Position numbers and translations under genes: made by a program
Notes under the pieces: generated by a model
Told to the model about the DNA's origin: nothing
Database searches by the model: none
The model's input: only the letters and a program-made list of their open reading frames with translations
In this document: positions 1-64,000 of the stretch, piece by piece
Numbering within the stretch: the stretch's first letter is position 1
How the letters are laid out: the number at the start of each line of letters is the position of its first letter
Origin: an uncultured Armatimonadetes bacterium
GTDB taxonomy: Bacteria > Armatimonadota > Hebobacteria > Hebobacterales > Hebobacteraceae
Direction: 5' to 3'
Length of the DNA stretch: 64,000 nt
NCBI GenBank assembly: GCA_963716175.1
Contig: OY970296.1
Location: forward strand, 768,001 to 832,000

Positions 1-458
1 ACCACCACGTGTTCGCCGGCGGCCGCTAGGAACCCGATCGGCCGCTCGCTCGTGCCGCTCTTCTCCTCCACCACCGCTTCCCGGTAGACACCCCCGTGAA
101 CCACCACCGTATCGCCCGGTTCAACCCGCTGCGCGGCCTCACTGATGGTGCGCAATTGCAGGCCTTCGCCAATCCCGGGCAGTCGCTGCTGAGAGACATG
201 CCAGGTGCGGCCTTGCGCCCCCTCGCACAGCGCAACGCCCCACACGCATAGAAACACCCCGGTCAGCGCCAGGCAGGGAACGGCCGAGAGGAGGAAAGTT
301 CGCATCAAGAGTGCTCCTGTGTCTGCCAGCCCCTGCAGGATCGGCGCGGCACGCCGCCCGCAGGTGTCAAGGACAGCGACGGTCCGACGCAGAACACATC
401 ACAACTTCCGGGCGAGTCGGCCAAGGTCCTGCGCGGAGTCTCGAGAGGAGCGCAAGCC

Positions 459-705
459 ATTGCCGGAACGAACGGTCGTCGTGGGTGCGGGCGGCATCTC
501 CAGCGCCTGGTTCCCGCTTCTGGTTGAAGAGGGAGTTCAGGTCGCGGTTGTAGTGGATCTGAGGATCGAGGCCGCCCAACAGAAGATCAGGCGGTATCAG
601 CCCAATGCTGAGGCCTCGACCAATCTGGCGGCCACCCTGGCGCGGGCGGGGCCGGACTTCGTAGTGGACTCGACCATCTCCGAGGCGCACTGCGCGGTCA
701 CCCGT
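459..705 (+). pseudogene. N-terminal fragment of a Gfo/Idh/MocA oxidoreductase
   Basis: Rossmann-type VVVGAGGIS...VAVVVDL...PDFVVDST..EAH, then similarity is lost. Confidence 0.6.
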
Positions 706-938
706 AGCGGTTATCTCTCCGTAGAACGGCCGCAGTCTTGCTCGGGGGGCGTACGACAGCGTGCGCGGGCAGGTGCAGGAATGGAAGGCTGGACACAGGG
801 GGGCCAGCGAGGTGTTCATCCCCCTGCGCTTCGAGCCGGCAGAAGCTTTCCAGTTTGGCTGGGGCGAGGAGACGCTGATTCTCGGGGGGGAGGACCACGC
901 AGGTCAGCATCGCCCATTTCCGGCTCTGCCATAGTCGG

Positions 939-1250
939 TTGCCGATCTGCCTGGCGTATGCGCGGGAAAGCCTGGAGCCGGTGATGGATGCCCACAGGCA
1001 GGCCTTTGCGTTCCTCGGGGGCGTGTGCCGTCGCGGCCTCTACGACAGCATGAGGACGGTGGTGAGGAAGATCCTGCGGGGAAAGGAGCGGACCTTCTAC
1101 CCCAGCTTCCTGGCGTTGGCGGCGCACTACCTGTGTGAGCCGGTCGCCTGCACTCCCTCCCGCCGAGCACCTCCCAGAGCATCCCACGATCCGCCACCTT
1201 CCGCTCGCGGACCGCAGCCGCTACGACTGGCTGCTGGAAGGGGGCGGCCA
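939..1250 (+). pseudogene. istA: IS21-family transposase IstA remnant, internally deleted
   Basis: AYARESLEPVMDAHRQAFAFLGGVCRRGLYDSMRTVV...LAAHYLCEPVACTP is an IstA core segment; followed by a C-terminal-like ADRSRYDWLL. Confidence 0.75.
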
Positions 1251-1390
1251 TGCTGCGTGAGGACATCCTCGCCCGCATGGCAGAGCTGAAGCTCAAGGGG
1301 ATGCTGGCGGCCTACGATGAGATCGTCTCCCCGGGTCTCAGGAAAGGCACCACCCCGGAGAAGATCCTCCACGAGCTGCTCCTGGCCTAG
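1249..1390 (+). pseudogene. istB: IS21-family helper ATPase IstB, N-terminal remnant
   Basis: MLREDILARMAELKLKGMLAAYDEI...LHELL then a stop, directly after the istA remnant. Confidence 0.7.
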
Positions 1391-1529
1391 GCGGTAGCGG
1401 GAGTCGGGGGGTAACCTGATGCCGGCTTCACGGGCGGTTGACAGCATCAGGGGTCATCGCGTCTGGGCTTGGGCTTCGTAGCCCGCCGGCCGTGTGGTGG
1501 GTGATGCATAGGCGCTCTCCTCTGGACCG

Positions 1530-1560
1530 TTACATACGGGAGCCGGCTGGAGAGTGTCGG
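1530..1560 (-). promoter_or_regulatory. Bipartite motif copy 1 (CCGACAC-N14-CCGTATGTAA), putative alternative-sigma promoter
   Basis: Same boxes and 14-nt spacer ending CTC as at 4012, 54852 and 58582; followed by an AGGAG RBS and a decayed small ORF. Confidence 0.6.
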
Positions 1561-1734
1561 ATGGAGACGGCGGTCGTGCGCACCACTCACAGGCGGCAGC
1601 GAGGCAACGTGATCGCACAGAGGTGATGGTCCGGCACGATGAGCACAAAAGGTCCCCGAACCGCTGGTGACCGCAGAGGAGTCAGCATGAACCAGCACGA
1701 GAGGCGCGGCCGCAGAAATCCCACGCGCGGCCCC

Positions 1735-3534
1735 TCAGGGGTTGATGAGCGCGAACAGCTTCGCAGCCAGGCCGGGGTCGAGCTTCTGCAGGATGCGATA
1801 CTGCTCCAGGGCAGCGTCGCGGTGACCGAGCTTGAGGTAGGCGACCCCGAGGTTGCAATGCGCGTCCGCGTAGTCGGACTTGAGGCGGACGGCCTGCTTG
1901 AGGGCCTCCACCGCTTCTTGCCAGCGGCCCAGGCTGCCATAGGCGAGCCCCAGGCCGTAGTGCGCCTCCGCGTAGTCGGGCTTGAGGCGGATGGCCTGCT
2001 TGAAGGCCTCTAGCGCCTCTTCCCGGCGGCCCAGATGGTCATAGGCGACCCCCAGGTCGTAGTACGCCTCCGCGTAGTCGGGCTTGACGCGGATGGCCTC
2101 CTTGTAGGCCTCCAGCTCCTCTTGCGAGCGGCCCAGACGGGCATAGACAAGCCCGAGGAGGTAGTACACCTCCGCGTAGTCCGGCTTGACGCGAATGGCC
2201 TGCTTGTAGGCATCCACCGCCTCTTGCCAGCGGCCCAGCTGGCCATAGGCGAACCCGAAGTTACGGTGTACCCTCGCTTCGTCGCGCTTGAGGTTGATGG
2301 CCTGCTGGTAGGCCTCCAGCTCCTCTTTCCGGAGCCCCAGGCGGGCATAGGCGATGCCGAGGTTGCAGCGCGCCTCAACGTAGTCGGGCCTGACGCGGAT
2401 GGCTTGCTTGTAGGCCTCTGCCGCCTCTTGCCAGCGCCCCAGATCGCCATAGGCGACCCCGAGGTCGTAGTACGCCTCCGCGTAATCGGGCTTGAGGCGG
2501 ATGGCCTGCTGGTAGGCCTCCAGCTCCTCTTGCCAGTGACCCAGATCGTCATAGGCGAGCCCGAGGAGCCAGTACGCCCTCGCGTCGTCGGGCTTGAGGC
2601 GAACCGCCTCCTTGATGGCGGCGACTGCCTCCTCGTAGCGGCCCAGCGTGCCGTAGCTCCAGCCCAGGCAGCAGTGAGCCTGGTAGAGGCTGGGGTCCAG
2701 CGCCAGTGCGGCCCGCAGGTGCTCCAGCGCCTCCTGATCGCGCCGCTTGAGGTGAGCGTCCATTGCCTTGAGCCATAGGTAGTAAGCGCTATCTCCAGCG
2801 GGAGAAGGAGGGCGCTCCCGCAGCCAGTCCTCCAGGTCCGCGGGCTGCGCGGCAGGGGCTAGCGGAGTTAGCCTCCCCGGCTGGGCGAGCAGCGGCTTGG
2901 CGGCGTTGATGGGGATGGCGAAGTTCAAGGCCTGCCCGTCGGTGAGCACCGCGGCCGCCACGGCCACGACGCGCCCCGAAAGGTCGAAGACAGGGCCTCC
3001 CGAGGAGCCGGAGGAGAGGAGGATGGTGACCTGCACCACGGAGCCCGAGGGCAGCTCCCGCATCGCGCTCACGAGTCCATCGGCGACGGTATTCCCCAGG
3101 CCCTCGGGAGCGGTGATGGCCACCACTCGTTGGCCTGGGGCAAGCGTGGACGAGTCACCCAGGGGGACGGTAGGGAGGTCGTTACCTGTCACCTTCAGCA
3201 GCGCCAGGCCCCGGACCGGGTCCGCGGCCAGCGTGCCCTCAACGGGCAGGAAGGCCCCGTCCTCCATCCGCAACAGGGCCGAGGCCGCGCCAGAGAGCAC
3301 ATGGTGGCAGGTGAGGGCCACCCCGTCAGGGAGGACGAGGAAGGCCGTGCCCCGGGAGAGGGTCTCACCCTTGCTGTCGAAGGTGACCAGCACCCCCACC
3401 GCCGGCCGCGCCCGCCGCGCCAGGGCCGCGAGGTCCGGGGCCGCCGTTCCAGAGTCCTCCTGACCCCCATGGCAGGCCGGCGCCATCGCGGCCGCCAGCG
3501 CCCACACCAGCACCACCCGCCCGATGCGTGCCAT
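1735..3534 (-). CDS. Secreted trypsin-like peptidase domain plus about 10 TPR repeats
   Basis: Signal peptide, TCHHV and GSSGGP motifs, 34-aa repeats (PDYAEAYYDLGVAY..LGR..EA.EAYKQAIRLK); start taken at MARIG. Confidence 0.9.
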   Translation of the reverse strand: MARIGRVVLVWALAAAMAPACHGGQEDSGTAAPDLAALARRARPAVGVLVTFDSKGETLSRGTAFLVLPDGVALTCHHVLSGAASALLRMEDGAFLPVEGTLAADPVRGLALLKVTGNDLPTVPLGDSSTLAPGQRVVAITAPEGLGNTVADGLVSAMRELPSGSVVQVTILLSSGSSGGPVFDLSGRVVAVAAAVLTDGQALNFAIPINAAKPLLAQPGRLTPLAPAAQPADLEDWLRERPPSPAGDSAYYLWLKAMDAHLKRRDQEALEHLRAALALDPSLYQAHCCLGWSYGTLGRYEEAVAAIKEAVRLKPDDARAYWLLGLAYDDLGHWQEELEAYQQAIRLKPDYAEAYYDLGVAYGDLGRWQEAAEAYKQAIRVRPDYVEARCNLGIAYARLGLRKEELEAYQQAINLKRDEARVHRNFGFAYGQLGRWQEAVDAYKQAIRVKPDYAEVYYLLGLVYARLGRSQEELEAYKEAIRVKPDYAEAYYDLGVAYDHLGRREEALEAFKQAIRLKPDYAEAHYGLGLAYGSLGRWQEAVEALKQAVRLKSDYADAHCNLGVAYLKLGHRDAALEQYRILQKLDPGLAAKLFALINP

Positions 3535-3550
3535 CGTCCACCCCCTCTCG

Positions 3551-3847
3551 CTAGAGCGTTTCCTGCCTGTCAGGCTCGGCTCGCGCGCGGGGAATCCCTT
3601 GCAGGCTCTGATCCAGCGCACGGAAGGTCGGACTCTGCCGGTTAAGTCCGAACCTTGGACCGACCTCGCCAACCTCCAGACACTCGTCGCCCCACTGGAA
3701 GATGTACACTCTCATCTTACCTGCGGGCAGGACTGGTGGACGGTGTGGTGCGGGCAGCACCTCCACAGCTATGGCCTCCGGAAGGATGGTGACGCCCGCC
3801 AGATCCGCAACCCGGATGAGGTTCGCAACCAGTGTCTTTACATCCAT
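3551..3847 (-). pseudogene. Truncated hypothetical protein, GIY-YIG-like N-terminus
   Basis: MRVYIFQWGDECLEVGEVG resembles the GIY-YIG two-strand motif; the sequence degenerates afterwards. Confidence 0.35.
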
Positions 3848-4011
3848 GCGATGGCCCGATAGGATGCCGGTCATTTTGGCTTCTGGCGACATTGTAGCAA
3901 GGCTGTAACTGCCTGGCAAACGCAGACCGGCCCCACGCACATCCCGCCGCGCGGCCGGGGTCATCGTGTCTGGGTCCAGTAGGTGACGCACGGGTGCTCT
4001 CCTCCGGGCCG

Positions 4012-4042
4012 TTACATACGGGAGGGAGCCCCAGAACGTCGG
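4012..4042 (-). promoter_or_regulatory. Bipartite motif copy 2 (CCGACGT-N14-CCGTATGTAA)
   Basis: Conserved with 1530-1560, including the downstream RBS and the decayed MRHLLDPDTMTP ORF. Confidence 0.6.
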
Positions 4043-4277
4043 CGTCCTACTCGGGGTGATGGCGCATCCCCGCGAGCGTGCGATGCTCGCGGCGCAGGGC
4101 CTACAGGAGCGAATTCCAGTCAGGCATACGCCAGACGAACGGGCTACGGAATCGAAGCCACCAGTCGCCTTGACGAAGCCCGCGTTGCTGGATATGATAC
4201 GCGAGGAGGACGCGCGACCCTACTGGACTTCAGACACAACTGGGAAAGGGGTTAGCAACCCAAAGGGGATCACCACT

Positions 4278-4466
4278 ATGAAGACCGCTCGGAAGATCGG
4301 AATGTGGGTTGCCGGTCTCATGTTCGCGTTTAGACTCTTAGCGATGATCGCTGGGGCATCGCGTGTGCCTGTGCCTGCGGCACCACTGTGTTATGTGCTC
4401 TTCCTCGCGTCCCTCCTCGTGTATCTCGTTGGCGGGAGACGGGAGACAGCCAACAAGAAGCCTTAG
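4278..4466 (+). CDS. Small two-TM membrane protein
   Basis: AGGGG RBS then MKTARK; two hydrophobic helices. Confidence 0.5.
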   Translation: MKTARKIGMWVAGLMFAFRLLAMIAGASRVPVPAAPLCYVLFLASLLVYLVGGRRETANKKP

Positions 4467-4572
4467 ATCACAGACCAAGAGTCTGGTATGGCGCGGCCCG
4501 CGTGTGTCTTCGGCCACACACGTTTCGATACTGCAAGGGGGAGATCGCTACAGTGAACAATCGGACTGGTCC

Positions 4573-5032
4573 GATGAAGGCGAGGAGGTCTTGCCGGACT
4601 GGGGTTCTATTCCTGGTCGGCGCAGGCATCCTCTCTGGTGCGCTTGGCCTTCTCTACGTCTCGACGATTGACCAGATGACAGCGATGGACGCCGTGCGGG
4701 CGCCTACGTATAGCCAATACTACGCCAGACATCCCAATGAGTTTGCACGAAGGTATCTTGAAGACGAGAAGTTTCGCGAGCAGCAACGTGCCACTGTAGC
4801 TGCAATGCAGATGCTTGCTTCACAGACAGAACGACACTGGAACCAGAGTTCCGCGAGGAACGTACTCCTCACGATCATAAGCTGGGTGGGGACGTTTCGG
4901 ACCCCCAGCTCCATCTGGATGCCGCAGCACTTTCTCCCGGGAGTGATCGAGGTGGGGTTCTTCGTGCTGCTGGGCCTGTCTCTGATCTGGCTTAGCCGGT
5001 CAGCACGAAGCCGGAATCCCAAGCCCGAGTGA
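4573..5032 (+). CDS. Hypothetical membrane protein
   Basis: N- and C-terminal hydrophobic segments; start uncertain (GTG 4553 or ATG 4573). Confidence 0.55.
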
Positions 5033-5326
5033 ACGGCTCAGCATGCCGGTCGATAGCCAGCACCTGCTAGCGCGATGTCCCGTTGCGCGTCTTCGGCGAC
5101 GCCCGCGTTGTGAGCAGTTCGAAAGAATGGTGGCACGGCGCCGAGACGGCGTAATGCCAACAGGCGATGAGGAGGCTGTGGCTGTTGTGCCCGGACGAGG
5201 TCAACCCGTGTGGCCGGTGTGCCCCGTCACTCGTCCGCTCTGCGCGGGTCAACCGGCGCTGAGCTGTTTCCTGGTGTCAGCGCCTGTCCTCGGTCCTCGC
5301 GACTGCGGCCTCGGCAGGCGCCTACT

Positions 5327-6748
5327 TCACTCTGCGGCCCCCTTGCTCCGCAGAAGACTCTCGACGGCCTGATAGTTCCCCTCGCGGGCGACGCGCAATG
5401 GGGTGACGCCCGCAGAAACGATAACGTTACCTGGGGCCTTCGTCTGCCCCTCTTGTTTCGCCCTGGGGACCAGCAGATCGCCGGTAGTTTGGGCGTGTAT
5501 GTTGGCTCCGCCTGCGATCAGCAGTTCAGCCAGGTCTGCAGCTGCTGCGGCCGCTGCCCAGTGGAGAGGTGTGATCCCGCTCTCCACTGCGGCGTTAGCG
5601 TCGGCACCGCTCGCGAGGAGCAGCTCGAGTACCCCGGGACTTCCCTTCTGCGTCGCCCAGTGTAGCGGCGGGTAACCCACGGGCGGGCCAGACGGCTTCC
5701 CACATCCGTCGTTACGGAGATTCACGTCGGCTCCCGCGGCAATCAGGCGCTCTGCCAGATCCCGATGGCCGGTGCCAGCGGCCGCCATCAGACTGGTCAT
5801 GCCACTCGTGTTCATGGCGTTTGCCATCGCTGGCCAGGACCGCAGGAGATCCTCCACTGTGGCTGCATCCCCTAGCAGAACTGCGTTGACCATGCCAGTC
5901 AACTGCTCGTCTCGTGGCATGGTCGCCATGCCTCGCGTCTCATCCGCCCTAACGGATGCCTTCACCGCGCCGCCCCAGTCCACGGTTGCGTAAGTGATCC
6001 CGCACCTCGGACAGGTGTACTTTCGCACCGTGCACGGCTTTCGGTGGACGCTGGGCGCCGCTGGGAACCGGCGCATATCGCCGGCCAAGGTCCCTGCTCG
6101 CAGTGAGGACAGCACCGCCTCAGCATGTGTCTCGGGCGTTCTGAAGATCACATCGCCCGATAGCCAGGTGTCACACGCTTCGCAATATGGCTGGCGTGCA
6201 CGCGGGGCAGCGGCACAAACGCCACCGGCAAAGGCCCCCACGATCACCTCCACTGCCAGCAAGATCCAGGCCAAGGGTCCAGGGTCCCAAACCTCATGCA
6301 TGAGGAGGGGCATGAGGACCTGCCAGGAACCGAGGTAGGACTTGAGGTCAGTGTGGCTTAGGAGTAGAAAGGAACTCACCATGAACACGATGCTAGCGCT
6401 GCCACCGACGCCACCTATTGCTAGCGCCACCGTTGCGTTTCTGCAACGGCCCTTCTTGACGCCGTCTGCTACCAACTCACTGACGATGGCACCCATGATC
6501 ACGGGGGTCAGAATCAACCACAAGAAGAAGCCGAAGATAATCGCCCCACCCGTAAGGATGAAGATGTTGCCTAGCTCCAGGACAGAGCCGAGGGCGAAAC
6601 GGGTGACATGTCCCAGCATGAAGCCAACAAGACCTGCGAGACACGCGCCGGCAAGCGCTAGTAGTGTCATCAGCCAGATCGCGTGGGGCGGACACTTCCC
6701 ACTCGGCTTGTACTCTAACCTCGGTCTTACAGGCATCTCAGCACTCAT
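5327..6748 (-). CDS. Membrane protein with Zn-ribbon Cys pairs and C-terminal ankyrin repeats
   Basis: About 5 TM helices, CEAC and CPRC, ankyrin motifs GMTSLMAAA, GYPPLHWA, GITPLHWA. Confidence 0.85.
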   Translation of the reverse strand: MSAEMPVRPRLEYKPSGKCPPHAIWLMTLLALAGACLAGLVGFMLGHVTRFALGSVLELGNIFILTGGAIIFGFFLWLILTPVIMGAIVSELVADGVKKGRCRNATVALAIGGVGGSASIVFMVSSFLLLSHTDLKSYLGSWQVLMPLLMHEVWDPGPLAWILLAVEVIVGAFAGGVCAAAPRARQPYCEACDTWLSGDVIFRTPETHAEAVLSSLRAGTLAGDMRRFPAAPSVHRKPCTVRKYTCPRCGITYATVDWGGAVKASVRADETRGMATMPRDEQLTGMVNAVLLGDAATVEDLLRSWPAMANAMNTSGMTSLMAAAGTGHRDLAERLIAAGADVNLRNDGCGKPSGPPVGYPPLHWATQKGSPGVLELLLASGADANAAVESGITPLHWAAAAAAADLAELLIAGGANIHAQTTGDLLVPRAKQEGQTKAPGNVIVSAGVTPLRVAREGNYQAVESLLRSKGAAE

Positions 6749-7682
6749 GGCTTGCCCCCAATGCGTGGTGGTCGAGTGTGTACGGGGCCGCTGGAGACGG
6801 TCAGCGTTAGTGGGAGCTAATGGGGTGTCGAGCTGTCTATCGCCGTCGTTTCTCTCTCTGTATCTTTGCAGTATCCCCTCGGTCCGCGGCAGCACTCCCG
6901 ACGTGCGGTCAGGCTTCTTTGCGCTACCGCGATCTCCTGCCTAGGGCCTCACCAGGCATCGTCCCGGGTAGCGCCGGGAGGCCCCTGCAGTAGGGTTCCT
7001 GCCGCGGTTGCTTACGCGAGGAGTTTCGAAACTGTCGGAGTCCTACTCCATACGTGGTTTTCGAACCGCTCAAACGGGCATGCGAAAAAGCAAGGAAATT
7101 GCTGCATTTCTCTACATGTGGACGAGGTAGGTCGAGTCCACATGTTTCAGAGAAGGAGAGAGCGGAAGGGGGATTTCAGGGGGGATTTCGTGCCCAAACG
7201 GGTGCCGCTCGTCCACATGTTTCGGGCGCGCAGAAACGCCGAAAAGCTAGGGAATCATACCACAAGAACCGCCCCTTGCAGAGGCGGCCGTTGACCGGAG
7301 AGAGACAGTTCGAAACCGACAGCATGGTGGAGGAAAGGTTACTCAGGATCGAACTCTCTCCAGATGTGGACGAGGTATGGGGTTTCGATCCTGGGAACGT
7401 TTGCCTACGATATGCTGATCTCGAAACGCACTCCCTCGTCTCATGCCTGACGTCATCCACCGCGGCGAGCAGTGGAGGAAACTGACCTGCCATCGAAACT
7501 GCGAAAACGTGGATGGGGTCCGGCGTTTCGATGACAGGACGTTTTCCTAGAGGAAGGTGGAGCCACGAACAGACGCTCTCCCAGTGCGGACGAGGACGGG
7601 TAGTTTGCGCTGATGATGGGCGCAGAGCAGGCACGCGCGGCAGCGAGCATGACGCACAGCACACGCATCGCGTACAGCTCCG

Positions 7683-9116
7683 CTAGCGTGCCCTCTGCAG
7701 CACCAAGACCGCGTCGCTGTCGCCGGCTACGTTGTGCTCGGGCGGCGTGAGCTGCCGCGAGCCGGGGTCGGCGAAGGGGGATCCTTCAACGCTCGTGTAG
7801 GCTCCGCTCGTCGGGTCGAACCAGCGTGCCTGCACGGGGCCCTTGAGCTTGCGCAGGTCCACCGTCACCGTCCGCGCGGTCGGGACATAGCAGACGGCCA
7901 GGCTGCCGTCCGGGATCCAGGCACAGATCGCGTACCCAGCACTGCCGGCCTCGCCGAGACCGCCGGTCAGGACCTCGTGCTCCATATCCGGCACCAGGCA
8001 GAACCAGTCGATGGACCGGAACAGACGCCCGAAGTGCGCTATATGCTGGGCCCCCGGCGAATCCAGCCACCTTCGCCACACGTCGGGCTGTACGGTCCAC
8101 GCCGCCGAGCCGTAGAGATGCCCGCACGCGCCCGAAAGCAGCGCCCAGTAGGCCTGGCGCCGCACCCGCAGCGGGGTTCCCGGGCGCTTGTCGTTGGCCT
8201 CTCCCTCGTACCCGCTCTCGCCCAAGAAGCACGGCTTCGTCGGCTCCTTGCGGTAGTCGTCGAGCACGAAGCCGTAGGGTTCGGTGTAGCCGTAGGACAT
8301 GTTGATGTCCAGCCAGGAGGCGTTGTGGAAGAAGATGCTCCCGTTCTTCGCCCCCGCGTGGTAGGTCTTGAGGTGCGCCAGCGCTGTCTCTTCGAGCCCC
8401 CGCGCCATCGCCTCCACGTGCTCAGTGACATCGCCCGGGTCCCGGTCCCCTCCGAGCACCCAGAACACGTTCGGGAAGCTCTTGTAGCGGTTCCCGAGGT
8501 AGCGGCCGTACAGGTGACACTTCTCGACCCCGTTCGACAGGTACTGCTCGTGCCACATCCCCTGCTTGGCACCGGACGCGGCCGGGTGTTCGCCGGCAGA
8601 CCCCAGGTCGGCGGCAACGAGCATGACCAGCATTCCCCGCTCGCCGGCCGTGCGGACGACCCAGTCGAGATGCGCGAAGTAGGCCTCGTCCGGAGTCGCG
8701 AAGTCGCCTGGCGTGCGGAACGGCCCGTGCCCATATCGGTTCTTCTCAGTGAGATAGGGCGACCACTCGCTGTACGGCAGCACGTCGACGAGGATCGCGT
8801 TGAACCCCTTCGCGCGGCGGTCGTCCAGAAGCTCCGCTGCTTCCTCTCGCGTGAGCTGCCACGCGAGTTCCCACGGGCTGTCCCCATTGATGAGGAACGG
8901 CCGACCCTTTGCGTCCACCAGGTACCGCTTGTTGTCGCTGACCCGGAGCGGAAAGGCCGGACGTGTCTCCCTCGCCGATACGGTTGCCTGTGACATGCGC
9001 GGGGCTCTCCTTTCATCCGCGGGCCGGGTGCTCGCGTGGCTGGCACTTGTGAGGCACACGGTCGCTACCAGCAACGGCAGCAGGTGTCGTGTCGCCAGAA
9101 TTGGTCTTGCGTTCAC
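7683..9116 (-). CDS. Secreted apiosidase-like (DUF4038) glycoside hydrolase with C-terminal collagen-binding-type domain
   Basis: RYLVDAKGRPFLINGDSPW, WVLGGD, LGESGYEG, VRRQAYW..LSGACGHLYG, ARWFDP; GTG start before a signal peptide. Confidence 0.88.
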   Translation of the reverse strand: MNARPILATRHLLPLLVATVCLTSASHASTRPADERRAPRMSQATVSARETRPAFPLRVSDNKRYLVDAKGRPFLINGDSPWELAWQLTREEAAELLDDRRAKGFNAILVDVLPYSEWSPYLTEKNRYGHGPFRTPGDFATPDEAYFAHLDWVVRTAGERGMLVMLVAADLGSAGEHPAASGAKQGMWHEQYLSNGVEKCHLYGRYLGNRYKSFPNVFWVLGGDRDPGDVTEHVEAMARGLEETALAHLKTYHAGAKNGSIFFHNASWLDINMSYGYTEPYGFVLDDYRKEPTKPCFLGESGYEGEANDKRPGTPLRVRRQAYWALLSGACGHLYGSAAWTVQPDVWRRWLDSPGAQHIAHFGRLFRSIDWFCLVPDMEHEVLTGGLGEAGSAGYAICAWIPDGSLAVCYVPTARTVTVDLRKLKGPVQARWFDPTSGAYTSVEGSPFADPGSRQLTPPEHNVAGDSDAVLVLQRAR

Positions 9117-9185
9117 TGCAGTCCCCCTGGAGGCAGGTAGCCTGTGGATTCCCTCCGGCCGAGACGGAGAGCGTCGCCTCACCCA

Positions 9186-10850
9186 CTAGCGCCTCGCCAG
9201 CAAGAGCGCCCAGTCTCCGCCTTCGGGCAGTTCCGGCGAGGTCCAGACGGGGCCGGTCACATCCGGGAGTCCCTGCCATCCGCCCGAGCGTGGGTTGTAG
9301 CGGCGGGCGCGATAGGTGCCAGGTGCGAGGTGCACGGTCGTACGGCCGCCCGAAGGGAGGTAGATAGCGTACTGCTTCCCCGGCTCCGCGAGGCACATCG
9401 CGCCGCCCTCCACCAGGTTGTCATGTGGCTGCGTCTTCCACCACTCGAACGCTCGGAAGAACCGTTCGATGCGCCGGTAGCCGACGAGCATCGTCATGGT
9501 GTCGTCGCCCCGGCCATTGATCCAGCCGCCGCCGCTATCGGGGCCCCAGCCGGTGCCGCGGTCGGCCCGCTCCCCCGTCGTCTGGTAGCCGCCGGCCATG
9601 TAGATGCCCCAGGCCAGGCGGCGCCGATTGTCCGCGCAGCGCCCCGGGGGGTCGGTGGGATCGTCTCCCCAGTGCGGGTAGTGGTCTTCGTAACCGTACT
9701 CCTCGTTCACCTGCGGCATGTGTCGACCCGTCTCCGCCTCGCGACGGCGATTCCCGAGCATGAACGCGTGTCCGCCCGACCCGTCCCAGGACTGGTACAT
9801 GGCGAAGTCGGCCCAGGGCGAGGTGCGGAAGTGGAAATCCTCGAACCCGTGCACCGACGTCAGATGGTCATACGGATCGCATCGCCTGAGGAAGGTTCCC
9901 ATCTTTTCGGCCCATGCATCGTCGCGGAAGGACTGGTACTCATTGCTCACATCCCACATCACGTTCGAGAACGCGGAGAAGCGGGCCGCCGCGTAGCGGT
10001 AGTAGCGCTGCTCGTCCTCGCCGCCAGCGCGCTCCTTCCCAAAGGGATAGGTGCCCCGTCGGGAGCCATCCACGTAGAAGACGACCGAGATCACCATGTC
10101 CCGGTCCCGCGCCGCGCGCAGCATCCGGTCCCACTTCTGCCAGTAGGCGACGTGAACGCGCGTCACATCGAAGTCCGGATCCTCCACACTCTCGGGATGG
10201 GCCGCCACCCATGGGTTCAGCAGGAAGCTGAACTCTCGGGTTGGGTAGACGTGCTCGAACCAGGCCCGGCCGTTCTCCACGCGGCCGCAGATGGCGACCC
10301 GCAGGCGGTTGACACCGAGCCGATGCAGCCGCTCGATGTTGCGCTCGATGTTGCGGTCGTCCCAGCCCATGAGGAAGTACGTCGTCGTGCCGTTGTAGAA
10401 GTAGTGCTCGCCCGTGCCCTCCCAGATGAAGTGCCAGGGATGCTCCTTGTCCACCCGCACCAGCCCGCGGCGCTTGCTCTTCGTCGCCCGGAAGGAGCCC
10501 GAGTGCGTCTGCGAGCCAGCCGGCCCGCGCCACGTGACGGAGTAGTGATAGGCGCCCGGGACAGTGGGGAGGAACCGAATGCGGTAGACGGAGCCATCGG
10601 CCGAGTCACAGAAGCCATCCACTTCCACCGGCTGGCCGCCCGTGGGCTGGAACTGGCCCCTCACCTCTGCATCGACGAATGGGTTCTGCGGGCGGGGCGA
10701 TGCGACAGCGAGCGTGACTTCGACGAATTCGTAGGTGGGAACGGACGCGGCGGACTGAGAGAAACTGACAGACACGGTCGGCGCTCCTCTGAGTGGCACA
10801 CATGACAGCAGACACATCGCGGACAGAGGCAGGCGCACAAGGCGGCTCAT
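9186..10850 (-). CDS. Secreted DUF5060 plus DUF4038 (apiosidase-like) protein
   Basis: NPFVD..V.G.F, VDGFCD..DG..YRIRF, WDVSNEY, NEEYGYE, CLAEPGKQYAIY. Confidence 0.88.
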   Translation of the reverse strand: MSRLVRLPLSAMCLLSCVPLRGAPTVSVSFSQSAASVPTYEFVEVTLAVASPRPQNPFVDAEVRGQFQPTGGQPVEVDGFCDSADGSVYRIRFLPTVPGAYHYSVTWRGPAGSQTHSGSFRATKSKRRGLVRVDKEHPWHFIWEGTGEHYFYNGTTTYFLMGWDDRNIERNIERLHRLGVNRLRVAICGRVENGRAWFEHVYPTREFSFLLNPWVAAHPESVEDPDFDVTRVHVAYWQKWDRMLRAARDRDMVISVVFYVDGSRRGTYPFGKERAGGEDEQRYYRYAAARFSAFSNVMWDVSNEYQSFRDDAWAEKMGTFLRRCDPYDHLTSVHGFEDFHFRTSPWADFAMYQSWDGSGGHAFMLGNRRREAETGRHMPQVNEEYGYEDHYPHWGDDPTDPPGRCADNRRRLAWGIYMAGGYQTTGERADRGTGWGPDSGGGWINGRGDDTMTMLVGYRRIERFFRAFEWWKTQPHDNLVEGGAMCLAEPGKQYAIYLPSGGRTTVHLAPGTYRARRYNPRSGGWQGLPDVTGPVWTSPELPEGGDWALLLARR

Positions 10851-10875
10851 GGCGTGGCCTCGCCTCCGGTGGCTA

Positions 10876-11754
10876 TCATCGCCGGGCTTCGCCAGCTGGC
10901 TCCAGGACCGCCTGCCAGATCTCGACCTGCTTCGGACCCTCGTAGTTCTTTCCCACGATGGCCGACAGCGCGCCCGGCGTCAACCGCCCCACCTGCGCGT
11001 TGTGTGTGCCCGTGGTGGCCAGCACCAGGCGTTGCCACCGCTCCCCCGCCGGTCCGCGCCGGTACACCAGCAGGCGCTTACCGGGGCTCGTATGCATCTC
11101 GCCCGCCATCACCTCCAGCCACCCGTCTCCATCGAAGTCGGCCACCTCCAGGCTGTGCGCGCCTTCCAACGGCCCCACGTCAATGACGTGCTCGCGCCAG
11201 GTCGGATTCTCGAACCAGGAGAGGCGGCCACCACCATTGATGTCGCCGACCGCTAAGTCGTGCGCCCACCCGCCGCCGATGCGGTGGCGCTTCCAGCCCT
11301 CCGGGCGGAAGGGATCGCCGACCCGCTCATACCACTCGATCTGGTCGGTCTGCAGGTTACTCGCGATGACCTCGGCCTTGCCGTCCCCCTTGAGGTCGGC
11401 AACCTCGCCATCGGTGGTAAACTCGCCCGGGCCAATCACGTAGCGCTTCCAGTCCGGGTTGTGGTACCAGACCAGCCCGATCGACTCTTGCGACCCGACG
11501 ACGATGTCGGTGCGCCCGTCGCCGTCGAGATCGCCCATCGCGCAGACGTCGAGATACCCCTTATCTCCCGAGGGTGGGTTCGCATCAACGACTCTGTGCT
11601 CGAATCTCAACTCGTCAGCCACTGCGTCTCCTCCGGTCATTACCATCACCGAACAGAGCGCAACGATGAGTGTCAGGGTCAGGCCCGCGCGTGTCGCGCG
11701 GAGTGCAGTTCCGGCTCGCCTGCCGTATGGCCTTCTCATCGCACCACTTCCCAC
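10876..11754 (-). CDS. FG-GAP/VCBS repeat protein, probably internally deleted
   Basis: GDLDGDG, ADLKGDG, ADFDGDG repeats; GDINGGG runs straight into RLSWFENP where the paralog has about 100 more residues. Confidence 0.7.
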   Translation of the reverse strand: MGSGAMRRPYGRRAGTALRATRAGLTLTLIVALCSVMVMTGGDAVADELRFEHRVVDANPPSGDKGYLDVCAMGDLDGDGRTDIVVGSQESIGLVWYHNPDWKRYVIGPGEFTTDGEVADLKGDGKAEVIASNLQTDQIEWYERVGDPFRPEGWKRHRIGGGWAHDLAVGDINGGGRLSWFENPTWREHVIDVGPLEGAHSLEVADFDGDGWLEVMAGEMHTSPGKRLLVYRRGPAGERWQRLVLATTGTHNAQVGRLTPGALSAIVGKNYEGPKQVEIWQAVLEPAGEARR

Positions 11755-14012
11755 AGCTGTACGTAGACGCTGTCGGTCCAGCCATGGCTCATGATTCCGA
11801 GCTTGCCGCCGCCGAGGGCGATCACCTTCGCGCCGTCGTGGTGCTCGAAACGGTCGTCGACGACGAAACGCTTCCAGGCCCGCGCCTGTGCGTCCGCGGC
11901 CTTGTAGACGAGCAGCCGGCTGCGGGTGCGGTAGGGCCAGAACGGGTCATGCTCGCCGACGATGAGCTCAAGCTTCCCGTCGCCATCAAGGTCAGCGACA
12001 TCCAGCGAGTGCGGACTCCGCACCTTGTCGATCACGTGCACGATCCATGGCTTGCGCACATCCTCGGGCTGCGCGAAGTACCCGACCGGCGCGAAGAACG
12101 CCTTCCGCACGCCGTAGTCGAGTTTCTCCTCGACGAATACGATCTCCAGCTTCCCGTCGCCGTTGATATCCGCCGCGCGCACGCGGGCGATGCCCCGCGG
12201 CTCCTCCGAGATCACGCGCGGCACGAACGTGCCATCGCCCTTGTTCTCGAGCCACCAGCGGCCGGCGACGATGTCGAGGGCGCCGTCGCCAGTGAGATCG
12301 TGGGCCACCAACTCCTCGCCATACGGGATCTTCGCCAGCGTGCGCTTGGGCCACGGCTTGGTGGGATCACCAGGCACTTCGAACAGCTCAGGGCCAGCGC
12401 CGCCGTCGGTCGCGTCGTGGTAGCCGATCACGAGCGCGAGCTTGCCGCCGGGCAACAGCGGCGCAACGAGGCTTCCGTGGGGCCAGTCGCCGCTTCCCGT
12501 GCCGATGGCATGCTCCTCCCACTTGCCCTGGAGCGGATCGACGGGCTTGAGCCAGACCAGTTCGCTCGTGAGCCCGTCGTAGCCGGAGGAGGCGCCGGCC
12601 CGCTGCTTGGTAGCGAGGATCTCCTTGCGCCCGTCACCGTCGAGGTCATACGCGTTGATGACTTGGTGGACGCCAGGGATGCCGTGTCGTTCCCAGCCGC
12701 CATTCCGGTACCACCACGACCCGCACAGGACGTCGTTCTTGCCGTCCCCGTCCACATCGGCGGCCAGGATGTCGATGGCGGTGTAGGGTTTGTCGCGGTC
12801 GAGGAGGCGGTGCTCGAAGCGAACGGGCAGGGAAGGCCGGTCCGGGCGATCCCAGATGTGAACCGCAGGAACCTGCCACTGCTTCCCGATCACCTCGCGG
12901 GCGCCGTCGCCATCGATGTCGCGCATGACGGCCTGGTGCGTGCCCTGCCCTCTCGAGATGAGTTCGGACCACCAGGTCGCGCCATGGTCGGAGGTGGTGA
13001 ACTGGGCCACGCGGGCATCCCAGTTGCGGGGCGCGTCCCAGCCGCCGGCCGCCATCTCCGCGATGAAGATGTGGGCGCGCTTCCCCTCGTTCCAGGCCTC
13101 CAGCGAATGCGCGTAGACCCAGTCTCGGTCGATCTCATGCTCAATCCAGGGGTGTTGCGAGTTCTCACGGAGGCGGTTCTCGAACCAGGAGAAGCGGCCG
13201 TCCATGTACTCGGACTCGGCGATGACGATATCGGGGCGGCCGCGCCCGGTGATGTCGACCAACGCGGTGCGACACATCTCGCGGAAGTTGGGAGCGAAGA
13301 CGGTGCGCGGCCAGGGGCCCGCGTAGGGGCCGGCCTTCGGCTGGAGGTAGACGTATGGCCCGTGCACGAGGTCCAGCCGGCCGTCGCCATTGAGGTCGCC
13401 GATGGAGACGCCCTCGGCGAAGACGCCCTGATCGACGGCGTGCTTGCGCCAGGGTGCGGTAACGTCGGCTCCGGGCCGGTAGATGAAGAGGCCAGGGTGC
13501 GGGCAGTAGGCGGCATTCGCGATGAGCTCGCGCTTCCCGTCACCATCCATGTCGGCAAACAGGATATCGTGGGCGGACCCATCGCAGGCGTCGTCAATGA
13601 CATGGCGCTGCCAGGCGCCGTGCAGATCACCGTCAGGCCGGAACCAGACGATCCGCTGCGGACCGCCGGTCTCCTCGGCCGTCACCACCTCCAGGCGCCC
13701 GTCGCCGCCCACGTCCTCCAGGGCCAGCCCGACCCCGAAGGAGCCAAGGGCGACGCGGCCCCGCTCGCCCGTGGTCGGCCGATACCAGAGCAGCGACCCC
13801 TCGCCGCCGGTGACGATCTCCTGGCGGCCATCGCCGTCCAGGTCGCCTGCGGCCAGGCTCCCCAGGCTCTTCGCCTGGTCCGGGTCAGCATCCAGGATCG
13901 TCAGTTCCCAGCGTCCGTTCATGGACTTCTCCTTGGCGGCCGCGGGGCCCTGCGGAAGGCCCATCGAGACGGCCGCGCCCACCAGCACAATGAGAGCAAT
14001 CGGCAACTTCAT
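11736..14012 (-). CDS. Secreted FG-GAP/VCBS repeat protein with two propeller-like halves
   Basis: Many D-x-D-G-D-G Ca-binding motifs; signal peptide MKLPIALIVLVG. Confidence 0.9.
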   Translation of the reverse strand: MKLPIALIVLVGAAVSMGLPQGPAAAKEKSMNGRWELTILDADPDQAKSLGSLAAGDLDGDGRQEIVTGGEGSLLWYRPTTGERGRVALGSFGVGLALEDVGGDGRLEVVTAEETGGPQRIVWFRPDGDLHGAWQRHVIDDACDGSAHDILFADMDGDGKRELIANAAYCPHPGLFIYRPGADVTAPWRKHAVDQGVFAEGVSIGDLNGDGRLDLVHGPYVYLQPKAGPYAGPWPRTVFAPNFREMCRTALVDITGRGRPDIVIAESEYMDGRFSWFENRLRENSQHPWIEHEIDRDWVYAHSLEAWNEGKRAHIFIAEMAAGGWDAPRNWDARVAQFTTSDHGATWWSELISRGQGTHQAVMRDIDGDGAREVIGKQWQVPAVHIWDRPDRPSLPVRFEHRLLDRDKPYTAIDILAADVDGDGKNDVLCGSWWYRNGGWERHGIPGVHQVINAYDLDGDGRKEILATKQRAGASSGYDGLTSELVWLKPVDPLQGKWEEHAIGTGSGDWPHGSLVAPLLPGGKLALVIGYHDATDGGAGPELFEVPGDPTKPWPKRTLAKIPYGEELVAHDLTGDGALDIVAGRWWLENKGDGTFVPRVISEEPRGIARVRAADINGDGKLEIVFVEEKLDYGVRKAFFAPVGYFAQPEDVRKPWIVHVIDKVRSPHSLDVADLDGDGKLELIVGEHDPFWPYRTRSRLLVYKAADAQARAWKRFVVDDRFEHHDGAKVIALGGGKLGIMSHGWTDSVYVQLWEVVR

Positions 14013-14063
14013 GGTTCTCCCCAGGCCCTGTAGGCCAACACTGGAGGCGGAGCGGCGCACCCG

Positions 14064-14969
14064 TCACTTCCCGGCTGGCGTCACCGGGAGCTTGCCATCC
14101 GCAAGCTGCTTGCCGACGGCCAGCATCTCCTCCGCCCCTCCTATCACCAGATAGAGGTGGCCCGTGAACGGCCGCCGGTGGCCCTTGCTCGCATAGGGAG
14201 GACTCCACTCGACGTGCGGGAACCACTCGATCCCGCGGTACTCGCCTATGTGCTTCATCACGCTGGTGTCGGCCACCGGCATCACCCGGCCGAGACCCCG
14301 GCCGTTGGCCGGGTTGTAGACGCCGACAATGATCGATCCATGGTAGTTCAGCGACCCCGCGTCCTCCGGGTCTCCCTTCTCCTCCGGGAGCACGCTGTAG
14401 TACTGGTCGGGGTAGAGGACATGCCCCCGCACCCACTTCTCGGCCCCGTAGACAACCACCTTGCCGGTCGTGGTGCCACCGGGGGAGCCCCAGTCGACGA
14501 CGTTCACCCCGTACTCGAGGTAGTCCATCCTCAAGATGAGGCTATCGGCGTAGATGGTCACTTCCTCCACGGCCTGGTCCCCGTGGTAGGCCGTCGCCTT
14601 GGTCTTCGCCGGCGACTCCAGCCGCACCGTCATCCGATCCGGCCCGACGTGGGTCACCTCGGCCCTGGTGACCGGGCCCCGGCCCTCGTCCGCGCTGAGC
14701 CCCAGCTCATCCAGCATCGCCCCGGCCTGGTTCTCCTCCACTGCCTTGAGGACCAGCTCCTTGATGAAGGCCTCGCGCCCGCTTCCCTGCATCTCTGTCA
14801 CCGCGTAGCGGCAGCGGAGCTTGCTGTTCTCCAGCACCACCTGCATCCCGCCCAGGGGGTCGGGGGTGATGGTGATGCTCCCCCAAGCCGCGGCATAGGC
14901 CGGCAAGGCGCTCAGTCCGAGGATCACCAGGGCGAGCCCGGCTGCGGCCAGCCTCTCGATCATCTCCAT
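14064..14969 (-). CDS. Secreted hypothetical protein; IS110 inserted in its RBS
   Basis: AGGAG 7 nt before ATG (MEMIERLAAAGLALV signal peptide); co-oriented with the cluster. Confidence 0.75.
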   Translation of the reverse strand: MEMIERLAAAGLALVILGLSALPAYAAAWGSITITPDPLGGMQVVLENSKLRCRYAVTEMQGSGREAFIKELVLKAVEENQAGAMLDELGLSADEGRGPVTRAEVTHVGPDRMTVRLESPAKTKATAYHGDQAVEEVTIYADSLILRMDYLEYGVNVVDWGSPGGTTTGKVVVYGAEKWVRGHVLYPDQYYSVLPEEKGDPEDAGSLNYHGSIIVGVYNPANGRGLGRVMPVADTSVMKHIGEYRGIEWFPHVEWSPPYASKGHRRPFTGHLYLVIGGAEEMLAVGKQLADGKLPVTPAGK

Positions 14970-14989
14970 ACCCGTACTCCTATAATGCT

Positions 14990-15225
14990 GCAACTTGGAT
15001 ATCCGTACTGGTTTCACCAGTATGGAGTGGGTTATAGTCTCCGGGCCGGGGCGTCGGGCGCGAGGTCTTCATTTCAGTTACGGCGCGACCGAGAAGAGGA
15101 GAATGACCCCTCGGCGACCGGTCCGGAGCTTGGATTGCAACCTGCGGCACGACCGCGGAATTCAGGAGTCGAAGCGGGACCGGAGGCGACGAGGAGCTCC
15201 CGCGCTGGCGGCAGATCCATTGCCG
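14990..15225 (+). ncRNA. Putative bridge-RNA-like leader of IS110 copy 1
   Basis: About 250-nt noncoding leader after TATAAT; hairpin 15002-15026 and stem/internal-loop/stem 15118-15183. Confidence 0.6.
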
Positions 15226-15237
15226 AGGAGGTGGTGT

Positions 15238-16663
15238 ATGGCGGAAGCGAGGTTGTTGTGCGTGGGCATCGATGTCTCGTCGCGCTCCCTGGAGGTCGGC
15301 TTCTGCGATGGCAGCGGAGCGCCCATCGGCGGCGTGCAGTCCTTCCCCAACGACGCGACCGGCGCGGCCGCGCTCGGCGAGGCCGTGATGGTGATCGCAC
15401 GCGTGTGCGGTCGCGGCACCCAGGTGATGGCGGCGGTGGAGTCCACCGGCGAATATCATCGGGTGGCGGCGAAGGCGCTGCGGGCAGAGACGCGTCGGAC
15501 GATCCAGGTGCACGTGCTCAATCCCCGCGAGGTCAAGTGGTTCCGCAAGCTGGAGCTCAAGGACACCAAGACCGACCGGGTGGATGCCGAGCTGATCGCC
15601 CGATTCCTGGCGAAGATCCGCCCCCAGCCCCGCGCCCCCATGCCCGAGGGATTCGAAGCGCTCCAGGATGCCACTCGCACCCGGCGCCGCTGCGTGGAGG
15701 ATCGCACCTCGCTCAAGAATCGGCTCCACCGGCTGCTGCGCACTCACTTCCCCGGCTATCGGGAAACGCTGGGTGCCAAGTTCAGCGTCCGCACCCTGGT
15801 GGCGCTGGCCGCCTGCCCCTCGCCCCAGGAGCTGCTCCGGCGGGGTGAGGCTCGCCTGAGTGAGTTGCGCAACTCCGACGGCAAGCGTGTCGGAGCCGCC
15901 TTCGCCCGGAAACTGATCGCCCTGGCGAAAGCTGCCCCCGCGCCAACTGCCGATGATGGCGCGTCTCTCCATCCAGGACGCGGCCGTCCGCATCCTGCAA
16001 CTGAATCGTTTCCTTCACGGCATGGACGCAGCCGTCGCCCAGGAGCTGGAGCGGCTCTTCCCAGATACGGTTCTGGCTTCGGTGCCGGGCCTGGGCCCGG
16101 TCTCGGTGGCTTCCATCCTGGCCGAGACAGCCGACATCCGTCGCTTCCCGCACAAAGAGACTTTCGTGGGCTACTGTGGGCTCTATCCCATTGCCTGGGA
16201 GAGCGGAGACACCAAGCTGCGCTTCCGCATGACCCGCAAGGGCAACCGCATGCTGAAGATGACTCTGCTGGTGGCCTCGGCCGCCGCCCGCCAATACAAC
16301 CCGGCGATCCGCCACTTCTACGCCCGCCTGCGAGCCCGAGGCAAATCCAAGAAAGCAGCCGGAGGTGCCATCGCCCGAAAGATGGCTGAGATCGTCTGGG
16401 CCGTGCTCACCTTCAATCAACCTTGGTCGGAAGAGATCGCCCTGCGCGGAATCGCTCGGGGAGAAGAGATGGCCCAGACACCGAAGGGGGAGCGACGCCT
16501 CACTGGAGATGCCGCGGGTCAAGCCCCGATGCAATCGGGACGACCACTCAAGGCGGCGTCGAGGTCTCGCGCTCCCCAGCGTAATTCTACCATCAGCGCT
16601 GGGAAAAACAAGCCGCCACATCTCCAACTTACTCGCTATGCCAGAGGCACGATTACCCCTTGA
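15238..16663 (+). pseudogene. IS110 recombinase frameshifted by a 2-bp deletion near 15940
   Basis: GIDVS/VESTG/KTDRVDA DEDD residues and WESG serine; reads gcccccgcgccaac where copy 2 reads gcccccgcgcgccaac. Confidence 0.88.
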
Positions 16664-16927
16664 CATCAGTTATTGCATCTCCTCTCCCGCTCACGGTCTG
16701 TGCTCGACGAACAGCACCGGCCCCGGCCAGTTCACCTCCGCCGCGTGCTCCTCCGTGCTGGAGCAGAGATGGAAGGCGTTGTGCTCCCCAGAGACCCTAT
16801 CCGGGCACTCCTGGGCGGTTTCCTTCCTCGCTGAGTCGGGGCTGTCCTTGCCTGATGAGTGCCGTTTCGGGCTTCCTGCTTACTGCCGGATGCATGTCGC
16901 AGTGCCATCGGGCCCCATACCCGACAA

Positions 16928-16984
16928 GACCTCGGGCCGTGGCTCCAGCCAAGGCGGCAGCCTGAGTCGGGCGTGCCCGGGGAC
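16928..16984 (+). repeat. Dispersed imperfect-hairpin repeat copy
   Basis: cctcgggccgtggctccagccaaggcggcagcctgagtcgggcgtgcccgggg aligns with copies at 19630, 21345 and 33597. Confidence 0.65.
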
Positions 16985-17121
16985 TCTCCGTGCTCGCCGC
17001 GCAGCCCCTAGCGGTGCTGAGCCCAAACAGCCCCATCTCGGATGCACTGGGAATCGGGGTTCAGATCCCTTTTGGTTGGGAAGGTGCTGGTAGTCTGTAG
17101 AAGCGCAGCCGCGCTCGATGA

Positions 17122-17433
17122 TCACGCGCTAGGCCCGAACTCGCGTCTGACTTCGAAAACCACCGGAGTCTTCGGATCCGGGCAGGCATGGACTACCGCA
17201 TCGGCGTCTGCTGCCCAGCGGAAGCGCGCTTCGTTGTGGAGCGCATACACCTTGGGCATCAGGGAAGTCAGCGCCCCCAAGCAGATGGTCCCCTGTACGT
17301 TGACACACGCGTCGTTGACGCACTCGAACACGATCTGATCTCCGGGTTGGTGTACGCGACAGCCGTTGGATTCCCGTACGGCGACGATGATCCTCATCGG
17401 AGCAGGCCGCCTTTCCTCACCACTTGTACTCAT
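17122..17433 (-). CDS. TIGR04076-like small Cys-containing protein
   Basis: GC.VHQPGD.I...IC..AL..L.P....CPDP..PVVFEVRR pattern; AAGGA RBS. Confidence 0.75.
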   Translation of the reverse strand: MSTSGEERRPAPMRIIVAVRESNGCRVHQPGDQIVFECVNDACVNVQGTICLGALTSLMPKVYALHNEARFRWAADADAVVHACPDPKTPVVFEVRREFGPSA

Positions 17434-17805
17434 CGACGTTCCTTTCTCTCGTCTCGTATCTCGCGAGACCCTTGGAGTACGTGTCCGTGTCAAACGCCGA
17501 TGGGACACCCCACACCGGCTTCTGAGCTTGCATGGCAGGCGGAGTCGGTCTACCATATGAGACCTTTGGGCGGCACCTCCGAGCGCCCTACTCTGACTTC
17601 AAGTGGTACAGGAGCAGTGCCGGGCAAACAACTCCCCAAGGCTCTCAGGCCGGCTCCATGGGCGGTTGGCATGGACAGCCAGCGTCAGGTCACAGAGGAC
17701 GAGCGAACGCCCCTCAGCGTCCAGCTGCACGTTGTCGCGAGCCGGCCCCGCTCGAACGCCTCCGCGGTCGGCGTCTGATCTGTCAGCGTCACGGCCATCA
17801 CTTCC

Positions 17806-19294
17806 TCACTTGCCTTCCACGACCACGTGCAGCCGCGCGGTGGCCGTGACCTCTCCTTCGGTGTGCTCCACCCGCACGAGGTAGTGGCCGGGCTTGGCGT
17901 AACGATGCACCGTCGGCACGTAGCCATCCGGGGCCATCGCGTCACTCCCATCCGGCCTGACCGGGTTGCACGTCACCCTCACCGGAGGCGTCCCGTCGCC
18001 GAAGTCCCACGCCGCGGTGCCGTCCACCGCGTTGAACACCCGCACCAGGAACGTCACCGGATCACCCGGCTTGATGGCCAGCGTCGGCGCGTAGGTGGCA
18101 TGGATACCGGCCGGCATCTTGTCTTTCGCCGAATCGAACACCTGAACCACGGCGAAGTCGTAGTCCACGCGGCCGCTGGCATCGGAGACCTGCACAGTCT
18201 CGCTGTAGATGCCGGGTCGCGGCATACTTGCGCGTCACCTGCGCCCTGTCAAACGTGCTCCCGTCGCTGAGCGTCCATCGGTACGTTCGCGTCCCGTCCT
18301 GGGACCAGGAGCGGGAGGCGTCGAGCGCCACCGCCTGGCCTGGGGACACCAGCGTGTGCGGTCGCGCTACCGCCAGCACCGGGGGGTGTTGCGCGCGCCG
18401 GTAGGCCTCTATCAGGTACGCGTATCCCTCCTCAGCCCCCCACTTGCCGGAGGGCTGCCGGGCGAAGATGCCGTAGTGTAGGTGCGACCAGCCGCCGCTG
18501 TCACCCTCCTTGCCGAGGAGGCCGATCAGGTCGCCCTGGCGGAGGCGCGCCCCCATCTCTATGCCTGGCGCGAAGCTCTTCAGATGGCAGTACAAGTGCA
18601 TCCACCCGCGGTCATCGAGGACCACGATGCGTTCGTCCCGCGGGTCATACCACGACCCGACATCCTTCTGCTTCTCTTTCCCCTTCGCCACGATCACCCC
18701 ATCAGTCGCGGACACCACCTCGATCAGTCCCTCCGCGCCGCCGAGGTCGAGGCCGTCGTGATAGTAGATGCGCTCGCGGCTGATATCCGGGGTGACGTCC
18801 ACGTAGCAGGCCTCGTTCGCCATCTGCGTCATGCTCGCGAACCAGCGCTGCCGCGCGGGGTAGGTGAACGTGCCCGGCTCGGTCCAGGACGAGCCGGCGG
18901 GCCAGACGCGCAGGCGCGCATCCTTCTCCAACCCCCAGGAGTCGGAGCCGGTATTCCGGTAGTAGGCCTTGGTGATGGGGCAGTCTACCTGCACCTTCCC
19001 CACCGTCGTCGGCAGGTTGTAGTTGCCGCTGGCGAGCCACACCTCCTCCTCACCGATCCGCACCTTCACCTTCGCCGCGACCACCGCGTCCGACAGTGGG
19101 TTGGTGGTCTCGGCCAGCTCCAGCAACTGCACCCGCACCGTCTCGCCGTTGCTGAGCTTCACCTGCGCGGCCTCTCCCACGCGCAGATCCACCACGCGCC
19201 GCAGCGGCTCCGCCGGACGCGCCGCACCGTGCGAGAGCGTCGCTGCTAGGCCGAGGCATAGCCAGACGAACGTCAGAGAAACGGTCTGGTGCAC
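17806..19294 (-). pseudogene. Secreted M23-family peptidase with PKD domains, +1 frameshift near 18222
   Basis: YHDGLD, YCHL and SHLHY M23 motifs; a PKD domain is split between ORFs 18062-19294 and 17806-18225 (may be a sequencing indel). Confidence 0.8.
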
Positions 19295-19629
19295 CGTGAG
19301 CTTCCTCCGATCCCTACCGGTTCCACGCCAGGCGATGTGCTCCTATCGCTACATGTCGGGTGTCGGTTTTCGGGCGCGGCCCCGGCGAGACTGGAAGATG
19401 TCCCGCGACCGCATGGACGTCACAGGGCGTAGTGCCCAAAAACTCATCTGGTTCCCAGAACGCTCCTGCAGCTCCCATCGTGGTGTTCTCAGCGATCGCT
19501 GAGACTCCTGTGATGGAAGGCGCGGAGGAAGGGAGATGATGATTGGCTGGGGCTGAACTGGGCGGGCCTGCCCGTGATCGCCACCGTGGTGCGGGTGCTG
19601 TGCCATACCGGACGCAGACGCGAACGAAC

Positions 19630-19690
19630 CCTGGCAGTGACTCCCAGCCGAGGGGGTAGCCGGAGTCGGGAGTGGCCGGGAGTGCCAAGC
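19630..19690 (+). repeat. Dispersed imperfect-hairpin repeat copy
   Basis: gtgactcccagccgagggggtagccggagtcggg. Confidence 0.7.
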
Positions 19691-19924
19691 CGCGGTCTTC
19701 ACTGGGGCACGATATCGTGCGGAAGTAGCCGCCCCGGGCGAGCCCAGAACACGCCTAGGGCGGTCCTACGGACGCCTGCCACCCCCAGGCTGGTTCACGT
19801 AGGGCGCCGCCTAGGGCCGCCCCTTGCCTGATCCCGTGGTGATCCGGCGCCCATGGAGAGCAGGCCCGCAGGCGAAGAGATCGAGGCCAGGACGGCCAAG
19901 GGAAGGACGCACTGACTTAGCATT

Positions 19925-19980
19925 CTGGGTGGGTTGGTTCTGGACGCCCATGGTGGGTCAGTCTTCGATGCCGATCCGCG
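19925..19980 (+). mobile_element. IS21-family right-end remnant
   Basis: Tandem ggtgggtyrgt.yt.gaygcc.at units, resembling IS21 subterminal transposase-binding repeats. Confidence 0.5.
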
Positions 19981-20047
19981 ACCGCGAGAGGACGACCGCG
20001 TGGTGTCCAGAAACCACCTCAGGAGATTCACCGGGAGGAGCAGCACC

Positions 20048-21178
20048 ATGCAGCAGGCCGTATTCGGCATCATCGGGGCCGGACACATCGCCAGTAGTCA
20101 GCACCTACCCAATCTCACCCGCGCGCCGCACGTGCGGCTAAAGACGGTGTGCGATTTCGATCGCGCGAAGGTGGAGGTGGCGCAGGCAGCCTATGGGATT
20201 CCTCATGGCGTCACCGATATGGAGGAGGTGCTGGCCGACGATGAGATTCAGGCCGTGGTCGTCGCCACCGCGGAGGAGGCGCACGTGCCGCTCACGCTGG
20301 CGGCGCTGCAGGCGGGCAAGTCAGTGTACGTGGAGAAGCCCCTGGCCGACACGGCGGAAGCGTGCGAGGCGGTGGTCGAGGCGCAGCGCGCGTCGGGCAA
20401 GCTGGTAGCGGTGGGCTTCAACCGGCGCTTCGCCCCGGCCTACGTGCGCGCCAAGCAGCTCGCCCAGCAGTACGGGGGGATCTGGAACTTCCACTACCGG
20501 ATCGCGGACGAATACTGGCGGTGGGGCCGGGATCTCCTGCCGGGGACGCGAGTCATGCACGAGGTGTGTCATATCTTCGATATCCTTCGCTGGATGACCG
20601 GCCAGGAGGTGCAGTCGGTGTACTGCGTCTCTTCCCGCCCGGACGACGAGATCATCGCCATGCAGCTGAGTGGCGGATGTGTCGCCTCCATCATGGACAG
20701 CGGCTACGGGTCGATGGACATGCCCAAGGAGTATCTCGCCCTCATGGTGGAGCGCGGCGGCGTCACGGTGGAAGACTTCGTGGAACTGCGCTGCTTTGGT
20801 CGCGACACGGAACCGTGCGTGGAGCACTTCGCCGGGCACACGCACCCCAAGTCCGAGTTCGGCTATCGCCCGCTCTACGAGAAGCTTGGGAGAGAGGCGC
20901 TGTACGCGATGCGGCGAGCGGGGTGGGAGATACGAGAGCAGCTCGAGCGGCGGGAGTTGCAGGGGCCGCACGCGGCGGAGGCAGAGCGCTTCCTGGGCTC
21001 CGTCGCCTGGAACTACACCGGCGACAAGGGATGGCTGGCGGCGGTGGATCACTTCGCCTCCTGTGTCACCACCGGTGACCAGCCGGGAACGGCCGGCGCC
21101 GCGGACGGCCTGCAGGCGACGCGCCTGGCACTGGCGGCGATGCGGAGCCGGGAGACGGGAGAGGTGGTGCGGCTGTAG
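20048..21178 (+). CDS. Gfo/Idh/MocA family oxidoreductase
   Basis: GIIGAGHIA, VYVEKPLA, VGFNRRF, HEVCHIFD; GGAGGAG RBS. Confidence 0.93.
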   Translation: MQQAVFGIIGAGHIASSQHLPNLTRAPHVRLKTVCDFDRAKVEVAQAAYGIPHGVTDMEEVLADDEIQAVVVATAEEAHVPLTLAALQAGKSVYVEKPLADTAEACEAVVEAQRASGKLVAVGFNRRFAPAYVRAKQLAQQYGGIWNFHYRIADEYWRWGRDLLPGTRVMHEVCHIFDILRWMTGQEVQSVYCVSSRPDDEIIAMQLSGGCVASIMDSGYGSMDMPKEYLALMVERGGVTVEDFVELRCFGRDTEPCVEHFAGHTHPKSEFGYRPLYEKLGREALYAMRRAGWEIREQLERRELQGPHAAEAERFLGSVAWNYTGDKGWLAAVDHFASCVTTGDQPGTAGAADGLQATRLALAAMRSRETGEVVRL

Positions 21179-21282
21179 CGAAAGCCGACACAGGAGGTAG
21201 ATCCCCGTCGGGTGCACTCCAGTCCGGTGTAGGGCAGCGGCTAGGCCGACCCTCAGGTCGTTTTGTGCTTGCTAGATCGCGC

Positions 21283-21415
21283 TGGGACACCCCTGAGCGG
21301 CCTCTGAGCTTGCCTGCGGGCGAGGATCAGCCCTACACGCGGGCGACCCTCGGGCCGGTGCCTCCGAGCCGAGGGGTAGCCGGAGTCGGGGGTGCCCGAG
21401 GCCGTCGCCCAGGAG
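21283..21415 (+). repeat. Longest copy of the dispersed repeat; its 5' part recurs at 17501-17585
   Basis: tgggacacccc..cggcytctgagcttgc is shared with 17501; followed by the hairpin CCTCGGGC...GCCCGAGG. Confidence 0.7.
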
Positions 21416-21500
21416 CTTCGCCGGGGTGGCCGATGGCCCTGCTCGATAGCGGGACACCTGTGTTCCTGGGGGATGACTGCGGCCTGAGCGCGAGTGGAGC

Positions 21501-21660
21501 GATAGCTCAGATGGTAGAGCTTACAGCAGAGGCTAGCACACCTGAACTGAAGACGACGATCGGGTGCCGGGTTAGCTCAGGTGGTAGAGCTTACAGCAGA
21601 CGCTAGCATACCTGAACTGAAGACGACGATTGGGTGCCGGGTTAGCTCAGGTGGTAGAGC
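21501..21660 (+). repeat. 70-bp tandem repeat (about 2.3 units) including the tRNA-Phe 5' end
   Basis: 21501-21570 and 21571-21640 differ at 5 positions; TAGCTCAGRTGGTAGAGC occurs three times. Confidence 0.9.
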
Positions 21661-21711
21661 GCGGGACTGAAAATCCCGGCGTCCCCAGTTCGACTCTGGG
21701 ACCCGGCACCA
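21636..21711 (+). tRNA. tRNA-Phe (GAA)
   Basis: GCCGGGT/ACCCGGC acceptor stem, CTGAAAA anticodon loop, TTCGA T-loop, encoded CCA. Confidence 0.97.
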
Positions 21712-22207
21712 GCCGTCGCCCTTCTCGCGCTTCGGCTGCCACGGGCAACTGACAGCCACCGAGCACGCAACTGCCGCTCCTCCTCTGCCCCGCGAGACCT
21801 GGGTCTGTACCCGAGGTCGCAGGTTCGAACCGGGGGCGGGATTTGTACCCGATTCGTACTCTGAAAGGCTGCCCCTCGTGGCAGCGCGCTGGGTCTACGC
21901 CTCGGTAAAGCAGGGCGCAAGGGAAATGCGGCGGATAGGCCTCGCGGTGTAGGCCTGAGCCCCCTCGGCCCGCTCTCAGTCCGTATGATCTTACCCGTGC
22001 CGAAGACCGGGAAGCCTTATGCGCGCAGTCTGCATGTCAAGGCCAATTCTCTGATCTCTCCCGAAACTTACCAACCCGACCAATCTGACCAGAGAGACGG
22101 CTGTACCCCCTCGTCAGGCCTCTCCTTGCTGGCGGGAACTGCTGGAGGGAGAACGGTATGCCGCCATCTGCGAACTGGTGCGTGACGCCCGGGTAGACAA
22201 CTCCTAG

Positions 22208-22378
22208 GTCGCACGCCTGGTGCGGCTCACGTTCCTGCCACCCGACCTCATCGAGTCGATCCTGGACGGCACAGAACCCGACGGGCTGTCGCTTGAGAAG
22301 CTGTACCGGGTGCCGGTTGGGTGGGAGGAGCAGAGGAGGGCCTTCCAGAAGCCAGACGTCTATGGACTGGATTCGTAG
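22208..22378 (+). pseudogene. C-terminal remnant of a recombinase-associated protein (DUF2924/resolvase-type module)
   Basis: Translates to VARLVRLTFLPPDLIESILDGTEPDGLSLEKL..VPVGWEEQR; an in-frame stop lies just upstream. Confidence 0.6.
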
Positions 22379-22856
22379 GTTGTTCGGATACGTACCAGCG
22401 GAAGACCTTGCGGGGATTCATTTGCCTCCAGGGCCGCACTGGGAGGTGGACGCGCCACAGGAGTTCAGCGCGTTCCTGCGCGCTGTCACTCAACTTGCGC
22501 CGCCCGGTTCCGTCATTTACTTCGAGGGCGGAGACCCTTCGGAAAGGGTGCGGTCCTATCTGGATACACATAGCCCTGAGACCACGGCAGCGGTGCGGAA
22601 GGGTACGCTCTGGCCGCGACCCGAGTGCTTCCATGTGAAGGCAACCCCGGAGATACTGGAGGGTCTGGCTTCGTTGGCCGAAGAGCACAGGATTTGGGAG
22701 TTCGGGTGGCACGTGCATCTTTACAGGTACGAGACGATGCTCATCGAGTGGTACGATGTGCCGGACGACCCGCTCTGGATTGCAGGGGACGTGCCAGAGG
22801 AGGCGGTTGCCCGGTTCAGTGCAAAGCTGGGGACACAGTACCGTAGAGCAGCTTGA
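22362..22856 (+). CDS. Hypothetical protein
   Basis: MDWIRRLFG...; globular protein-like composition, 164 aa. Confidence 0.65.
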   Translation: MDWIRRLFGYVPAEDLAGIHLPPGPHWEVDAPQEFSAFLRAVTQLAPPGSVIYFEGGDPSERVRSYLDTHSPETTAAVRKGTLWPRPECFHVKATPEILEGLASLAEEHRIWEFGWHVHLYRYETMLIEWYDVPDDPLWIAGDVPEEAVARFSAKLGTQYRRAA

Positions 22857-23207
22857 CCGTGGGATAGGGGATTGCCGTCTTTATTCTCGGAACCCACTCT
22901 CGGGGTCGTTCTGCATGCCTGTTCTACCCACCCGAGGAACAGTGCGGGCAGTTGTGGGCATGTCCCCCTCGCCGGTGCCGCCTACGCAGCCCACATCTCC
23001 CCACAACCAGTCTCTCATCGTGCCACCTCGTGTTCGGTATCCCCGCCGCCCCGCCCGCCGGACTCCACCGGGCGTTCGCGACCCACACTTCCTACTCCGC
23101 TCTGCCCTATCCCCGAACTCCGAACCCACCCCCAGAAAAGAAAGCAACTTCCTCACTCTCTCTGTCTCGGGCGGATTCTCACAAGTCTCGATGGACGGCG
23201 GCGGTCC

Positions 23208-26200
23208 TCACCCCGTCTCCCCTTGAGTCCCCGCGGCCGTCATCTCTGCCGTCTCCGTGTCCGCCGCCGCCCTACGAGTCCGTCGCCACGCCACAATCGC
23301 ACCCCACACTGCCACGATCACCAGAGATCCACTTGCCACGAGCAGCGCTATAGCGCTCACTCGATGCGCGGGAAACGCCCAGAACTCCGCCCCCTCCCCG
23401 AAGCCCACAAGCAGGAGTGCTGTCGCCGCCAGTGTCAGCGGGTTATAGCGAAGCGCCAACGCGTATAGCGCCCACACTGCCCCAACGGCCAACATGGCAC
23501 CCGTTCCATCGGTCACCATCGCTCGCCAGCCCGTTGCCTCGGCCAACGTGGGTATCAGCGTCAGCGCCGCCAGGCAGATGAGCGCCCGCCGCTTGCTGCC
23601 GAAGGTCGCCTTGCTGAAGGCCACCATCGCCGTCCACGCCAGCACCGCTACCAACGCCGCGGCCACTCCGGCTAACGCGGCGACCACCCCCGGCAGGTAG
23701 CCGGAGAGGCTTAGTGGCGGGTCCTTCACGGCCACCGCCGATAGCTTCACCATCCAACTCGGGACCGTCACATCCCCGCTCCCCAACCAGCGCACGGGCG
23801 GCAGGCCCATCTCCAGCCCCTCTGTAACCGCCGCCACCACCAGCACTACCCCCGCTACGATCACCTGTGCCAAGATCGCCTCTCGCCACTCCGCCCAATG
23901 CTGCCTAGGCCCGCATACCGCCTCCCACCAGTGCCGCGGCCCTGGAATCGCCCCCAGGTGCGCTCGCCACAGCGCCACGCTCGGCGGTAGGGCCGCGAAC
24001 AGCGCCGCCCCCGCTAGGAGGAGCAGTACCACCACTCCCATTGCCTCCGTCGCGAGGAAAGCCATGGGCGCCGTGGTAGAGGACAGATCCGTCAACGAGG
24101 TCCGGTACTGCAGCGCCGCTACCACCCCCACAAGTGCCGCCAGCCCTGTTACAGCTCTCCCTGCCCACCTCCACTCCATTCGGTACCGTCGCACCGCACG
24201 GAAGTAGATCACGACTCCCCAGATCACGATTGCAGTCCACCCTACTCCGCCCGCCGCGGCAAGGACGGTTCGCCACGGCCTCTCCTTCGCCCGGTCGAAC
24301 TCGAACGAGTCGGGTGGCGTTATGGAATGCTCCAGCCACTGCGCTAGCCCGTCATCGACGGTCACGGCCGTGATGAACTGCGCCTCTCTTACGTGCAGTC
24401 CCTTGGGCGCATAGCGGAAAGTGTAGCTTCTCCGCTTCGGGTAGTCGTGTTGCTCCTGCCCCGTGAGTTCGTAGTGTTCTGCCCTGATCCCGGACGCGAG
24501 TAAGGCATGTCTTGCAAGACGCTCGGCCTCCTCCTGGGAAGTTGCCCGTCCCGGAGCCTCCTCAGGCAGGACGTGACCGACGTCCCAGATTCCCCCTTCG
24601 GGCCGCACCAGCACATCCCACGACTCCCGCGCCAGCGGCCTCTGCCACCGCACCCGCCACAGCCACGACGGGGGGTTCGTGCGGAGCAGCAGCCCTTCCA
24701 CATCGCCGGGCCGCAGGTACTGACTCAGATATGCCAGCGCCTCCGCGTCGGCCCCTTGTTCCTCCACCCGCGCTCCCATCACCGATCCTTTGACTTCTGC
24801 TCCCTTCATTGGCAGTGCCGCCGTCGCCCGCCGCACTGCCTCCGTTCGAGCCACGTACCGCGCGTAGACCGCGCTCTGCCCTGCTTCCGCCCACCGGAAG
24901 TGCGCGTCCTGGTGCTTCACCCCTTCCAGCACTCCGAGAGCTCCGCCGCCGATCACCGCCAGCGCCCCCCCTATCACCCATGCCCGCCGGGGAATCGGTG
25001 TCCGCTCAGGCTCCTCATTCCTCCTCGACGCGACCCCCTCTGCGGCCGGCTCCACCTTTTCTCGGCACCCTGGGTTCAGGGGCGCTGGCTCCCGCCCAAG
25101 CCCTCGCCGCGCCCACCATCCGGCCAATCCAAGTGGCGCCAGGATCAGTACCAGCACCACCAGGAAGCTCAACCGCGGTGCCCATATCACGCTCGTCAGG
25201 AACCCCGAACCCGCCAATACCGCGTTGTAGCTCGCGTGCGCCACCAGCGAGGGTAACACCCCATAGCGCACCAGCATCCACCCGAATACCAAGCCCCAAA
25301 TGCTTAGCTCGATCCCGCGGATGTAGAATGGCTTGTTCGGGTAGTTAGCATGCGCGAATCCCCACACCAGCGCTGGAATCAGAATCGCCAGCCAGTCGCG
25401 CTTCAGCCAGCGGCGCAGCCACGAGATCGCCACTACTCGGAATAGGAACTCCTCTGACAGCGACGCCTGTACTCCTACCAACAGCGCGTAGGCCCACGGT
25501 GCCGAAGTGCTGAACAGGTCCTCGTACCTGACCTGCGCTGGCGACCAGGCCCCGATCAGGCGCGAGGCCAGCGCGTAGAACACCGCTACGTAGGCGAGCT
25601 GCAGTGCCGCCAGAACATACCCAGCGAGTAAACGCTTTCTCCCACGGGGGCTGGCCAGCCCCTCCCGTGAGAACCAGTGCCACAACGTGACCTGGCCTGG
25701 GAATCCCCGCCGGTACCACCACTCCGCCCCTACGACCAGCAGCCACATCCCCAAGAATGCCCCCACTGCTCCCGAGAGGATCGCCGTCACCGTCCGAATG
25801 AGGAAGGTTGCGTCCGTATCCGTCGTCCCCTGCATCGCGCGCTGCAGGGGAAGCAGGTTCGCGGCGTTCAGCACCAGGATCGCCGCCAGGACGCCGGCCG
25901 GCCAGAGCCCGCGTCGCCACTGCAACTCTCGCCGTGCCGCCCCTATCACTAACCCCACCAGCGCCACCACCAGGAACCCCGCCGACAGCACGGCCGCGAT
26001 CTTCGCCAGCAGTTCGCCCTTCTCGTTCTCCCGGTCGTAGCGCTGCCAGAAAGCCTCAGGCACGTCCACCCAGCGGCTGTAGGACACCACCCGGTCCCCG
26101 GTCACCGTCACCGCCACCCGCTGTGTCGCCTCTCCCAACCGGAACCCCCGCCGCTCCCAGACATACTGGTAGTCGCGGCGCCTTGGCTGCGGTACCTCCG

Positions 26201-26702
26201 ATTTCTGCTTCAGATCGTAGCCTGCGAGGTCGATTTGCGCAGTCCGCTCTGCGAATGCCCGCGCTAATGCCTCTGGGCGCGTGGATCTCGGCGCCGGTGC
26301 ATCGTTCGGAAGTCGTTGCGAGTAGCCGATGATCCTGCCGTCCGGGTCCACCGACACCCGGTACTGAGTCTGCTCCCCTGGCTTGAACCACCGCACCCGC
26401 CAGGCGTAGACGAAGCCGTCGTGCTGCAGTACCTGGTTCGCCCGCGCCAGGCCCAGGGTCTGTTCCAGGTAGGCCTTCTCGTAGTCGCTGGTGATGAACC
26501 TGCTGCTCCGCCGGTACCCCCGCGGAAGCCGAATCCCCTCCTGCCGCAGAAACCCCTCTGCACGCGCCTCCGCGCCGCCCTGGAACACTCGCATCCGCAG
26601 GGCCGCCATCGGGACCACGTAGGGATACAGCCACACGAATACGGTCACCCCTGCGACCGCTACCGCCGCCATCACAGCCACCGACCACCGACGCGCCTGC
26701 AT
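23208..26702 (-). CDS. Large CPBP (CAAX/Abi) intramembrane metalloprotease with a duplicated extracytoplasmic domain
   Basis: SEEFLFR, WGFAH and AHASYN motifs; two similar W.VRW..P...V.V.P.G....LP..AP domains; many TM helices. Confidence 0.88.
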   Translation of the reverse strand: MQARRWSVAVMAAVAVAGVTVFVWLYPYVVPMAALRMRVFQGGAEARAEGFLRQEGIRLPRGYRRSSRFITSDYEKAYLEQTLGLARANQVLQHDGFVYAWRVRWFKPGEQTQYRVSVDPDGRIIGYSQRLPNDAPAPRSTRPEALARAFAERTAQIDLAGYDLKQKSEVPQPRRRDYQYVWERRGFRLGEATQRVAVTVTGDRVVSYSRWVDVPEAFWQRYDRENEKGELLAKIAAVLSAGFLVVALVGLVIGAARRELQWRRGLWPAGVLAAILVLNAANLLPLQRAMQGTTDTDATFLIRTVTAILSGAVGAFLGMWLLVVGAEWWYRRGFPGQVTLWHWFSREGLASPRGRKRLLAGYVLAALQLAYVAVFYALASRLIGAWSPAQVRYEDLFSTSAPWAYALLVGVQASLSEEFLFRVVAISWLRRWLKRDWLAILIPALVWGFAHANYPNKPFYIRGIELSIWGLVFGWMLVRYGVLPSLVAHASYNAVLAGSGFLTSVIWAPRLSFLVVLVLILAPLGLAGWWARRGLGREPAPLNPGCREKVEPAAEGVASRRNEEPERTPIPRRAWVIGGALAVIGGGALGVLEGVKHQDAHFRWAEAGQSAVYARYVARTEAVRRATAALPMKGAEVKGSVMGARVEEQGADAEALAYLSQYLRPGDVEGLLLRTNPPSWLWRVRWQRPLARESWDVLVRPEGGIWDVGHVLPEEAPGRATSQEEAERLARHALLASGIRAEHYELTGQEQHDYPKRRSYTFRYAPKGLHVREAQFITAVTVDDGLAQWLEHSITPPDSFEFDRAKERPWRTVLAAAGGVGWTAIVIWGVVIYFRAVRRYRMEWRWAGRAVTGLAALVGVVAALQYRTSLTDLSSTTAPMAFLATEAMGVVVLLLLAGAALFAALPPSVALWRAHLGAIPGPRHWWEAVCGPRQHWAEWREAILAQVIVAGVVLVVAAVTEGLEMGLPPVRWLGSGDVTVPSWMVKLSAVAVKDPPLSLSGYLPGVVAALAGVAAALVAVLAWTAMVAFSKATFGSKRRALICLAALTLIPTLAEATGWRAMVTDGTGAMLAVGAVWALYALALRYNPLTLAATALLLVGFGEGAEFWAFPAHRVSAIALLVASGSLVIVAVWGAIVAWRRTRRAAADTETAEMTAAGTQGETG

Positions 26703-26864
26703 CACGCCGCCCTCCAGCACGCGCGGTTCCGCCCAACCTTCGCCGCCACATAGCACCTGATGGCTTCCGCGCTCGGCTGCTACACGTGTGTCCGGGCCCA
26801 TAACACCGGTTCTGGGTTCACCTCAGCGTGGGCAAGACGACCTGGCGGATAGCCACCCCTTATC

Positions 26865-27920
26865 TCACACTCCATACCGCTCCCCGAGATACTCCGCCAG
26901 CGACGGCAGTGCCCCGCTCCCGCGCAGTGCGCCCGCCAGTTCCTCCGCCGCACAGGCGCGGATATGATCGGGATCGGCCAGCAAGCCCTGCCAGGCCCGA
27001 ATCACGTCCCCGTCACGCGACTGCCGCAGCGAGGTGTTCCCGCGGAAGTGAACCACCGCCACATCAACCCGCTCCACCCCCCTTTGCTGCGAGAGAAAGG
27101 CGGCCAGCAGATGCAGTCGCAGGAGTTGGTAGAAGGCTCCACGGAAGGGACAGACCCGGCCCTGGTAAGTGGCCAGAGTGATGCCCGCGTCCGTAAGGTG
27201 TTCCCAGTAGTGCCGTTGCACGCGGTCCGAGCCCCCGCTCTCCAGATAGCAGTTCCGCTCTGTCGGAGTGGTGCCGCCCGGCCACTGATGGCAGTCCCGC
27301 TTGTCGACGTTGCCGCGTGAGGCGAACCCCCCGCAGGTGCCGAACTGGCGCTCCGTGTACTTCCACTCCACCAGCGTCAGACGGCGGCCGTGTGTGTCTC
27401 TCCACCAGAATGCGGCATCCGCGCTGGTGCGGTTCGCGCCACGCCTGCCGCCCGGCGGCTCCCCGAGCCACTGCGTCGCGGCCTCGGGCCCGGTATACTC
27501 GAACTCGATGCTCGTGACCTGGGACACGCCCGAGAGTAGCGGGGCCAGCGCCTGTGCCGCTTGGTCCAGGTTCGCCTTGAGCGGGAAGAGGAAGTTCAGG
27601 CAGCAGATCTGAGAACTCCGCAGATTCGCCGCCTCGCGGTGCAGGGCGATATCGCAGGCCCGGAAGTAGGTCTGCACCGGCTCCCGGATCTCAGGCCACA
27701 GCGTCTCATAAGCATGGTCATGGGGCAGTACGTACGGATAGCGGTGGACCGTGTCCCGCGGCCCGGCCCGCTCGCCATCCGGCACGTTGGGCCAGTGCCT
27801 CCGCTTGAACTGCGCCTGACGGGCCGTCTCCGCCCGCTCGAAGGCGTTCAAGCGGGAGAACCACGTCTCGTCGCCAAGGTCCGGAGAGTCAGACGGCAGC
27901 CGGTGATGGATGACGCTCAT
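26865..27920 (-). CDS. PD-(D/E)XK nuclease, PGN_0703-like putative restriction endonuclease
   Basis: NLRSSQICCLNF, FEY, RTSADA, LVEWKYTE, YQLLR; ATGA overlap with the upstream gene. Confidence 0.75.
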   Translation of the reverse strand: MSVIHHRLPSDSPDLGDETWFSRLNAFERAETARQAQFKRRHWPNVPDGERAGPRDTVHRYPYVLPHDHAYETLWPEIREPVQTYFRACDIALHREAANLRSSQICCLNFLFPLKANLDQAAQALAPLLSGVSQVTSIEFEYTGPEAATQWLGEPPGGRRGANRTSADAAFWWRDTHGRRLTLVEWKYTERQFGTCGGFASRGNVDKRDCHQWPGGTTPTERNCYLESGGSDRVQRHYWEHLTDAGITLATYQGRVCPFRGAFYQLLRLHLLAAFLSQQRGVERVDVAVVHFRGNTSLRQSRDGDVIRAWQGLLADPDHIRACAAEELAGALRGSGALPSLAEYLGERYGV

Positions 27921-28720
27921 CGGATGTCCTCCGCAAGTGCAGCCTTGCCAAACGCCTCTGCCAGCAGTGCCCTGCTCTCCGGGCACCCGGAGGAGAACAG
28001 GTCGCGCACCTCGGGGTTCACGCCGCTGCCTCTGAGCTCGGCCTTAGATGATGGCTTCTGCCATCGCTCCCACTGTCCGCGCAGCCACAGATACCGGTCG
28101 AGTTCACGGTAACTGCAAGAGAGCCCGGCCGCGACACGGAGCCGGTCAATGGCGGCGAGGTACTCGGGGTAGTCGCTTGGCTTGTTGGCGTAAGTGTGCG
28201 CGTGCGGGCCGAGATGCAGCCTGATTGCTGCAGCCGCGAAGTCGTCGAGGATGGCGAAGCGGCACTGGCTCACAAAGAAGTGGCAGTACTTGCTCGCGAA
28301 GCTGAGGAACCGACGACTCTTCTTGTGCTCCCCGAGGTCGTGGAGCCATGCGATCTTCTCGACCACATCGACCCCCGGCTGGTCGCCAACCTCCGCTAGG
28401 ACTTCGGCCACGTGCTTGGCCATGGCCTGAATCGCCAAGACACTCGTAGCGTAGAGCGAGTTGAGCACGATAGCCTTCGGGAGCACGTGCGCGACACACG
28501 TGTTCGACGGGAAGTGCCGGGCCAGCGCGGCCAGCACCTCTTCAGCGCGCTGCCAACCTCGAAGGTGGAGTCGGTGCAACTCGTTGGCGGCATGAACGTG
28601 CCGTTGGCTCAGCGGCACCTCGAGGACGGCTCGTTGTTCCGTCTCTCCTCCGTGTACGCTCACCCTTGCTCTTTCGGCACCGCCCCAAGTCGGCGCTTCC
28701 CGGCTATCCTCTCGCCGCAA
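27917..28720 (-). CDS. Hypothetical protein, helix-hairpin-helix DNA-glycosylase-like
   Basis: LNSLYAT, SFASKYCHF, AILDD, YRELDRYLW pattern; true start may be GTG 28663. Confidence 0.6.
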   Translation of the reverse strand: MRREDSREAPTWGGAERARVSVHGGETEQRAVLEVPLSQRHVHAANELHRLHLRGWQRAEEVLAALARHFPSNTCVAHVLPKAIVLNSLYATSVLAIQAMAKHVAEVLAEVGDQPGVDVVEKIAWLHDLGEHKKSRRFLSFASKYCHFFVSQCRFAILDDFAAAAIRLHLGPHAHTYANKPSDYPEYLAAIDRLRVAAGLSCSYRELDRYLWLRGQWERWQKPSSKAELRGSGVNPEVRDLFSSGCPESRALLAEAFGKAALAEDIR

Positions 28721-28754
28721 GCGTGGTTTGCGCGTCGACCACGCGGAACTCGGC

Positions 28755-30575
28755 TTAACCCGCGCTGATCCCCGCTCGCTGCAGCAGTGCAGTCTCCGTC
28801 AGAGGCGCCTGTCGTCTCTCCTCGATGTCTGCGAGCAACGGTCTGGTGTAGCGGATGGCTGCTTGCGCCACATGCATGGGGGAGACCTCTTCTGAATCCT
28901 CGAGGTCGGCGATGGTGCGGGCTACGCTCAGCGCCTGCACGCGGGTTCGCATGCTGACCGGGTACGGCAGCACGGCATGCAGGCACTCGGCAAGTCGCTC
29001 AGCCCCGTCGGAGAGGCCGAATAGGGCCTTGATCTCATCAGGCGTCTCAACCTCGCTGTTGAGCGCGCGACGCGTGCCGCCGAACCGCTCTGCTTGATGC
29101 TTCCGCGCTTTGACTACGCGGCTCCGAATATCCTGACTTCTCTCGCCGTCTCCGCGCAGGGCCAGAGCAGTGGTTGAGGAGTAGACTCTTACCTTCAGGT
29201 GTATCCTGTCCTCCAACGGACCGGAGAGCAGTTGCTCGAAGCGCCGTCGGACGCCCGGCCCGCAGATGCAGCGGTGACGCAGCTTGCTCGACCCGCACTC
29301 ACAGACGACCGCGTCCTGTGGGACGATCCGTCTGCAGCGCACGCACTGGTACTCGCCGAAGTAGCTACACCGACAGGGGTTCATCGCCGCGACCAGTATC
29401 AGGGCAGCCGGGAAGGTCACCGCGCCCGCGAGTCTGGTGACGATGGCCTTGCGATCCTGGAGTGGACCTCTGAGCTTCTCCAGTAACGGCCTCGGGAAGT
29501 CAGGGAACTCGTCCATGAGTAACACACCTCGGTGTGCGAGCGACACCTCTCCCGGCTCCGGGTCGCCTCTTCCGCCACCGAGCAGGGCCGCATGCGTCGT
29601 TCCGGGAGCAACCACGCGGAACGGCCTGGCCAGCACAAGCTCACCGTCCGACAGCAGGCCCTTTGCGCTCCAGATCCGGTTGACCTCCTGGATCTCCGTC
29701 ATGGCCAGCCGGGGATCGAGCGGAGGCAGTATCCCTGCCAGAGCCCGGGCAAGCAGAGTCTTGCCTTCCCCCTTGGGCCCGTACAGCAGGCAGTGGTGCC
29801 CGCCTGCGGCCGCGATCTCGAGGGCCCTCTTCGCCTCGCCCTGGCCGACTATCTGGCACATGTCGGGCGCGCCCTGCACAGCGTTCTTGAAGTCAGGGAG
29901 AGCCCTCCGACGCACAGGGCTCAAGCCCTTCTCTCCGGCTATCACCCCGACCGCCTCCCGCAGCGTGGACACGCAGTAGATCTCAACATCCTCGCGGCCG
30001 CACGTCCTAGCCCAGAACTGGGCCTCCCGGAGGTTCTGCTCCGGCACGATCACAACATCGCCTGGTCGCGCGCTGTCCAGTAGGCTCAGCGCTCCGGGCA
30101 CCCCTCGCACCTCCCCCTCGATGTTGATCTCACCGAATGCGAAGTAGTCGCGGTTGGCGGAGGCCTCGAGTCTTTCCGCCCACTCGATGAGCTCGTCCAC
30201 CAGACCATAGTCATCGGGGATTCCCCCGGCAGCCTCGGCGGCATCCCCTCGCTTGGCCGCCCCCTGGTGTACATGCTCCCTGGTGGCTGAGGCAATCTCG
30301 GGCATTCGCAGGAAGATGGCGAGGGCCACCGGCAGATGTAGGGCCGAGTGTCTCTTTGGAAGGTCGACAGGCTCGAACTGCACGCTGATCCGCCCATTGG
30401 GCACCGGGAGCGCGCAGCTACCAAAGGCATGGGGCAGGATGGCCCGCACCTCCCGGAGAACCGGGCCAACGTTCCCGATCAGGGAAAGCCCCTTACCACC
30501 CGCCGCATCAACCTTGCAGTTGAGTCTCACACGCTGACTGCGCCAACCCAGCAGTACTGCACCGAAGCATGGCAT
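28755..30575 (-). CDS. ComM/YifB-family (Mg-chelatase-related) AAA+ ATPase/helicase, divergent
   Basis: GQGEAKRALEIAAAGGHH, GPKGEGKT, PGEVSLAHRGVLLMDEF, AAMNPC, SGPLEDR, VARTIADL; GGAGGA RBS. Confidence 0.9.
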   Translation of the reverse strand: MPCFGAVLLGWRSQRVRLNCKVDAAGGKGLSLIGNVGPVLREVRAILPHAFGSCALPVPNGRISVQFEPVDLPKRHSALHLPVALAIFLRMPEIASATREHVHQGAAKRGDAAEAAGGIPDDYGLVDELIEWAERLEASANRDYFAFGEINIEGEVRGVPGALSLLDSARPGDVVIVPEQNLREAQFWARTCGREDVEIYCVSTLREAVGVIAGEKGLSPVRRRALPDFKNAVQGAPDMCQIVGQGEAKRALEIAAAGGHHCLLYGPKGEGKTLLARALAGILPPLDPRLAMTEIQEVNRIWSAKGLLSDGELVLARPFRVVAPGTTHAALLGGGRGDPEPGEVSLAHRGVLLMDEFPDFPRPLLEKLRGPLQDRKAIVTRLAGAVTFPAALILVAAMNPCRCSYFGEYQCVRCRRIVPQDAVVCECGSSKLRHRCICGPGVRRRFEQLLSGPLEDRIHLKVRVYSSTTALALRGDGERSQDIRSRVVKARKHQAERFGGTRRALNSEVETPDEIKALFGLSDGAERLAECLHAVLPYPVSMRTRVQALSVARTIADLEDSEEVSPMHVAQAAIRYTRPLLADIEERRQAPLTETALLQRAGISAG

Positions 30576-30576
30576 G

Positions 30577-31176
30577 TCAGTCCTCCCGCATATGAGGGTG
30601 CTCCTGGGCGTGACAGGACTTACAGAGGAAGACCAGGTTGCCCTCTTCGCTTCCACCACCCCGGGAGACCGGGTGGGCGTGGTGCACATGCCCGTCGGGA
30701 GCGTAGCTGCCGCAGTTCTCGCAGACGAAGCCTATCCGCCGCCTGTACTGCAGTGAGATGAGGTGCCAGTCCTCGGGGTAGCCATCATCACGCGCGAGGA
30801 GCAGGCTGGCATCGGCTACCGTCGGCAGCGCGCGGATCTTCGACTGAACCTCACCAAGCTTCTGTGCATACCTACCGGCCCGCGTGAGCTCGCTTCGTGC
30901 TGCGGCGACCTCATCGGGTCTTGCCCGCCTCCGTCTTGTGGCCGGCGGCAGCCTCCAGCCCAGGCGTGCCAGCAACCACCGACCGCACCTGCGCCAGAAC
31001 GGCAGGGCTTCCTCACGACACGGCTCCCTGATGAGGCCGGTCTCCAGCGTTTCTTGGAGCGCCTGCAAGCGAGTGTGCAGCCAGGCCAACGTCTCCCCCA
31101 ACTGGTCGAGCCGTTCTCGAATGCTGACCCCCTTACTCGGCTGCACAGGATACTCGGATTCCGACTGCATAGGCAT
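30577..31176 (-). CDS. HNH endonuclease with coiled-coil N-terminus
   Basis: CENC...HVHH..PVSRGG....NLVFLCKSCH..EH; stop lies 1 nt before the ComM-like start. Confidence 0.85.
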   Translation of the reverse strand: MPMQSESEYPVQPSKGVSIRERLDQLGETLAWLHTRLQALQETLETGLIREPCREEALPFWRRCGRWLLARLGWRLPPATRRRRARPDEVAAARSELTRAGRYAQKLGEVQSKIRALPTVADASLLLARDDGYPEDWHLISLQYRRRIGFVCENCGSYAPDGHVHHAHPVSRGGGSEEGNLVFLCKSCHAQEHPHMRED

Positions 31177-31202
31177 CGCCCGTCAACTCTCGAACGCGGA
31201 GG

Positions 31203-33020
31203 CTACTTACCGGAGCGCAGGAACTCGTTCATGACCGTGGCCGGGTTGCCATCATCCCCAGTGTCCACAGGCGGTCCCTCGGTTGCCTGTGAACTCTCTC
31301 TACTGCTCTCATTCTGGTCCTGCCTGGGCGCAGGCGCGCCTCCGCGCTGGGGCGCTGTCTCTTCTTCGGCGGGTGGGTCTATCAGTCGCTGCCCAAGGTA
31401 CTTGATCCCCTTTTGAGTGATGGCCCACACGCCGCGTGGCGAGTCGCCCGCGAGCAGTCCCTGCTTCACCATCTGACTCTGGCTCCACGTTGCGGCATTC
31501 CGCCACCGAGGTGTGGGGTACGTGGACCCGACGGGTTCCGTGTCCTCGGGTTTGAGCTCCTCGCGGACAAGTTCATGGACCCGCTCCAGCACCTCCCGCG
31601 TCTGCGCCCTGCCGCCGAGCCCTCGCAGCGCGCGCAGGATCGGCACCACGAAGAACTCCGGCGGAGTGCGAACCCCACGAGGCAAGCGCTTGCGTCTCAC
31701 CCGCTTTCTCGTTGGCCTCTCTCGGGCAGCTCGCCTGGCGGACCGTGTCCCGCCGGAACTCAGCGAGGGTGCAAGGTCACCATTCCAGCGCTCTTCCATG
31801 GCCTCAGCCTCGCCGAGAAGCGCCTCCAGGCGCTCGCAGCCGAGTAGCAGTTGGCGCGCGGCGGCGTAGTCGCCCCGCCGAGAGGTCTCGGCGCTCTGCT
31901 CCCTCGCTTCGTCAAGCGCCGCCCGCATCTCCGTCAGCAGTAGGGAGAACGCTCCGCTCACGTCTGCCTTCATTCCGCGACCCCTCTCGCCGGAGGTGCT
32001 CTTCACTGTCTGTGTGATCGCCGTCGCGGTGAAAGTGAGCCCCAGCTCCTCCGCCAGGGATCGCCCGGACTCGGTCAACGTGTACGAAGAGCGCCCGACT
32101 CTCCGCACCAGGCCCGCGCTCTCAAGCCACTTGAGCCGGTAGGATGTCTGATAGGTCGTCCGCCATCCGTGCTGGACTCCCAACCGGGGATGGAGTTCGG
32201 CTACGCTCGCCGACCTGTCAGGGTAGATGCGGGCCACCAAGTCGGCGACCCCAGCGATCCGTTGCACCAGCAGCCGACCAACAACGAAACCGTCACCGGT
32301 TTCGGCGTACGCGGTGCCGTCCGGAGTCAGCATGACGGAGCCGTCGGGCCCTTTCCGCAGGAGGCCGAGCTGCACGGGGACCCAGGCGTAAGTGGCGGAC
32401 GCTTTCCGGCCACGTAGATGGTACTGAGCTGCCAACCAGGCGGCCAGCCTCTGCCTGTTCACTGAGCGACCGGCTGCAGACTCAGCGGCCACATACCTGA
32501 GCATCGAGCGGAGAGTTGCTGCATACGCACCAGCCCCTCCCGGCAGCGGCCAGAGGGCCGTGCGCGAAGCCGCATCTGAGACAGAACTCAGCGGGCCAGA
32601 GCCTGGTGCGTCGGTACTCGGAAGGTGCTCGCGCACGTCCCCAGAGACCGCGCCGGGAGTGGGCCTCGTCGCTGCCTCCTGGATCTCCTTGAGGGTACGC
32701 CCGGACTCGTCCTTCCACTCGATCCGCCCGTTGGCAGAACGCCCTAGTACTGCGATAGCCGCCATCGATGGTGATGAGAAGACGTGGTCTTGCCTGAACT
32801 CGAGATGCCTGCCGGCCCGCCTAAGGATACCCTCGGTCAGCAGCTCATCGCGCAGTCGCACACAAGCTGGCTCCAGAGACGGAACTGGCTCGAGTACGGC
32901 CTCGGAACCCCGAAGGACAACAAAGCCGTCCTCCACTGGGTGGCCTCTGGCCTTGATTCCCTTGCTCTCGATGATCAGCACTCGTGCTGGCCTCCGGCCC
33001 CAGAGCTGCCTGGTAGCCAC
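31203..33020 (-). CDS. DUF4357 plus winged-helix plus Mrr_N-like multidomain protein
   Basis: GFVVLRGSEA..FSSPSMAA.AVLGRSANGRIEWK; C-terminal PILRALRGLGG..RWRNAATW..MVKQGLL..SPRGVWAIT; start uncertain. Confidence 0.75.
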   Translation of the reverse strand: MATRQLWGRRPARVLIIESKGIKARGHPVEDGFVVLRGSEAVLEPVPSLEPACVRLRDELLTEGILRRAGRHLEFRQDHVFSSPSMAAIAVLGRSANGRIEWKDESGRTLKEIQEAATRPTPGAVSGDVREHLPSTDAPGSGPLSSVSDAASRTALWPLPGGAGAYAATLRSMLRYVAAESAAGRSVNRQRLAAWLAAQYHLRGRKASATYAWVPVQLGLLRKGPDGSVMLTPDGTAYAETGDGFVVGRLLVQRIAGVADLVARIYPDRSASVAELHPRLGVQHGWRTTYQTSYRLKWLESAGLVRRVGRSSYTLTESGRSLAEELGLTFTATAITQTVKSTSGERGRGMKADVSGAFSLLLTEMRAALDEAREQSAETSRRGDYAAARQLLLGCERLEALLGEAEAMEERWNGDLAPSLSSGGTRSARRAARERPTRKRVRRKRLPRGVRTPPEFFVVPILRALRGLGGRAQTREVLERVHELVREELKPEDTEPVGSTYPTPRWRNAATWSQSQMVKQGLLAGDSPRGVWAITQKGIKYLGQRLIDPPAEEETAPQRGGAPAPRQDQNESSRESSQATEGPPVDTGDDGNPATVMNEFLRSGK

Positions 33021-33596
33021 AGCAGCAGCGGTCGGTCACAGGGCTCCCACCGAAGTACTTGGCCGAGGACGTCGAGCGCGCGTGCGACATCGCGCCTGAC
33101 GAGACGCTCAGGGGAAGACGGTCCAGCGAGCGCAGACTTGCAGGGGCTGTGCCGGCACGCGAACTGAGAACGATACTGTGTTGCGGCCGCGTTGCCGACC
33201 CTACCGTCTGAAGGCCACCGCGATGGCGCGGTGATGCCCAACCGGGCATCCTGCCGCGGCGCTTGTAGCCTTGGCGCCGACATCCATCCTGGCTCGCCGC
33301 CAGTCTCGCCGATGGCCTCGCCCACCACGATCACCGGATCCCCTCTCCCAGTATGCGCGTCGCGCAGGGCTCATGGAAGGCGGCTCAGGAGGACGACTCA
33401 GCGGGGTGATCGCCTCTACTCAGTCTCTTCGATGTAGTGCGCTCGTAACCTGCCGGGGACCGCCTATAGCAGCCGATCTGACGTAGAACCGCCCCAACTC
33501 TGTCCTGACGGTCTGTCCTGCTGTATCGTGGGCACTCTATTTCGCTGGAGGCTGGAACCACAAGATGCGCGCAGCCCGCCGACCTAGACCCGACGG

Positions 33597-33665
33597 AACC
33601 CCGGCCGTGACTCCAAGCCAATGGGGTAGCCGGAGTCGGGGTGCCCGGGGCCGTCGTCCAGGATG
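33597..33665 (+). repeat. Dispersed imperfect-hairpin repeat copy
   Basis: ccccggccgtgactccaagccaatggggtagccggagtcggggtgcccggggccgtcgtccagga. Confidence 0.7.
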
Positions 33666-33763
33666 CGTCGGCGGAGTGGGAGGGATTACCTGCCGGCACA
33701 AGCCAGAGTCGGAAGAGGGGCAAGCACGACTAGGGCGAATCCTCACCGTAAGAGGGCTGGGCT

Positions 33764-34894
33764 GTGAAGCGCGTCAAGAGCATCGCTTACCGCTACCTTA
33801 CGGCCGCCGAGTTCTTCAACATCTATAAGCCGCGAGGAACGGAGCAGAGCGGCGGCGGCCAGACGTACATCGATTTCCCTATCCACGCCATACCCGCTGA
33901 CGCGTGGCCCGGTTTCTTTGGAGGCGTGAATGGCCTAGAGACGGGCCAGCGGACATACGGCCCTGAGTGGCGATTCCCCGTTGGCAGCGTCGGCGTGGCT
34001 CCGCAGAACCAGGCCGGGGATCAACAGGCTAGGATATACCAGCGGCGCGCGCAGAGCTTCACTATATCCGGCCAACACATCGAAGCCGACAGAGTAGCGG
34101 CGTGGCGTCCCGACCACGGCTTCCCGCAGCCCGCTAACCCAGAGGATCGGGACCAGCTACCCGAAGGGCTGTGTGTGTACCTGGTTCGCACGAGCGAGGG
34201 CGAAGTGTGGGCAGGCTGGTCCATCAACGGCGATGCACATCCATCGCCCTGCCAGGACGAGGCGGCAGAGGCGCTTCTGCACGAGATGCTTGACCCGGCA
34301 CGGAAAGCTGGTGACGCAGGTATCATAGCAGTGGAGGAAGGGACTCTGCTTCTCGATGAGGCGAACGCGCAGTCCCCGTTCACGGCGTCTCCAGTGGCCA
34401 AGGCCGTGATCACCGCAATCGCCGACGTTACGCAGGGCGATGAGGGAGCAGACGAAGGCCTTATCGGACGGCTCTTCGGGGAGGATGTCACTCGCGAGGG
34501 GAAGACTCAGCCCGACGTCATTCAGCGGGTACGGAAAACATACCGCCGGAATCAGAGGGCCGCGAAAGACCTAAAGGACCTTTACGGGTACGAGTGCCAG
34601 GTGTCCCACGAGCAGGGCTTCATGAAGGCCAACGGGTCTAGGTACATCGAGGTACACCATCTGGTACCACTTGGCGAAGACGGCGACGATGATCCTCTGA
34701 ACATGATAGTCGTCGATCCCAGAATCCATCGCATGCTTCACTACGCAGACGTTGACGGCGTCGAACTCCAGAACATCGAGCAGGCGGCCGATGGTACCGC
34801 CTCCCTCCAGATAACCATCAACGGCCAGCCGTATACCATCCGCTGGCACCCGGCGCATGCTGAGCGGATACTCCAACACCAGGGGAACCAGTAG
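33764..34894 (+). CDS. HNH endonuclease, putative restriction enzyme
   Basis: RNQR....LK.LY...CQV..YIEVHHLVPLG..G.D...NMIVV.P..HR.LH; convergent with two methylase genes. Confidence 0.82.
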   Translation: MKRVKSIAYRYLTAAEFFNIYKPRGTEQSGGGQTYIDFPIHAIPADAWPGFFGGVNGLETGQRTYGPEWRFPVGSVGVAPQNQAGDQQARIYQRRAQSFTISGQHIEADRVAAWRPDHGFPQPANPEDRDQLPEGLCVYLVRTSEGEVWAGWSINGDAHPSPCQDEAAEALLHEMLDPARKAGDAGIIAVEEGTLLLDEANAQSPFTASPVAKAVITAIADVTQGDEGADEGLIGRLFGEDVTREGKTQPDVIQRVRKTYRRNQRAAKDLKDLYGYECQVSHEQGFMKANGSRYIEVHHLVPLGEDGDDDPLNMIVVDPRIHRMLHYADVDGVELQNIEQAADGTASLQITINGQPYTIRWHPAHAERILQHQGNQ

Positions 34895-34896
34895 AC

Positions 34897-35982
34897 TTAC
34901 TTCAGCCGGACGTGAATCAGGTACTCCGTGACGGTAGGAAGGAGCCTGCTGTTGTTGCTCTTGAAGCGCTTGTGGCTGAACGTCTTCACCGTGACGTCGC
35001 CGAACTCCAGGAATAGCTCCCTGAGTTGCTCGACGTCCAGAAGGCCATCTTCACTGTAGCTGACAAGGAAATGCGGGCAGCGCATGCGGGAGAACACCGC
35101 GCGGAACGAATCCCGTATCCGCGTCTTGGTGCAGAAGTTCGAATACTGGTCCCGCCAGGGGCGCAGGCCGCTGACGCCGATGGCCTCCGGTTCGTCCTCC
35201 CGCGCGAGCGTCTCCAGTACGTGGTAGTTAGCCGCGTACTGCCGCTTCATGTACGGCGGGTCGATGTAGCACAGATCGCACTCGATCTCAGCCGCCACAT
35301 CCTCCGCGTACCCCTGGAGAACTCTGTGGCGACCAGCATCATCAGGCAGCACAAGCGGCGTTCGTGTCAGTTTGAGCGGCTCGTTTGCTCTTCCTGCCAG
35401 CCGTGAGAGGTAGTGCCCGTATGTTCCCGCGATGTTAGCCACATCATTGGCGGCCATGATGAGGTCATGGAGCAGGAGCGAGTGTTCGAGGTCGCTGATC
35501 TGCCGACTCTCACGGAGCCATCGGACGCACGCACGCATGCCGTCTATCTTCCGCGCATTCTCAGGCGAGAAGTAGTTCCGCGGCTTGGGCGTGTTCTGGG
35601 GCCGGCCGTCCCTGCTGAACTCCCGCCAGAAGTAGCCCTCCTGGGGACTGACTAGGTTCAGCGCCTGAATCATCGCCTCATACGGAGCGAGAGGAAAGAG
35701 CGTTTGGTGTCTTCCTCCGGGAAGCACCTGCTCGATGAACCCCCTCGCGTCAGCGAACTCCGGCATCGACGAGAACAGGAGCATCACCCGTGCATGGTGG
35801 TACGAGTACGTCATAAGGTCATTGGCCGTGACGCGGTATCCCTGTTCTCTGAGTGCCACTGAGACAGCGGCCGTTCCGCACATCAGGTCAGCGACGTGCG
35901 CGCGGTCGCCAACGGCCTCCCTGGTAGCCGTCAGCACCTCGTCTATGACCGCGGTTTTGACACCGATATACCGGAAGCCCAT
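34897..35982 (-). CDS. DNA adenine methyltransferase, D12/alpha class
   Basis: RYIGVK, DLMCGTAAV, YIDPPY..RQY..NYH. Confidence 0.9.
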   Translation of the reverse strand: MGFRYIGVKTAVIDEVLTATREAVGDRAHVADLMCGTAAVSVALREQGYRVTANDLMTYSYHHARVMLLFSSMPEFADARGFIEQVLPGGRHQTLFPLAPYEAMIQALNLVSPQEGYFWREFSRDGRPQNTPKPRNYFSPENARKIDGMRACVRWLRESRQISDLEHSLLLHDLIMAANDVANIAGTYGHYLSRLAGRANEPLKLTRTPLVLPDDAGRHRVLQGYAEDVAAEIECDLCYIDPPYMKRQYAANYHVLETLAREDEPEAIGVSGLRPWRDQYSNFCTKTRIRDSFRAVFSRMRCPHFLVSYSEDGLLDVEQLRELFLEFGDVTVKTFSHKRFKSNNSRLLPTVTEYLIHVRLK

Positions 35983-35995
35983 GCCGAGAGTCCAC

Positions 35996-37909
35996 CTACT
36001 TCGCAAAGATGTCGCGGATGCTGATCGTTCTGAGCGCGCGGACAGGGATGAGCTGTTCGACGCCCTCGAGCGTGCTGTAGATGAACCCATAGTCGCGCCT
36101 AGTCAACCCGTACAACTCGGCCACCATACGTTCCACACGGGCATCGACCGCGCCGGGTATGTCCTCACCCCGGGCCGTGTAGGCCTTCAGCAACTCCGCT
36201 ATCGACAGCACCAGATGCTTCTTGCCGCCGTTCAGGATGAACTGGGCAGGCAGAGGGAGGCCCAGAACCTGCGTCTGCGTCAGGTACGGATGGGACCGCC
36301 ACTCCGTCTCCCCATAACTCTTCACCAGGTAGTAGTACAAGGCCCTTGAGTTGAGCAGCCCCAGGAAGAACTCCAGTGGCAGAGATGCACCTTCCGCGTC
36401 GAGCGTCCGGAAGATGTAGACCACCTGGTTGGTGAATGCGCCAGAGTAGTCCATAGCCGCCGATATGCCCACCCCGGTCTTCCGGACGACGAGCTTTGGC
36501 TGTCGGTACAGGTTCCGATCCTTGTACTTGACGCCTTGTCTGGACGTGTCAATCCACAGCGCCGGCTGCGCGTGATAGCGCCTCACGCTCTCGCCCGTGA
36601 GGATGGCCTCATAGCCATCAACTGGCTCCCTGCTGGTGATCCGCACGATGGCCTCTGGGGTCACTGCCACCGATGCGCCGCAGTGACGGCACACAGGCCG
36701 CCGCGCGCTCGGGAGGGCTACCCACAGACCACAGGCCCCGCACTGACATACCCTCCCCGATTTGGACAGTTCCACCCCTCTGCTGCTCCACAGGTGATCA
36801 CGGAAGTGACTCCCCTGCGCTCGGAACTTCCGGAGGGTGGCCTCCTCGTCAGCCGTGATGTCGATGTCGAAAAGGTAGTCCGGGTTGTGAAGCAACCTCT
36901 CCTGCGCGACTGAGTGGCGCAGCAGACCTTCCGCCTCACGGAAACTCATCTGGCCCCCGATGATCCGCCGTCTGATCTCTGGAGTCAGCCGAAGGCACTC
37001 GGTTCGGGACTGCACATCGGGCTTGCCCTTCCGGCAGATAACGACGGCACATGCGCGGTTCACGTCGCTGAATATCCTCTCGCCGAATCTGCCGACGAAG
37101 CGGACCTGTGTCTCCTGCAGGAGTAGCTTCCGTAGAGATGTTCGCTCAAGGTTGAAGAGCGAGTCCGGCACTATGAAAGCGATGTACCCGCCCGGCCTGG
37201 TGATGGACAGCGCCAGTTCCATGAACAAGTCCGAGGTGTCGAACTGGCCCTGGAGGAGTGAGAAGTCCCGTCGCGACAGCCGCTCCCTGTAAAGCGAGAT
37301 ATCGGCCCCCCACGGTGGATTCGCTATCACTACGTCGAAGCCGCCCGGAGCGCCCATCCGCTCCCTGATCGCCGCCCACCCATCGCCGAGGGACCCCTCG
37401 CCAGATGGTGCCAAAGCATTGGCAGTGACCAGATGGAGGCAGCCGCTGCGTCTGCGCCGCGGCGGGATCAGTGCCCCAATTCGGGCCTCGGCGCGGGCGA
37501 CAGCAACCGAGTCGGCATCCACGCCGCAGAGGACAACACGCGGGTCGGTAGCCATCAGAGCAGCATGCAGTCCGGGCTGATCTTGTGAGAGCGCGAGGAG
37601 TTCTTGCCAGCAGGCGACGAGCAGTTCCCCGTCCCCACACGCAGGGTCGAGCACGCGCCACTTCCGTGGGTCAGGCAGAGCAGAACCGGACTTCAGCGGG
37701 CTATCGCCGAGGAAGTACCCTACGACCTTCGTCGCCACATAGCGGGCCAGGTCGCCAGGCGTGTAGACACTGCCGTTCAGCTTTCGTGCCTCGTATGTAT
37801 CGGGTACCGCTTGGAGGCCATTCGCCTGCCGAAGGAGGGCACTAGCAGGCTGCGACCGCACGCCGCGTCTGTGAGTCTCCCTCGGTGGTATCAATGCTCC
37901 GTTCGCCAT
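35996..37909 (-). CDS. N6-adenine DNA methyltransferase, gamma class (Eco57I/TaqI-like) with Zn-ribbon insert
   Basis: VYTP, LDPACGDG, IANPPW, TaqI-C-like KLVVRKTG; CGAC and CRHC. Confidence 0.9.
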   Translation of the reverse strand: MANGALIPPRETHRRGVRSQPASALLRQANGLQAVPDTYEARKLNGSVYTPGDLARYVATKVVGYFLGDSPLKSGSALPDPRKWRVLDPACGDGELLVACWQELLALSQDQPGLHAALMATDPRVVLCGVDADSVAVARAEARIGALIPPRRRRSGCLHLVTANALAPSGEGSLGDGWAAIRERMGAPGGFDVVIANPPWGADISLYRERLSRRDFSLLQGQFDTSDLFMELALSITRPGGYIAFIVPDSLFNLERTSLRKLLLQETQVRFVGRFGERIFSDVNRACAVVICRKGKPDVQSRTECLRLTPEIRRRIIGGQMSFREAEGLLRHSVAQERLLHNPDYLFDIDITADEEATLRKFRAQGSHFRDHLWSSRGVELSKSGRVCQCGACGLWVALPSARRPVCRHCGASVAVTPEAIVRITSREPVDGYEAILTGESVRRYHAQPALWIDTSRQGVKYKDRNLYRQPKLVVRKTGVGISAAMDYSGAFTNQVVYIFRTLDAEGASLPLEFFLGLLNSRALYYYLVKSYGETEWRSHPYLTQTQVLGLPLPAQFILNGGKKHLVLSIAELLKAYTARGEDIPGAVDARVERMVAELYGLTRRDYGFIYSTLEGVEQLIPVRALRTISIRDIFAK

Positions 37910-38125
37910 ATGACCGCTTCGTGTTCGGAATCTGTCAGAGTGCGGGGGCCGATCTTCCGCCAGGCTCCGCTAGACCATACCATACATGATTCTTGCATTG
38001 CGAGCGGGATTCCTGCTAGCCTGCGCCTGCTGACCAACCTGCGCCCCCGGTTAGCGCCCATGCCACTCTGCACTCTTCCTCTCGTGTGGCTGACTGGCAG
38101 GTGCGGTTGCCTCATCTACAGCGGG

Positions 38126-38330
38126 TCAGGCATCGCCAACCTGCTCTCCATGCTCGGCAGTCCAGTTCGCAAGAGACGTCCCCGGCTCGTATCCTGTGCC
38201 CACCTGGACGCCGTAGACCAGGATCGAGTCCTGAAGCAGCTTCGACAGGCTCATTCCGTGACTTCCGGCGAGCTCCCGCATCCGCTCGGCGAAGTGGCCG
38301 CGAATCGTCACGGTGAGCATTTGGCCGTGC
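38126..38330 (-). CDS. Small ribbon-helix-helix-like protein, possibly frameshifted at its 5' end
   Basis: MLTVTIRGHFAERMRELAGSHGMSLSKLLQD strand-helix-helix pattern. Confidence 0.4.
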
Positions 38331-38939
38331 GCACGTTGCCGCGAACGGCGCGCTACGTGCGCCTGTGTCGGGCTTTCGGCCGCCGGTTGGGGTTGTCCCT
38401 CGCGCTGCTGCTGTTCGCGGCGCTGTCGCCATGTCTGGGCGGCCTGTTGGGCTCCAGCATGGCGTGAGGGAAAGCCTGGACCCAGGACGCGCAAAGGCAG
38501 ACTCCTTGCCTACGTGAGGGGGTTCGTAGGCGCGATGGGAGCCTGCCCTGAACGGCGTACTCCGGACCGAGCTGGGCCACCTGCTCCAACATGCCGGACC
38601 ATGTTGCCCTAAGCAGCCAGGGTGCTCGGACCCGACCCAAAGACCCAAAGTATGCCAAGCAACTCGGTCCGCCCCCCCGCGGGACAGCCGGGCAATCCAG
38701 GAGAGAGCCTGGTCGGGGCTGCGTCGGGCATGCGATGTTGCAGGGAACCCCCGATAGAAGCCCCATTTCCGCGTGTTCCTCGGCGGCTGGTGGGTTGACC
38801 CATCTCGGCCTCGACCTCCTCTAGGAATCGCCGCTAGGCGAGCATCTGCGACCAAGAACGCCACGCTACGAGGCGGTCATGCCTGGCCGGGGTCGGTTCG
38901 GCTCGGGCTGACGATCTCGACCGCGACGTAGCCGCTTCG

Positions 38940-39106
38940 CTCGGCGGTCCAGCCCTGCGGGAAGGGGCGGGGAGCGGGTACCTATGGTGGTAGGAGCCGA
39001 TGTTGATGCCCAGCTCCTGCACCTTGCTCTGGGGCAGGAAGCACTCTATCTCGACTCTCCAGGTGTAGCTCTCTGCCGTGCTGCTCACCGTCTGTGTCTG
39101 GCCCAT
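38940..39106 (-). pseudogene. N-terminal fragment of an amidoligase-family protein
   Basis: YTWRVEIECFLP...IGSYH resembles the TFGVEIE amidoligase start; AGGAG RBS; then degenerates. Confidence 0.45.
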
Positions 39107-39377
39107 CCTCGTCCTCTCCTCAGTATCAAGCATCTGTTTGCATCGCCACTCACATTCATCCCTCAAACGGGCCACAAGTCAAGGTCAAGATGAGTGGTTT
39201 CTTGGGGAGGTAAGGCAGTCCGGATGACCCCTGTCTGGGACAGAGGGTGAGCAGTCATGCCGCGTCGAATCATGGCGTGTCGGGCCGCCGCCGAGGTAGG
39301 CGGCGCTGACACGGCAGAGTAATGCTGGATCGTCGCACGGTTCGTGGGGGGCCAGGGTACCCAGGCAGAGACGCCAG

Positions 39378-40283
39378 ATGAGACCCAACCAGTTCGCGGC
39401 AGCCGCCCGCCTAAGGAGGCAATCGAGAGGCGGGCAGTTCGTCACTGAGGGCGGCGTGAAGCACGCTGCTGAGAACCGATATTGGGTGAAAGGGGCCACG
39501 GGCAGGCTTATGGATGGAGAGACGACCTTCGTGCAGGAGGCGAGGGCCGCCGCGACCCCTTCGGCGTTTGGGTGCGCGATGATCGCGCAGCAACGGTACA
39601 CCGACGCGGAGATACTAGAGGCGCTCAGGGAGAGGGGACTGCACAAGACCCAGAAGGGGCCGAGCATCGGGAGGCCTATCACGCGCGATGACCTGAGGAA
39701 GTGGCGAAATCTGCTACAGCAGGGCAGATACCTGAAGTATGGCAGGCCCGCGTTCCGACTGGACGAGGTCCCAGAGCGGCCTGCCGAGGTTGGCCGACCG
39801 GGTGGATCTGAGACGCTCCGGAGAGGCCTAGCCCAGCTGTCAGAGTCGTCGACGGAGGAAGAGGCGCGCACAGTCATAGACGGTTTGGCACGAACGCGCC
39901 GCGAGACATCTGACAAGACGGCCGCCGAGCTTCTCAGAATGCTGTCCACGATGCCCGCCTATCCCCGCTCGGAGGTTAGGCGGACAACCACCACCCGCAC
40001 CAGGAATGTCAGTCTGTCGCGTCTACTCAAGGAGCTCTACCGGGGCCGATGCCAGATCTGTCGGCGGACCTTCGCGACTGAAGACGGCTCCCCGTACTGC
40101 GAGACCCACCACATCAACCCTGTCGGACTGGAGACAGCCCGGAATCTGCTCGTCCTATGCCCCACATGCCACAGGAAGATGGAGTACGCGCGGGTTACGG
40201 GGGCGCGTTCAATCCTCACCCGGAGAGAAGTGACTATCAACGGGAAACTGCATGCGGTCACGGTACATGAGGCCCATCGGTAG
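39378..40283 (+). CDS. HNH endonuclease
   Basis: RN..LSRLLKELYRGRCQIC..YCETHHI.P..NLLVLCPTCH. Confidence 0.85.
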   Translation: MRPNQFAAAARLRRQSRGGQFVTEGGVKHAAENRYWVKGATGRLMDGETTFVQEARAAATPSAFGCAMIAQQRYTDAEILEALRERGLHKTQKGPSIGRPITRDDLRKWRNLLQQGRYLKYGRPAFRLDEVPERPAEVGRPGGSETLRRGLAQLSESSTEEEARTVIDGLARTRRETSDKTAAELLRMLSTMPAYPRSEVRRTTTTRTRNVSLSRLLKELYRGRCQICRRTFATEDGSPYCETHHINPVGLETARNLLVLCPTCHRKMEYARVTGARSILTRREVTINGKLHAVTVHEAHR

Positions 40284-40529
40284 CGCATGTCGCATACGTT
40301 GAGTCCTACTCGGTCACCACAACTTCGCGCCGCCAGGCGACAGCCCAACGCGAACGGTCGCCACAGGGTCTCACGTGTCTGGCCAGACCCCGCCGCGGCT
40401 GAGCGGGGCCTGTCTCGGCGAGGCTGCCGTGGCTGTCACTCGGTCATCGCGTCCAGGCCCCACACGAACACCAGCAGCCCGTCCACGAACTTGGCCTGAT
40501 CTGCCGGCGAGAGCCGCGATGCAATCTCA

Positions 40530-40690
40530 CCCTTGAGGCAACGGCGACGCGGCGAACCCCGCCACCAGCTTCCCCACTGCCGCCAGCTTCGTCCTCGTGT
40601 CCGAATGCAGGTAGCGGGCTGTGGTCTGCAGGTCGGCGTGCCCGAGAGCGCCTGCACGGTCCGCATGTCGACACCGCGATCGGGGGGGCC
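40530..40690 (-). pseudogene. C-terminal remnant of a tyrosine recombinase
   Basis: GVDMRTVQAL, then a frameshift, then GHADLQTTARYLH. Confidence 0.7.
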
Positions 40691-40916
40691 GGCGGCGACG
40701 GTGGCATCCTGGGCAATGGACCGCACCCACACCTCCACCTCACTCTCAAGCGCGGCCCTCAAGCCAACGTGACGCGCCGTTTTCGCGGCTTGGGGGGAAG
40801 AATGCTGGGAATGCCGCGATTCCGGCATTCCCGGCCGTAGATTCGCCTTGACGGGTTGGCCAACATCCGCCCTAGTGTCTTATCGGCAGTTGGCCGGGAG
40901 CCAGAAGGAGGCAAGG

Positions 40917-41825
40917 ATGGCGAGAAGGCAGCGGCACGATGGGCGGTCGGACCAGCGGGAGCTGGCGGAGTTCCTGGGGGCGCTGGCACTGGAGGGGCGG
41001 TCGGCGCACTCGGTGCGGTCTTACCGCAGGGATCTGGAGGCGGTGCTTGCGGCGCTGCGTCGGCCGCTGGACGAAGTGCGGCCGGCGGACCTGCGGGAGT
41101 GCTTCCGCAGCCAGCAGCAGGCCGGCCGATCGCCTTCCAGCATCAACCGCGCTATTGCCGCCACGCGCTCCTTCTGCCGCTTCCTCTTCGAGGAGGGCCG
41201 ACTGGAGACGAACCCCGCGCAGGCGCTGCGCTCCATCCGCCTGGGTCCGGCGCTGGCGCCCAAGCATCTCTCCGTCGCCGAGGTTCAGCACCTGCTCTCC
41301 CTGCCTGACATCGCCACGCCGACGGGCCGGCGGGACCGCGCCATCCTGATGCTGCTCTACAATACCGGCCTGCGGGTGGGAGAGCTGTGTGCGCTGAGCC
41401 GGGAGGACGTGCGCCTGCCCGCCGAGGGCTGGGGCGCCCTGCAGGTGGTGGGCAAGGGCCGGCGGCTCCACCGGCTGCCCATCAACCGCCCCGCGGCCGA
41501 CGCCCTGCTGGGCTACCTCGCCGACCGCGAGGACCCGGAGCCGGCGCTCTTCCTGAATCGCAATGGGGATCGGTTCTCAGTGCGGGGCATTGCGCTGCTG
41601 GTGAATCGCTACCTGCGGGCGGCCGGCATCACCGATCGCTCCGGCCCACACCTGCTGCGCCACACCTTCGCCACCCATGCCCTGCGCGCCCGGCCCAACC
41701 TGCGGGCGGTGCAGGAGTTGCTGGGCCACGCCTGGGTGACGACCACCCAGCGCTACACCCATCTCGAGGTGGAGGACCTGCAGGCCCAGGTTGCCGACCT
41801 GCCGGCGAACCGCTGCGCGTCCTAG
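40917..41825 (+). CDS. XerC/XerD-like tyrosine recombinase
   Basis: SAM-like N-domain, TGLRVGEL, GKG, HLLRH, LGH..TTQRY. Confidence 0.92.
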   Translation: MARRQRHDGRSDQRELAEFLGALALEGRSAHSVRSYRRDLEAVLAALRRPLDEVRPADLRECFRSQQQAGRSPSSINRAIAATRSFCRFLFEEGRLETNPAQALRSIRLGPALAPKHLSVAEVQHLLSLPDIATPTGRRDRAILMLLYNTGLRVGELCALSREDVRLPAEGWGALQVVGKGRRLHRLPINRPAADALLGYLADREDPEPALFLNRNGDRFSVRGIALLVNRYLRAAGITDRSGPHLLRHTFATHALRARPNLRAVQELLGHAWVTTTQRYTHLEVEDLQAQVADLPANRCAS

Positions 41826-41908
41826 TCGGAGGTTGGCGCCGCTTGCTGAGCCCATACGACGCATCATGGGCTCAATGCGTCAGCACGGCGGCCCGTCCGA
41901 TCCACAGG

Positions 41909-44900
41909 CTAGAGCGACAGCTTGAACGCCCTCGCGATATACGCCGCCATCTGATCCCGCGTGCACACGTACTCGAGGTGGTACTCCCCGTCCGGGTAAC
42001 CCTGCACCACGCCGTGCGCAACGCAGTACTCGACGTGCTTGTAAGCCCAGAAGCTGGTAGCCACATCGGGGAAGGTGGGGGAGGTCGGCGGCATGTAGCT
42101 GGCCAAGCCGGCTTCTCCGGTGGGCGTCACCATGGCGCGGGCGATGAAAACCGCCATCTGGCCCCGGTCGAGTTCTACCGCAGGCGCGTAATTCCCGTTG
42201 GGATAGCCCTGCACAATGCCCTGCGCGAAGGCGTACTCCACATACCTGTAAGCCCAGTGGTCAGGCTGAACATCCGGGAAGGAGGCCTGGGCTGGGCCAG
42301 TCGGCACGTTGGCGTCGCCGGCAGCGAGCGCCCGAGAGATGTAGACGGCCATCTGGTCGCGGGTGACCGCTAGCTCGGGGTGATAGCTGCCATCGGGGTA
42401 GCCGGCGACGATCTCAGCGCGGGCGCAGGCATGGATGTAGTCCACGGCCCAATGCTCCCAGGGGACATCGGAGAACAAGGCCCACTCGGGCACGAGGTGC
42501 ACGATTTGGCTGTCATAGGCGTCTGCCACCCAGATGGAGCTGTCACCTGCATTGACAGCTACCGCTACCGGATAGTCAAACTGGAGATCAACCATGAGAG
42601 CAGACCCATCTGCAGCCAGGTGGGCCAACCAGCCCCACCCGTCCGTTACCCAGCAGGAACCGTCTGCAGGGTTCGCGGCCACCGCCGTGATATCCACAAG
42701 CCCAGCCGTACAGGACAGGGGCTCCCCTTCCTTGCTGATATGCGCCACCGCGCAGGAGTCGGCGATCCAGCACGAGCCGTCGGAGGTGTTGACGCCCACC
42801 CCGCCGCGCCCGGACGGGAAACCTCTCCAAAGCTCGGTGCCGTCGGCGGCCAGGTGGACAGCATAGTCATCATCAGGCCACGACGAGCCAGTGCCGACCC
42901 AGCAGGACCCATCGGAGGGGTCAGAGGATACTGCGACGGCGGCAAAGCCGCCATGCCGCCACACTTCACTGGCGTCAGAGCTGTAGTGCACAACGCGGTT
43001 CTCGTCCGAATAGGCTACCCAACACGAGCCATCAACCGGGCTTGCAGAGGCAGACGACGGAACCGTGTAGTCCCATTCAGGATGGGCCTCATAGGAGTTT
43101 CCCAGTTCCGCGCCATTCTCCGCAAAGTGGACAACCATGAATCCGCCGGAGTAGCCAATCGAAGTGTCGTAGAGGACCGACCCAGCCGCCCAGCAAGATC
43201 CATCCGTAGGGTCCACGGACACGTAGGCGCAATCGAACGACAAGATTGAGTCTTCCGGGAAGCTGTGTGTCCCTCTCCAGAGCACTCTACCGTCGCTGGC
43301 AAGATGCATGACCTCGAATCCGCAGGCAAGCCAGCAGCTTCCGTCAACAGGGTCAACCGACGCACTCGTGGCTCCGATCTCTTCCTCCCAGAGCAGGCCG
43401 CCATCGGCGGAGACGTGACTGACCTTGTTCGGATATCCGTAGAGGTTGGGGAAGGTTACCACCCAGCACGACCCATCCGACGAGTTCACGGACACTCCCA
43501 CGATCCCCTCGAAGTTGCCCCGCCACAGCTCAGTACCGTCTGCCGCGAAGTGGTAGAGCAGGCCATACCCGAGGGTCGGGCTCAAGCCGTAGTCGGCTAT
43601 CCAGCACGAACCGTCGGCCCCGTTGACTGCGAGATCCCTGACCTCAGACCAACCCTCCAGACTCCCTCGCCAAAGCTCCCGCCCGTCACCGGCCAAATGC
43701 ACAATCTGAGTAACGCTGTCGCGACCATCGGCAACCCAGACTGACCCGTCTCTGGAGTCGACCGCGATGGCGTGCGGCCAGTAGTTGAAGTTGCCGCCTC
43801 GCCAGATGGTCTGCCCGTCAGCCGCAAGATGCACGAGTCGGCAGTTGTCTGCGTCGGTGATCCAACAGGAGCCATCACGAGGATCAACTGCGGCCTCCGT
43901 CGGTGACAGGAATCCCTCGTGGTAGCGCACTAGCAGCGTCCCGTCGCTGCCAAACCGCACCGCGTTCTGAAGCCCGCCATCGGCTGCCCAACACGAGCCA
44001 TCCGTGGGGTCGGCCGAGACGGCGCGCAGGCCCGAGTTCAGGAAGGGATCGGAGAAGTAGGAGGCATCCAGAACAAGATTCCCGTCGCTGTCGAGGCGTT
44101 GGATAGCCCCGCTCGGTGGCGCTGCCAGCCAGCAGGATCCGTCACTCGCGTCCACTGACAGGGAGGATACATCGCGTAGGAATGCCGCTGTGCTCACCCA
44201 CCGCGTCGAGCCGTCGGAGGCAAGACAGGTGATGGCCTCACTGGTCCTGTCGGCGACTCGGCACGAACCATCCCGCGGGTCAACGGACACCGAGATCGGC
44301 CCGCGGAACCCGTCGTAGTAGTCCAGCCCTTCACTGAAGCTGGCATCCCAGCGACAGATATACTGGGGGCTCATTTCGGCCACCCAGCAGGAGCTATCAC
44401 GCGGGTCAACGCACACTGAGATCGGGGCGCCAAAGCCCCTCACCAAGTCCACGCTCCCGAGTGCCAGCAGAGCAACGCTGTTGTGCCCGCTGTCGGCGAC
44501 CCAGCAACGCCCGTTATTGGGGTCCACTGAGAGGGACTGCGTCCCGTAGCCCATGGACCCCCAGAGATGCCAGGTGCCCATGAGCGTGCCGTCCCGTGAC
44601 ACCCGCTCTACGCACTCGCCCTCCCATTCGAATATAGAGCCTATATAGCATGAGCGGTCCGCCGGGTATACGCCTAATCCCGTCGCTCCCCATGCTGGCA
44701 CAGTGAGCAGTTCCTCCCCTTGGGGGGAGAGAAGAACGACTTGGTCATGCTCTGGATCGGCGACCCAGCAGGAGCCGTCACTGGGATCTACGGCGACCGC
44801 CGAGGCGGAAGCGAACTCATCTCCTCGCCAGAGCACGGTGCCCTCCTTCGAGAGGTGGAGTACTGCGCCGTTCGATTCCCCGGCTGCCAGGTCGCCGCCG

Positions 44901-45383
44901 GTCCCCGAGTCCTCACTGCCCCAGCCGGGATCGGCCACCCAACACGATCCGTCTCTGGGATCGACGGACAGTCGCCAGGGCGTGGACAGCCCCCTCCACT
45001 CCTGGAGCATGGCGCCGTCTGCAGCCAGGCGGACCACTCGGCCGTTGAACGTGTCCGCGACCCAGCATGACCCGTCCGTCGGGTCGGCCGCCACAGCCTG
45101 GGGGCTGAGGAAACCATTGCTCTGCGTGACTACCGCGCCTTCGGGCCGTGAAGTGCATCACGCTGCTTCCCGTGGCCGCCCAGCAGGAGCCATCCCGGGG
45201 ATCCACGGAGACTGACCACGGGGTACCGAAGGGGCTTCGCCACACCTCCAGGGCGCGCTCATCGTTGGCGAGTGCAATAGGGGACAGGGCCAGGAACAGC
45301 GCGATGGCAAGGGACAGGGAAATCCCGAAACCCGCGAGTCTCCTATAGCCCTGCCGTGAGACCGGAATTGCGGCCTGCCCCAT
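41909..45383 (-). CDS. Secreted beta-propeller repeat protein with three C-terminal SLH domains; +1 frameshift near 45144
   Basis: About 21 VDPxDGSCW repeats; FSDV..HWA..GYPDG.Y.P..VTRDQMA three times; the signal peptide lies in ORF 44913-45383. Confidence 0.85.
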
Positions 45384-45759
45384 TGGTCACCTCTCTGTTC
45401 CGCCGAGAACCGTCGTCCCGCAGTAGCGCTAGGATTATACCAGACCGTTGGCATTGGGTGTCTAGGCCTGGCTCAATCCGAAGGCGCGCTTCCCTCGGAA
45501 CCCAACGGCCACGTCGTGATCTCGGAATGGACGCGTCGGAGCGTAGCGATGCTGGCTGACGGCGCAGTGGTAGCTCTTCTCGCAGTGGTGACCGCGGCCG
45601 CACCATACTCGGCCTCTGCCCGCCCAGGCCGGGAGCACCAATTGGACCGGTGGAGTGCCGTAAGAGTGCCGCTCCCCCTACCGCCACCCCGCTGCCGAGC
45701 GCGGCCCTTAAGCGGACGTGGGCCGCCGTTCTGGGCAGGAACGGGCAGCAGGCGCAGCA

Positions 45760-46221
45760 CTAGGCGCTTTCGCCCGAGACCTGGCCGAGGTCCAGATGGG
45801 TCCGTCGGCTCTCGGGGCAAGGCGGCGGGCCGTTTTCCGCCGATTCGGCCCCAAGCGCCGCCTCCAGCCCGATCTCCCCCGCCAGCGCCGCCCGCAGCGC
45901 CGCGATCTGCTCGCTCTGGGCCGCGTCTGTGAGCTCCAATTCGTGCCTGGGCTCCCGCTGGCCCAGGATCTGCTTGCCCAGCCAGATCTGCATCACCACG
46001 TTGCCCTTGCTGGCTGACTGCCACTGCAGCCGGCGCAAGCTCATTCGGCCCGCCTCCCGCCCCTTTTCTATCACCCCAACTAACTCCGCCTGGCGCCGCT
46101 TGCGCTTGCGGAAGCCTTCGGGTGTGAAGCCGAGCACGGAGGCGATCTCCGCATCCGTGCACTGGATGCGAGCCAGGTCCTCCACCAGCTTCAGGTCAAC
46201 GGGCTTTGCGGGTCTAGCCAT
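45760..46221 (-). CDS. Phage small-terminase-like HTH protein
   Basis: VEDLARIQCTDAEIASVLG...SLRRLQW..A.KGNVVMQIWLGKQ.LGQ. Confidence 0.65.
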   Translation of the reverse strand: MARPAKPVDLKLVEDLARIQCTDAEIASVLGFTPEGFRKRKRRQAELVGVIEKGREAGRMSLRRLQWQSASKGNVVMQIWLGKQILGQREPRHELELTDAAQSEQIAALRAALAGEIGLEAALGAESAENGPPPCPESRRTHLDLGQVSGESA

Positions 46222-46430
46222 CTGCTCTCACCGCCGCTCGGTTGCAGTCATCTGGGCCGTCCTGCGTTGCCCTCACCATGAGACAGTCAGCATAGTCTGG
46301 CCCCAGCAGGCATTCGGTGGGCATTCCCCGCCGCACGTAGCTGAGCTGCCAGCCCTCGCGCTCATAGCAAGCCACCTCGTAGGCCCACACGCGAATCCAC
46401 TCCGTGGCAGCATCGCGGGCCACACCCACC

Positions 46431-47735
46431 TCACTCGACACGGACGGCCTCCTGCCCGGTGAAGGACTCCCACCGGGAGAGGATGACATCGCAGTATCTG
46501 GCATCCAGGTCGAAGCCGAAACAGCGCCGGCCAGTCCGTTCAGCGGCGATGATGGCGGTCCCCGATCCCAGGAAGGCGTCAACAACCAACTGCCCCAGTT
46601 CGGTGGCATTGGCGATGGTGCGTTCGATCAAGGGCACGGGTTTCATGGTAGGGTGCAGGTCGTTGGACAGGGGCTTATCGTGTTCCCACACCGTGCGCTC
46701 GTTGGTGGGGCCGTGCCAGCGCGGGGCCTGGCCTTGCTTGTGGGCGTAGAAGCAGGGCTCGTACCAGTGCTTGTACTGGGCGAACAGTGCGCCCGCGCCG
46801 TTGTTCTTCACCCACACCAGGAGGTTCCGTTCCTGCCAGCCAGTCTCAGCCATGCAGTCCAGCACATCCCGCAGATGCGAGCTCGCGAACCAGAGGTAGA
46901 GGGGCGCCTTGTCATCTGAGTGCTGATGGGCCAGACCCAGGCTGGCGGTGAGCAGGTGGCGATATTCGTCATCGGTGAGGTCGTCCCAGTAGGCGTCGCC
47001 TTCTTGTCCCTGGGCGCCTCGGCGCTTGGCCCCTATGCGCTCCTCCTGAGCAGCTCTTCCGCCGAGGTAGTTGATGGCGTAAGGTGGGTCCGTGATGATG
47101 GCGTGAGCAGTTTCGCCGGCCATCAACCGCACCCAATTCGCAGGGTCGGTGGCGTCACCGCACAGCAGCCGATGCCGGCCTAGCTGCCAGAGCTCTCCTG
47201 GCTGCACCCGCGTCGGCCCCTGCTGCCGCTCGGCCTCCGCCATTGCCCGCTCGGCGTCGAAGGTCTCCTCCTGGCCCTGCTTCTCCCCCGCCTCCAGCCG
47301 CAGCAGCAACTCATTGAGATCATCCTGCCCCCAGCCCGCGGCAGTGAGCTGATCCTGCGCCTCCAGGTCGCGAAGCAGGGTTGCCAGGGCAGCCTCATCA
47401 TCCTCGGCCAGATCGCTGGCGCGGTTGTCGATGGCGAGGAACGCCTCCGGGTAGGGGCCGTCGTAGACGTGGCAGGCGATCTCGGCCCAGCCTTCGGCCC
47501 GCGCCGCCTCCACCAGACCATGACCCGCGAGGATGGTGCCATCCGGTGTGATCACCACCGGCTTCTGCTGGCCATGGATGCGTAGCGACTCTCGCAGGAT
47601 GGCGAGCTGGTGCTCTGGATGGCGGCGGTAGTTGCGCGGGTGGGGGAGCAAGCTGCTGATGGCCCGCCTCTCAATGGTCAGGTGAAGGTCCGTGCTCGCG
47701 GCGCCTTCTCTCGTTTCGGCCTGCTGTGATGTCAT
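46431..47735 (-). CDS. ParB-like N-domain plus beta-class DNA methyltransferase (phage type)
   Basis: HPRNYRRH..ILAGHG..AA; ITDPPY, HPTMKP, DAFLGSGT. Confidence 0.92.
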   Translation of the reverse strand: MTSQQAETREGAASTDLHLTIERRAISSLLPHPRNYRRHPEHQLAILRESLRIHGQQKPVVITPDGTILAGHGLVEAARAEGWAEIACHVYDGPYPEAFLAIDNRASDLAEDDEAALATLLRDLEAQDQLTAAGWGQDDLNELLLRLEAGEKQGQEETFDAERAMAEAERQQGPTRVQPGELWQLGRHRLLCGDATDPANWVRLMAGETAHAIITDPPYAINYLGGRAAQEERIGAKRRGAQGQEGDAYWDDLTDDEYRHLLTASLGLAHQHSDDKAPLYLWFASSHLRDVLDCMAETGWQERNLLVWVKNNGAGALFAQYKHWYEPCFYAHKQGQAPRWHGPTNERTVWEHDKPLSNDLHPTMKPVPLIERTIANATELGQLVVDAFLGSGTAIIAAERTGRRCFGFDLDARYCDVILSRWESFTGQEAVRVE

Positions 47736-47756
47736 CTCAGTGACTCCTATAATGCT

Positions 47757-47992
47757 GCAACTTGGATATCCGTACTGGTTTCACCAGTATGGAGTGGGTT
47801 ATAGTCTCCGGGCCGGGGCGTCGGGCGCGAGGTCTTCATTTCAGTTACGGCGCGACCGAGAAGAGGAGAATGACCCCTCGGCGACCGGTCCGGAGCTTGG
47901 ATTGCAACCTGCGGCACGACCGCGCAATTCAGGAGTCGAAGCGGGACCGGAGGCGACGAGGAGCTCCCGCGCTGGCGGCAGATCCATTGCCG
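47757..47992 (+). ncRNA. Putative bridge-RNA-like leader of IS110 copy 2
   Basis: Nearly identical structured leader to copy 1. Confidence 0.6.
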
Positions 47993-48004
47993 AGGAGGTG
48001 GTGT

Positions 48005-49432
48005 ATGGCGGAAGCGAGGTTGTTGTGCGTGGGCATCGATGTCTCGTCGCGCTCCCTGGAGGTCGGCTTCTGCGATGGCAGCGGAGCGCCCATCGGCGGC
48101 GTGCAGTCCTTCCCCAACGACGCGACCGGCGCGGCCGCGCTCGGCGAGGCCGTGATGGTGATCGCACGCGCGTGCGGTCGCGGCACCCAGGTGATGGCGG
48201 CGGTGGAGTCCACCGGCGAATATCATCGGGTGGCGGCGAAGGCGCTGCGGGCAGAGACGCGTCGGACGATCCAGGTGCACGTGCTCAATCCCCGCGAGGT
48301 CAAGTGGTTCCGCAAGCTGGAGCTCAAGGACACCAAGACCGACCGGGTGGATGCCGAGCTGATCGCCCGATTCCTGGCGAAGATCCGCCCCCAGCCCCGC
48401 GCCCCCATGCCCGAGGGATTCGAAGCGCTCCAGGATGCCACTCGCACCCGGCGCCGCTGCGTGGAGGATCGCACCTCGCTCAAGAATCGGCTCCACCGGC
48501 TGCTGCGCACTCACTTCCCCGGCTATCGGGAAACGCTGGGTGCCAAGTTCAGCGTCCGCACCCTGGTGGCGCTGGCCGCCTGCCCCTCGCCCCAGGAGCT
48601 GCTCCGGCGGGGTGAGGCTCGCCTGAGTGAGTTGCGCAACTCCGACGGCAAGCGTGTCGGAGCCGCCTTCGCCCGGAAACTGATCGCCCTGGCGAAAGCT
48701 GCCCCCGCGCGCCAACTGCCGATGATGGCGCGTCTCTCCATCCAGGACGCGGCCGTCCGCATCCTGCAACTGAATCGTTTCCTTCACGGCATGGACGCAG
48801 CCGTCGCCCAGGAGCTGGAGCGGCTCTTCCCAGATACGGTTCTGGCTTCGGTGCCGGGCCTGGGCCCGGTCTCGGTGGCTTCCATCCTGGCCGAGACAGC
48901 CGACATCCGTCGCTTCCCGCACAAAGAGACTTTCGTGGGCTACTGTGGGCTCTATCCCATTGCCTGGGAGAGCGGAGACACCAAGCTGCGCTTCCGCATG
49001 ACCCGCAAGGGCAACCGCATGCTGAAGATGACTCTGCTGGTGGCCTGGGCCGCCGCCCGCCAATACAACCCGGCGATCCGCCACTTCTACGCCCGCCTGC
49101 GAGCCCGAGGCAAATCCAAGAAAGCAGCCGGAGGTGCCATCGCCCGAAAGATGGCTGAGATCGTCTGGGCCGTGCTCACCTTCAATCAACCTTGGTCGGA
49201 AGAGATCGCCCTGCGCGGAATCGCTCGGGGAGAAGAGATGGCCCAGACACCGAAGGGGGAGCGACGCCTCACTGGAGATGCCGCGGGTCAAGCCCCGATG
49301 CAATCGGGACGACCACTCAAGGCGGCGTCGAGGTCTCGCGCTCCCCAGCGTAATTCTACCATCAGCGCTGGGAAAAACAAGCCGCCACATCTCCAACTTA
49401 CTCGCTATGCCAGAGGCACGATTACCCCTTGA
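48005..49432 (+). CDS. IS110-family DEDD recombinase/transposase (475 aa)
   Basis: GIDVS, VESTG, KTDRVDA, SVPGLG, WESG, KGNR; GAGGAGG RBS. Confidence 0.95.
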   Translation: MAEARLLCVGIDVSSRSLEVGFCDGSGAPIGGVQSFPNDATGAAALGEAVMVIARACGRGTQVMAAVESTGEYHRVAAKALRAETRRTIQVHVLNPREVKWFRKLELKDTKTDRVDAELIARFLAKIRPQPRAPMPEGFEALQDATRTRRRCVEDRTSLKNRLHRLLRTHFPGYRETLGAKFSVRTLVALAACPSPQELLRRGEARLSELRNSDGKRVGAAFARKLIALAKAAPARQLPMMARLSIQDAAVRILQLNRFLHGMDAAVAQELERLFPDTVLASVPGLGPVSVASILAETADIRRFPHKETFVGYCGLYPIAWESGDTKLRFRMTRKGNRMLKMTLLVAWAAARQYNPAIRHFYARLRARGKSKKAAGGAIARKMAEIVWAVLTFNQPWSEEIALRGIARGEEMAQTPKGERRLTGDAAGQAPMQSGRPLKAASRSRAPQRNSTISAGKNKPPHLQLTRYARGTITP

Positions 49433-49434
49433 CA

Positions 49435-50016
49435 TCAGTTATTGCATCTCCTCTCTCGAATCTGCGACGCGGCCGGCAGGCACGTCGGGCAGCGAAAGTC
49501 CAGGTCCTGGGCGGCGCACCGCAGCGCCAGCCCGGCGATCACCATCACATCGGCGCACTTCGGGCGGGGCGCGATGTAGGCGGGACGCTCCCCCTCCGGG
49601 TAGGAGAGCCATTCATGGGCGCAGCGGTAGAGGTCGACGTGCCGGTAGCCGCCCGAGATGTCAGCGTCCCACTTCGCACCGCGCACCGCGAGCAGCTCAT
49701 CCAGCACTGGCCGCAGCGCATTCACCGCCGCCCGGTAGGAGTGCACATCGGCCCAGACAGCGCAGTCCAACGCTCTCAGCAGGGCCCCGCGCAGCGGTTC
49801 GGCCGCCGGCGCAATGTGCATCTGCCGGACGTGCTCTGCGATCACCTGAGGGCCGGTAAGATCGAAGGCCTCGGCCTTCGGTCCATAGCTGCCGACCAGC
49901 GCCAGCATCAGGCAGACCCACTCCTTCACGCCAGGAAGCGCGCCGCCCCGCCGGCGCACTAGCTCGCGCACCTCCTGTCCCAGTGCCGCGATCTCGTGCT
50001 GCAGATCACTGCGCAC
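49435..50016 (-). CDS. Hypothetical protein, paralog of 50006-50806
   Basis: Shared EIAAL..EVRELVR.RG..LP and APAAE.LR; last codons replaced by the IS110 end. Confidence 0.7.
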   Translation of the reverse strand: MRSDLQHEIAALGQEVRELVRRRGGALPGVKEWVCLMLALVGSYGPKAEAFDLTGPQVIAEHVRQMHIAPAAEPLRGALLRALDCAVWADVHSYRAAVNALRPVLDELLAVRGAKWDADISGGYRHVDLYRCAHEWLSYPEGERPAYIAPRPKCADVMVIAGLALRCAAQDLDFRCPTCLPAASQIRERRCNN

Positions 50017-50806
50017 TGCTGGAACCCTCCGCGATCATCTCCGGCGCCGCGCCAAGTCCGCCCTGCTTCGCCTGCCACTCGCGGAGGCGGGAAAGTGAGA
50101 ACCTAATGTGTCCCTCCGGCCATTCCGCGTCCGGGGGCACCGGCCAGCTGTCCACGATCAGCGCTTCTGCTGCAGGCAGCGTGTGTTGAGTGACCTCCCG
50201 CTGCCACATCTGCTCTGACATGCCCGTCTGGCCGCGCCGGTGTGAGTCCTCCTGGTACTCTCGCCAACCGGTCTGCCAGAGTCGCCATAGCCACACATCC
50301 TCCACCGCACAGCCCAGCGCGCGCCCGGCCCACACCAGCACCTGCCAGCGCGTAAGCTTGGGCACTGCTGAACGTACGTACTCGACTGGGTCCACTCCGC
50401 TGCGCCAAGCAGGCGGGTAGCACTCCTCTGCTGCATGCAGGCCTCGCCACTTCGGGGCCCGCGCCTCCAGCAGTGCAACCAGCGCCTCCCTCAGCCGCTG
50501 CGAGGCGCGCTTGAATGCCGACAGATCGCCTTGGCCAACTGCCTGCCACGTGGTGACCACGCATGATCTCAAGGTCTCGGCCGCCGGCGCGAGCTGCAGC
50601 TCGCCCACTGCCTCCCCAATCCACGCTGTCCCCCGGAGGTCCGCCGCCTTCGCCAGCTCGCGGGCGCGATCATAGCCGAAGGCCGCCACGATGAAACTGA
50701 CCAGTGTATCCACGTCGGGCAGCCCCGCGCCGCGCTTGCGCACGAGCTCGCGCACCTCGGTGGCCAGCGCCGCGATCTCCTCCGCGATCTTAGCCCTGGT
50801 TCGCAT
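50006..50806 (-). CDS. Hypothetical protein
   Basis: GGAGGAGG RBS; overlaps its neighbours; paralog of the downstream gene. Confidence 0.7.
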   Translation of the reverse strand: MRTRAKIAEEIAALATEVRELVRKRGAGLPDVDTLVSFIVAAFGYDRARELAKAADLRGTAWIGEAVGELQLAPAAETLRSCVVTTWQAVGQGDLSAFKRASQRLREALVALLEARAPKWRGLHAAEECYPPAWRSGVDPVEYVRSAVPKLTRWQVLVWAGRALGCAVEDVWLWRLWQTGWREYQEDSHRRGQTGMSEQMWQREVTQHTLPAAEALIVDSWPVPPDAEWPEGHIRFSLSRLREWQAKQGGLGAAPEMIAEGSSSAQ

Positions 50807-51230
50807 CCCCCTCCTCCCTCACCACCTTCAGGTCGGCCTTGATCGCCTCGATCTGGGCTTGCAGCTCGCCCAGGGCGAACGTCTCCAGCAGCTTCGCACA
50901 GCCGTTGACGGTGGAGTCGCAGCGGGGGCGGTCCAGCTTGCCGTCGAGCATCAGCTGCAGCGCCTGCCTGGCTGTCTCCTTGCACTCCTGGGGCGTGCCC
51001 ACCAGCACCACCAAGCCAGAGGGTTTCAGCGAGGCCAGCCGCGCCAGCCCCCCGGCGCGTCGGGCATCGGCCATGATCTTCTTCGCCTCTGCCTGCTGGC
51101 TGTGGAACAGGCAAAACGGCTGGCCTGGCATCGGCAGCGCCCGACACGGCTGCCCGCTTGCCGTCAAGGCCGCGCACGCCGTGCTGCTGGACGTGCTGGC
51201 TGCGCCTGGTTCCGGCATCTCCTCAGTCAT
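50790..51230 (-). CDS. Small C3H zinc-finger protein (phage type)
   Basis: CAALTASGQPC.......FCLFH plus a helical C-terminus. Confidence 0.7.
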   Translation of the reverse strand: MTEEMPEPGAASTSSSTACAALTASGQPCRALPMPGQPFCLFHSQQAEAKKIMADARRAGGLARLASLKPSGLVVLVGTPQECKETARQALQLMLDGKLDRPRCDSTVNGCAKLLETFALGELQAQIEAIKADLKVVREEGDANQG

Positions 51231-51549
51231 CCGCGGTCACCCCTGGCTTGCCCGACGAGGGCCTCTGCGGCTGAGAGAGACCGTCGCGCAATGCGGCCGC
51301 GCGACACTCCGCGGGACAGGCCTGCTTGCGCGATGATGGAAAGCCGCCCTCAGCGGCCGGAAAACGCCGGTTTTCGCCTCTATCTCGGTCCTCAAGGGCT
51401 ATCTACCGGAGATAGCGCAAAGTGTCGGACGGAGACAGCGACCGTCCCTTTCGCACCCCAGCGAGGGCGGCCAGATGTCTGGGCGGCCTGGCCCTCGCGA
51501 GGTCCGGCGCAGGCCCGGCAGCAGAAAAGTGGGGAACATGCTGCACTTT

Positions 51550-51754
51550 CCGAACCTGCCGTACGTGCCGAACCATCATGCGTCTCTCTTCGCGTATACG
51601 CGGACCTCCTGTACTACTCGGAGCCCTTCTCGCGCGTAGAGTAGGAAGGAGGTTCGGCAGGTTCGGCATGCGTGGAGAAAGCAAGTGATCTCCTCACTTT
51701 TTTGGTGCCGAACCCTCTCCGTCGAGGTCCGGCATCGGTCCGGCAGGTTCGGCA
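51550..51754. repeat. Iteron-like 9-bp repeats (TGCCGAACC) in both orientations; putative origin
   Basis: Copies at 51550-51574, 51651-51668, 51706-51714 and 51726-51754, at the primase 3' end. Confidence 0.65.
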
Positions 51755-54453
51755 ACCGGCGCGTCATCGGAGCCTCCCGGCTGCCTGTGCTCCACCGGAC
51801 GCAGCGCGTAGAGTTGGCCTTTGCGTCGAGGATCTGGGATCAAAACGACTCGTACGCCCCGAAGCACGCGGTCGCGAGCTCCATGGAGGGCGAGTCCGAG
51901 GCGCGTCTGTTGGGAGCGGGGCAGGCCGTCCCCCAGCACAGGGAGCATCAACTCGTGCCGCTGACACAGATCCAGCAGTTCCGCCGGCCGCCGCGGCTGG
52001 TCGCCGTGTGTCTCCCACCAGACCGTCACGAACTCCCGCCACATCTCGCCCTCCACGTCCGCCTCCTGGTAGAGGTCCTCCAGACTCCCCAGAAAGCCAG
52101 GAATGCCGGCCACGGAGAGGATGCCACCCATCAGCGCCGACCACTCCTCGAAAGACCCCAGGAGGGTGGGATAGCGGGGCTGTCCTGCGGCGATCCAGGC
52201 CTGCGTCAGGAGGAGGGTAGCGCGCAGCAGGTCCCGCCGGCGCTGTTTGGCCCAGGCGATGATGTGCTTGTGCTTGAACTGCTTGCGACGCCATGCGCGG
52301 TCCATCCCGGCATCCATGCGGATGCGCACGCAACGCCGCGCGATCTCCATGGAGAGCCGGGGGTTGTTTCCGGTGAGCAGCCAGAGCGCCCGATTGGGCA
52401 CCGTGACCGTCTCCGTCCGCCCCAGCAGTCGGTCGGTCCAGGTATCGGAGGTGATCACCGAAGCGAGGGCGGCACAGCCGAGGGTTCGCCCCTGCTTGTT
52501 GTTGTCGAGCAGGATGATGGGGCGCCCTTTGACGAGTTCTGCCGTGATCATCTTGCGCGCTTCGTCCTCGTCCAAGGCGAGAGTGCGGCCACTGCACTCG
52601 GTCCCCGTCGTGGCGATGGAGATGAGGTTGCACAACAGGCCCTTGCCCGTGCCCTCCGCTGGTGCGGCAAACAGGTGGATGGGGGTGCACCCGGCGATCA
52701 TCCGTCGTACCGGGGGCAGCAGCAGGGCGGCCACGGCGTGGGCGCGGCTGCCCTCGTCGACGAAGGGGAAGTCCACCAGCAGATCGTCCAGGACCAGCGA
52801 TCTGGCCGCGGCAACGTCTTGCTGCGACGGCTGGCTCGGGATATGCAGATCACCGAGGCCGGCCAGGGGGCGGAGCCATACCCGGTCATGCTGATGGTAG
52901 CCGGGGGTGGCAAGGAGCTCGCTGTTGCGCCCGAAGATGGGCGCCGTGACCACCGCCTCCAGCAAGGGGAGAGCGGGGTCGGGAACGGCGAGCATGTCGC
53001 GCGCCACATTCCTGACCGGCGGGACATTGCTGATCCCGCTGCCCGTGACCTTGACCCAGTCCGCCGCCCTGATCAGCGTCGCGTAGGCCGCGTTCTCGTC
53101 CGCCGTCTCGATCCGGGGGGCCTGTTCGTCGCAGACTAGCCGCACCAGCCCGCCGGAGCGCCTGAACAAGGCCGGCGGCTGGTTCGCTGCATGCACTGCG
53201 TCCCACGCGTCGGCGATGATGTCGCGCAACTGGCGGTTGTTGACTTGGATCTGGGGTCGGACCGGCTGTCCGGGGTTGCCTCTGGAAGGGCCTGATGCCA
53301 GTCGTGATGCTGGCAGCGGCACGCTTGCCAGGTCTGCAATCCGGCGGCGTGCCTCCCGGAAATCGGCCGCCAGCCCGCGCTCGATGAGGAAGTCGAAGAC
53401 AGAAAGCGACTGCCCCGAGATGAATGAGTGGAATACCCCCCGCTCCGCCTCACCTGACCCGTCGGCCACCCCAGCCGAGGGGTCTCGGTCGCCCGTGGGA
53501 GACCATGGGTCATGGCACTCCAGCCAGCCGCCGGGGCGTCTGTTATCCGTGAGCCACTGCCCATATACGGACTCGAGGGCCAGCGCGGTGAGCGCTTCGC
53601 GCCGCCACTCCTGCCAGACCGGGCCCGGCGGATTACTGCGTTGCTCCGCGCCAGCGGTAGTACATGCCGAGGCCTTCCCCCGTGCTGCAAGAAGGGCGTC
53701 AACTGTCGCTTCCTCGACTGTCGCGAACTCAGTTGGCAGATAAGGGACGAGGCTGCCATCAGCGTCCGGTCTGTGGAACTGGTTGGCGGCTCCCTCGGCG
53801 CCTGACCACCAGGGCAGCCACACAGAGGCGCCGCAGCCATCCTCCTGGATGTGATCCTGCTTCGGGAAGACCTCGATCCCTCGGCCCGTGGTGTTCGGGA
53901 CGATCTCACCGGTGGCGAGCGTCACCTCTCCAGGCGCCAACGCCTCCGCCAACGCACGGGCTTTGGCCGCGGGCAGGGGCGGATCGAAAAACACCCACAG
54001 ATGCCAGCCGTGCCCGCCTCCGGAACGTTCCAGATAACAGGGAAGTCCGGCATCCGCGAACGCGCGAGAGGCCCCTCGCGCGGTCCGTTCCGGATCGGCC
54101 AATGCATCGGCATGGCCTTCTCCGTCGAAGTCGAGGCAGAGCCAGCGCGTCGTTCCGGTCGGAGTGGGGGTGTAGGAACCGATGCGAAACCGCCCTGTGA
54201 CGCTGGCTTCCCCCCGGGCGTTCTGATACTGGATCGGGACCGCCGGAGCCCTCTCACCCTCCAGATGCGCCGCGAGCAACGCGTCGAGCTGACCGTCCGT
54301 GTCGATCGGCTGCGGTTTGCCCCAGGGCGCGAAGAAGGTCACCCGATCGGTTCGACAGAGGAAATGCCGGTGCAGCAAGTCCAACACGCGTTGCAGGTCT
54401 GGACTCATGCTCATATCGCTCATCCCTGGCTCCTGGTCCACGGTCATATCCAA
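51694..54453 (-). CDS. Primase-helicase: AEP/TOTE-type primase plus P-loop ATPase
   Basis: WLCLDFD, ERSGGGHGWHLWVFF, EVFPKQ; GTGKG, ILLDN, TGNN. Confidence 0.85.
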   Translation of the reverse strand: MDMTVDQEPGMSDMSMSPDLQRVLDLLHRHFLCRTDRVTFFAPWGKPQPIDTDGQLDALLAAHLEGERAPAVPIQYQNARGEASVTGRFRIGSYTPTPTGTTRWLCLDFDGEGHADALADPERTARGASRAFADAGLPCYLERSGGGHGWHLWVFFDPPLPAAKARALAEALAPGEVTLATGEIVPNTTGRGIEVFPKQDHIQEDGCGASVWLPWWSGAEGAANQFHRPDADGSLVPYLPTEFATVEEATVDALLAARGKASACTTAGAEQRSNPPGPVWQEWRREALTALALESVYGQWLTDNRRPGGWLECHDPWSPTGDRDPSAGVADGSGEAERGVFHSFISGQSLSVFDFLIERGLAADFREARRRIADLASVPLPASRLASGPSRGNPGQPVRPQIQVNNRQLRDIIADAWDAVHAANQPPALFRRSGGLVRLVCDEQAPRIETADENAAYATLIRAADWVKVTGSGISNVPPVRNVARDMLAVPDPALPLLEAVVTAPIFGRNSELLATPGYHQHDRVWLRPLAGLGDLHIPSQPSQQDVAAARSLVLDDLLVDFPFVDEGSRAHAVAALLLPPVRRMIAGCTPIHLFAAPAEGTGKGLLCNLISIATTGTECSGRTLALDEDEARKMITAELVKGRPIILLDNNKQGRTLGCAALASVITSDTWTDRLLGRTETVTVPNRALWLLTGNNPRLSMEIARRCVRIRMDAGMDRAWRRKQFKHKHIIAWAKQRRRDLLRATLLLTQAWIAAGQPRYPTLLGSFEEWSALMGGILSVAGIPGFLGSLEDLYQEADVEGEMWREFVTVWWETHGDQPRRPAELLDLCQRHELMLPVLGDGLPRSQQTRLGLALHGARDRVLRGVRVVLIPDPRRKGQLYALRPVEHRQPGGSDDAPVAEPAGPMPDLDGEGSAPKK

Positions 54454-54490
54454 ACCCGCTCGGCGCGGAGTTGCAAGCCGCTACATGCGG

Positions 54491-54817
54491 TCATGGCCCG
54501 GCAGCCTCGGGTGGGATCGCCTCCGCCGTGGGCGCTCCCACCCGCTCCACCCGGAAAGCCTCCTCACCAAACTGCCGGGACAGGAACCCGGTGAAGATGC
54601 GGGCGATGGCGCGGCCCACATCGCTGCCCGCATCGACCACGCAGGAACGCTGCTCCCGGTCCAGGCAGAAGGCCGCGTCCATCCGCACAGGCGAGCGGCC
54701 GTACAAGCTCTCGACAGCCAGCACGGCGAGCAGTAACGATTCCTCGGTGTCCCTCAACGGGATCTCCTCGGTGAAGCGGTACCGGTAGACGTCTCCAGTC
54801 ACGTTGGTGGCCTCCAT
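54491..54817 (-). CDS. Hypothetical protein following the sigma factor
   Basis: Well-formed 108-aa ORF, YRYRF..EESLLLAVLAVESLYG. Confidence 0.75.
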   Translation of the reverse strand: MEATNVTGDVYRYRFTEEIPLRDTEESLLLAVLAVESLYGRSPVRMDAAFCLDREQRSCVVDAGSDVGRAIARIFTGFLSRQFGEEAFRVERVGAPTAEAIPPEAAGP

Positions 54818-54851
54818 GCGGCGTGGCGGGCCGCCGGGTGGCCCGCACCAC

Positions 54852-54882
54852 TTACTTACCGGAGGCGCTGCCGACGTGTCGC
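54852..54882 (-). promoter_or_regulatory. Bipartite motif copy 3 (GCGACAC-N14-CGGTAAGTAA)
   Basis: Immediately after the sigma gene, heading the replication operon. Confidence 0.65.
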
Positions 54883-54887
54883 CGAGG

Positions 54888-55487
54888 TCAGTCAGACTCC
54901 AGATATGCTTTTAGGCCGGCCTCTTCGGCCAGCAGTCGCAACTCCTTCATGCGGTCATAGAGGGTGCCGCGCGAGAGACCGATGTCGCGAGCGATCTCGG
55001 CTATGGTCTGCCCGTTGTCAAGCCGCGACATCAGGTCCCGCAGTTCGGGTGGCAGGGTCGAGAGCAGACGCTCCAGGTCCAGCTTCAGCGCGACCCCATC
55101 GGCCAGCAGCAGGGCCGGCTGCCCTATGCCCTTCAGGTAGTCTTCCTGGCTGATGAAGTCCCCGCGTTCCGCGCCGTCGGCCCGGTCATCCCGAATCGGG
55201 TCGTTCAGGGAGCAGGTGCAGCGCCGATAGTCGCGCATCGGAGCTTCTTGGCGTTCGATGAGACGGGCGACGCCGTGCTCCACCACCCTCGCGATGAAGG
55301 TGTGGAGGCTGGCGCGCAGCGAGTCGAACTTCGGGAGCCGATGGAGGAGATCGAGGGTCAGGTCCTGCTCGATATCCTCCTGATCGTCTTCGGTGAACCC
55401 CGCCCGCCCAACGAGCTGGCGGGCCTTACGTCTGATGAGCTGAACGGCGTAAGCGTCGAGTTCCGGAACATCACGGTCGAGCCCCAT
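54888..55487 (-). CDS. Sigma-70 family (ECF-like) RNA polymerase sigma factor
   Basis: Region 2 (EDIEQDL..KFD..RASLHTFI) and region 4 HTH (TIAEIARDIGLSRGTLY). Confidence 0.88.
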   Translation of the reverse strand: MGLDRDVPELDAYAVQLIRRKARQLVGRAGFTEDDQEDIEQDLTLDLLHRLPKFDSLRASLHTFIARVVEHGVARLIERQEAPMRDYRRCTCSLNDPIRDDRADGAERGDFISQEDYLKGIGQPALLLADGVALKLDLERLLSTLPPELRDLMSRLDNGQTIAEIARDIGLSRGTLYDRMKELRLLAEEAGLKAYLESD

Positions 55488-55730
55488 CCGCTTCTCCTGG
55501 GGCTCGTGGAGAAGCTAGGCGAGAGTGGGTAGATCCGGCCCGGGCTCGGTTTTGGATTCCGAGACCATCTCCCGCGAGTCCCAGGGTCGGTGGGGTCATC
55601 TATTGCTTCGGAAGAAGGAGCCGACTTGTCTGGAGACGCAAGACGGCCCCCACGCCCACCGGTGGGGCATGAGGGCCATCAATCAGCTGCGGAAATCTCC
55701 TGGCGAGAGCTGAAGAGAGGAGGTAATAGA

Positions 55731-57239
55731 TTACCTGCCGTGCACCTCCGAACTGGCAGCGAACACGGGGACCCATTCCCCGCGGCCGAAGTCGAACTCG
55801 AAGGGCGATTCCTCGATCTGCGTAATCCGGCAGAGACGATGGCAGAGCTCGTTAATCCCCCTGTCGTCGCGGTCGCGCTTGACTCGCCGCCTGGCGCGAA
55901 GCACGTCGAGCAGCGCTTGGCCCGCCGGGGTCGGCGCGCCGTCATCGCCGAGCAGATCGAGTTCCTCGAGGTTGTGTTCGATGGTGACCGAGGCCGGACG
56001 CTCTGCAGCCACGCGCGAGGACTCTCTCCTCTGACCGTCGTCGTAGGCCATGAAGCGTTTGGTGCCTTCCAGGACGAACCGAATGCTCCCGCCGCGCGTC
56101 TCGACAATGGCGACCCGGGGCCAAGTGCACCCGTTCGGCACTTGGATAGTCATGCCGTCTTTCGGCCGGATGTGGAAGGAGGCCCGGTATGGGGCGTCCG
56201 TGGGCTTGGTAAAGGGTCTGCCGGGGATGGGGAACAGTGCCCGCAGTCTCCTTCCCAGAGCGGAGACCTGCTGTTTCAGGTTGGCCTTCTTGTCAGGCGT
56301 AAGCGCTTCCCGGCGCAGGCTGCCATTCCCGCGAGCGAATCTGTGCAGCAACTCCCAGAGCTGATCTGGAGGATTGCCGCGGCTGCGGCGGTTCTCGAAG
56401 CCCGCCTCGGCATAGCCGAACTCGTCTCGCTTCTCCCTCAATCGGTACGCGAGCCTCTCGTCACCGATGACCAGGTACAGCTCGCCCCAGCGGGCATCGC
56501 GCGGCACGTCGATCGGTGTCACCAGCCGCCCGCCGCTGCCACCCGGAGTCTGTGTCAGGGCCCGGGGAGCCGCGGCCGCTAGGTCCGACAGCAAAGCCTC
56601 CGCCCTATCCGTTGCAGCGAACCCTCGGCCCTCCTCCCACGCTAGGCACTCATCCAGGGGCAGAAAGAGAACACCCGCTCTACGAAGCATCCCGGCGCTG
56701 TCGCTCTGACACAGATCGGCTGTGGGAGACGCAAGGATGAAGGGGACATTCGCCTCTGCCAGCAACCGAGATAGCGTCGCCCCAAAGACCTGCCCGTCGT
56801 GCTGGATGGTCAGATATACGGCGGCCCGTTTGCCGCCCACCAGATGATGCCAAGCGATGTGCCGCGTCTGAGGCATGAGCTCTATCCGCCCGCGGACCGC
56901 AGTGAGCCCGAGCGCCTTGCTGAGGGCGGTAGCAAGCTTCTGCCAGTGGAGCTCGTACGCGACGATATCAGCCTTTGTCAGCGTGAGGTCATCGCACTGC
57001 TTCGGAACTGCCTGGCATACCGCGACTATGTCCTGCTCGCTATGCATAACCACTTTGCGCGGGCAGCCGTCGCCGCCTGGGCGAGGACAGGGATAGGATG
57101 AGACAAGCTGGTCAGTGGGCCGCAGGAAGGCCTGCCCGAGGTCCCAGTCACACCCCCACACTTCCTGCCACTCCACCGTGACGGCGGCGAGTCCGGATAT
57201 CGCCTCCAGCCCCGACCAGAACCGCCTCAACGTCTTCAT
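55731..57239 (-). CDS. Hypothetical protein (502 aa) with a Cys cluster and a winged-helix-like C-terminal part
   Basis: ATGA-coupled to the upstream gene (MKTLRRFW); CP.....CPR..C....C. Confidence 0.7.
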   Translation of the reverse strand: MKTLRRFWSGLEAISGLAAVTVEWQEVWGCDWDLGQAFLRPTDQLVSSYPCPRPGGDGCPRKVVMHSEQDIVAVCQAVPKQCDDLTLTKADIVAYELHWQKLATALSKALGLTAVRGRIELMPQTRHIAWHHLVGGKRAAVYLTIQHDGQVFGATLSRLLAEANVPFILASPTADLCQSDSAGMLRRAGVLFLPLDECLAWEEGRGFAATDRAEALLSDLAAAAPRALTQTPGGSGGRLVTPIDVPRDARWGELYLVIGDERLAYRLREKRDEFGYAEAGFENRRSRGNPPDQLWELLHRFARGNGSLRREALTPDKKANLKQQVSALGRRLRALFPIPGRPFTKPTDAPYRASFHIRPKDGMTIQVPNGCTWPRVAIVETRGGSIRFVLEGTKRFMAYDDGQRRESSRVAAERPASVTIEHNLEELDLLGDDGAPTPAGQALLDVLRARRRVKRDRDDRGINELCHRLCRITQIEESPFEFDFGRGEWVPVFAASSEVHGR

Positions 57240-58387
57240 CCGCTTCCGTCTGGGGCGAGGATGAACCCGCGTCTGGACAGCCATTGCTCGACCAGCGCGC
57301 CGTCGTCGTCCCTGGTGAACTTGATGATGTTCGAGGGATAGATCGAGATGCTGCGCGGTGACATGGCGCCCGCGAACTTCACCAGGAAAGTGGCCCCGAT
57401 CAGCCGCGCTCCGGAGGGAACCTGCGCACTTCGCTTCTCCATCGCCGCGAACAGATCGGCCGCCTTGCGGATCTCGATCTCCTGATATGCCCCTCCCCAG
57501 TGGTAGCGGATCTCCGTCAGTCTGACCCACTTCATCCCTTCCACGTCGGTGCAGGCCAGCGCGGCCTTCCCTTCCTGCCGAAGTGGCTCCAGCGTGTACT
57601 TGGCCTTTCCCGGGAAGTGCTCTTCGTCGCCGAACAGGTATCGGCCGAAGGCTGCTCGGTACTGGTCCTTCACCGCCTTGGGATCGGCGTTCACTCTCAG
57701 CTCTGCGAGCGGCTGGTGGTAGACGACCACGTCGTGCTTCTCGGGCCGGTAGTAGACGCTGGATGACTCCCTGTCCTTCAGACTGCCCTCCCGCTTGTAG
57801 GGGTCGCCATGCCGGATCAGGAAGGACACGCCGTCCACCCTCGGATAGGCGAATACCCGACAGCCGAGACCTCGTTTCCTGGCATCGAACCAACTGTCGA
57901 GAGTGGCCGCCATTGCCTCCAGCGCCTCGGAGGAGGGACGCAAGTCTGGTCCGGGGCACTCGCGAGCCTGGAAGTACTCGAAGCTCCGCCGGTGCCCGAT
58001 GATCTGCTCCGCGTGCTTGCGCTCCAGTAGAGCCCGATCCTTGAGCCAGACCTGCACCGCCACATCGGCGGGGCTCTCCAGGTCGCCATCGAGCGCAAGA
58101 CCGGCCGCCGCGGCCGCCGCGATGAGAGAGTCCATGCCCTCCTGAGTCGCCATCTCGTCCACGTAGTACAGCGTGTCAACCAACTCGGGGCGCATCTCAT
58201 CATCCGGGGTGAGGAGAATACCGGCCAGGGCCTCGTAGTCGAGGGTCCCACCATCTCCATCAGGGAGGTTCATGCCTCGCCTGGCGAAGTAGGCGCGGAA
58301 CGGCCTGAGCAGCGCGACCAGGTGAGTTCGCTGCATGCGCTTCAGTGCATCTGGGTCTGCGAACCGCTTGACATCGTAGATAGCCAA
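57236..58387 (-). CDS. Hypothetical protein (383 aa), first gene of the element core operon
   Basis: GGAGG RBS; upstream TTGACT-N17-TACGGT on the minus strand near 58500-58528. Confidence 0.8.
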   Translation of the reverse strand: MAIYDVKRFADPDALKRMQRTHLVALLRPFRAYFARRGMNLPDGDGGTLDYEALAGILLTPDDEMRPELVDTLYYVDEMATQEGMDSLIAAAAAAGLALDGDLESPADVAVQVWLKDRALLERKHAEQIIGHRRSFEYFQARECPGPDLRPSSEALEAMAATLDSWFDARKRGLGCRVFAYPRVDGVSFLIRHGDPYKREGSLKDRESSSVYYRPEKHDVVVYHQPLAELRVNADPKAVKDQYRAAFGRYLFGDEEHFPGKAKYTLEPLRQEGKAALACTDVEGMKWVRLTEIRYHWGGAYQEIEIRKAADLFAAMEKRSAQVPSGARLIGATFLVKFAGAMSPRSISIYPSNIIKFTRDDDGALVEQWLSRRGFILAPDGSG

Positions 58388-58581
58388 GTCCGGCCTCCCT
58401 CATATGGCGCGTCCGCCGCTGCCTCTTTCACAGGCCAGGCACGCCTCCGTCCTCATCTGGCCATGGGTCCCGTCTCCCATGCCCACACTGTGACTGCTTA
58501 CCGTACCGCTTAGTGGAACCCGAGTCAACACTGGGTTGCTAGACAGGTTCGGAAGCAGGCCTCGCCTCTGCACGTCCTCTC

Positions 58582-58612
58582 CAGACACCTCGCCGATGCC
58601 TCCGGTATGTAG
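58582..58612 (+). promoter_or_regulatory. Bipartite motif copy 4 (CAGACAC-N14-CGGTATGTAG)
   Basis: Heads the operon that ends in the serine recombinase; followed by a GGAGG RBS. Confidence 0.65.
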
Positions 58613-58636
58613 TGGCAGGGAGGCATTGGTACCGCG

Positions 58637-59161
58637 ATGACCTACAACACCACTGAGGTTCAGGTCCATGTTGCTGGAAGTCACGGACGCGCGCTACCGC
58701 TCGCGGCCGGCCGCCTGCCGGCCCGGGCGGAGAGCAGAGCATCGGTGCCGACGGTGAGGGCCTGTATCAGGCGGTTCTGCCTGGACTGCCTCGGGACCAC
58801 CGGCGGGCGAGCGGCGTTTGACTGTGGCTCAACGATCTGTCCCCTGCGACCAACCAGTCCGTTCCTCGGAAAGCCCATGCCACTGACCCTGAGGACGGCA
58901 GGACACATCGAGCCAGAAGCGGCGCGGAAGCGCAGGCCAAGCCGCAGGCTCATTCATGCCCAGTGCCACCAGTGCCAACCGAATGACCACAGCGATTGCG
59001 AAGCGGAGGGGTGTGCGCTGTACCCCTTCCGCCCGTGGGATGGCCCAGGACATGCCGCCGGGCGCAAGGCCTCCCCAGGGCAGGCCGCGGCCGCCGCCAG
59101 GGGCCGCGAAACCATGCACCAGCGGGCGAGTACAGCCGCAGGAGCCGCGTTCGATGCCTGA
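58637..59161 (+). CDS. Small protein with a duplicated Cys4 Zn-binding motif
   Basis: IRRFCLDC..C..ICPL and IHAQCHQC..C..GCALYPFR. Confidence 0.7.
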   Translation: MTYNTTEVQVHVAGSHGRALPLAAGRLPARAESRASVPTVRACIRRFCLDCLGTTGGRAAFDCGSTICPLRPTSPFLGKPMPLTLRTAGHIEPEAARKRRPSRRLIHAQCHQCQPNDHSDCEAEGCALYPFRPWDGPGHAAGRKASPGQAAAAARGRETMHQRASTAAGAAFDA

Positions 59162-59504
59162 GCGGAGGTCAGACAAGCCAGGCCCTGGGAAGCTGGGTTT
59201 TCGGGCCGTATTCACGGAGGACGCGCTCAGCGCGGACGCCCTCGATGCTGCCGGAAGGCTGTTCGCCCGGTGGGTTGTCCGGGCACTCGCTGCGAGGGAG
59301 TCGGGCGCGTCCTTGCCCCCGCAGAGAGAGGGTGCCGACGGAGCTGCACCCACTCGCCGCGTGGGCCGTAGGGGCCGCACACGCCCACACGTTGGGCTCA
59401 GATTCGACTTGACTTGTGTCGGCCCGGAAGCCATGAATGCGCCTCAGACCGAGGAGAAGACATCCGTGACGCTGGCTGCGCAGACATCCGAGGGCTGCAG
59501 GTAG
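59154..59504 (+). CDS. Small hypothetical protein upstream of the recombinase (candidate directionality factor)
   Basis: Overlaps the previous stop; helical ALDAAGRLFARWVVRAL. Confidence 0.4.
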   Translation: MPERRSDKPGPGKLGFRAVFTEDALSADALDAAGRLFARWVVRALAARESGASLPPQREGADGAAPTRRVGRRGRTRPHVGLRFDLTCVGPEAMNAPQTEEKTSVTLAAQTSEGCR

Positions 59505-59510
59505 GAGCCG

Positions 59511-61316
<1,806 letters not shown>

Positions 61317-61456
61317 TTCGCGAGCACATATTAGCACCCAGCGAGCTGTTTGTAAACCCCCGTCGCGCTCAGCATACCCGGGGCCACTCGACGTGTGACC
61401 CGAACCTGATGGCGCCGGCGCCCAGACTGCCGTCGCCGCTCGCCGAGCGTCTGCTC

Positions 61457-63043
61457 TCACTCCGATAGGCTGTCTATCTCGAAGGTGGTGATGCTGCCGG
61501 TGCGTCGGGTCCAGGCCCGGATGACAACCGGATCGCCCTTCTTGAGCTGCCCCACAACCCGTTCGTAGCTCGCTACATCAGTGACGGCCTCCCGGTTGAT
61601 CTTCACGATGATGTCTCCAGGCTGCAGACCCGCCCGCGCCCCATCGCCGAGCGGGTTCACCGCTCGCACCATGACTCCACGCGTGAGCCCGGCGTCGTGG
61701 AGTGCGTCCTGCGGTACCGCTTCCACCGCCAGGCCCAACTTGGTGCGCTCCGGCGCGTTCGGCTTCTTCAGTGCGACCTCCGGGGTATAGGAGCCGACCG
61801 TGACGCTGAGTGTGACCGGCTTCCCGCTTCGCAGCACCTCGATCTCTACCTTCGTTCCAGGCCTAGTGCCCTGAACCATAGAGACAAACTGATCAGTCGA
61901 GCTCACCTTCGTCCCATGGAAGGCGATGATAATATCCTCTGCCTTCATCTCGCCTTTGGCGGCCGCACTGTCGGGCTGCACCGAGTCCACGAACACACCG
62001 TTCTTGGCCCCGTAGATCTCACTTACGGCCGGCGTCAGCGGCTTCACCGCCACCCCCAGCTGCCCGCGTACGACCGCCTCCCCACCTTTCAGGGTCTTGA
62101 CGATCTCTTTGGTGCCGGCATCAACCGGGATCGCGAAGCCCACCCCGATATTGCCGCCGAAAGGCGCATTGGTGAAGATCGCCTGGTTAATACCGATCAC
62201 CTCAGCATGGATGTTCACCAAGGGGCCACCGCTGTTGCCAGGGTTGATCGGAGCGTCGGTCTGGATCAGGTCACGGAAGGGGCGGCCCGGGATGTCGGAT
62301 TGAATCTGCCGGTTGGTGGCGCTAATCACCCCCAGAGTCAGAGTGGGCTCGTAGCGCTGAGGCTCATCGAATCGCCCGCCCCCGCCGCCATACCCGCTGA
62401 GCCCGGTGCCGCCGAAGGGATAGCCCACGGCCACTGCCCACATCCCGGGCCTCACGCTGTCCGCGTCGCCCAGCTTGGCCGCGACGAGGGCGCGCTTTGG
62501 CTCGATCTTGATCACCGCCAGGTCGCTTAACTTGTCGGCGCCCACCACCTGCGCGAGATAGGACTCCCCGTCCTCCAGGTGCACGGTCACCCTGGCGGCG
62601 TCTCCCACCACATGGTTGTTGGTGAGAATATAGCCAGCGGAGTCAATGATCACCCCTGAGCCCTGGCCCACCGAGGGCATAGGCGTCTGAGACCGCGGCC
62701 CGGGCAGGGGAGAGCCGGGTCCGAAGAAGCGCCGCCATGGCTCAGGCAGTTGAGGCAGTTCCTCATCCTGACCCTGGTCCTGTTGATCCGACTCCTGTGC
62801 TCCCGTCTTTTGCTCCACCTCAATGAACACTACCGAGGGCTCTATGGTGTCCGCGATCCACACCAGGGCGCGCTGCATCTCCTCCAGTACGGCTACCTCC
62901 GGGGGAGCCGCTCCCGCGGCCACGCTCCCGGTGGGTTTCACCAGCCAAGTCACAGCCGCCACCGCGGCGAGAAGAGCGGCAAGGCCCACCGCCGTCCAGA
63001 TGCGACGCAGAGAACGTCTTTGCCCCGAACTGCTGCCCATCAT
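61457..63043 (-). CDS. htrA: HtrA/DegP-family serine protease with two PDZ domains
   Basis: TNNHV, SDLAV, QTDAPINPGNSGGP; N-terminal TM; two PDZ domains. Confidence 0.93.
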   Translation of the reverse strand: MMGSSSGQRRSLRRIWTAVGLAALLAAVAAVTWLVKPTGSVAAGAAPPEVAVLEEMQRALVWIADTIEPSVVFIEVEQKTGAQESDQQDQGQDEELPQLPEPWRRFFGPGSPLPGPRSQTPMPSVGQGSGVIIDSAGYILTNNHVVGDAARVTVHLEDGESYLAQVVGADKLSDLAVIKIEPKRALVAAKLGDADSVRPGMWAVAVGYPFGGTGLSGYGGGGGRFDEPQRYEPTLTLGVISATNRQIQSDIPGRPFRDLIQTDAPINPGNSGGPLVNIHAEVIGINQAIFTNAPFGGNIGVGFAIPVDAGTKEIVKTLKGGEAVVRGQLGVAVKPLTPAVSEIYGAKNGVFVDSVQPDSAAAKGEMKAEDIIIAFHGTKVSSTDQFVSMVQGTRPGTKVEIEVLRSGKPVTLSVTVGSYTPEVALKKPNAPERTKLGLAVEAVPQDALHDAGLTRGVMVRAVNPLGDGARAGLQPGDIIVKINREAVTDVASYERVVGQLKKGDPVVIRAWTRRTGSITTFEIDSLSE

Positions 63044-63263
63044 TGTCACAGTCCTCTCTCGTAGTGCACTCCAACACCCTGCGTGTGCATGATTCGGGCT
63101 GCCCAGGCTCGCCTCCTGTCTCCTCCTTAGACACGACCTGGCCCCCTTTGTTCCTCAAGGGTCTCAAGTGGACCCGCCAGGCAAAGCCCCACCAGACCTC
63201 GCATGCTCCCGCCTGGGGTAGTCGGCCGTCCGCGCCTGCTTGATGATACCCCCTGTCAGCGCC

Positions 63264-64000
63264 TCATTCACCTCCGCCCAGGAGGCGCAGGCAGAGACAT
63301 TCCAGGGAAAGGTCTATGTTGGCATTCCGCTCGATTTGCTGCCGGGTGGCCAGGATCGCCTCGATCGCCGCCTCTGCTTGCCAGCAGGGAAGCGACCCAG
63401 AGGCGCGGCTGATCGCCGTCCCGAAGTCGCCATTCACGAGAGCGGCCCCCTCGGCCGCGGCCAGGCAGTCCCGGTACCAGGAGGCCATCACCTCCAGGCA
63501 CCAGGGCAGCTCCGCGCGGAGCGCCCGGTCTGACACCGGCCTCCAGCCAGAAGCGAGCCCCTCCTCCGCTTCCTCCTCGTCGCCCTCCTCTGAGGCCTCC
63601 TGTCTGCCGGCCTGCGCCAGGCCGGCCCCCAGCAGTCTGACCTCCTCCGCCATGCGCAGGCCGGCCGAGACTGGCTGCCGCTCCAGGTCGGCGCAGAGAT
63701 CCAGGAGGGCCTTGCGAGTGGCCAGCACCTCGGGTTGCCGCGCGGCGCGCAGGGCCCAGCCCACCCGCCCGCCGGAGAGCCGCGCCAGCCAGGCCGCCGC
63801 CTCGGCTTCAGTTCCCAGCGCCAGCAGGCGCTCCTCGATCGCCGCCGTCCCCGCCAACTGGAAGGCCACCTGCTGGCAGCGGGAGAGCACGGTCGGCAGC
63901 AGCATGGAGGGGTGGGAGGTGACCAGGACCAGCACCACGTGCGGCGGGGCATCCTCCAGCACTCGCAGCAGCGCGTTCGCCGCCTCCGCGCTCATGCGGT
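63264..64000 (-). CDS. holB: DNA polymerase III delta' subunit, 5'-partial
   Basis: MSAEAANALLRVLEDAPP..LLPTVLSRCQ..ARLSGG..NAN..L.LE. Confidence 0.88.
   Translation of the reverse strand, partial: RMSAEAANALLRVLEDAPPHVVLVLVTSHPSMLLPTVLSRCQQVAFQLAGTAAIEERLLALGTEAEAAAWLARLSGGRVGWALRAARQPEVLATRKALLDLCADLERQPVSAGLRMAEEVRLLGAGLAQAGRQEASEEGDEEEAEEGLASGWRPVSDRALRAELPWCLEVMASWYRDCLAAAEGAALVNGDFGTAISRASGSLPCWQAEAAIEAILATRQQIERNANIDLSLECLCLRLLGGGE

What the first reader, a model, noticed from the sequence alone, without database searches (positions are those of the whole stretch)
14960..49460. IS110 element that appears to target Shine-Dalgarno sequences
Seen: removing each IS copy restores minus-strand empty sites gcggGAGAGGAGTacgggtATG (gene ending 14064) and ttcgaGAGAGGAGTcactgagATG (methylase starting 47735). 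The shared 9-mer GAGAGGAGT is the ribosome-binding site in both. Both IS copies are antiparallel to the target gene. The duplicated core is the SD itself (AGGAG), so the downstream gene keeps its RBS. For copy 2 the upstream gene changes only its last residues (..ERSH* becomes ..ERRCNN*). Known: IS110 recombinases are RNA-guided, and some target REP or attC repeats. Inference: this element uses the SD as an abundant target that avoids breaking CDSs but can uncouple operons. This rests on only two insertions.
Basis: partly seen in the sequence, partly recalled or inferred. Interest (0 to 1): 0.85.

Follow-up and report, generated by a model that had tools for sequence, protein, structure and literature searches.

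The report
Insertion sequence targeting ribosome-binding sites
A small mobile DNA element in this bacterium inserts, apparently guided by its own RNA, between the ribosome-binding site and the start codon of genes; the mycobacterial element IS900 is already known to do this, so it is a new example, not a new principle.

Summary
The genome has 4 near-identical copies of a 1.7-kb IS110-family element. All 4 sit antiparallel to a gene, with the insertion point inside its Shine-Dalgarno (SD) sequence and the ATG 6-8 nt away. Only 9% of AGGAG motifs in this genome have an ATG 4-9 nt downstream. The 3 closest metagenomic relatives with a readable left flank do the same.

The 5' untranslated region folds into a two-arm bridge RNA supported by covariation. 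Its guide segments match each element's own flanks in permutation tests. The right target guide, GAAGAGGAG, is itself SD-like. The left guide, UCAUUUCAGUUAC, reaches across the spacer to the start codon.

The principle is not new. IS900 and IS901, also IS110 family, are reported to insert between SD and start codon, with target motif CATGNNNNNNTCTCCTT.

One side finding: an antisense ORF spans the whole element, as hed does in IS900. It starts behind the host SD and stops on the regenerated SD.

Verdict: new member of a known kind.

The parts
14977..16680 (+). IS copy 1, from the left core CT (14977-14978) to the right core CT (16679-16680). Its transposase is frameshifted by a 2-bp deletion near 15938/15939.
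47744..49449 (+). IS copy 2, intact, from the left core CT (47744-47745) to the right core CT (49448-49449).
48005..49432 (+). Recombinase (transposase) gene, 475 aa. It has the DEDD_Tnp_IS110 and Transposase_20 domains. The C-terminal tail is conserved in relatives to about residue 447.
47812..47979 (+). Predicted bridge RNA, A3 columns 78-245: a basal stem carrying a target-binding arm and a donor-binding arm.
   Evidence: the folding energy alone is not significant (z = -1.14)
47835..47848 (+). Left target guide region, UUCAUUUCAGUUAC. It has the same sense as the left flank, including CAT, the complement of the gene's ATG.
47858..47871 (+). Right target guide GAGAAGAGGAG, complementary to core + right flank CTCCTCTTC.., followed by the handshake nucleotides AAU.
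47899..47910 (+). Left donor guide region, GGAUUGCAACCU. AUUGCA has the same sense as the right-end sequence ATTGCA(T).
47924..47938 (+). Right donor guide ..CAGGAG, complementary to CT+CCT of the left end, plus the handshake guide UCG, complementary to the last bases of the left target flank.
49429..49434 (+). TTGACA in the right end. In a circular junction it would lie 17 nt upstream of the TATAAT of the left end.
   Evidence: read from the sequence; no promoter-like site in the integrated copy
47748..47753 (+). TATAAT in the left end, the -10 half of the junction promoter.
47747..49435 (-). Antisense ORF of 562 codons spanning the whole element. It starts 12 nt after the host SD, behind a 2-codon mini-ORF, and its TAG overlaps the regenerated SD.
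46431..47735 (-). Target gene of copy 2, a DNA methylase. Its ATG lies 8 nt from the core.
14064..14969 (-). Target gene of copy 1, 301 aa with no Pfam family. Its ATG lies 7 nt from the core, and a second in-frame ATG lies 13 nt away.
49435..50016 (-). ORF upstream of the methylase. Its last codons now run into the right end of the IS.

Best explanation
This is an active or recently active IS110-family insertion sequence of the IS110 subgroup, with its guide RNA encoded in the left end upstream of the recombinase gene. It has 4 copies in this genome, 3 of them intact.

Its bridge RNA is programmed for a translation-initiation region. The right target guide, GAAGAGGAG, is itself an SD-like sequence. 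It pairs with the strand that carries CT|CCTCTTC, the complement of a gene's SD. The left target guide, UCAUUUCAGUUAC, pairs with the other strand across the spacer and the ATG. The ideal target therefore reads, in the sense of the gene, as SD + about 8 nt + ATG.

Recombination at the core CT puts the element between the SD and the ATG in one orientation only, with the recombinase antiparallel to the gene. The left end of the element begins with CCT, like the target's right side, so the gene keeps an AGGAG in front of its ATG.

A TTGACA-17 nt-TATAAT promoter exists only across the joined ends of the excised circle. That would restrict guide RNA and recombinase expression to the circular form.

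Shown here: copy number, junctions, protein domains, the covariation-supported RNA fold, and the guide-flank matches. Inferred: RNA-guided recombination itself, the CT core, the circle promoter, and any effect on host gene expression.
For: - **Copies and positions.** The genome has 4 full-length copies, all with an ATG 6-8 nt from the core on the opposite strand. The background rate is 9.1% of 15,196 AGGAG motifs.
- **Target genes are real.** Copy 2 hits N6_N4_Mtase. Copy 4 hits Isochorismatase, with the domain starting at residue 10. L030 hits PBP, L033 hits Com_YlbF from residue 15, and L041 hits GCV_H.
- **Relatives.** Of 15 sites with at least 15 nt of left flank, 11 have CAT 5-10 nt from the core. 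This includes 7 of 7 in the element's own clade of 78% or more protein identity.
- **Protein.** It has PF01548 and PF02371. It aligns to the bridge recombinases IS621 (8wt6) and ISCro4 (9t56), with the acidic residues and the ESG serine conserved.
- **RNA structure.** On 15 aligned elements, 94.2% of cells are paired, 14 pairs change on both sides, and 0 of 500 shuffles reach this. With partners slid by 1-3 columns, only 34-41% of cells pair.
- **Left guide versus own left flank.** The summed score is 99 against a null of 64 +/- 4.5; 0 of 20,000 permutations reach it.
- **Right guide.** It is complementary to core + right flank for 4-8 contiguous nt in 15 of 15 pairs. At positions +6 to +10 there are 33 of 75 matches against a null of 21.3; 3 of 20,000 permutations reach this.
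- **Handshake guide.** It matches the last flank base in 14 of 17 sites; 0 of 20,000 permutations reach this.
- **Linked change in one relative.** L035 has CTCTT at the left end, and its donor guide reads AAGAG instead of AGGAG.
- **Fit to the published mechanism.** The layout of guides and handshake guides follows the IS621 scheme (PMC11208158, passages).
- **Family hallmarks.** There are no terminal inverted repeats: 9 of 40 in-register identities. The right-end TTGACA and left-end TATAAT would be 17 nt apart in a circle.
Against: - There is no experiment, and no empty site or circle junction was seen. The contigs of 4 runs show only occupied junctions.
- A simple ungapped complementarity score ranks only copy 2 high, 21st of 68,746 CTCC sites. 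Copies 1, 3 and 4 rank 374th, 1,474th and 11,733rd. Many better-matching gene starts are unoccupied.
- The distance between the left-flank match and the core varies from -1 to -11 nt. A rigid guide-DNA duplex does not explain this.
- 4 of the 15 sites have no start codon nearby (L034, L036, L037, L043), and 2 of the 11 CAT sites are doubtful starts (L035, L042).
- The folding energy of the single RNA is not unusual: z = -1.14, with 22 of 200 shuffles folding at least as well.
- The related elements share ancestry, so the permutation tests overstate independence.
Confidence: 0.85

Rival explanations
1. Survivor bias only. The element inserts at any CTCCT(C)-like sequence, and only copies that fall outside coding sequence, just upstream of genes, persist. 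The start-codon association would then be selection after insertion, not targeting.
For: The strongest invariant part of all sites is CTCC(T). The complementarity ranking of copies 3 and 4 is poor.
Against: The left guide region contains CAU and matches each element's own flank, including CAT: TCATGTCAGTT in L033, CATTTCGG in L031, TCATCTCAGT in copy 2. Orientation is fixed in 4 of 4 copies. Cutting a gene off from its promoter is not an obviously harmless position. Only 9% of AGGAG motifs lie next to an ATG, yet no copy sits at any of the many other non-coding or gene-end motifs.
Confidence: 0.07
2. The element aims at translation-initiation regions in order to express its own antisense gene from host signals. 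This is the 'hed' (host expression dependent) idea proposed for IS900. The antisense protein would be the point of the targeting.
For: An antisense frame is open across the whole element in 5 of 5 full-length elements that sit at gene starts: own, L030, L031, L033 and L040. It is broken in 6 of 6 that do not sit at confirmed gene starts: L034-L038 and L043 (L035 has only the doubtful CAT). Its ATG lies 12 nt behind the host SD. My rough estimate of the chance of such openness is 0.004 for the own type and 0.0002 for L040. IS900 has an analogous ORF (PMC8141618, passage).
Against: The frame is the exact reverse complement of the recombinase codons. This is the frame that stays open most easily in GC-rich genes: 7.6% of 367 comparable host frames have no TTA, CTA or TCA codon. 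The 5-versus-6 split amounts to about two lineages against two. No function or product of hed appears in the passages I read.
Confidence: 0.12
3. The recombinase protein, not an RNA, recognises the target, and the matches between the 5' UTR and the flanks are side effects of shared ancestry.
For: No RNA was observed, and no RNA run was listed for this locus. The folding energy is not significant.
Against: Element-specific changes occur together in guide and flank: GAGGAG with CTCCTC, AAGGAG with CTCCTT, CCGGAG with CTCCGG. The handshake nucleotide is U, G or C opposite A, C or G in the flank. The protein is homologous to experimentally RNA-guided recombinases.
Confidence: 0.04

Closest known systems
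IS900 and IS901 of Mycobacterium avium (IS110 family)
   Same: They insert between the Shine-Dalgarno sequence and the start codon (PMC2942039, passage citing Doran 1997 and Inglis 2003). The IS900 target motif is CATGNNNNNNTCTCCTT (PMC8141618, passage), against CAT-N5-7-(A)CTCCTC here. IS900 also has an ORF on the strand opposite the transposase that spans the whole element ('hed'). The title of Doran 1997, as cited, states that IS900 targets translation initiation signals.
   Different: This element comes from an unnamed 66% GC genome found with freshwater-sediment runs. Similarity to the IS900 transposase could not be tested, because no IS900 sequence was within reach. Here the target is traced to predicted bridge-RNA guides; my two searches found no paper doing this for IS900. 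In IS900 the antisense ORF is said to lack its own start codon, whereas here the right end supplies an ATG. I did not read Doran 1997 or Inglis 2003. The supplements of PMC8141618 (motif figure, hed map) were closed.
IS621 and ISCro4 bridge recombinases with their bridge RNA
   Same: The DEDD RuvC-like domain and the Tnp domain with the ESG serine. The guide RNA is encoded in the left end. There are two internal loops, with left guides of the same sense as the left halves and right guides complementary to the right halves. Handshake guides, a CT core and a promoter rebuilt at the circle junction are also shared (PMC11208158, passages).
   Different: Only the Tnp domain aligns well (E = 1e-15 to 3e-17). 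The recombinase here has an extra conserved C-terminal tail. The two RNA arms sit on a common long-range basal stem. The left target guide match is longer, up to 11 nt, and its register to the core varies. The target is a translation-initiation region; IS621 targets REP elements (PMC1525189, passage).
IS1111-subgroup elements with seekRNA
   Same: RNA-guided, site-specific IS110-family elements (this is recalled; only a review listing was seen).
   Different: As I recall, their guide RNA lies downstream of the recombinase gene and their targets are other repeats. Here the structured, covarying RNA lies upstream.

Membership tests
IS110 family (bridge recombinase elements) | Recombinase with an N-terminal DEDD RuvC-like domain and a C-terminal Tnp domain | tested here: met
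   PF01548 E = 5e-29 (residues 9-172) and PF02371 E = 4e-20 (residues 278-362)
IS110 family (bridge recombinase elements) | Catalytic D, E, D, D and the serine of the Tnp domain | tested here: met
   The alignment to IS621 (8wt6) pairs E68 with the E of ..IEATG.. and D113 and D116 with the ktDtvDa motif. S323 (wESGdt) pairs with the yESGss serine. D12 lies in the GIDVS motif, N-terminal to the aligned stretch, and is invariant in relatives. That this serine is S241 rests on my count plus an assumed 2-residue offset of the PDB chain.
IS110 family (bridge recombinase elements) | No terminal inverted repeats, and no target duplication beyond a short core | tested here: met
   9 of 40 in-register identities between the ends, longest shared run 5 nt. 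Copy 4 shares only CTCC at its two junctions.
IS110 family (bridge recombinase elements) | [quoted passage not shown] | tested here: inconclusive
   TTGACA in the right end and TATAAT in the left end would be 17 nt apart once joined (read). Relatives have the same layout with TATAGT. No circle junction was observed, and there is no promoter-like site in the integrated copy.
IS110 family (bridge recombinase elements) | Bridge RNA with target-binding and donor-binding loops whose guides covary with target and donor | tested here: met
   Structure. Guide-flank tests. Donor-side linked change in L035. There is no Rfam family for it. The RNA itself was not observed.
IS900-type elements that target translation-initiation signals | Orientation-specific insertion between the ribosome-binding site and the start codon, into CAT(G)-spacer-CTCC-like sites | tested here: met
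   4 of 4 genomic copies and 7 of 7 sites in the element's own clade. The IS900 motif comes from PMC8141618.
IS900-type elements that target translation-initiation signals | Element-spanning ORF on the strand opposite the transposase (hed) | tested here: met
   562-codon ORF at 47747-49435 on the minus strand. It is open in 5 of 5 full-length elements at gene starts.
IS900-type elements that target translation-initiation signals | Transposase falls in the same clade as IS900, IS901, IS902 and IS116 | not testable with these tools
   No IS900 sequence was available in the collections I could reach, and names go no further than 'IS110 family transposase'.

The most novel reading that the evidence does not exclude
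Elements of this type may be built as inserts that do not silence the gene behind them. The guide RNA carries an image of a canonical ribosome-binding site. The right end places a mini-ORF and an ATG directly behind the captured host SD. An antisense reading frame that spans the whole element would keep ribosomes on the host read-through transcript, which could prevent Rho-dependent termination inside the 1.7-kb insert. Its stop codon overlaps the regenerated SD (UAGGAG) 5-10 nt before the host ATG, so the host gene could be translationally re-coupled. Thousands of gene starts would then be near-neutral landing sites. The long-unexplained 'hed' ORF of IS900 would be an anti-polarity device rather than a protein-coding gene in the usual sense.
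Probability: 0.2. Interest if true: 0.65.

Novelty: new member of a known kind. Interest (0 to 1): 0.4.

Why it matters
It adds a clean, multi-copy example from an uncultured sediment bacterium of an IS110 element that uses translation-initiation regions as landing sites. It also links that behaviour, described for IS900 in 1997, to the bridge-RNA mechanism described in 2024: the guides read as SD + spacer + ATG. This gives a concrete, testable natural guide set. It also yields a small comparative series in which close relatives have re-aimed the same RNA at other sequences. The conserved antisense frame with its start and stop placement suggests a testable idea about how such insertions limit damage to the host gene. 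None of this overturns current understanding.

Tried and rejected
- **Threonine nucleophile.** Most relatives have RMTRKGN where IS621 has RMSKAG. Counting residues in the IS621 alignment places the catalytic serine in the ESG motif, which is conserved here. I dropped the idea.
- **Rfam.** Nothing real matched the element. The only match at E up to 1 was a spurious GRIK4 element at E = 0.99. Nothing matched at gathering threshold on 5 relatives' loci.
- **Genome-contig scan with the single protein.** It gave only 16 distant Treponema and Fibrobacteraceae loci at 23-30% identity. I did not use them.
- **Genome searches.** A search of 401 genomes of the same phylum found the protein only in G000, G010 and G013. 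The 61-genome search gave the same result.
- **Sequencing runs.** No RNA holder was listed. Contigs of X1-X4 gave no joint across the element, so no empty site was recovered.
- **Complementarity ranking.** A simple ungapped score does not single out the occupied sites, apart from copy 2.
- **Promoter scan of the integrated copy.** 0 promoter-like sites were found, so no outward promoter is proposed.
- **Single-sequence folding energy.** z = -1.14, which is not informative.
- **Literature.** 'bridge RNA' + 'IS900' found 0 papers. 'IS110' + 'bridge RNA' + 'Shine-Dalgarno' found 1 unrelated preprint. PMC4607514 and PMC5681481 held nothing on IS900 targets.
Full report
**1. What is in the sequence**

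The window holds two copies of one element, at 14976-16686 and 47743-49455. They differ by three substitutions and a 2-bp deletion in copy 1 that frameshifts its recombinase gene.

The whole genome is one contig of 4.56 Mb with 66% GC. It holds four full-length copies, plus one unrelated 32-nt match. The four copies differ at no more than seven positions in all.

Written in the orientation of the recombinase gene, the junctions are as follows:

| Copy | Left flank before CTCCT | After the right-end CTCC(T) |
|---|---|---|
| 1 | CAT acccgt A | CTCccgc |
| 2 | CAT ctcagtg A | CTCtcga |
| 3 | CAT ctcagc | Cacccg |
| 4 | CAT tgctg A | CTCTTGCC (only CTCC is shared) |

In all four, the CAT is the ATG of an ORF on the other strand:
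- Copy 1: a 301-aa ORF with no Pfam family.
- Copy 2: a 434-aa DNA methylase.
- Copy 3: a 255-aa ORF with no Pfam family.
- Copy 4: a 180-aa isochorismatase-family protein whose domain starts at residue 10.

**2. Is this more than chance?**

In this genome, 1,378 of 15,196 AGGAG motifs (9.1%) have an ATG 4-9 nt downstream. Only 769 (5.1%) also open an ORF of at least 100 aa. Four of four by chance would be about 7e-5. The flanks differ, so the four copies are separate insertions. Contigs of public runs carry the junctions of copies 1 and 3.

**3. What the element is**

The 475-aa protein has the two Pfam domains of IS110 transposases. It aligns to the structurally solved bridge recombinases IS621 and ISCro4, and the acidic residues and the ESG serine are conserved. 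The ends are not inverted repeats.

The right end holds TTGACA and the left end TATAAT. Once the ends are joined through one copy of the core, these hexamers would be 17 nt apart. The integrated copy has no promoter-like site on either strand. This is the layout described for IS621 (PMC11208158, passages).

**4. Relatives**

Two genomes of the same family, G010 and G013, carry 66-71% identical proteins. One scan of metagenome contigs gave 14 loci at 48-91% identity and one at 26% that I did not use. A 401-genome sample of the phylum added nothing.

Fifteen sites have at least 15 nt of left flank: the 4 own copies plus L030, L031, L033-L037 and L040-L043. I dropped the following:
- L032 (10 nt of flank), L038 (2 nt) and L024 (0 nt), because the flank is too short.
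- L023 and L039, which have no left end.
- L026, which has a right end only.

Eleven of the 15 sites have CAT 5-10 nt left of the core.
- Nine look like true starts. Pfam supports copies 2 and 4, L030, L033 and L041. For copies 1 and 3, L031 and L040 the support is only a long ORF or a signal-peptide-like or Rossmann-like N-terminus, by my own reading.
- Two are doubtful. In L035 the methylase domain begins at residue 159. In L042 the ORF is 79 aa with no family.
- Four have no start codon within 16 nt: L034, L036, L037 and L043.

In the element's own clade (78% identity or more) the count is 7 of 7.

**5. The guide RNA**

I aligned the region from the left end to the recombinase start codon for fifteen elements. 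The consensus fold has a basal stem carrying two arms, each with an internal loop.

On that fold, 94.2% of cells are paired and 14 pairs change on both sides. None of 500 shuffles reaches this, and structures slid by 1-3 columns pair only 34-41% of cells. The folding energy of the single sequence is unremarkable (z = -1.14).

I read the loops by the IS621 scheme. In that scheme, left guides have the sense of the left halves, right guides are complementary to the right halves, and a handshake guide follows each right guide. The fit is as follows.

- **Right target guide.** Here it is GAGAAGAGGAG. It is complementary to core plus right flank for 4-8 contiguous nt in 15 of 15 pairs, and it changes together with the flank. 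GAGGAG goes with CTCCTC, AAGGAG with CTCCTT, CCGGAG with CTCCGG, and GAUGAGGAG with CTCCTCAT. Beyond the shared CTCCT there are 33 of 75 matches against a null of 21.3; 3 of 20,000 permutations reach this.
- **Left target guide region.** Here it is UUCAUUUCAGUUAC. It matches each element's own left flank, for example TCATGTCAGTT in L033, CATTTCGG in L031, TCATCTCAGT in copy 2 and GCTCGTA.CG in L037. The summed score is 99 against a null of 64 +/- 4.5; 0 of 20,000 permutations reach it.
- **Handshake position.** The three bases after the right donor guide are complementary to the last base of the left target flank in 14 of 17 sites, using U, G or C as needed. None of 20,000 permutations reaches this.
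- **Donor side.** AUUGCA has the sense of the right-end ATTGCA(T), and ..AGGAG is complementary to CT+CCT of the left end. L035, whose left end reads CTCTT, has AAGAG in that guide.

In relatives, the left target guide ends in ..CU exactly where the flank meets the first CT of CTCCT. So the crossover core is most likely that CT. The further CCT is shared because the element's left end and the target's right side both begin with CCT. That is why the gene keeps an AGGAG.

**6. What follows**

In the sense of the target gene, the ideal target of this element reads as an SD (GAGGAG), about 8 nt, then ATG. The start codon is thus part of the predicted RNA-specified target and not only a neighbour of it.

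Some relatives have re-aimed the same RNA. L036, L037, L038 and L024 have no CAU in the left guide, and their sites are not at gene starts.

Weak points:
- An ungapped complementarity score ranks copy 2 21st of 68,746 CTCC sites. Copies 1, 3 and 4 rank only 374th, 1,474th and 11,733rd. Many better-matching gene starts are empty.
- The distance from the left match to the core varies between sites of one and the same element.
- No empty site, circle or RNA was observed.

**7. Comparison with what is known**

[quoted passage not shown] A 2021 genome study gives the IS900 target motif as CATGNNNNNNTCTCCTT. It also describes an ORF on the strand opposite the transposase, hed, that spans the whole of IS900 (PMC8141618, passages). 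I saw Doran 1997 and Inglis 2003 only as citations. I recall an older form of the consensus, CATGN(4-6)*CNCCTT, but it comes from no call. The supplementary figures of PMC8141618 on the motif and on hed were closed.

So SD targeting by an IS110-family element in one fixed orientation is established knowledge, and the target here is nearly the same sequence. In the library I found no paper that links IS900-type targeting to bridge-RNA guides. 'bridge RNA' + 'IS900' gave 0 papers. 'IS110' + 'bridge RNA' + 'Shine-Dalgarno' gave one unrelated preprint. That is a statement about those two searches only.

**8. A side finding**

The minus strand of the intact copy has a 562-codon ORF at 47747-49435 that spans the element. 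The same frame is open end to end in 5 of 5 full-length elements that sit at gene starts (own, L030, L031, L033, L040). It is broken in 6 of 6 that do not sit at confirmed gene starts (L034-L038, L043; L035 has only the doubtful CAT).

In all five, the order on the antisense strand is:
- the host SD and the core;
- ATG CAA TAA;
- three bases;
- ATG and the long frame;
- TTA TAG GAG (in L033 an in-frame TAA ends the frame 7 codons earlier);
- 5-10 nt, then the host ATG.

The frame is the exact reverse complement of the recombinase codons, which is the frame that stays open most easily in GC-rich genes. Even so, only 7.6% of 367 comparable host frames lack TTA, CTA and TCA codons. With the non-coding parts included, my rough chance estimates are 0.004 for the own type and 0.0002 for L040. 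For L040 these use this host's codon usage as a stand-in. The 5-versus-6 split is in effect about two lineages against two.

I offer, as inference only, that this frame keeps ribosomes on the host read-through transcript and re-couples the host gene.

**9. Verdict**

The finding is a new member of a known kind, with modest added value from the guide-level explanation and the antisense-frame architecture.

Noticed in passing
window 47747-49435 (-); also L030, L031, L033, L040: An antisense ORF spans the element. It begins with a 2-codon mini-ORF plus an ATG right behind the host SD, and its TAG overlaps the regenerated SD. It is open in 5 of 5 full-length elements at gene starts and broken in 6 of 6 others. 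It resembles the 'hed' ORF described for IS900.
   Followed up: partly
L034, L036, L037, L038 (65% identity clade); L037:1863-1901 and 3656-3694: These relatives sit at sites with no start codon, and their left flanks resemble one another. In L037 the element lies between the arms of a 39-nt inverted repeat that is 90% complementary. L038 has a similar right flank. The target may be a small palindromic repeat element.
   Followed up: partly
window 1703-2716: A tandem array of 8 copies with a 102-nt period and 63-81% identity to the reference copy. The period is a multiple of three, so it may be a repeat protein.
   Followed up: no
window 48005-49432, residues 330-337: Most relatives read RMTRKGN where IS621 reads RMSKAG. 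I first took this for a threonine in place of the catalytic serine. The alignment shows that the catalytic serine lies in the conserved ESG motif upstream.
   Followed up: yes
window 49196-49432 (recombinase residues about 398-475): A C-terminal tail beyond the part that aligns to IS621 is conserved in relatives to about residue 447 (GERRLTGDAAGQ.., KAASRSRAP). Its role is unknown.
   Followed up: no
L023 (G013:C193): A degenerate copy. No left end was found, and an internal deletion removes most of the donor-binding arm of the RNA. The recombinase frame is still open.
   Followed up: partly
window 47744-47747 with 47997-48000 (A3 columns 1-4 and 263-266): The consensus fold pairs the left-end CUCC with the GGAG in front of the recombinase start codon in all 15 sequences. 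This may be spurious, because a transcript from the junction promoter would start downstream of CUCC.
   Followed up: no
window 15157-15160 (copy 1) versus 47924-47927 (copy 2): Copy 1 carries the frameshift and also a C-to-G change in the donor-binding arm of the RNA, at IS position 182. It is therefore probably decaying.
   Followed up: no

Follow-up and report, generated by a model that had tools for sequence, protein, structure and literature searches.

The gene pair formed by an HNH nuclease and a divergent ComM-type ATPase probably encodes an undescribed motor-plus-nuclease machine that acts against foreign DNA. To our knowledge, ComM has been known only as a transformation helicase, and no published description of an HNH gene paired with a ComM variant was found in the literature. 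In the reading set out here, which falls a little short of an even chance, a second, intact ring ATPase of the ComM type and an HNH protein with a predicted helical stalk form a two-gene, DNA-translocating motor-nuclease directed at foreign DNA, and the flanking genes are cargo.

The pair lies among five genes in the window, which is the whole 64,000-nucleotide stretch of DNA that was analysed (Table 1). The first-pass annotation had described five same-strand genes, a 1-nt gap between the HNH and ComM-like genes, an ATGA overlap between the last two genes and an eight-cysteine cluster in the ATPase, and all four are borne out by the ORF coordinates and the residues. Genes 1 and 2 are separated by 26 nt, genes 2 and 3 by 1 nt and genes 3 and 4 by 34 nt (136 nt to the likelier gene 4 start), while genes 4 and 5 share the ATGA. 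The sequence GGAGGA is located within the last codons of the HNH gene, right ahead of the ATG of the motor gene, and this, together with the 1-nt gap, fits the expectation for translational coupling. No sigma-70 promoter consensus was found in 26500-34000, where terminator-like sites are no more frequent than expected by chance, and a tRNA was the sole Rfam match. The GC content of the five genes (0.65-0.67) is similar to that of the remaining window, and their GC3 is 0.74-0.83 as against 0.86 in the canonical comM of the same genome. The label of island thus rests on the neighbours and on the patchy distribution, and not on base composition. Contigs from sequencing runs provided short pieces only, none of which spans the five genes. 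Sites of the attC type were looked for between the five genes by eye in predicted folds and rejected.

Table 1. Features of the locus and its surroundings (window positions)
Feature	Position	Strand	Length	Description
Gene 1	31203-33020	-	605 aa	DUF4357 + winged helix + helical region + Mrr_N
Gene 2	30577-31176	-	199 aa	HNH nuclease
Gene 3	28755-30575	-	606 aa from ATG	Divergent ComM/YifB-type ATPase (motor)
Gene 4	27917-28720	-	267 aa from TTG	PF27257 (HI_0787_N); likelier start ~28618, where relatives align from
Gene 5	26865-27920	-	351 aa	PD-(D/E)XK nuclease, REase-ARP family
Hairpin-repeat copy	33588..33660	+		Between gene 1 and the methyltransferase cluster
Restriction-modification-like cluster	33764..37909			HNH nuclease (+), two DNA methyltransferases (-)
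XerC/D-type tyrosine recombinase	40848..41825	+

The motor is distinct from housekeeping ComM

Gene 3 falls within the broad definition of ComM/YifB, which is the combination of PF13541, PF01078 and PF13335 (10.1101/2024.02.06.579203). The Pfam domains ChlI, Mg_chelatase and Mg_chelatase_C all score above cut-off and more than half of each profile is covered (PF13541, 39.3 bits, positions 8-77 of 121; PF01078, 211.9 bits, 1-171 of 207; PF13335, 60.3 bits, 1-91 of 94). The NCBIfam cut-offs for the YifB equivalog are missed, with scores of 298 against 362.4 for TIGR00368 and 201.4 against 530 for PRK09862, the 644-aa open frame having been scored. The protein comprises a Lon-like domain with an acidic helical insertion (about residues 92-132), an MCM-like AAA+ domain, two zinc fingers and a chelatase-C domain. 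Its top match is Legionella pneumophila ComM (8rxd), both by sequence (E 2.4e-47) and by fold (E 1.7e-19), the AAA+ core being of low confidence in the predicted structure. Identity as a magnesium chelatase was ruled out, as ComM is the better solved match by more than 40 orders of magnitude.

The residues named in L. pneumophila ComM are K224, T225, the Walker B acidic pair, R316, R328 and R463 (PMC11612176). These map by alignment to K272, T273, D355/E356, R369, R381 and R543 of the motor, and with R457 they make up an ATPase site and pre-sensor-1 hairpin arginine that are intact. Both Walker A (K272/T273) and Walker B (D355/E356) are present, and K272, E356, R457 and R543 are invariant in all 31 variant rows. 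A degenerate copy or pseudogene was ruled out by the intact residues and the conservation of the family. The N-terminal insertion places 67 residues between two anchors that are 24-29 residues apart in 23 of 26 canonical rows, and the cysteine cluster comprises positions 401, 403, 411, 414, 425, 427, 436 and 438. Here, the extra cysteines (411, 414 and 425) are present in 29/31 variants and in none of the 26 canonical rows. The Walker motifs, insertion and expanded cluster noted earlier in the ATPase are thus real by residue and by count. In addition, the variant motor has lost the canonical PHHT motif, and the basic residue of the C-terminal YR motif, present in 26/26 canonical rows, is absent from all 31 variants. 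Its match to R497 of Vibrio cholerae is positional only; in that protein, R497E lowered DprA binding and left transformation unaffected (10.1101/2024.10.21.619469).

The same genome also has a canonical comM at another site, which encodes 510 aa and is preceded by yraN 2.3 kb upstream. This yraN is the only one in the genome and lies about 3 Mb from the five-gene locus on the contig, and none of the three dprA-family matches is at the locus, in line with the earlier remark that both genes are missing there. In an unrooted quick tree of 57 rows and 502 columns, the 26 canonical rows, drawn from several phyla, form one side with an SH-aLRT of 100, and 11 close relatives of the motor group at a support of 100. 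The tree omitted the close relatives P0006, partial P0010, P0011 and P0012, as well as P0147, P0224 and P0250; P0188 fell among the variants and was counted as one in the motif counts. Grouping of the motor with the host ComM was rejected (p-AU 1.4e-11), which rules out a recent duplicate of the host gene. These sequence comparisons place the window copy in a rare lineage separate from canonical ComM, and both checks proposed in the first-pass annotation, for a housekeeping copy and for the placement of this one, came out in its favour. The motor is shown by its sequence not to be the housekeeping ComM, with catalytic residues intact over a diverged lineage.

As comM is often inactivated by mobile elements according to the available text of PMC12378983, the variant could be imagined as a decoy with which a mobile element poisons the ComM ring of the host and thereby blocks transformation-mediated curing. 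The invariance of the catalytic residues over so deeply diverged a lineage speaks against this, and the 35% identity between the window motor and the host's canonical ComM makes mixed rings doubtful, so that a decoy is extremely unlikely.

The motor was found in none of 400 genomes of the phylum and none of 30 of the class, and the HNH profile in none of 390 genomes, a rarity that fits accessory genes. When genome, metagenome and viral contigs were scanned with an alignment of the motor, nearly all matches, for genome and metagenome contigs among the matches listed, were canonical comM; of the 128 zinc-finger stretches in the loci examined, eight cysteines were present only in L084, L085 and the window's own copy. 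A DNA pattern for the zinc finger, with the own genome as positive control, had no match in 351, 201 and 5 genomes of other groups, and none of its 29 matches on viral contigs was motor-related. The variant motor was not found on viral contigs. Plasmid records matching the motor numbered 53, and the best 25 of the 53, at 29-36% identity, included no variant.

The HNH nuclease and its association with the motor

Gene 2 matches Pfam HNH with a score of 40.9, and the motif CxxC..HH..N..CxxCH..H is found in 5/5 full-length members of the family; the active site is intact. In the predicted structure, residues 19-115 form a long helical hairpin, after which comes an intact HNH domain with bound zinc; the hairpin, although non-catalytic, is conserved in the family. 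A fold search with the model gave nothing at E 0.001. A clear membrane anchor was considered and rejected, the best 19-residue hydropathy being 0.36-1.46. The protein has a weak match to the endonuclease VII family (phrog_1035, E 5e-5) and its nearest Atlas clusters are mostly viral HNH proteins; no HNH relatives were confirmed on viral contigs.

Coupling of the ATPase to a nuclease gene, as claimed in the earlier reading, appears to recur. The HNH relative P0128 matches the motor relative P0002 in contig size (3243 bp) and source (NCBI), and P0130 likewise matches P0007 (4505 bp, Logan). These are 2 of 4 HNH relatives, the other two being on contigs too short to judge, and the chance of two such matches is about 3e-5 under a rough null of 1 coincidence in 9785 pairs. 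The motor relatives P0002 and P0007 represent both main branches of an eight-row subgroup and are 57-65% identical to the window motor. The HNH and motor genes thus appear to travel together, as judged from matching contig sizes and not from a reading of neighbouring order, and the recurring unit suggested by these sequences appears to be two genes, HNH and motor, and not five.

It is distinctly unlikely that the motor works alone or with changing partners and that the HNH gene is a hitch-hiker in one sub-lineage, functionally unlinked to it. Among 14 close relatives of the motor, an HNH partner turned up for only 2, and of the 12 motor contigs that reach 4.4 kb, 11 had no HNH match in a search that used a word index and covered 109-349 aa only; this may reflect limited search sensitivity or true absence. 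The mostly viral HNH clusters point the same way, as does the predicted HNH-motor complex, which scored 0.35 against 0.00 for the best control and is rated weak. The mark applied to such complexes was reached by 116/157 solved and 2/215 mismatched pairs, with 18 of the solved pairs and both mismatches at 0.60 or below. The runs agree in at least 76% of contacts and the partner pLDDT is at least 71. Against a hitch-hiker are the matched pairs on both branches of the subgroup, the agreement in size with a motor contig for each HNH relative on a motor-sized contig, and the conservation of a hairpin that has no part in catalysis.

Flanking genes and surroundings

The first-pass annotation had proposed a candidate defence operon of five genes, and its conservation as a unit is not supported. 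Gene 1 matches DUF4357 (73.8 bits) and Mrr_N (63.6 bits) above cut-off, a winged helix scoring 20.8 against a cut-off of 21.4, and no nuclease domain was detected in it. Both DUF4357 and Mrr_N are listed among the domains commonly fused to McrB in the available text of PMC11090510. Judged from these domains, gene 1 could be an accessory, DNA-recognition subunit. Both of its halves have separate paralogues elsewhere in the genome.

Gene 4 had been labelled as resembling an HhH glycosylase, a label that its matches do not support. It is a PF27257 protein; there was no Pfam HhH match, profile searches up to E 10 brought up no HhH structure, and 1 of 9 relatives gave an OGG match at E 0.073. None of 95 gene 4 relatives is on a contig matching any of 33 motor records, though 39 of the 95 contigs are big enough. 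A stand-alone paralogue is present elsewhere in the genome, and there were no plasmid matches to the gene. Gene 5 matches REase-ARP (PF22558, 134.1) and PDDEXK_13, with the motifs FEY at 140, SADAA at 166 and EWK at 185. In kin genomes, genes 4 and 5 occur in 10/300 and 5/300, with none in common.

That three to five of the genes make up one defence system, in which gene 1 reads modified DNA, the motor translocates and genes 2, 4 and 5 are effectors, is suggested by the tight same-strand spacing. The counts make this very unlikely: gene 4 is never matched to a motor record, kin genomes carry genes 4 and 5 separately and lack the motor, and genes 1 and 4 have paralogues elsewhere. From their sequence distribution, genes 4 and 5 are probably unlinked cargo, and genes 1, 4 and 5 together are likely to be separate cargo of the island, unrelated to the pair.

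A tRNA, an integrase and a copy of a dispersed hairpin-repeat family with 89 matches genome-wide are found in the surroundings, and the neighbours of the motor gene include methyltransferases and more nucleases.

Defence and recombination readings of the pair

The closest relative in kind is ComM/YraN. A nuclease acts together with canonical ComM (10.1101/2024.02.06.579203), and the window motor resembles canonical ComM in its three domains, ATP-site and DNA-loop arginines, and in having a small nuclease gene as companion (PMC11612176, 8rxd). The window motor differs in being a second copy outside the canonical group, with an extra zinc finger and acidic insertion and with PHHT and YR lost. 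Its companion is an HNH protein with a helical stalk, whereas YraN is a PD-(D/E)XK nuclease (PF02021), and the pair is rare and patchy whereas ComM/YraN is widespread.

Likeness to McrBC-type motors, as drawn in the earlier annotation, stands as an analogy and fails as membership. The locus is like McrBC, as described in the available part of PMC11090510, in combining an AAA+ ring motor with a separate nuclease that has a helical extension, with DUF4357/Mrr_N nearby. The motor, however, is of the ComM/YifB clade with a Lon-like domain and not a McrB GTPase; the nuclease is an HNH protein without DUF2357; and specificity-like domains are encoded by a gene of their own. Neither the McrB GTPase nor the McrC DUF2357 and PD-(D/E)XK partner had a Pfam, PADLOC or NCBIfam match in genes 2, 3 and 5. 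BrxL of BREX, in which an MCM-like AAA+ domain is likewise joined to a Lon-like one and the protein acts as a DNA-binding ring in phage defence, is a precedent for such an ATPase in immunity, as far as the available text of its reports goes (PMC10164562; PMC12839542). The Lon-like domain comes first in the window motor, the reverse of the order in BrxL. BrxL models gave no match, and BREX genes are absent from the locus except for generic methyltransferase similarity. Zorya type II, with ZorD and ZorE, is an ATPase-plus-HNH defence pair, and the pair studied here likewise sets an NTPase beside an HNH effector. Gene 2 matches ZorE models through its HNH domain (E 1.7e-12); this likeness is confined to the domain, at up to 31 bits against NCBIfam cut-offs of 175-600, the ATPase families differ and there is no ZorAB at the locus. 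A search of PADLOC-DB 2.0.0 gave no full-length component match to any one system. Its matches were to domains, namely PDC-S14 on gene 1 residues 12-116 and ZorE on the HNH domain, with none for genes 4 and 5 and none for the motor at E 0.001; mad8 was weakly matched by 2 of 15 motor rows. This agrees with the initial impression, in which the locus was not recognised as a named system.

For the two-gene defence machine, a working sequence can be proposed. By analogy with the ComM structure, the motor would form a hexamer around DNA and move along it by ATP hydrolysis. DprA would no longer load it at transformation D-loops, owing to the loss of the C-terminal YR motif, and another trigger would be needed. 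This might be the upstream DUF4357/Mrr_N protein or, in other members, fused C-terminal tails; such tails, which are DNA-binding-like, are present in some other variant members. The HNH protein may dock in the place that YraN takes beside canonical ComM and cut the DNA along which the motor travels, both steps being weakly predicted. The context suggests phage or plasmid DNA as the target.

The main rival accepts the motor-nuclease module as real but assigns it to recombination. Alongside ComM/YraN and RadA/CoiA, the pair would be a third helicase/nuclease couple, extending and cutting the junctions of strand exchange either for a mobile element or to shuffle genes. This is rather unlikely, though several observations speak for it. 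Every motor residue is kept, canonical ComM also has a nuclease partner (10.1101/2024.02.06.579203), the HNH protein weakly resembles endonuclease VII, and the integrase, tRNA and dispersed repeats are close by. Moreover, L084 and L085, from the variant branch without the insertion and the only two variant loci whose neighbours were read, have no HNH and no defence gene within 3.7 and 3.1 kb. On the other hand, the host already has matches to comM, yraN and dprA, the YR and PHHT motifs are lost, the variant was found neither on viral contigs nor among the best 25 of 53 plasmid records, and the nearest neighbours are nucleases and methyltransferases.

A history for the defence machine is possible, at somewhat less than an even chance, in which an old ComM branch with a second zinc finger left transformation and became an anti-invader motor, DprA and YraN being swapped for the stalked HNH protein and for domains that recognise DNA, whether separate or fused. 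It would be the first use of a transformation helicase in defence.

Surveys count any protein with the three Pfam domains as comM, and the variant lineage passes although it differs in protein and partner. A defence motor would be a new motor family for bacterial immunity, in which a gene-uptake machine is turned on incoming DNA, and a recombination module would be a third helicase/nuclease pair for strand exchange. As the unit is two genes and 2.4 kb, the question is directly testable either way. The natural loss of PHHT and YR also indicates which surfaces link canonical ComM with transformation.

A second ComM in the host genome

The first-pass annotation had asked whether this genome carries a separate housekeeping comM, and a canonical copy encoding 510 aa is indeed present. 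The only yraN gene of the genome sits 2.3 kb upstream of this copy, and its three dprA-family matches lie elsewhere; the claimed absence of both genes beside the divergent ComM-like ATPase of the window (gene 3, hereafter the motor) holds. Two opposite-strand ORFs are found between yraN and canonical comM. The motor (606 aa) is 35% identical to the host canonical ComM. Judged by its sequence, it is a second ComM in the genome: it falls under the Pfam definition used for counting comM, scores below the NCBIfam cut-offs and lies outside the canonical ComM clade.

When 5.8 billion proteins were searched and 8000 candidates scored, the best 120 included 14 relatives of the motor at 46-71% identity, after which E falls off from 3e-138 to 1e-94. 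When 1.84 billion representatives were searched by profile, the best 150 matches included further variants of this kind, a broader set than these 14. The tree (57 rows, 502 columns; columns occupied in <70% of rows removed) places 26 canonical proteins from several phyla opposite 31 variants (SH-aLRT 100). The motor falls outside the canonical group, and the 11 close relatives in the tree group together, also at SH-aLRT 100. Grouping of the two host copies with each other was rejected (p-AU 1.4e-11). This tree comes from a quick LG+G4 search and has no root, and long variant branches may attract each other, so a shared origin of all 31 variants cannot be read from it.

Residues kept, gained and lost in the motor

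Residues were mapped by alignment to Legionella pneumophila ComM, using those named in the available text of PMC11612176. Walker A residues K224/T225 correspond to K272/T273 of the motor, the Walker B acidic pair to D355/E356, and R316, R328 and R463 to R369, R381 and R543. K272, E356, R457 and R543 are unchanged in 31/31 variants; R369 is kept in 30 of the 31, and so is R381, which the remaining variant replaces by K. A decoy that acts against the host ComM (PMC12378983, available text) is a very improbable reading of the motor.

The intact Walker motifs and expanded cysteine cluster described earlier are borne out, the extra cysteines (411, 414 and 425) being present in 29/31 variants and 0/26 canonical rows. 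They make up a second zinc finger placed within the first. The N-terminal insertion also proved real when measured from anchor to anchor in the Lon-like domain: the span is 52-85 residues in 24/31 variants versus 24-29 in 23/26 canonical rows, the other three having long inserts. The insertion is acidic in close relatives and partly helical in a structure model, of which the AAA+ core has low confidence.

Two canonical motifs are lost. The first His of PHHT is present in 25/26 canonical rows versus 1/11 close relatives, and the basic residue of the C-terminal YR in 26/26 versus 0/31 variants. By position, the YR arginine is probably V. cholerae R497, which pairs with DprA; mutation of R497 did no more than weaken DprA binding (10.1101/2024.10.21.619469). 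C-terminal tails occur in the wider double-zinc-finger variants P0016, P0138, P0140-P0143, P0146-P0148, P0150 and P0153; a zinc ribbon is over cut-off in P0143 and near it in P0146, and helix-turn-helix matches are weak in P0016, P0138 and P0150 (E 0.08-0.2).

A candidate HNH partner

Gene 2, the HNH nuclease, has four relatives at 45-57% identity among 1470 candidates, together with a fragment identical to itself. Co-occurrence with the motor was judged from equal contig sizes and source rather than from the relatives' loci. HNH relative P0128 matches motor relative P0002 (3243 bp, NCBI), and P0130 matches P0007 (4505 bp, Logan); the contigs of the remaining two, at 1040 and 1072 bp, have no room for a motor. 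When 95 gene-4 contigs were compared with 103 canonical-ComM contigs, one pair out of 9785 coincided in size, under which null the chance of two matches is ~3e-5. The active site is intact in 5/5 full-length members. Against co-occurrence, the HNH was detected for only 2/14 close motor relatives, with none on 11 of the 12 motor contigs of at least 4.4 kb. An HNH that hitch-hikes beside the motor is an improbable reading.

Over the N-terminal two thirds of the HNH, the predicted structure is a long helical hairpin whose tip carries a short helix. The predicted motor-HNH complex scored 0.35 versus 0.00 for the best control, with at least 76% of contacts common to runs and a partner pLDDT of at least 71. 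This score is rated weak: the mark was reached by 116/157 solved and 2/215 mismatched pairs, and those at the mark but at or below 0.60 comprise just 18 solved pairs and both mismatched ones.

The most likely mechanism is that the motor would, going by homology, form a ComM-like hexamer translocating on DNA, that the HNH may dock through its hairpin and then cut, as co-occurrence and the weak complex prediction suggest, and that loading, given the motif loss, would be independent of DprA. Invading DNA is the proposed target because of rarity, the nuclease and methyltransferase neighbours in this one locus, and the precedent of BrxL in defence (PMC10164562; PMC12839542; available texts). The motor was found in 0/400 phylum genomes, with only 3 candidates scored per genome, and in 0/30 class genomes, where every candidate was scored; the HNH profile matched in 0/390. 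We tentatively favor such a defence pair, at somewhat under even odds. A recombination pair resembling ComM/YraN (10.1101/2024.02.06.579203, available text) is the next reading, although unlikely; two readable variant loci, both from a branch lacking the insertion in the Lon-like domain, have no defence neighbours.

Neighbouring genes and repeats

The five-gene co-directional run was found as described; successive genes are spaced by 26 nt, 1 nt and 34-136 nt, and the last two overlap by ATGA. Its status as one conserved unit is not supported: gene 4, a PF27257 member, shares contig size with no motor record (0/95 relatives vs 33), and 39 of the 95 are on contigs long enough for a motor. Its closest relative (79% identical, 30-kb contig) matches no motor record in size, and a paralogue in the same genome (49% identical) has unrelated neighbours. 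An HhH fold for gene 4 is at most putative: Pfam gave no HhH match, OGG reached E 0.073 in 1/9 relatives, and a profile search up to E 10 returned no HhH structure. Relatives of gene 5 occur in 5/300 and of gene 4 in 10/300 phylum genomes, never in the same one, and their neighbours vary. That three to five of the genes form one system is improbable, even more so than hitch-hiking. Gene 1 is a mosaic, its DUF4357 part and its helical-plus-Mrr_N part each having a separate paralogue in the genome. As both domains are listed as frequent fusions to McrB motors (PMC11090510, available text), it could be a detached recognition subunit.

Features of the window and of the host genome (C1 denotes host contig coordinates)
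Feature	Strand	Position	Content
Genes 1-5	minus	33020-26865	co-directional run
Gene 1	minus		DUF4357, weak winged helix, Mrr_N
Gene 2	minus		HNH
Gene 3	minus		three ComM/YifB domains
Gene 4	minus		no Pfam domain over cut-off
Gene 5	minus		REase-ARP
Membrane protein	minus	23208-26801	large; CAAX (Rce1-like) protease domain; 63 nt 3' of gene 5
Two DNA methyltransferases and HNH		33764-37909	D12 class; Eco57I/TaqI-like; convergent with HNH nuclease
Further HNH		39378-40283	
Small gene		38126-38494	
Recombinase remnant	minus	40562-40676	3' end of second tyrosine recombinase gene
Tyrosine recombinase		40848-41825	
Hairpin repeat		33588-33660; 21340-21410	~70 nt
Tandem units and tRNA-Phe		21491-21711	two 70-nt units
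tRNA-Phe		21636-21711	
Canonical comM		C1:3800207-3801739	
yraN to comM interval		G000:C1:3797500-3801739	two opposite-strand ORFs
Small gene and integrase paralogues		C1:2242368-2243736	

Base composition barely sets the region apart; GC3 is 0.74-0.83 in genes 1-5 versus 0.86 in canonical comM. The methyltransferases and their convergent HNH are likely a restriction-modification system. The locus fits no PADLOC system, and a literature search in which subscription journals and supplements were thinly covered gave no account of a ComM paralogue in defence or of YifB with HNH, which tables of candidate systems may hold; its one YifB match, in the available text, concerns AAA+ clades (PMC7159879), and it returned no relevant paper on REase-ARP or HI_0787.

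Several minor observations were made. Public-run contigs bridge 33640 to 38332 and ~38400 to 40840 (80% likeness; possibly other organisms), which suggests related elements that lack the methyltransferase and HNH cargo, so that the small gene adjoins the integrase; a paralogous pair lies elsewhere on the host contig, and the recombinase remnant has several relatives in the genome. The hairpin repeat has 89 matches in the genome, in clusters (e.g. C1:1.90-2.30 Mb) that locally hold mostly one orientation. The tandem units 5' of tRNA-Phe copy its 5' end, and similar layouts occur at several other genome sites. On viral contigs L170-L189, retrieved by contig scans, many canonical comM matches end at query residue ~399-417, several near a contig end, a pattern that fits insertion of elements into comM.

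Follow-up and report, generated by a model that had tools for sequence, protein, structure and literature searches.

The locus raises the question of how an IS110-family insertion sequence is expressed and what leads it to the start of a host gene. The element lies in a stretch of 64,000 nucleotides from an uncultured Armatimonadetes bacterium, hereafter the window. An earlier note on the window had proposed a promoter assembled on circularisation, ahead of a bridge-RNA-like leader. The bridge RNA of IS621 is described (PMC11208160) as a 5′ stem-loop and, after it, a pair of stem-loops with internal loops, the first loop being variable and the second conserved. According to the same source, pairing of a loop extends over 8-9 nt with the bottom strand on its 5′ side and over 4-7 nt with the top strand on its 3′ side.

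The element, its ends and its copies

The element measures 1700 nt (47748-49447, + strand) and is flanked by CTCC. Four copies are present in the genome, two of them inside the window, where this one is copy 2. At the left junction CTCC (47744-47747, + strand), the core CT (47744-47745) is followed by CC, bases 1-2 of the right half of the donor. The right end TCAGTTATTGCAT (49435-49447, + strand) forms the left half of the donor and is followed by the right junction CTCC (49448-49451). The form TTATTGCAT|CTCC or near variants of it are kept in 29 loci. The extent given previously, 47744..49452, is correct at the left end; at the right end it runs one base past CTCC.

CTCC stands on both sides of all four genome copies, which are identical from CTCC on and whose sequences diverge immediately to the left of it. 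CT alone is common to both junctions in three relatives (L058, L082, L086), hence the exchanged core is taken to be CT.

Copy 1 (14977-16682, + strand) carries a frameshifted transposase. Relative to copy 2, it has a 2-bp deletion at the equivalent of 48706-48707 and two base changes: C to G within the right donor guide region, where copy 2 has position 47925, and C to T at the equivalent of 48171. Copy 2 encodes W at transposase residue 348 (G at 49047). Both window copies may be defective, copy 1 by the frameshift and copy 2 by S348W. It is possible, if rather doubtful, that the bridge-RNA design is real and that both are immobile alone, movement depending on copies elsewhere in the genome. 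The frameshift of copy 1 and its changed base in the right donor guide region agree with such immobility, as do S at residue 348 in the other three copies and in at least 90% of 26 relatives, and C at 49047 both in these three copies and in contigs of sequencing runs X1-X3. The four genome copies differ at no more than 5 positions, however, and this near-identity suggests recent activity. Among the sequencing runs listed as containing the sequence, none is an RNA run. Contigs from the four best DNA runs contained no joints over 47600-49600, whether of a circle or of an empty site, and the loose ends of these contigs correspond to the flanks of other genome copies.

Transposase

The gene for the IS110 RNA-guided transposase (48005-49432, + strand; 475 aa) has the Shine-Dalgarno sequence GAGGAGG (47992-47998). 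The protein matches Pfam PF01548 (5.3e-29) and PF02371 (4e-20), both above the curated cut-offs, and NCBIfam NF033542 (226 bits; cut-off, 140). The catalytic residues E68, D113, D116 and S323 do not vary among the 26 relatives; for D12, conservation reaches at least 90%. The four invariant residues align (HMMER) with E60, D102, D105 and S241, which are named as the catalytic residues of IS621 in PMC11208158; D12 lies outside the alignment. The IS621 alignment stops at residue 397 of 475. The extension of about 78 aa past this point corresponds to the C-terminal tail of roughly 70 aa described in the earlier note.

Predicted promoter across the joined ends

The first bases of the left end are a −10 box, TATAAT (47748-47753, + strand). 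The −35 box TTGACA (49429-49434, + strand) contains the transposase stop codon TGA (49430-49432). When the ends are joined with a single CTCC, TTGACA-N17-TATAAT results. Both the sigma70 promoter on end joining and the stop codon inside its −35 box had been proposed before, and both are read directly from the sequence. The genome is 66% G+C; its 1039 TTGACA and 153 TATAAT (both strands counted) give an expectation of about 0.017 N17 pairs genome-wide, and a chance origin of the pair is therefore negligible. Perfect TTGACA-N16-18-TATAAT occurs at 12 sites elsewhere in the host genome. This number far exceeds the expectation of about 0.02 per spacing, so that the host is taken to use the TTGACA/TATAAT consensus. 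For the integrated form, a scan of both strands over 47400-49800 returned no promoter-like site, and a scan of the left end for an outward-facing promoter returned none.

Among the 23 relatives with both ends, the −10 box agrees with the consensus at 6/6 positions in 11 and at 5/6 in 11; L082 has AATAAT with an 18-nt spacer. A 17-nt spacer together with a −10 box of at least 5/6 is found in 22 of the 23. The −35 box is present in 23/23, a count that comes from loci picked by the pattern TTGAC[AG]; in L080, recovered outside that pattern, it reads TTGACC.

Target site and antisense reading frame

The target has the form CAT-N5-10-CT|CC; read on the opposite strand, this is a gene's start codon with its Shine-Dalgarno sequence. 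The gene to the left encodes a DNA methylase (46431-47735, − strand; Pfam PF01555); its Shine-Dalgarno sequence is GGAG (complement of 47744-47747) and its start codon ATG (47735-47733). All four genome copies lie directly upstream of the Shine-Dalgarno sequences of ORFs of 180-434 aa, and in all four the insertion is orientation-specific, by a gene start and at a motif like that of IS900, CATG-N6-TCTCCTT. In 14 of 25 relatives, an ORF that has at least 47 aa or runs off the locus begins with an ATG situated 5-10 nt away from the core. Insertion at CT|CC would leave GGAG on both sides.

An antisense frame of 562 codons (47747-49435, − strand) spans the element from end to end. It opens with an ATG that corresponds to the −35 box plus T, read as the complement. 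Its stop codon TAG, formed by the complement of the −10 box and the core, overlaps the left boundary and the restored Shine-Dalgarno sequence, 11 nt before the ATG of the host gene. An element-spanning antisense frame is found in 13 of 23 relatives (element lengths, 1682-1886 nt) and always extends from 9 nt within the right end as far as a TAG on the left boundary.

The frame might be a functionless by-product of G+C-rich codon usage, which is judged unlikely. It is codon-aligned with the transposase, and openness over that gene therefore needs only the absence of TTA, CTA and TCA codons; over 475 codons, none of the three occurs in 9.9% of 975 long genome ORFs. The absence of any protein family match for the product also agrees with a by-product. 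Against it, the frame is open through the 260-nt non-coding leader and the right end too, in 13 of 23 elements of differing lengths. It is broken in elements whose targets are not gene starts. Moreover, L077 (GC3 0.71) has 0 such codons, whereas L057, L058, L059 and L062, of similar GC3 (0.70-0.73), have 6 each.

Predicted structure of the leader RNA

The left-end leader is 260 nt long, and transcription would start near 47760, as inferred from the position of the −10 box. The leader alignment was drawn from 35 metagenome loci minus 8. Left out were L055, L083 and L084 (no leader in the locus), L063 and L068 (truncated leaders), L061 (near-duplicate of L060), L072 (371-nt leader with an insertion) and L080 (left end not located). 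The genome loci L023 and L024 are also outside the alignment. A search of genome contigs with the single transposase gave 16 relatives at 23-30% identity, almost all of them of Treponema origin, which were not used.

The predicted bridge RNA has an 11-bp 5′ hairpin (47769-47793, + strand; 15002-15026 in copy 1). A hairpin folds at this position in most of the 28 leaders despite their differing sequences. The target-binding loop (47831-47875, + strand) consists of a basal stem (47831-34/47872-75) and a distal hairpin (47847-47859), and both helices show two-sided changes, in 3/4 pairs. The donor-binding loop (47885-47950, + strand) has stems 47885-98/47939-50 and a distal hairpin at 47911-47923; one pair of its stem switches between U-A (12 sequences) and C-G (12 sequences). 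Two enclosing helices (47819-47971, + strand) are formed by 47819-24/47966-71, round both loops, and 47876-80/47957-61, round the donor loop. Each is 94-95% paired, with two-sided changes in 3 pairs.

Over the 28 homologous leaders, 95.8% of the 859 cells of the 31 pairs are paired and 22 pairs are changed on both sides; 0/500 shuffles were as good. Pairing falls to 32-46% when the stem partners are slid. A search of Rfam with 47000-50000 at E ≤ 1 gave no match.

The 11-bp hairpin and the stem/internal-loop/stem (47885-47950) of the earlier note are both present, the latter backed by covariation. That note had called for a check of the covariation of the leader with target and donor across homologues; such covariation is found, and the bridge-RNA-like nature of the leader is backed by covarying stems and guides across the 28 leaders.

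Putative guides of the donor loop

The guide permutation tests given here and below ignore the relatedness between elements, and their tail counts therefore overstate significance. The putative left donor guide AUUGCAACCU (47901-47910, + strand) faces the right end ATTGCAT-CT, the RNA having one extra base. It covaries with the right end in L081, L082 (ATTACA) and L086 (ATTACTG), and guides match their own ends at 134/154 positions vs 126.1±1.5 when permuted (1/10000 as high), a covariation that rests on these 3 variant elements. The putative right donor guide GCAAUUCAGGAG (47924-47935, + strand) pairs discontiguously with the left-end top strand, CTCCT... It likewise covaries with 3 variant left ends, on which its result rests: L058 (CTCT), L082 (CTCCA) and L085 (CTTCT); own, 142/168 vs permuted, 136.2±0.64 (0/10000 as high). 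Handshake bases are located at 47936-47937 (+ strand). The core-adjacent one matches in 21/27 elements vs 13.3±1.9 when permuted (0/10000 as high); the second does so in 8/27, which is not significant.

Putative guides of the target loop

The 5′ side of the target loop would pair with the target's bottom strand (left) and the 3′ side with its top strand (right). The putative right target guide AGAGGAG (47862-47868, + strand) pairs with CT-CCTCT of the right-flank top strand. In 22 elements, the contiguous match from the core is 7 nt long in 13, 6 nt in 4, 8 nt in 3 and 5 nt in 2. At variable positions, 58/66 bases match the element's own flank vs 31.6±3.2 when permuted (0/10000 as high). Two handshake bases, AA (47869-47870, + strand), are assigned here; donor T 49447 would be the partner of the first. 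Complementarity between this first base and the donor position left of the core holds in 19/22 elements vs 13.4±1.65 when permuted (20/10000 as high); wherever the donor has G at this position (4/4), the RNA has C. The right target guide and the right donor guide end in AG, and the left donor guide ends in CU.

The left target guide region CAUUUCAGUUAC (47837-47848, + strand) has the same sense as the left flank and would pair with that flank's bottom strand. It matches its own left flank in copy 2, CATCTCAGTGAC, at 10 of 12 positions. In a core-fixed register, the family-wide match is 85/175 vs 53.5±6.7 when permuted. The guide of this subgroup is without a core-pairing CU and ends here in UUAC; CU stands at the end of the guide in L057-L062, L075, L079, L081, L082 and L085. 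The match between guide and flank is anchored on CAT, and from site to site its register to the core moves by up to 4 nt, and by at least 8 in L086. Such a variable register of the putative guide is not predicted by the IS621 model.

Alternatively, the similarity of the left guide to the start codon region would reflect general gene-start features or chance, the site being chosen by the right guide and the core only. The varying register (0-4 nt, and at least 8 in L086), a poor match (5/9) at two of the four genome sites and the presence of CAT in all gene-start targets are in line with this alternative, which is nevertheless quite improbable. The six bases after CAT match at 55/90 positions vs 30.8±4.9 even when guides are permuted among gene-start flanks only (0/10000 as high). 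Furthermore, the match reaches 9/9 in L056 and 8/9 in L054, and elements with non-gene targets have 6-8 of 9 positions matched in the core-fixed register.

Five short segments of the leader had been put forward as candidate guides, and all five are present in copy 2 (copy-1 coordinates + 32767). AGAGGAG (47862-47868), proposed to match the target, is the right target guide itself, and ATTGCA (47901-47906), proposed to match the donor, opens the left donor guide. AGGAGT (47931-47936) was also assigned to the target, which applies to its last base only (handshake); the rest falls in the right donor guide, at the end that pairs with the core. TCAGTTA (47841-47847), considered a donor segment, lies in the left target guide instead; it is rejected as a donor guide, since its right-end match is not kept in L052, whose RNA segment differs there, or in L054, despite the same or nearly the same right end. 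TTATAG (47799) is unsupported as a guide: it lies 5′ of both loops, outside them, and is conserved in the two closest subgroups only. All four predicted guides and both handshake positions track each element's own flanks or ends.

Proposed mechanism

The element is very probably an IS110-family insertion sequence working like IS621. The observed features on this side are the anatomy of the element, its conservation across the family, covarying stems and guides, and the catalytic residues; promoter firing, circle formation, RNA binding and RNA-guided recombination would be the corresponding activities. The chromosomal form would have no promoter of its own. In the excised circle, TTGACA of the right end and TATAAT of the left end would stand 17 nt apart, with the CT core between them. 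This sigma-70-type junction promoter would direct synthesis of a bridge RNA of about 210 nt (about 47760-47971) and then expression of the transposase gene downstream. Folding of the RNA would give two internal loops besides the 5′ hairpin. In the donor loop, the right end would be held by the 5′ side (AUUGCA..CU) and the left end by the 3′ side (..CAGGAG). Immediately 3′ of each 3′ guide, the bases would be complementary to the other DNA, like handshake guides.

A reading of the leader as a usual 5′ untranslated or regulatory stretch, of CTCC as a target-site duplication and of the protein alone as the determinant of the target is hardly tenable: the absence of a circle joint from the DNA-run contigs over 47600-49600, the lack of an Rfam match (E ≤ 1) and CTCC on both sides of 4/4 copies would suit it, but the guides follow each element's flanks and ends, the stems covary, and the junctions of L058, L082 and L086, which share only CT, fit conservative exchange at a CT core, not a 4-bp duplication.

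Beyond the IS621-like mechanism, it is proposed tentatively, as a possibility somewhat short of an even chance, that the bridge RNA of this clade is specialised for translation-initiation regions and that the element is built so that host expression passes through it. The core and the right guide would read the complement of the Shine-Dalgarno sequence, and the start codon would be recognised through a CAU conserved in the left guide, with 5-10 nt tolerated as spacer; this tolerance is disallowed by the fixed-register IS621 model. The antisense frame would keep the host gene translated by coupling, or would express a hed-like second protein from host signals.

Comparison with known elements

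With IS621, as described by Durrant et al. 2024 (PMC11208160) and Hiraizumi et al. 2024 (PMC11208158), the element shares a DEDD/Ser recombinase, a promoter across the RE-LE junction of the circle (here at the sequence level only) and a left-end RNA in which the 5′ hairpin precedes a target loop that varies and a donor loop that is conserved. A CT core is common to both, and three of the four guides here end in its AG or CU, the left target guide being without the core-pairing CU; the right target guide would pair with the core and 5 nt; and handshake bases stand on the 3′ side of the 3′ guides. In architecture and in guide length the leader agrees with what is published for IS621, which favours the bridge-RNA reading.

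The differences are as follows. The proteins are distantly similar, over residues 279-397 and, more weakly, over an N-terminal stretch (E 1e-15), and about 78 aa extend the C-terminus here. The leader measures 260 nt, the IS621 RNA 177 nt. Two apparently extra enclosing helices are present. The left target guide is of variable register, with no core-pairing CU. The target is a translation start region, whereas the example target given for IS621 is REP elements (PMC11208160). The best-scoring solved relative is the ISCro4 transposase (PDB 9t56; E 3e-17), in which the same two domains are aligned; this comparison concerns the protein only. ISEc21, from the work on seekRNA (Siddiquee et al. 2024, PMC11187229), differs by its target inside IS3-family transposase genes; it was compared by description.

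For IS900 of Mycobacterium avium subsp. paratuberculosis, the target motif CATGNNNNNNTCTCCTT is given in PMC8141618. It is nearly the CAT-N5-10-CTCC-T(T/C) found here, and the likeness described is one of motif and ORF layout. The same source, citing Doran et al. 1997, describes a complementary-strand ORF, hed, that spans IS900 and relies on host expression signals. An element-spanning complementary-strand ORF is likewise present here, as a feature of the sequence; it differs in that the antisense frame has its own ATG, 12 nt inside the right end. In the library searched, no paper names both IS900 and bridge RNA. A putative bridge-RNA basis of IS900-type targeting is worked out here.

Significance

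The junction-promoter/bridge-RNA design is already known, and the core finding is in this sense ordinary: the IS621 design reaches a distant clade of uncultured sediment bacteria. What sets the element apart is its aim at start signals (ribosome-binding site and start codon). It provides a natural worked example in which four guides and both handshake positions are assigned, and it would offer an RNA-level explanation for the long-known preference of IS900-type elements for translation start signals. Judging from natural sites, the left target guide may accept a variable spacing from the core. The element is very compactly laid out, with both promoter hexamers, transposase stop, donor guide sites and antisense start and stop all overlapping. 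Start-signal targeting, a flexible left guide and this compact layout may be of interest to those studying or engineering bridge recombinases.

The element and its copies

The IS110 element under study (copy 2; 1700 nt) occupies 47748-49447 and is flanked by one CTCC per side (47744-47747 and 49448-49451). The sole protein encoded on its + strand is a transposase of 475 aa (48005-49432, +). It carries the two IS110 transposase domains of Pfam (PF01548, 5e-29; PF02371, 4e-20) and matches the NCBIfam model NF033542, 'IS110 family RNA-guided transposase' (226 bits, cut-off 140). Four copies, two of them in the window, are found in the host genome (4.56 Mb, one contig, 66% G+C). They differ pairwise at no more than 5 positions; identity begins exactly at CTCC, and the copies diverge directly outside. 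The transposase of copy 1 (14977-16682) is frameshifted by a 2-bp deletion. Only copy 2 carries G at 49047, which makes residue 348 W; C, and hence S348, is present in the remaining three genome copies and in contigs from DNA sequencing runs X1-X3, and serine is found in at least 90% of 26 relatives. Given W348 and the frameshift, both window copies may be defective.

Several further IS110-family genes of the host genome have 27-30% identity to the transposase (45070-46215, 124839-126047, 2848895-2850052 and others, genome positions); some contain in-frame TGA codons. At 1703-2716 the window also has a 102-nt unit repeated in tandem at least 8 times, with 63-81% identity to the reference copy.

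Relatives and the C-terminal tail of the transposase

Protein search returned homologues that are 40-90% identical, nearly all metagenomic. A metagenome scan yielded 35 loci (L numbers; 36-91% identity). The leaders of 27 of them were aligned with the window leader (alignment A3), 8 rows being left out. The transposase of L060 (CDS from 901) is probably a pseudogene, since it ends after 170 codons.

The alignment of the transposase with that of IS621 stops at residue 397. Conservation is seen at residues 419-431 (GERRLTGDAAG) and in an SRSRAP motif. When 10 close relatives are compared over residues 432-475, their differences are spread evenly over the three codon positions (538/487/542) and the codon differences are 819 non-synonymous vs 150 synonymous; no amino-acid constraint is thus visible, yet no stop codon interrupts the frame before the -35 box.

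A predicted promoter split between the two ends

The right end consists of TTGACA (49429-49434) and 13 nt; TATAAT opens the left end. Joined with a single CTCC, as at the predicted circle junction, the ends give TTGACA-N17-TATAAT, and the TGA stop of the transposase (49430-49432) falls within the -35 box. The perfect promoter formed on end joining and the stop codon inside it, both described in the earlier note, are read directly in the sequence. Hexamer frequencies of the genome give a chance expectation of 0.017 such pairs. A scan of both strands of the integrated element found no promoter-like site. The host evidently uses the TTGACA/TATAAT consensus, since perfect TTGACA-N16-18-TATAAT is found at 12 sites elsewhere in its genome (e.g. 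3346662 and 3307133), about 0.02 being expected per spacing at 66% G+C.

TTGACA is found in 23/23 relatives with both ends in hand, a count that is ascertained because right ends were located by the pattern TTGAC[AG]; the -35 box of L080, whose right end was read without the pattern, is TTGACC. Among the 23, the -10 box matches at 6/6 positions in 11 and at 5/6 in 11; L082 has, by eye, AATAAT as -10 and an 18-nt spacer. Neither a circle junction nor an empty site was seen over 47600-49600 in the contigs of the four best-matching DNA runs; no transcript was seen either. By analogy with the family, the junction promoter would be active, the RNA would be bound and recombination would be guided.

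Structure of the predicted bridge RNA

The leader alignment agrees with the published plan of IS110 bridge RNAs, whose first loop is variable and second loop conserved according to PMC11208160. The 5' hairpin (47769-47793) is followed by a target loop (47831-47875; distal hairpin 47847-47859) and a donor loop (47885-47950; distal hairpin 47911-47923), around which lie two further helices (47819-24/47966-71 and 47876-80/47957-61). RNAalifold and pair counts in A3 support 31 base pairs, with pairing in 95.8% of 859 cells and both-side changes at 22 pairs. None of 500 shuffles equalled this, and sliding the partners lowers the paired cells to 32-46%. The leader, called bridge-RNA-like from the single sequence, thus has a structure that covaries.

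Target site and core

Each of the four genome copies sits immediately upstream of a GGAG that belongs to an opposite-strand ORF (180-434 aa) whose ATG is 6-8 nt away; for copy 2 it is a DNA methylase gene (46431-47735, opposite strand to the element). Of 25 relatives, 14 have an ATG at 5-10 nt from the core, opening an ORF that has at least 47 aa or runs off the locus. Because such gene starts adjoin the genome copies and these relatives, the predicted target is CAT-N5-10-CT|CC-T(T/C). The exchanged core is predicted to be CT, the only sequence common to both junctions in L058, L082 and L086; the CC that follows is simply present in donor and target alike.

The left flanks of L057, L058, L059, L060 and L062 (65-67% identity) share a 45-nt sequence in which the elements are inserted, covering about 45 nt before the element: a hairpin, then GGTGGGC..TA.CGCTCC. 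It is similar to GAGTGGGTTATAGTCTCC in their own leaders, includes an ATG in L058 only, and may represent either the remnant of a leader or a short repeat; the flanks beyond are unrelated.

Guides and handshake positions

According to PMC11208160, the 3' side of an IS110 bridge-RNA loop pairs with the top strand over 4-7 nt and the core is part of every guide. The loop segments of each element were compared with its own flanks and ends and, by permutation, with the flanks and ends of other elements. The segment AGAGGAG (47862-47868), already proposed as a guide, is the right target guide. Starting at the core, the uninterrupted match of its complement to the right flank is 7 nt long in 13 of 22 elements, 6 nt in 4, 8 nt in 3 and 5 nt in 2. 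At its three variable positions, own matches are 58/66 vs 31.6±3.2 permuted (0/10000 as high, tail counts being optimistic because permutations treat elements as unrelated).

The left target guide region CAUUUCAGUUAC (47837-47848, 5' side of the target loop) is identical to the left flank of copy 2 at 10/12 positions. Family-wide, the similarity is significant under two schemes: a core-fixed register gives 85/175 vs 53.5±6.7 permuted; anchoring on CAT gives 55/90 vs 30.8±4.9, with guides permuted among gene-start flanks only. In elements with non-gene-start targets the register is core-fixed, with CU adjoining the hairpin; in the subgroup of the window and the 417-aa subgroup it moves 1-4 nt between sites, without the core-pairing CU. 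The geometry of IS621 does not explain this pattern, which may arise because bulges are tolerated where natural sites are imperfect.

The right donor guide (47924-47935) is near-constant, like the left end, and is changed to match in the three elements with variant left ends (L058, L082, L085). The left donor guide AUUGCAACCU (47901-47910) tracks the right end in L081, L082 and L086; its region starts with ATTGCA, another proposed guide, and between ATTGCA and CT the RNA is one base longer than the DNA. Handshake positions are taken as defined in PMC11208158. Just left of the core, the donor base is complementary to the RNA base following the right target guide in 19/22 elements, including all 4 G donors, and the target base to the RNA base following the right donor guide in 21/27. 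Covariation of the leader with target and donor across homologs, suggested in the earlier note as a check, is therefore seen for guides and handshake positions.

Three other segments from that note fared differently. AGGAGT, given as a target match, contains the handshake base, the rest being donor-core pairing. TCAGTTA sits within the left target guide and is thus rejected as a donor guide; TTATAG, outside both loops, is rejected as a guide.

The antisense frame and its precedent

On the - strand, a 562-codon frame (47747-49435) extends over the entire element. The complement of the -35 box together with the next T supplies its ATG, 12 nt into the right end; upstream in the same frame stands GGAG|ATG CAA TAA. 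Its TAG stop, at the left boundary, arises from the complement of the first two -10 bases and the adjoining C; it ends 11 nt short of the methylase ATG and shares bases with the restored AGGAG. This arrangement recurs in 13/23 relatives, with lengths of 1682-1886 nt (the frame spans the element in copy 2, L052, L054, L064, L065, L067, L069, L071 and L073-L077). The frame is broken in relatives with non-gene-start targets.

Being codon-aligned with the transposase, the frame requires only that TTA, CTA and TCA be absent from the opposite CDS. These codons number 0 in 19/27 CDSs (one with a GC3 of 0.71) and 1-20 in four others, while four elements with non-gene-start targets (GC3 0.70-0.73) have 6 each; 9.9% of 975 long host ORFs lack them over 475 codons. 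Selection appears to keep the antisense frame open. A family search found no protein family match for its product.

In PMC8141618 (citing Doran et al. 1997), IS900 is described with a complementary ORF dependent on host expression, 'hed', which the antisense frame resembles, and with a reported target motif, CATGNNNNNNTCTCCTT, close to CAT-N5-10-CT|CC-T(T/C). A literature search lacking most subscription journals found no paper linking IS900 with bridge RNA, and one in which IS110, Shine-Dalgarno and bridge RNA are all mentioned. The target class and the antisense frame of the element thus have a precedent in IS900; the open frame could serve to maintain translation of the host gene or to encode a second protein.
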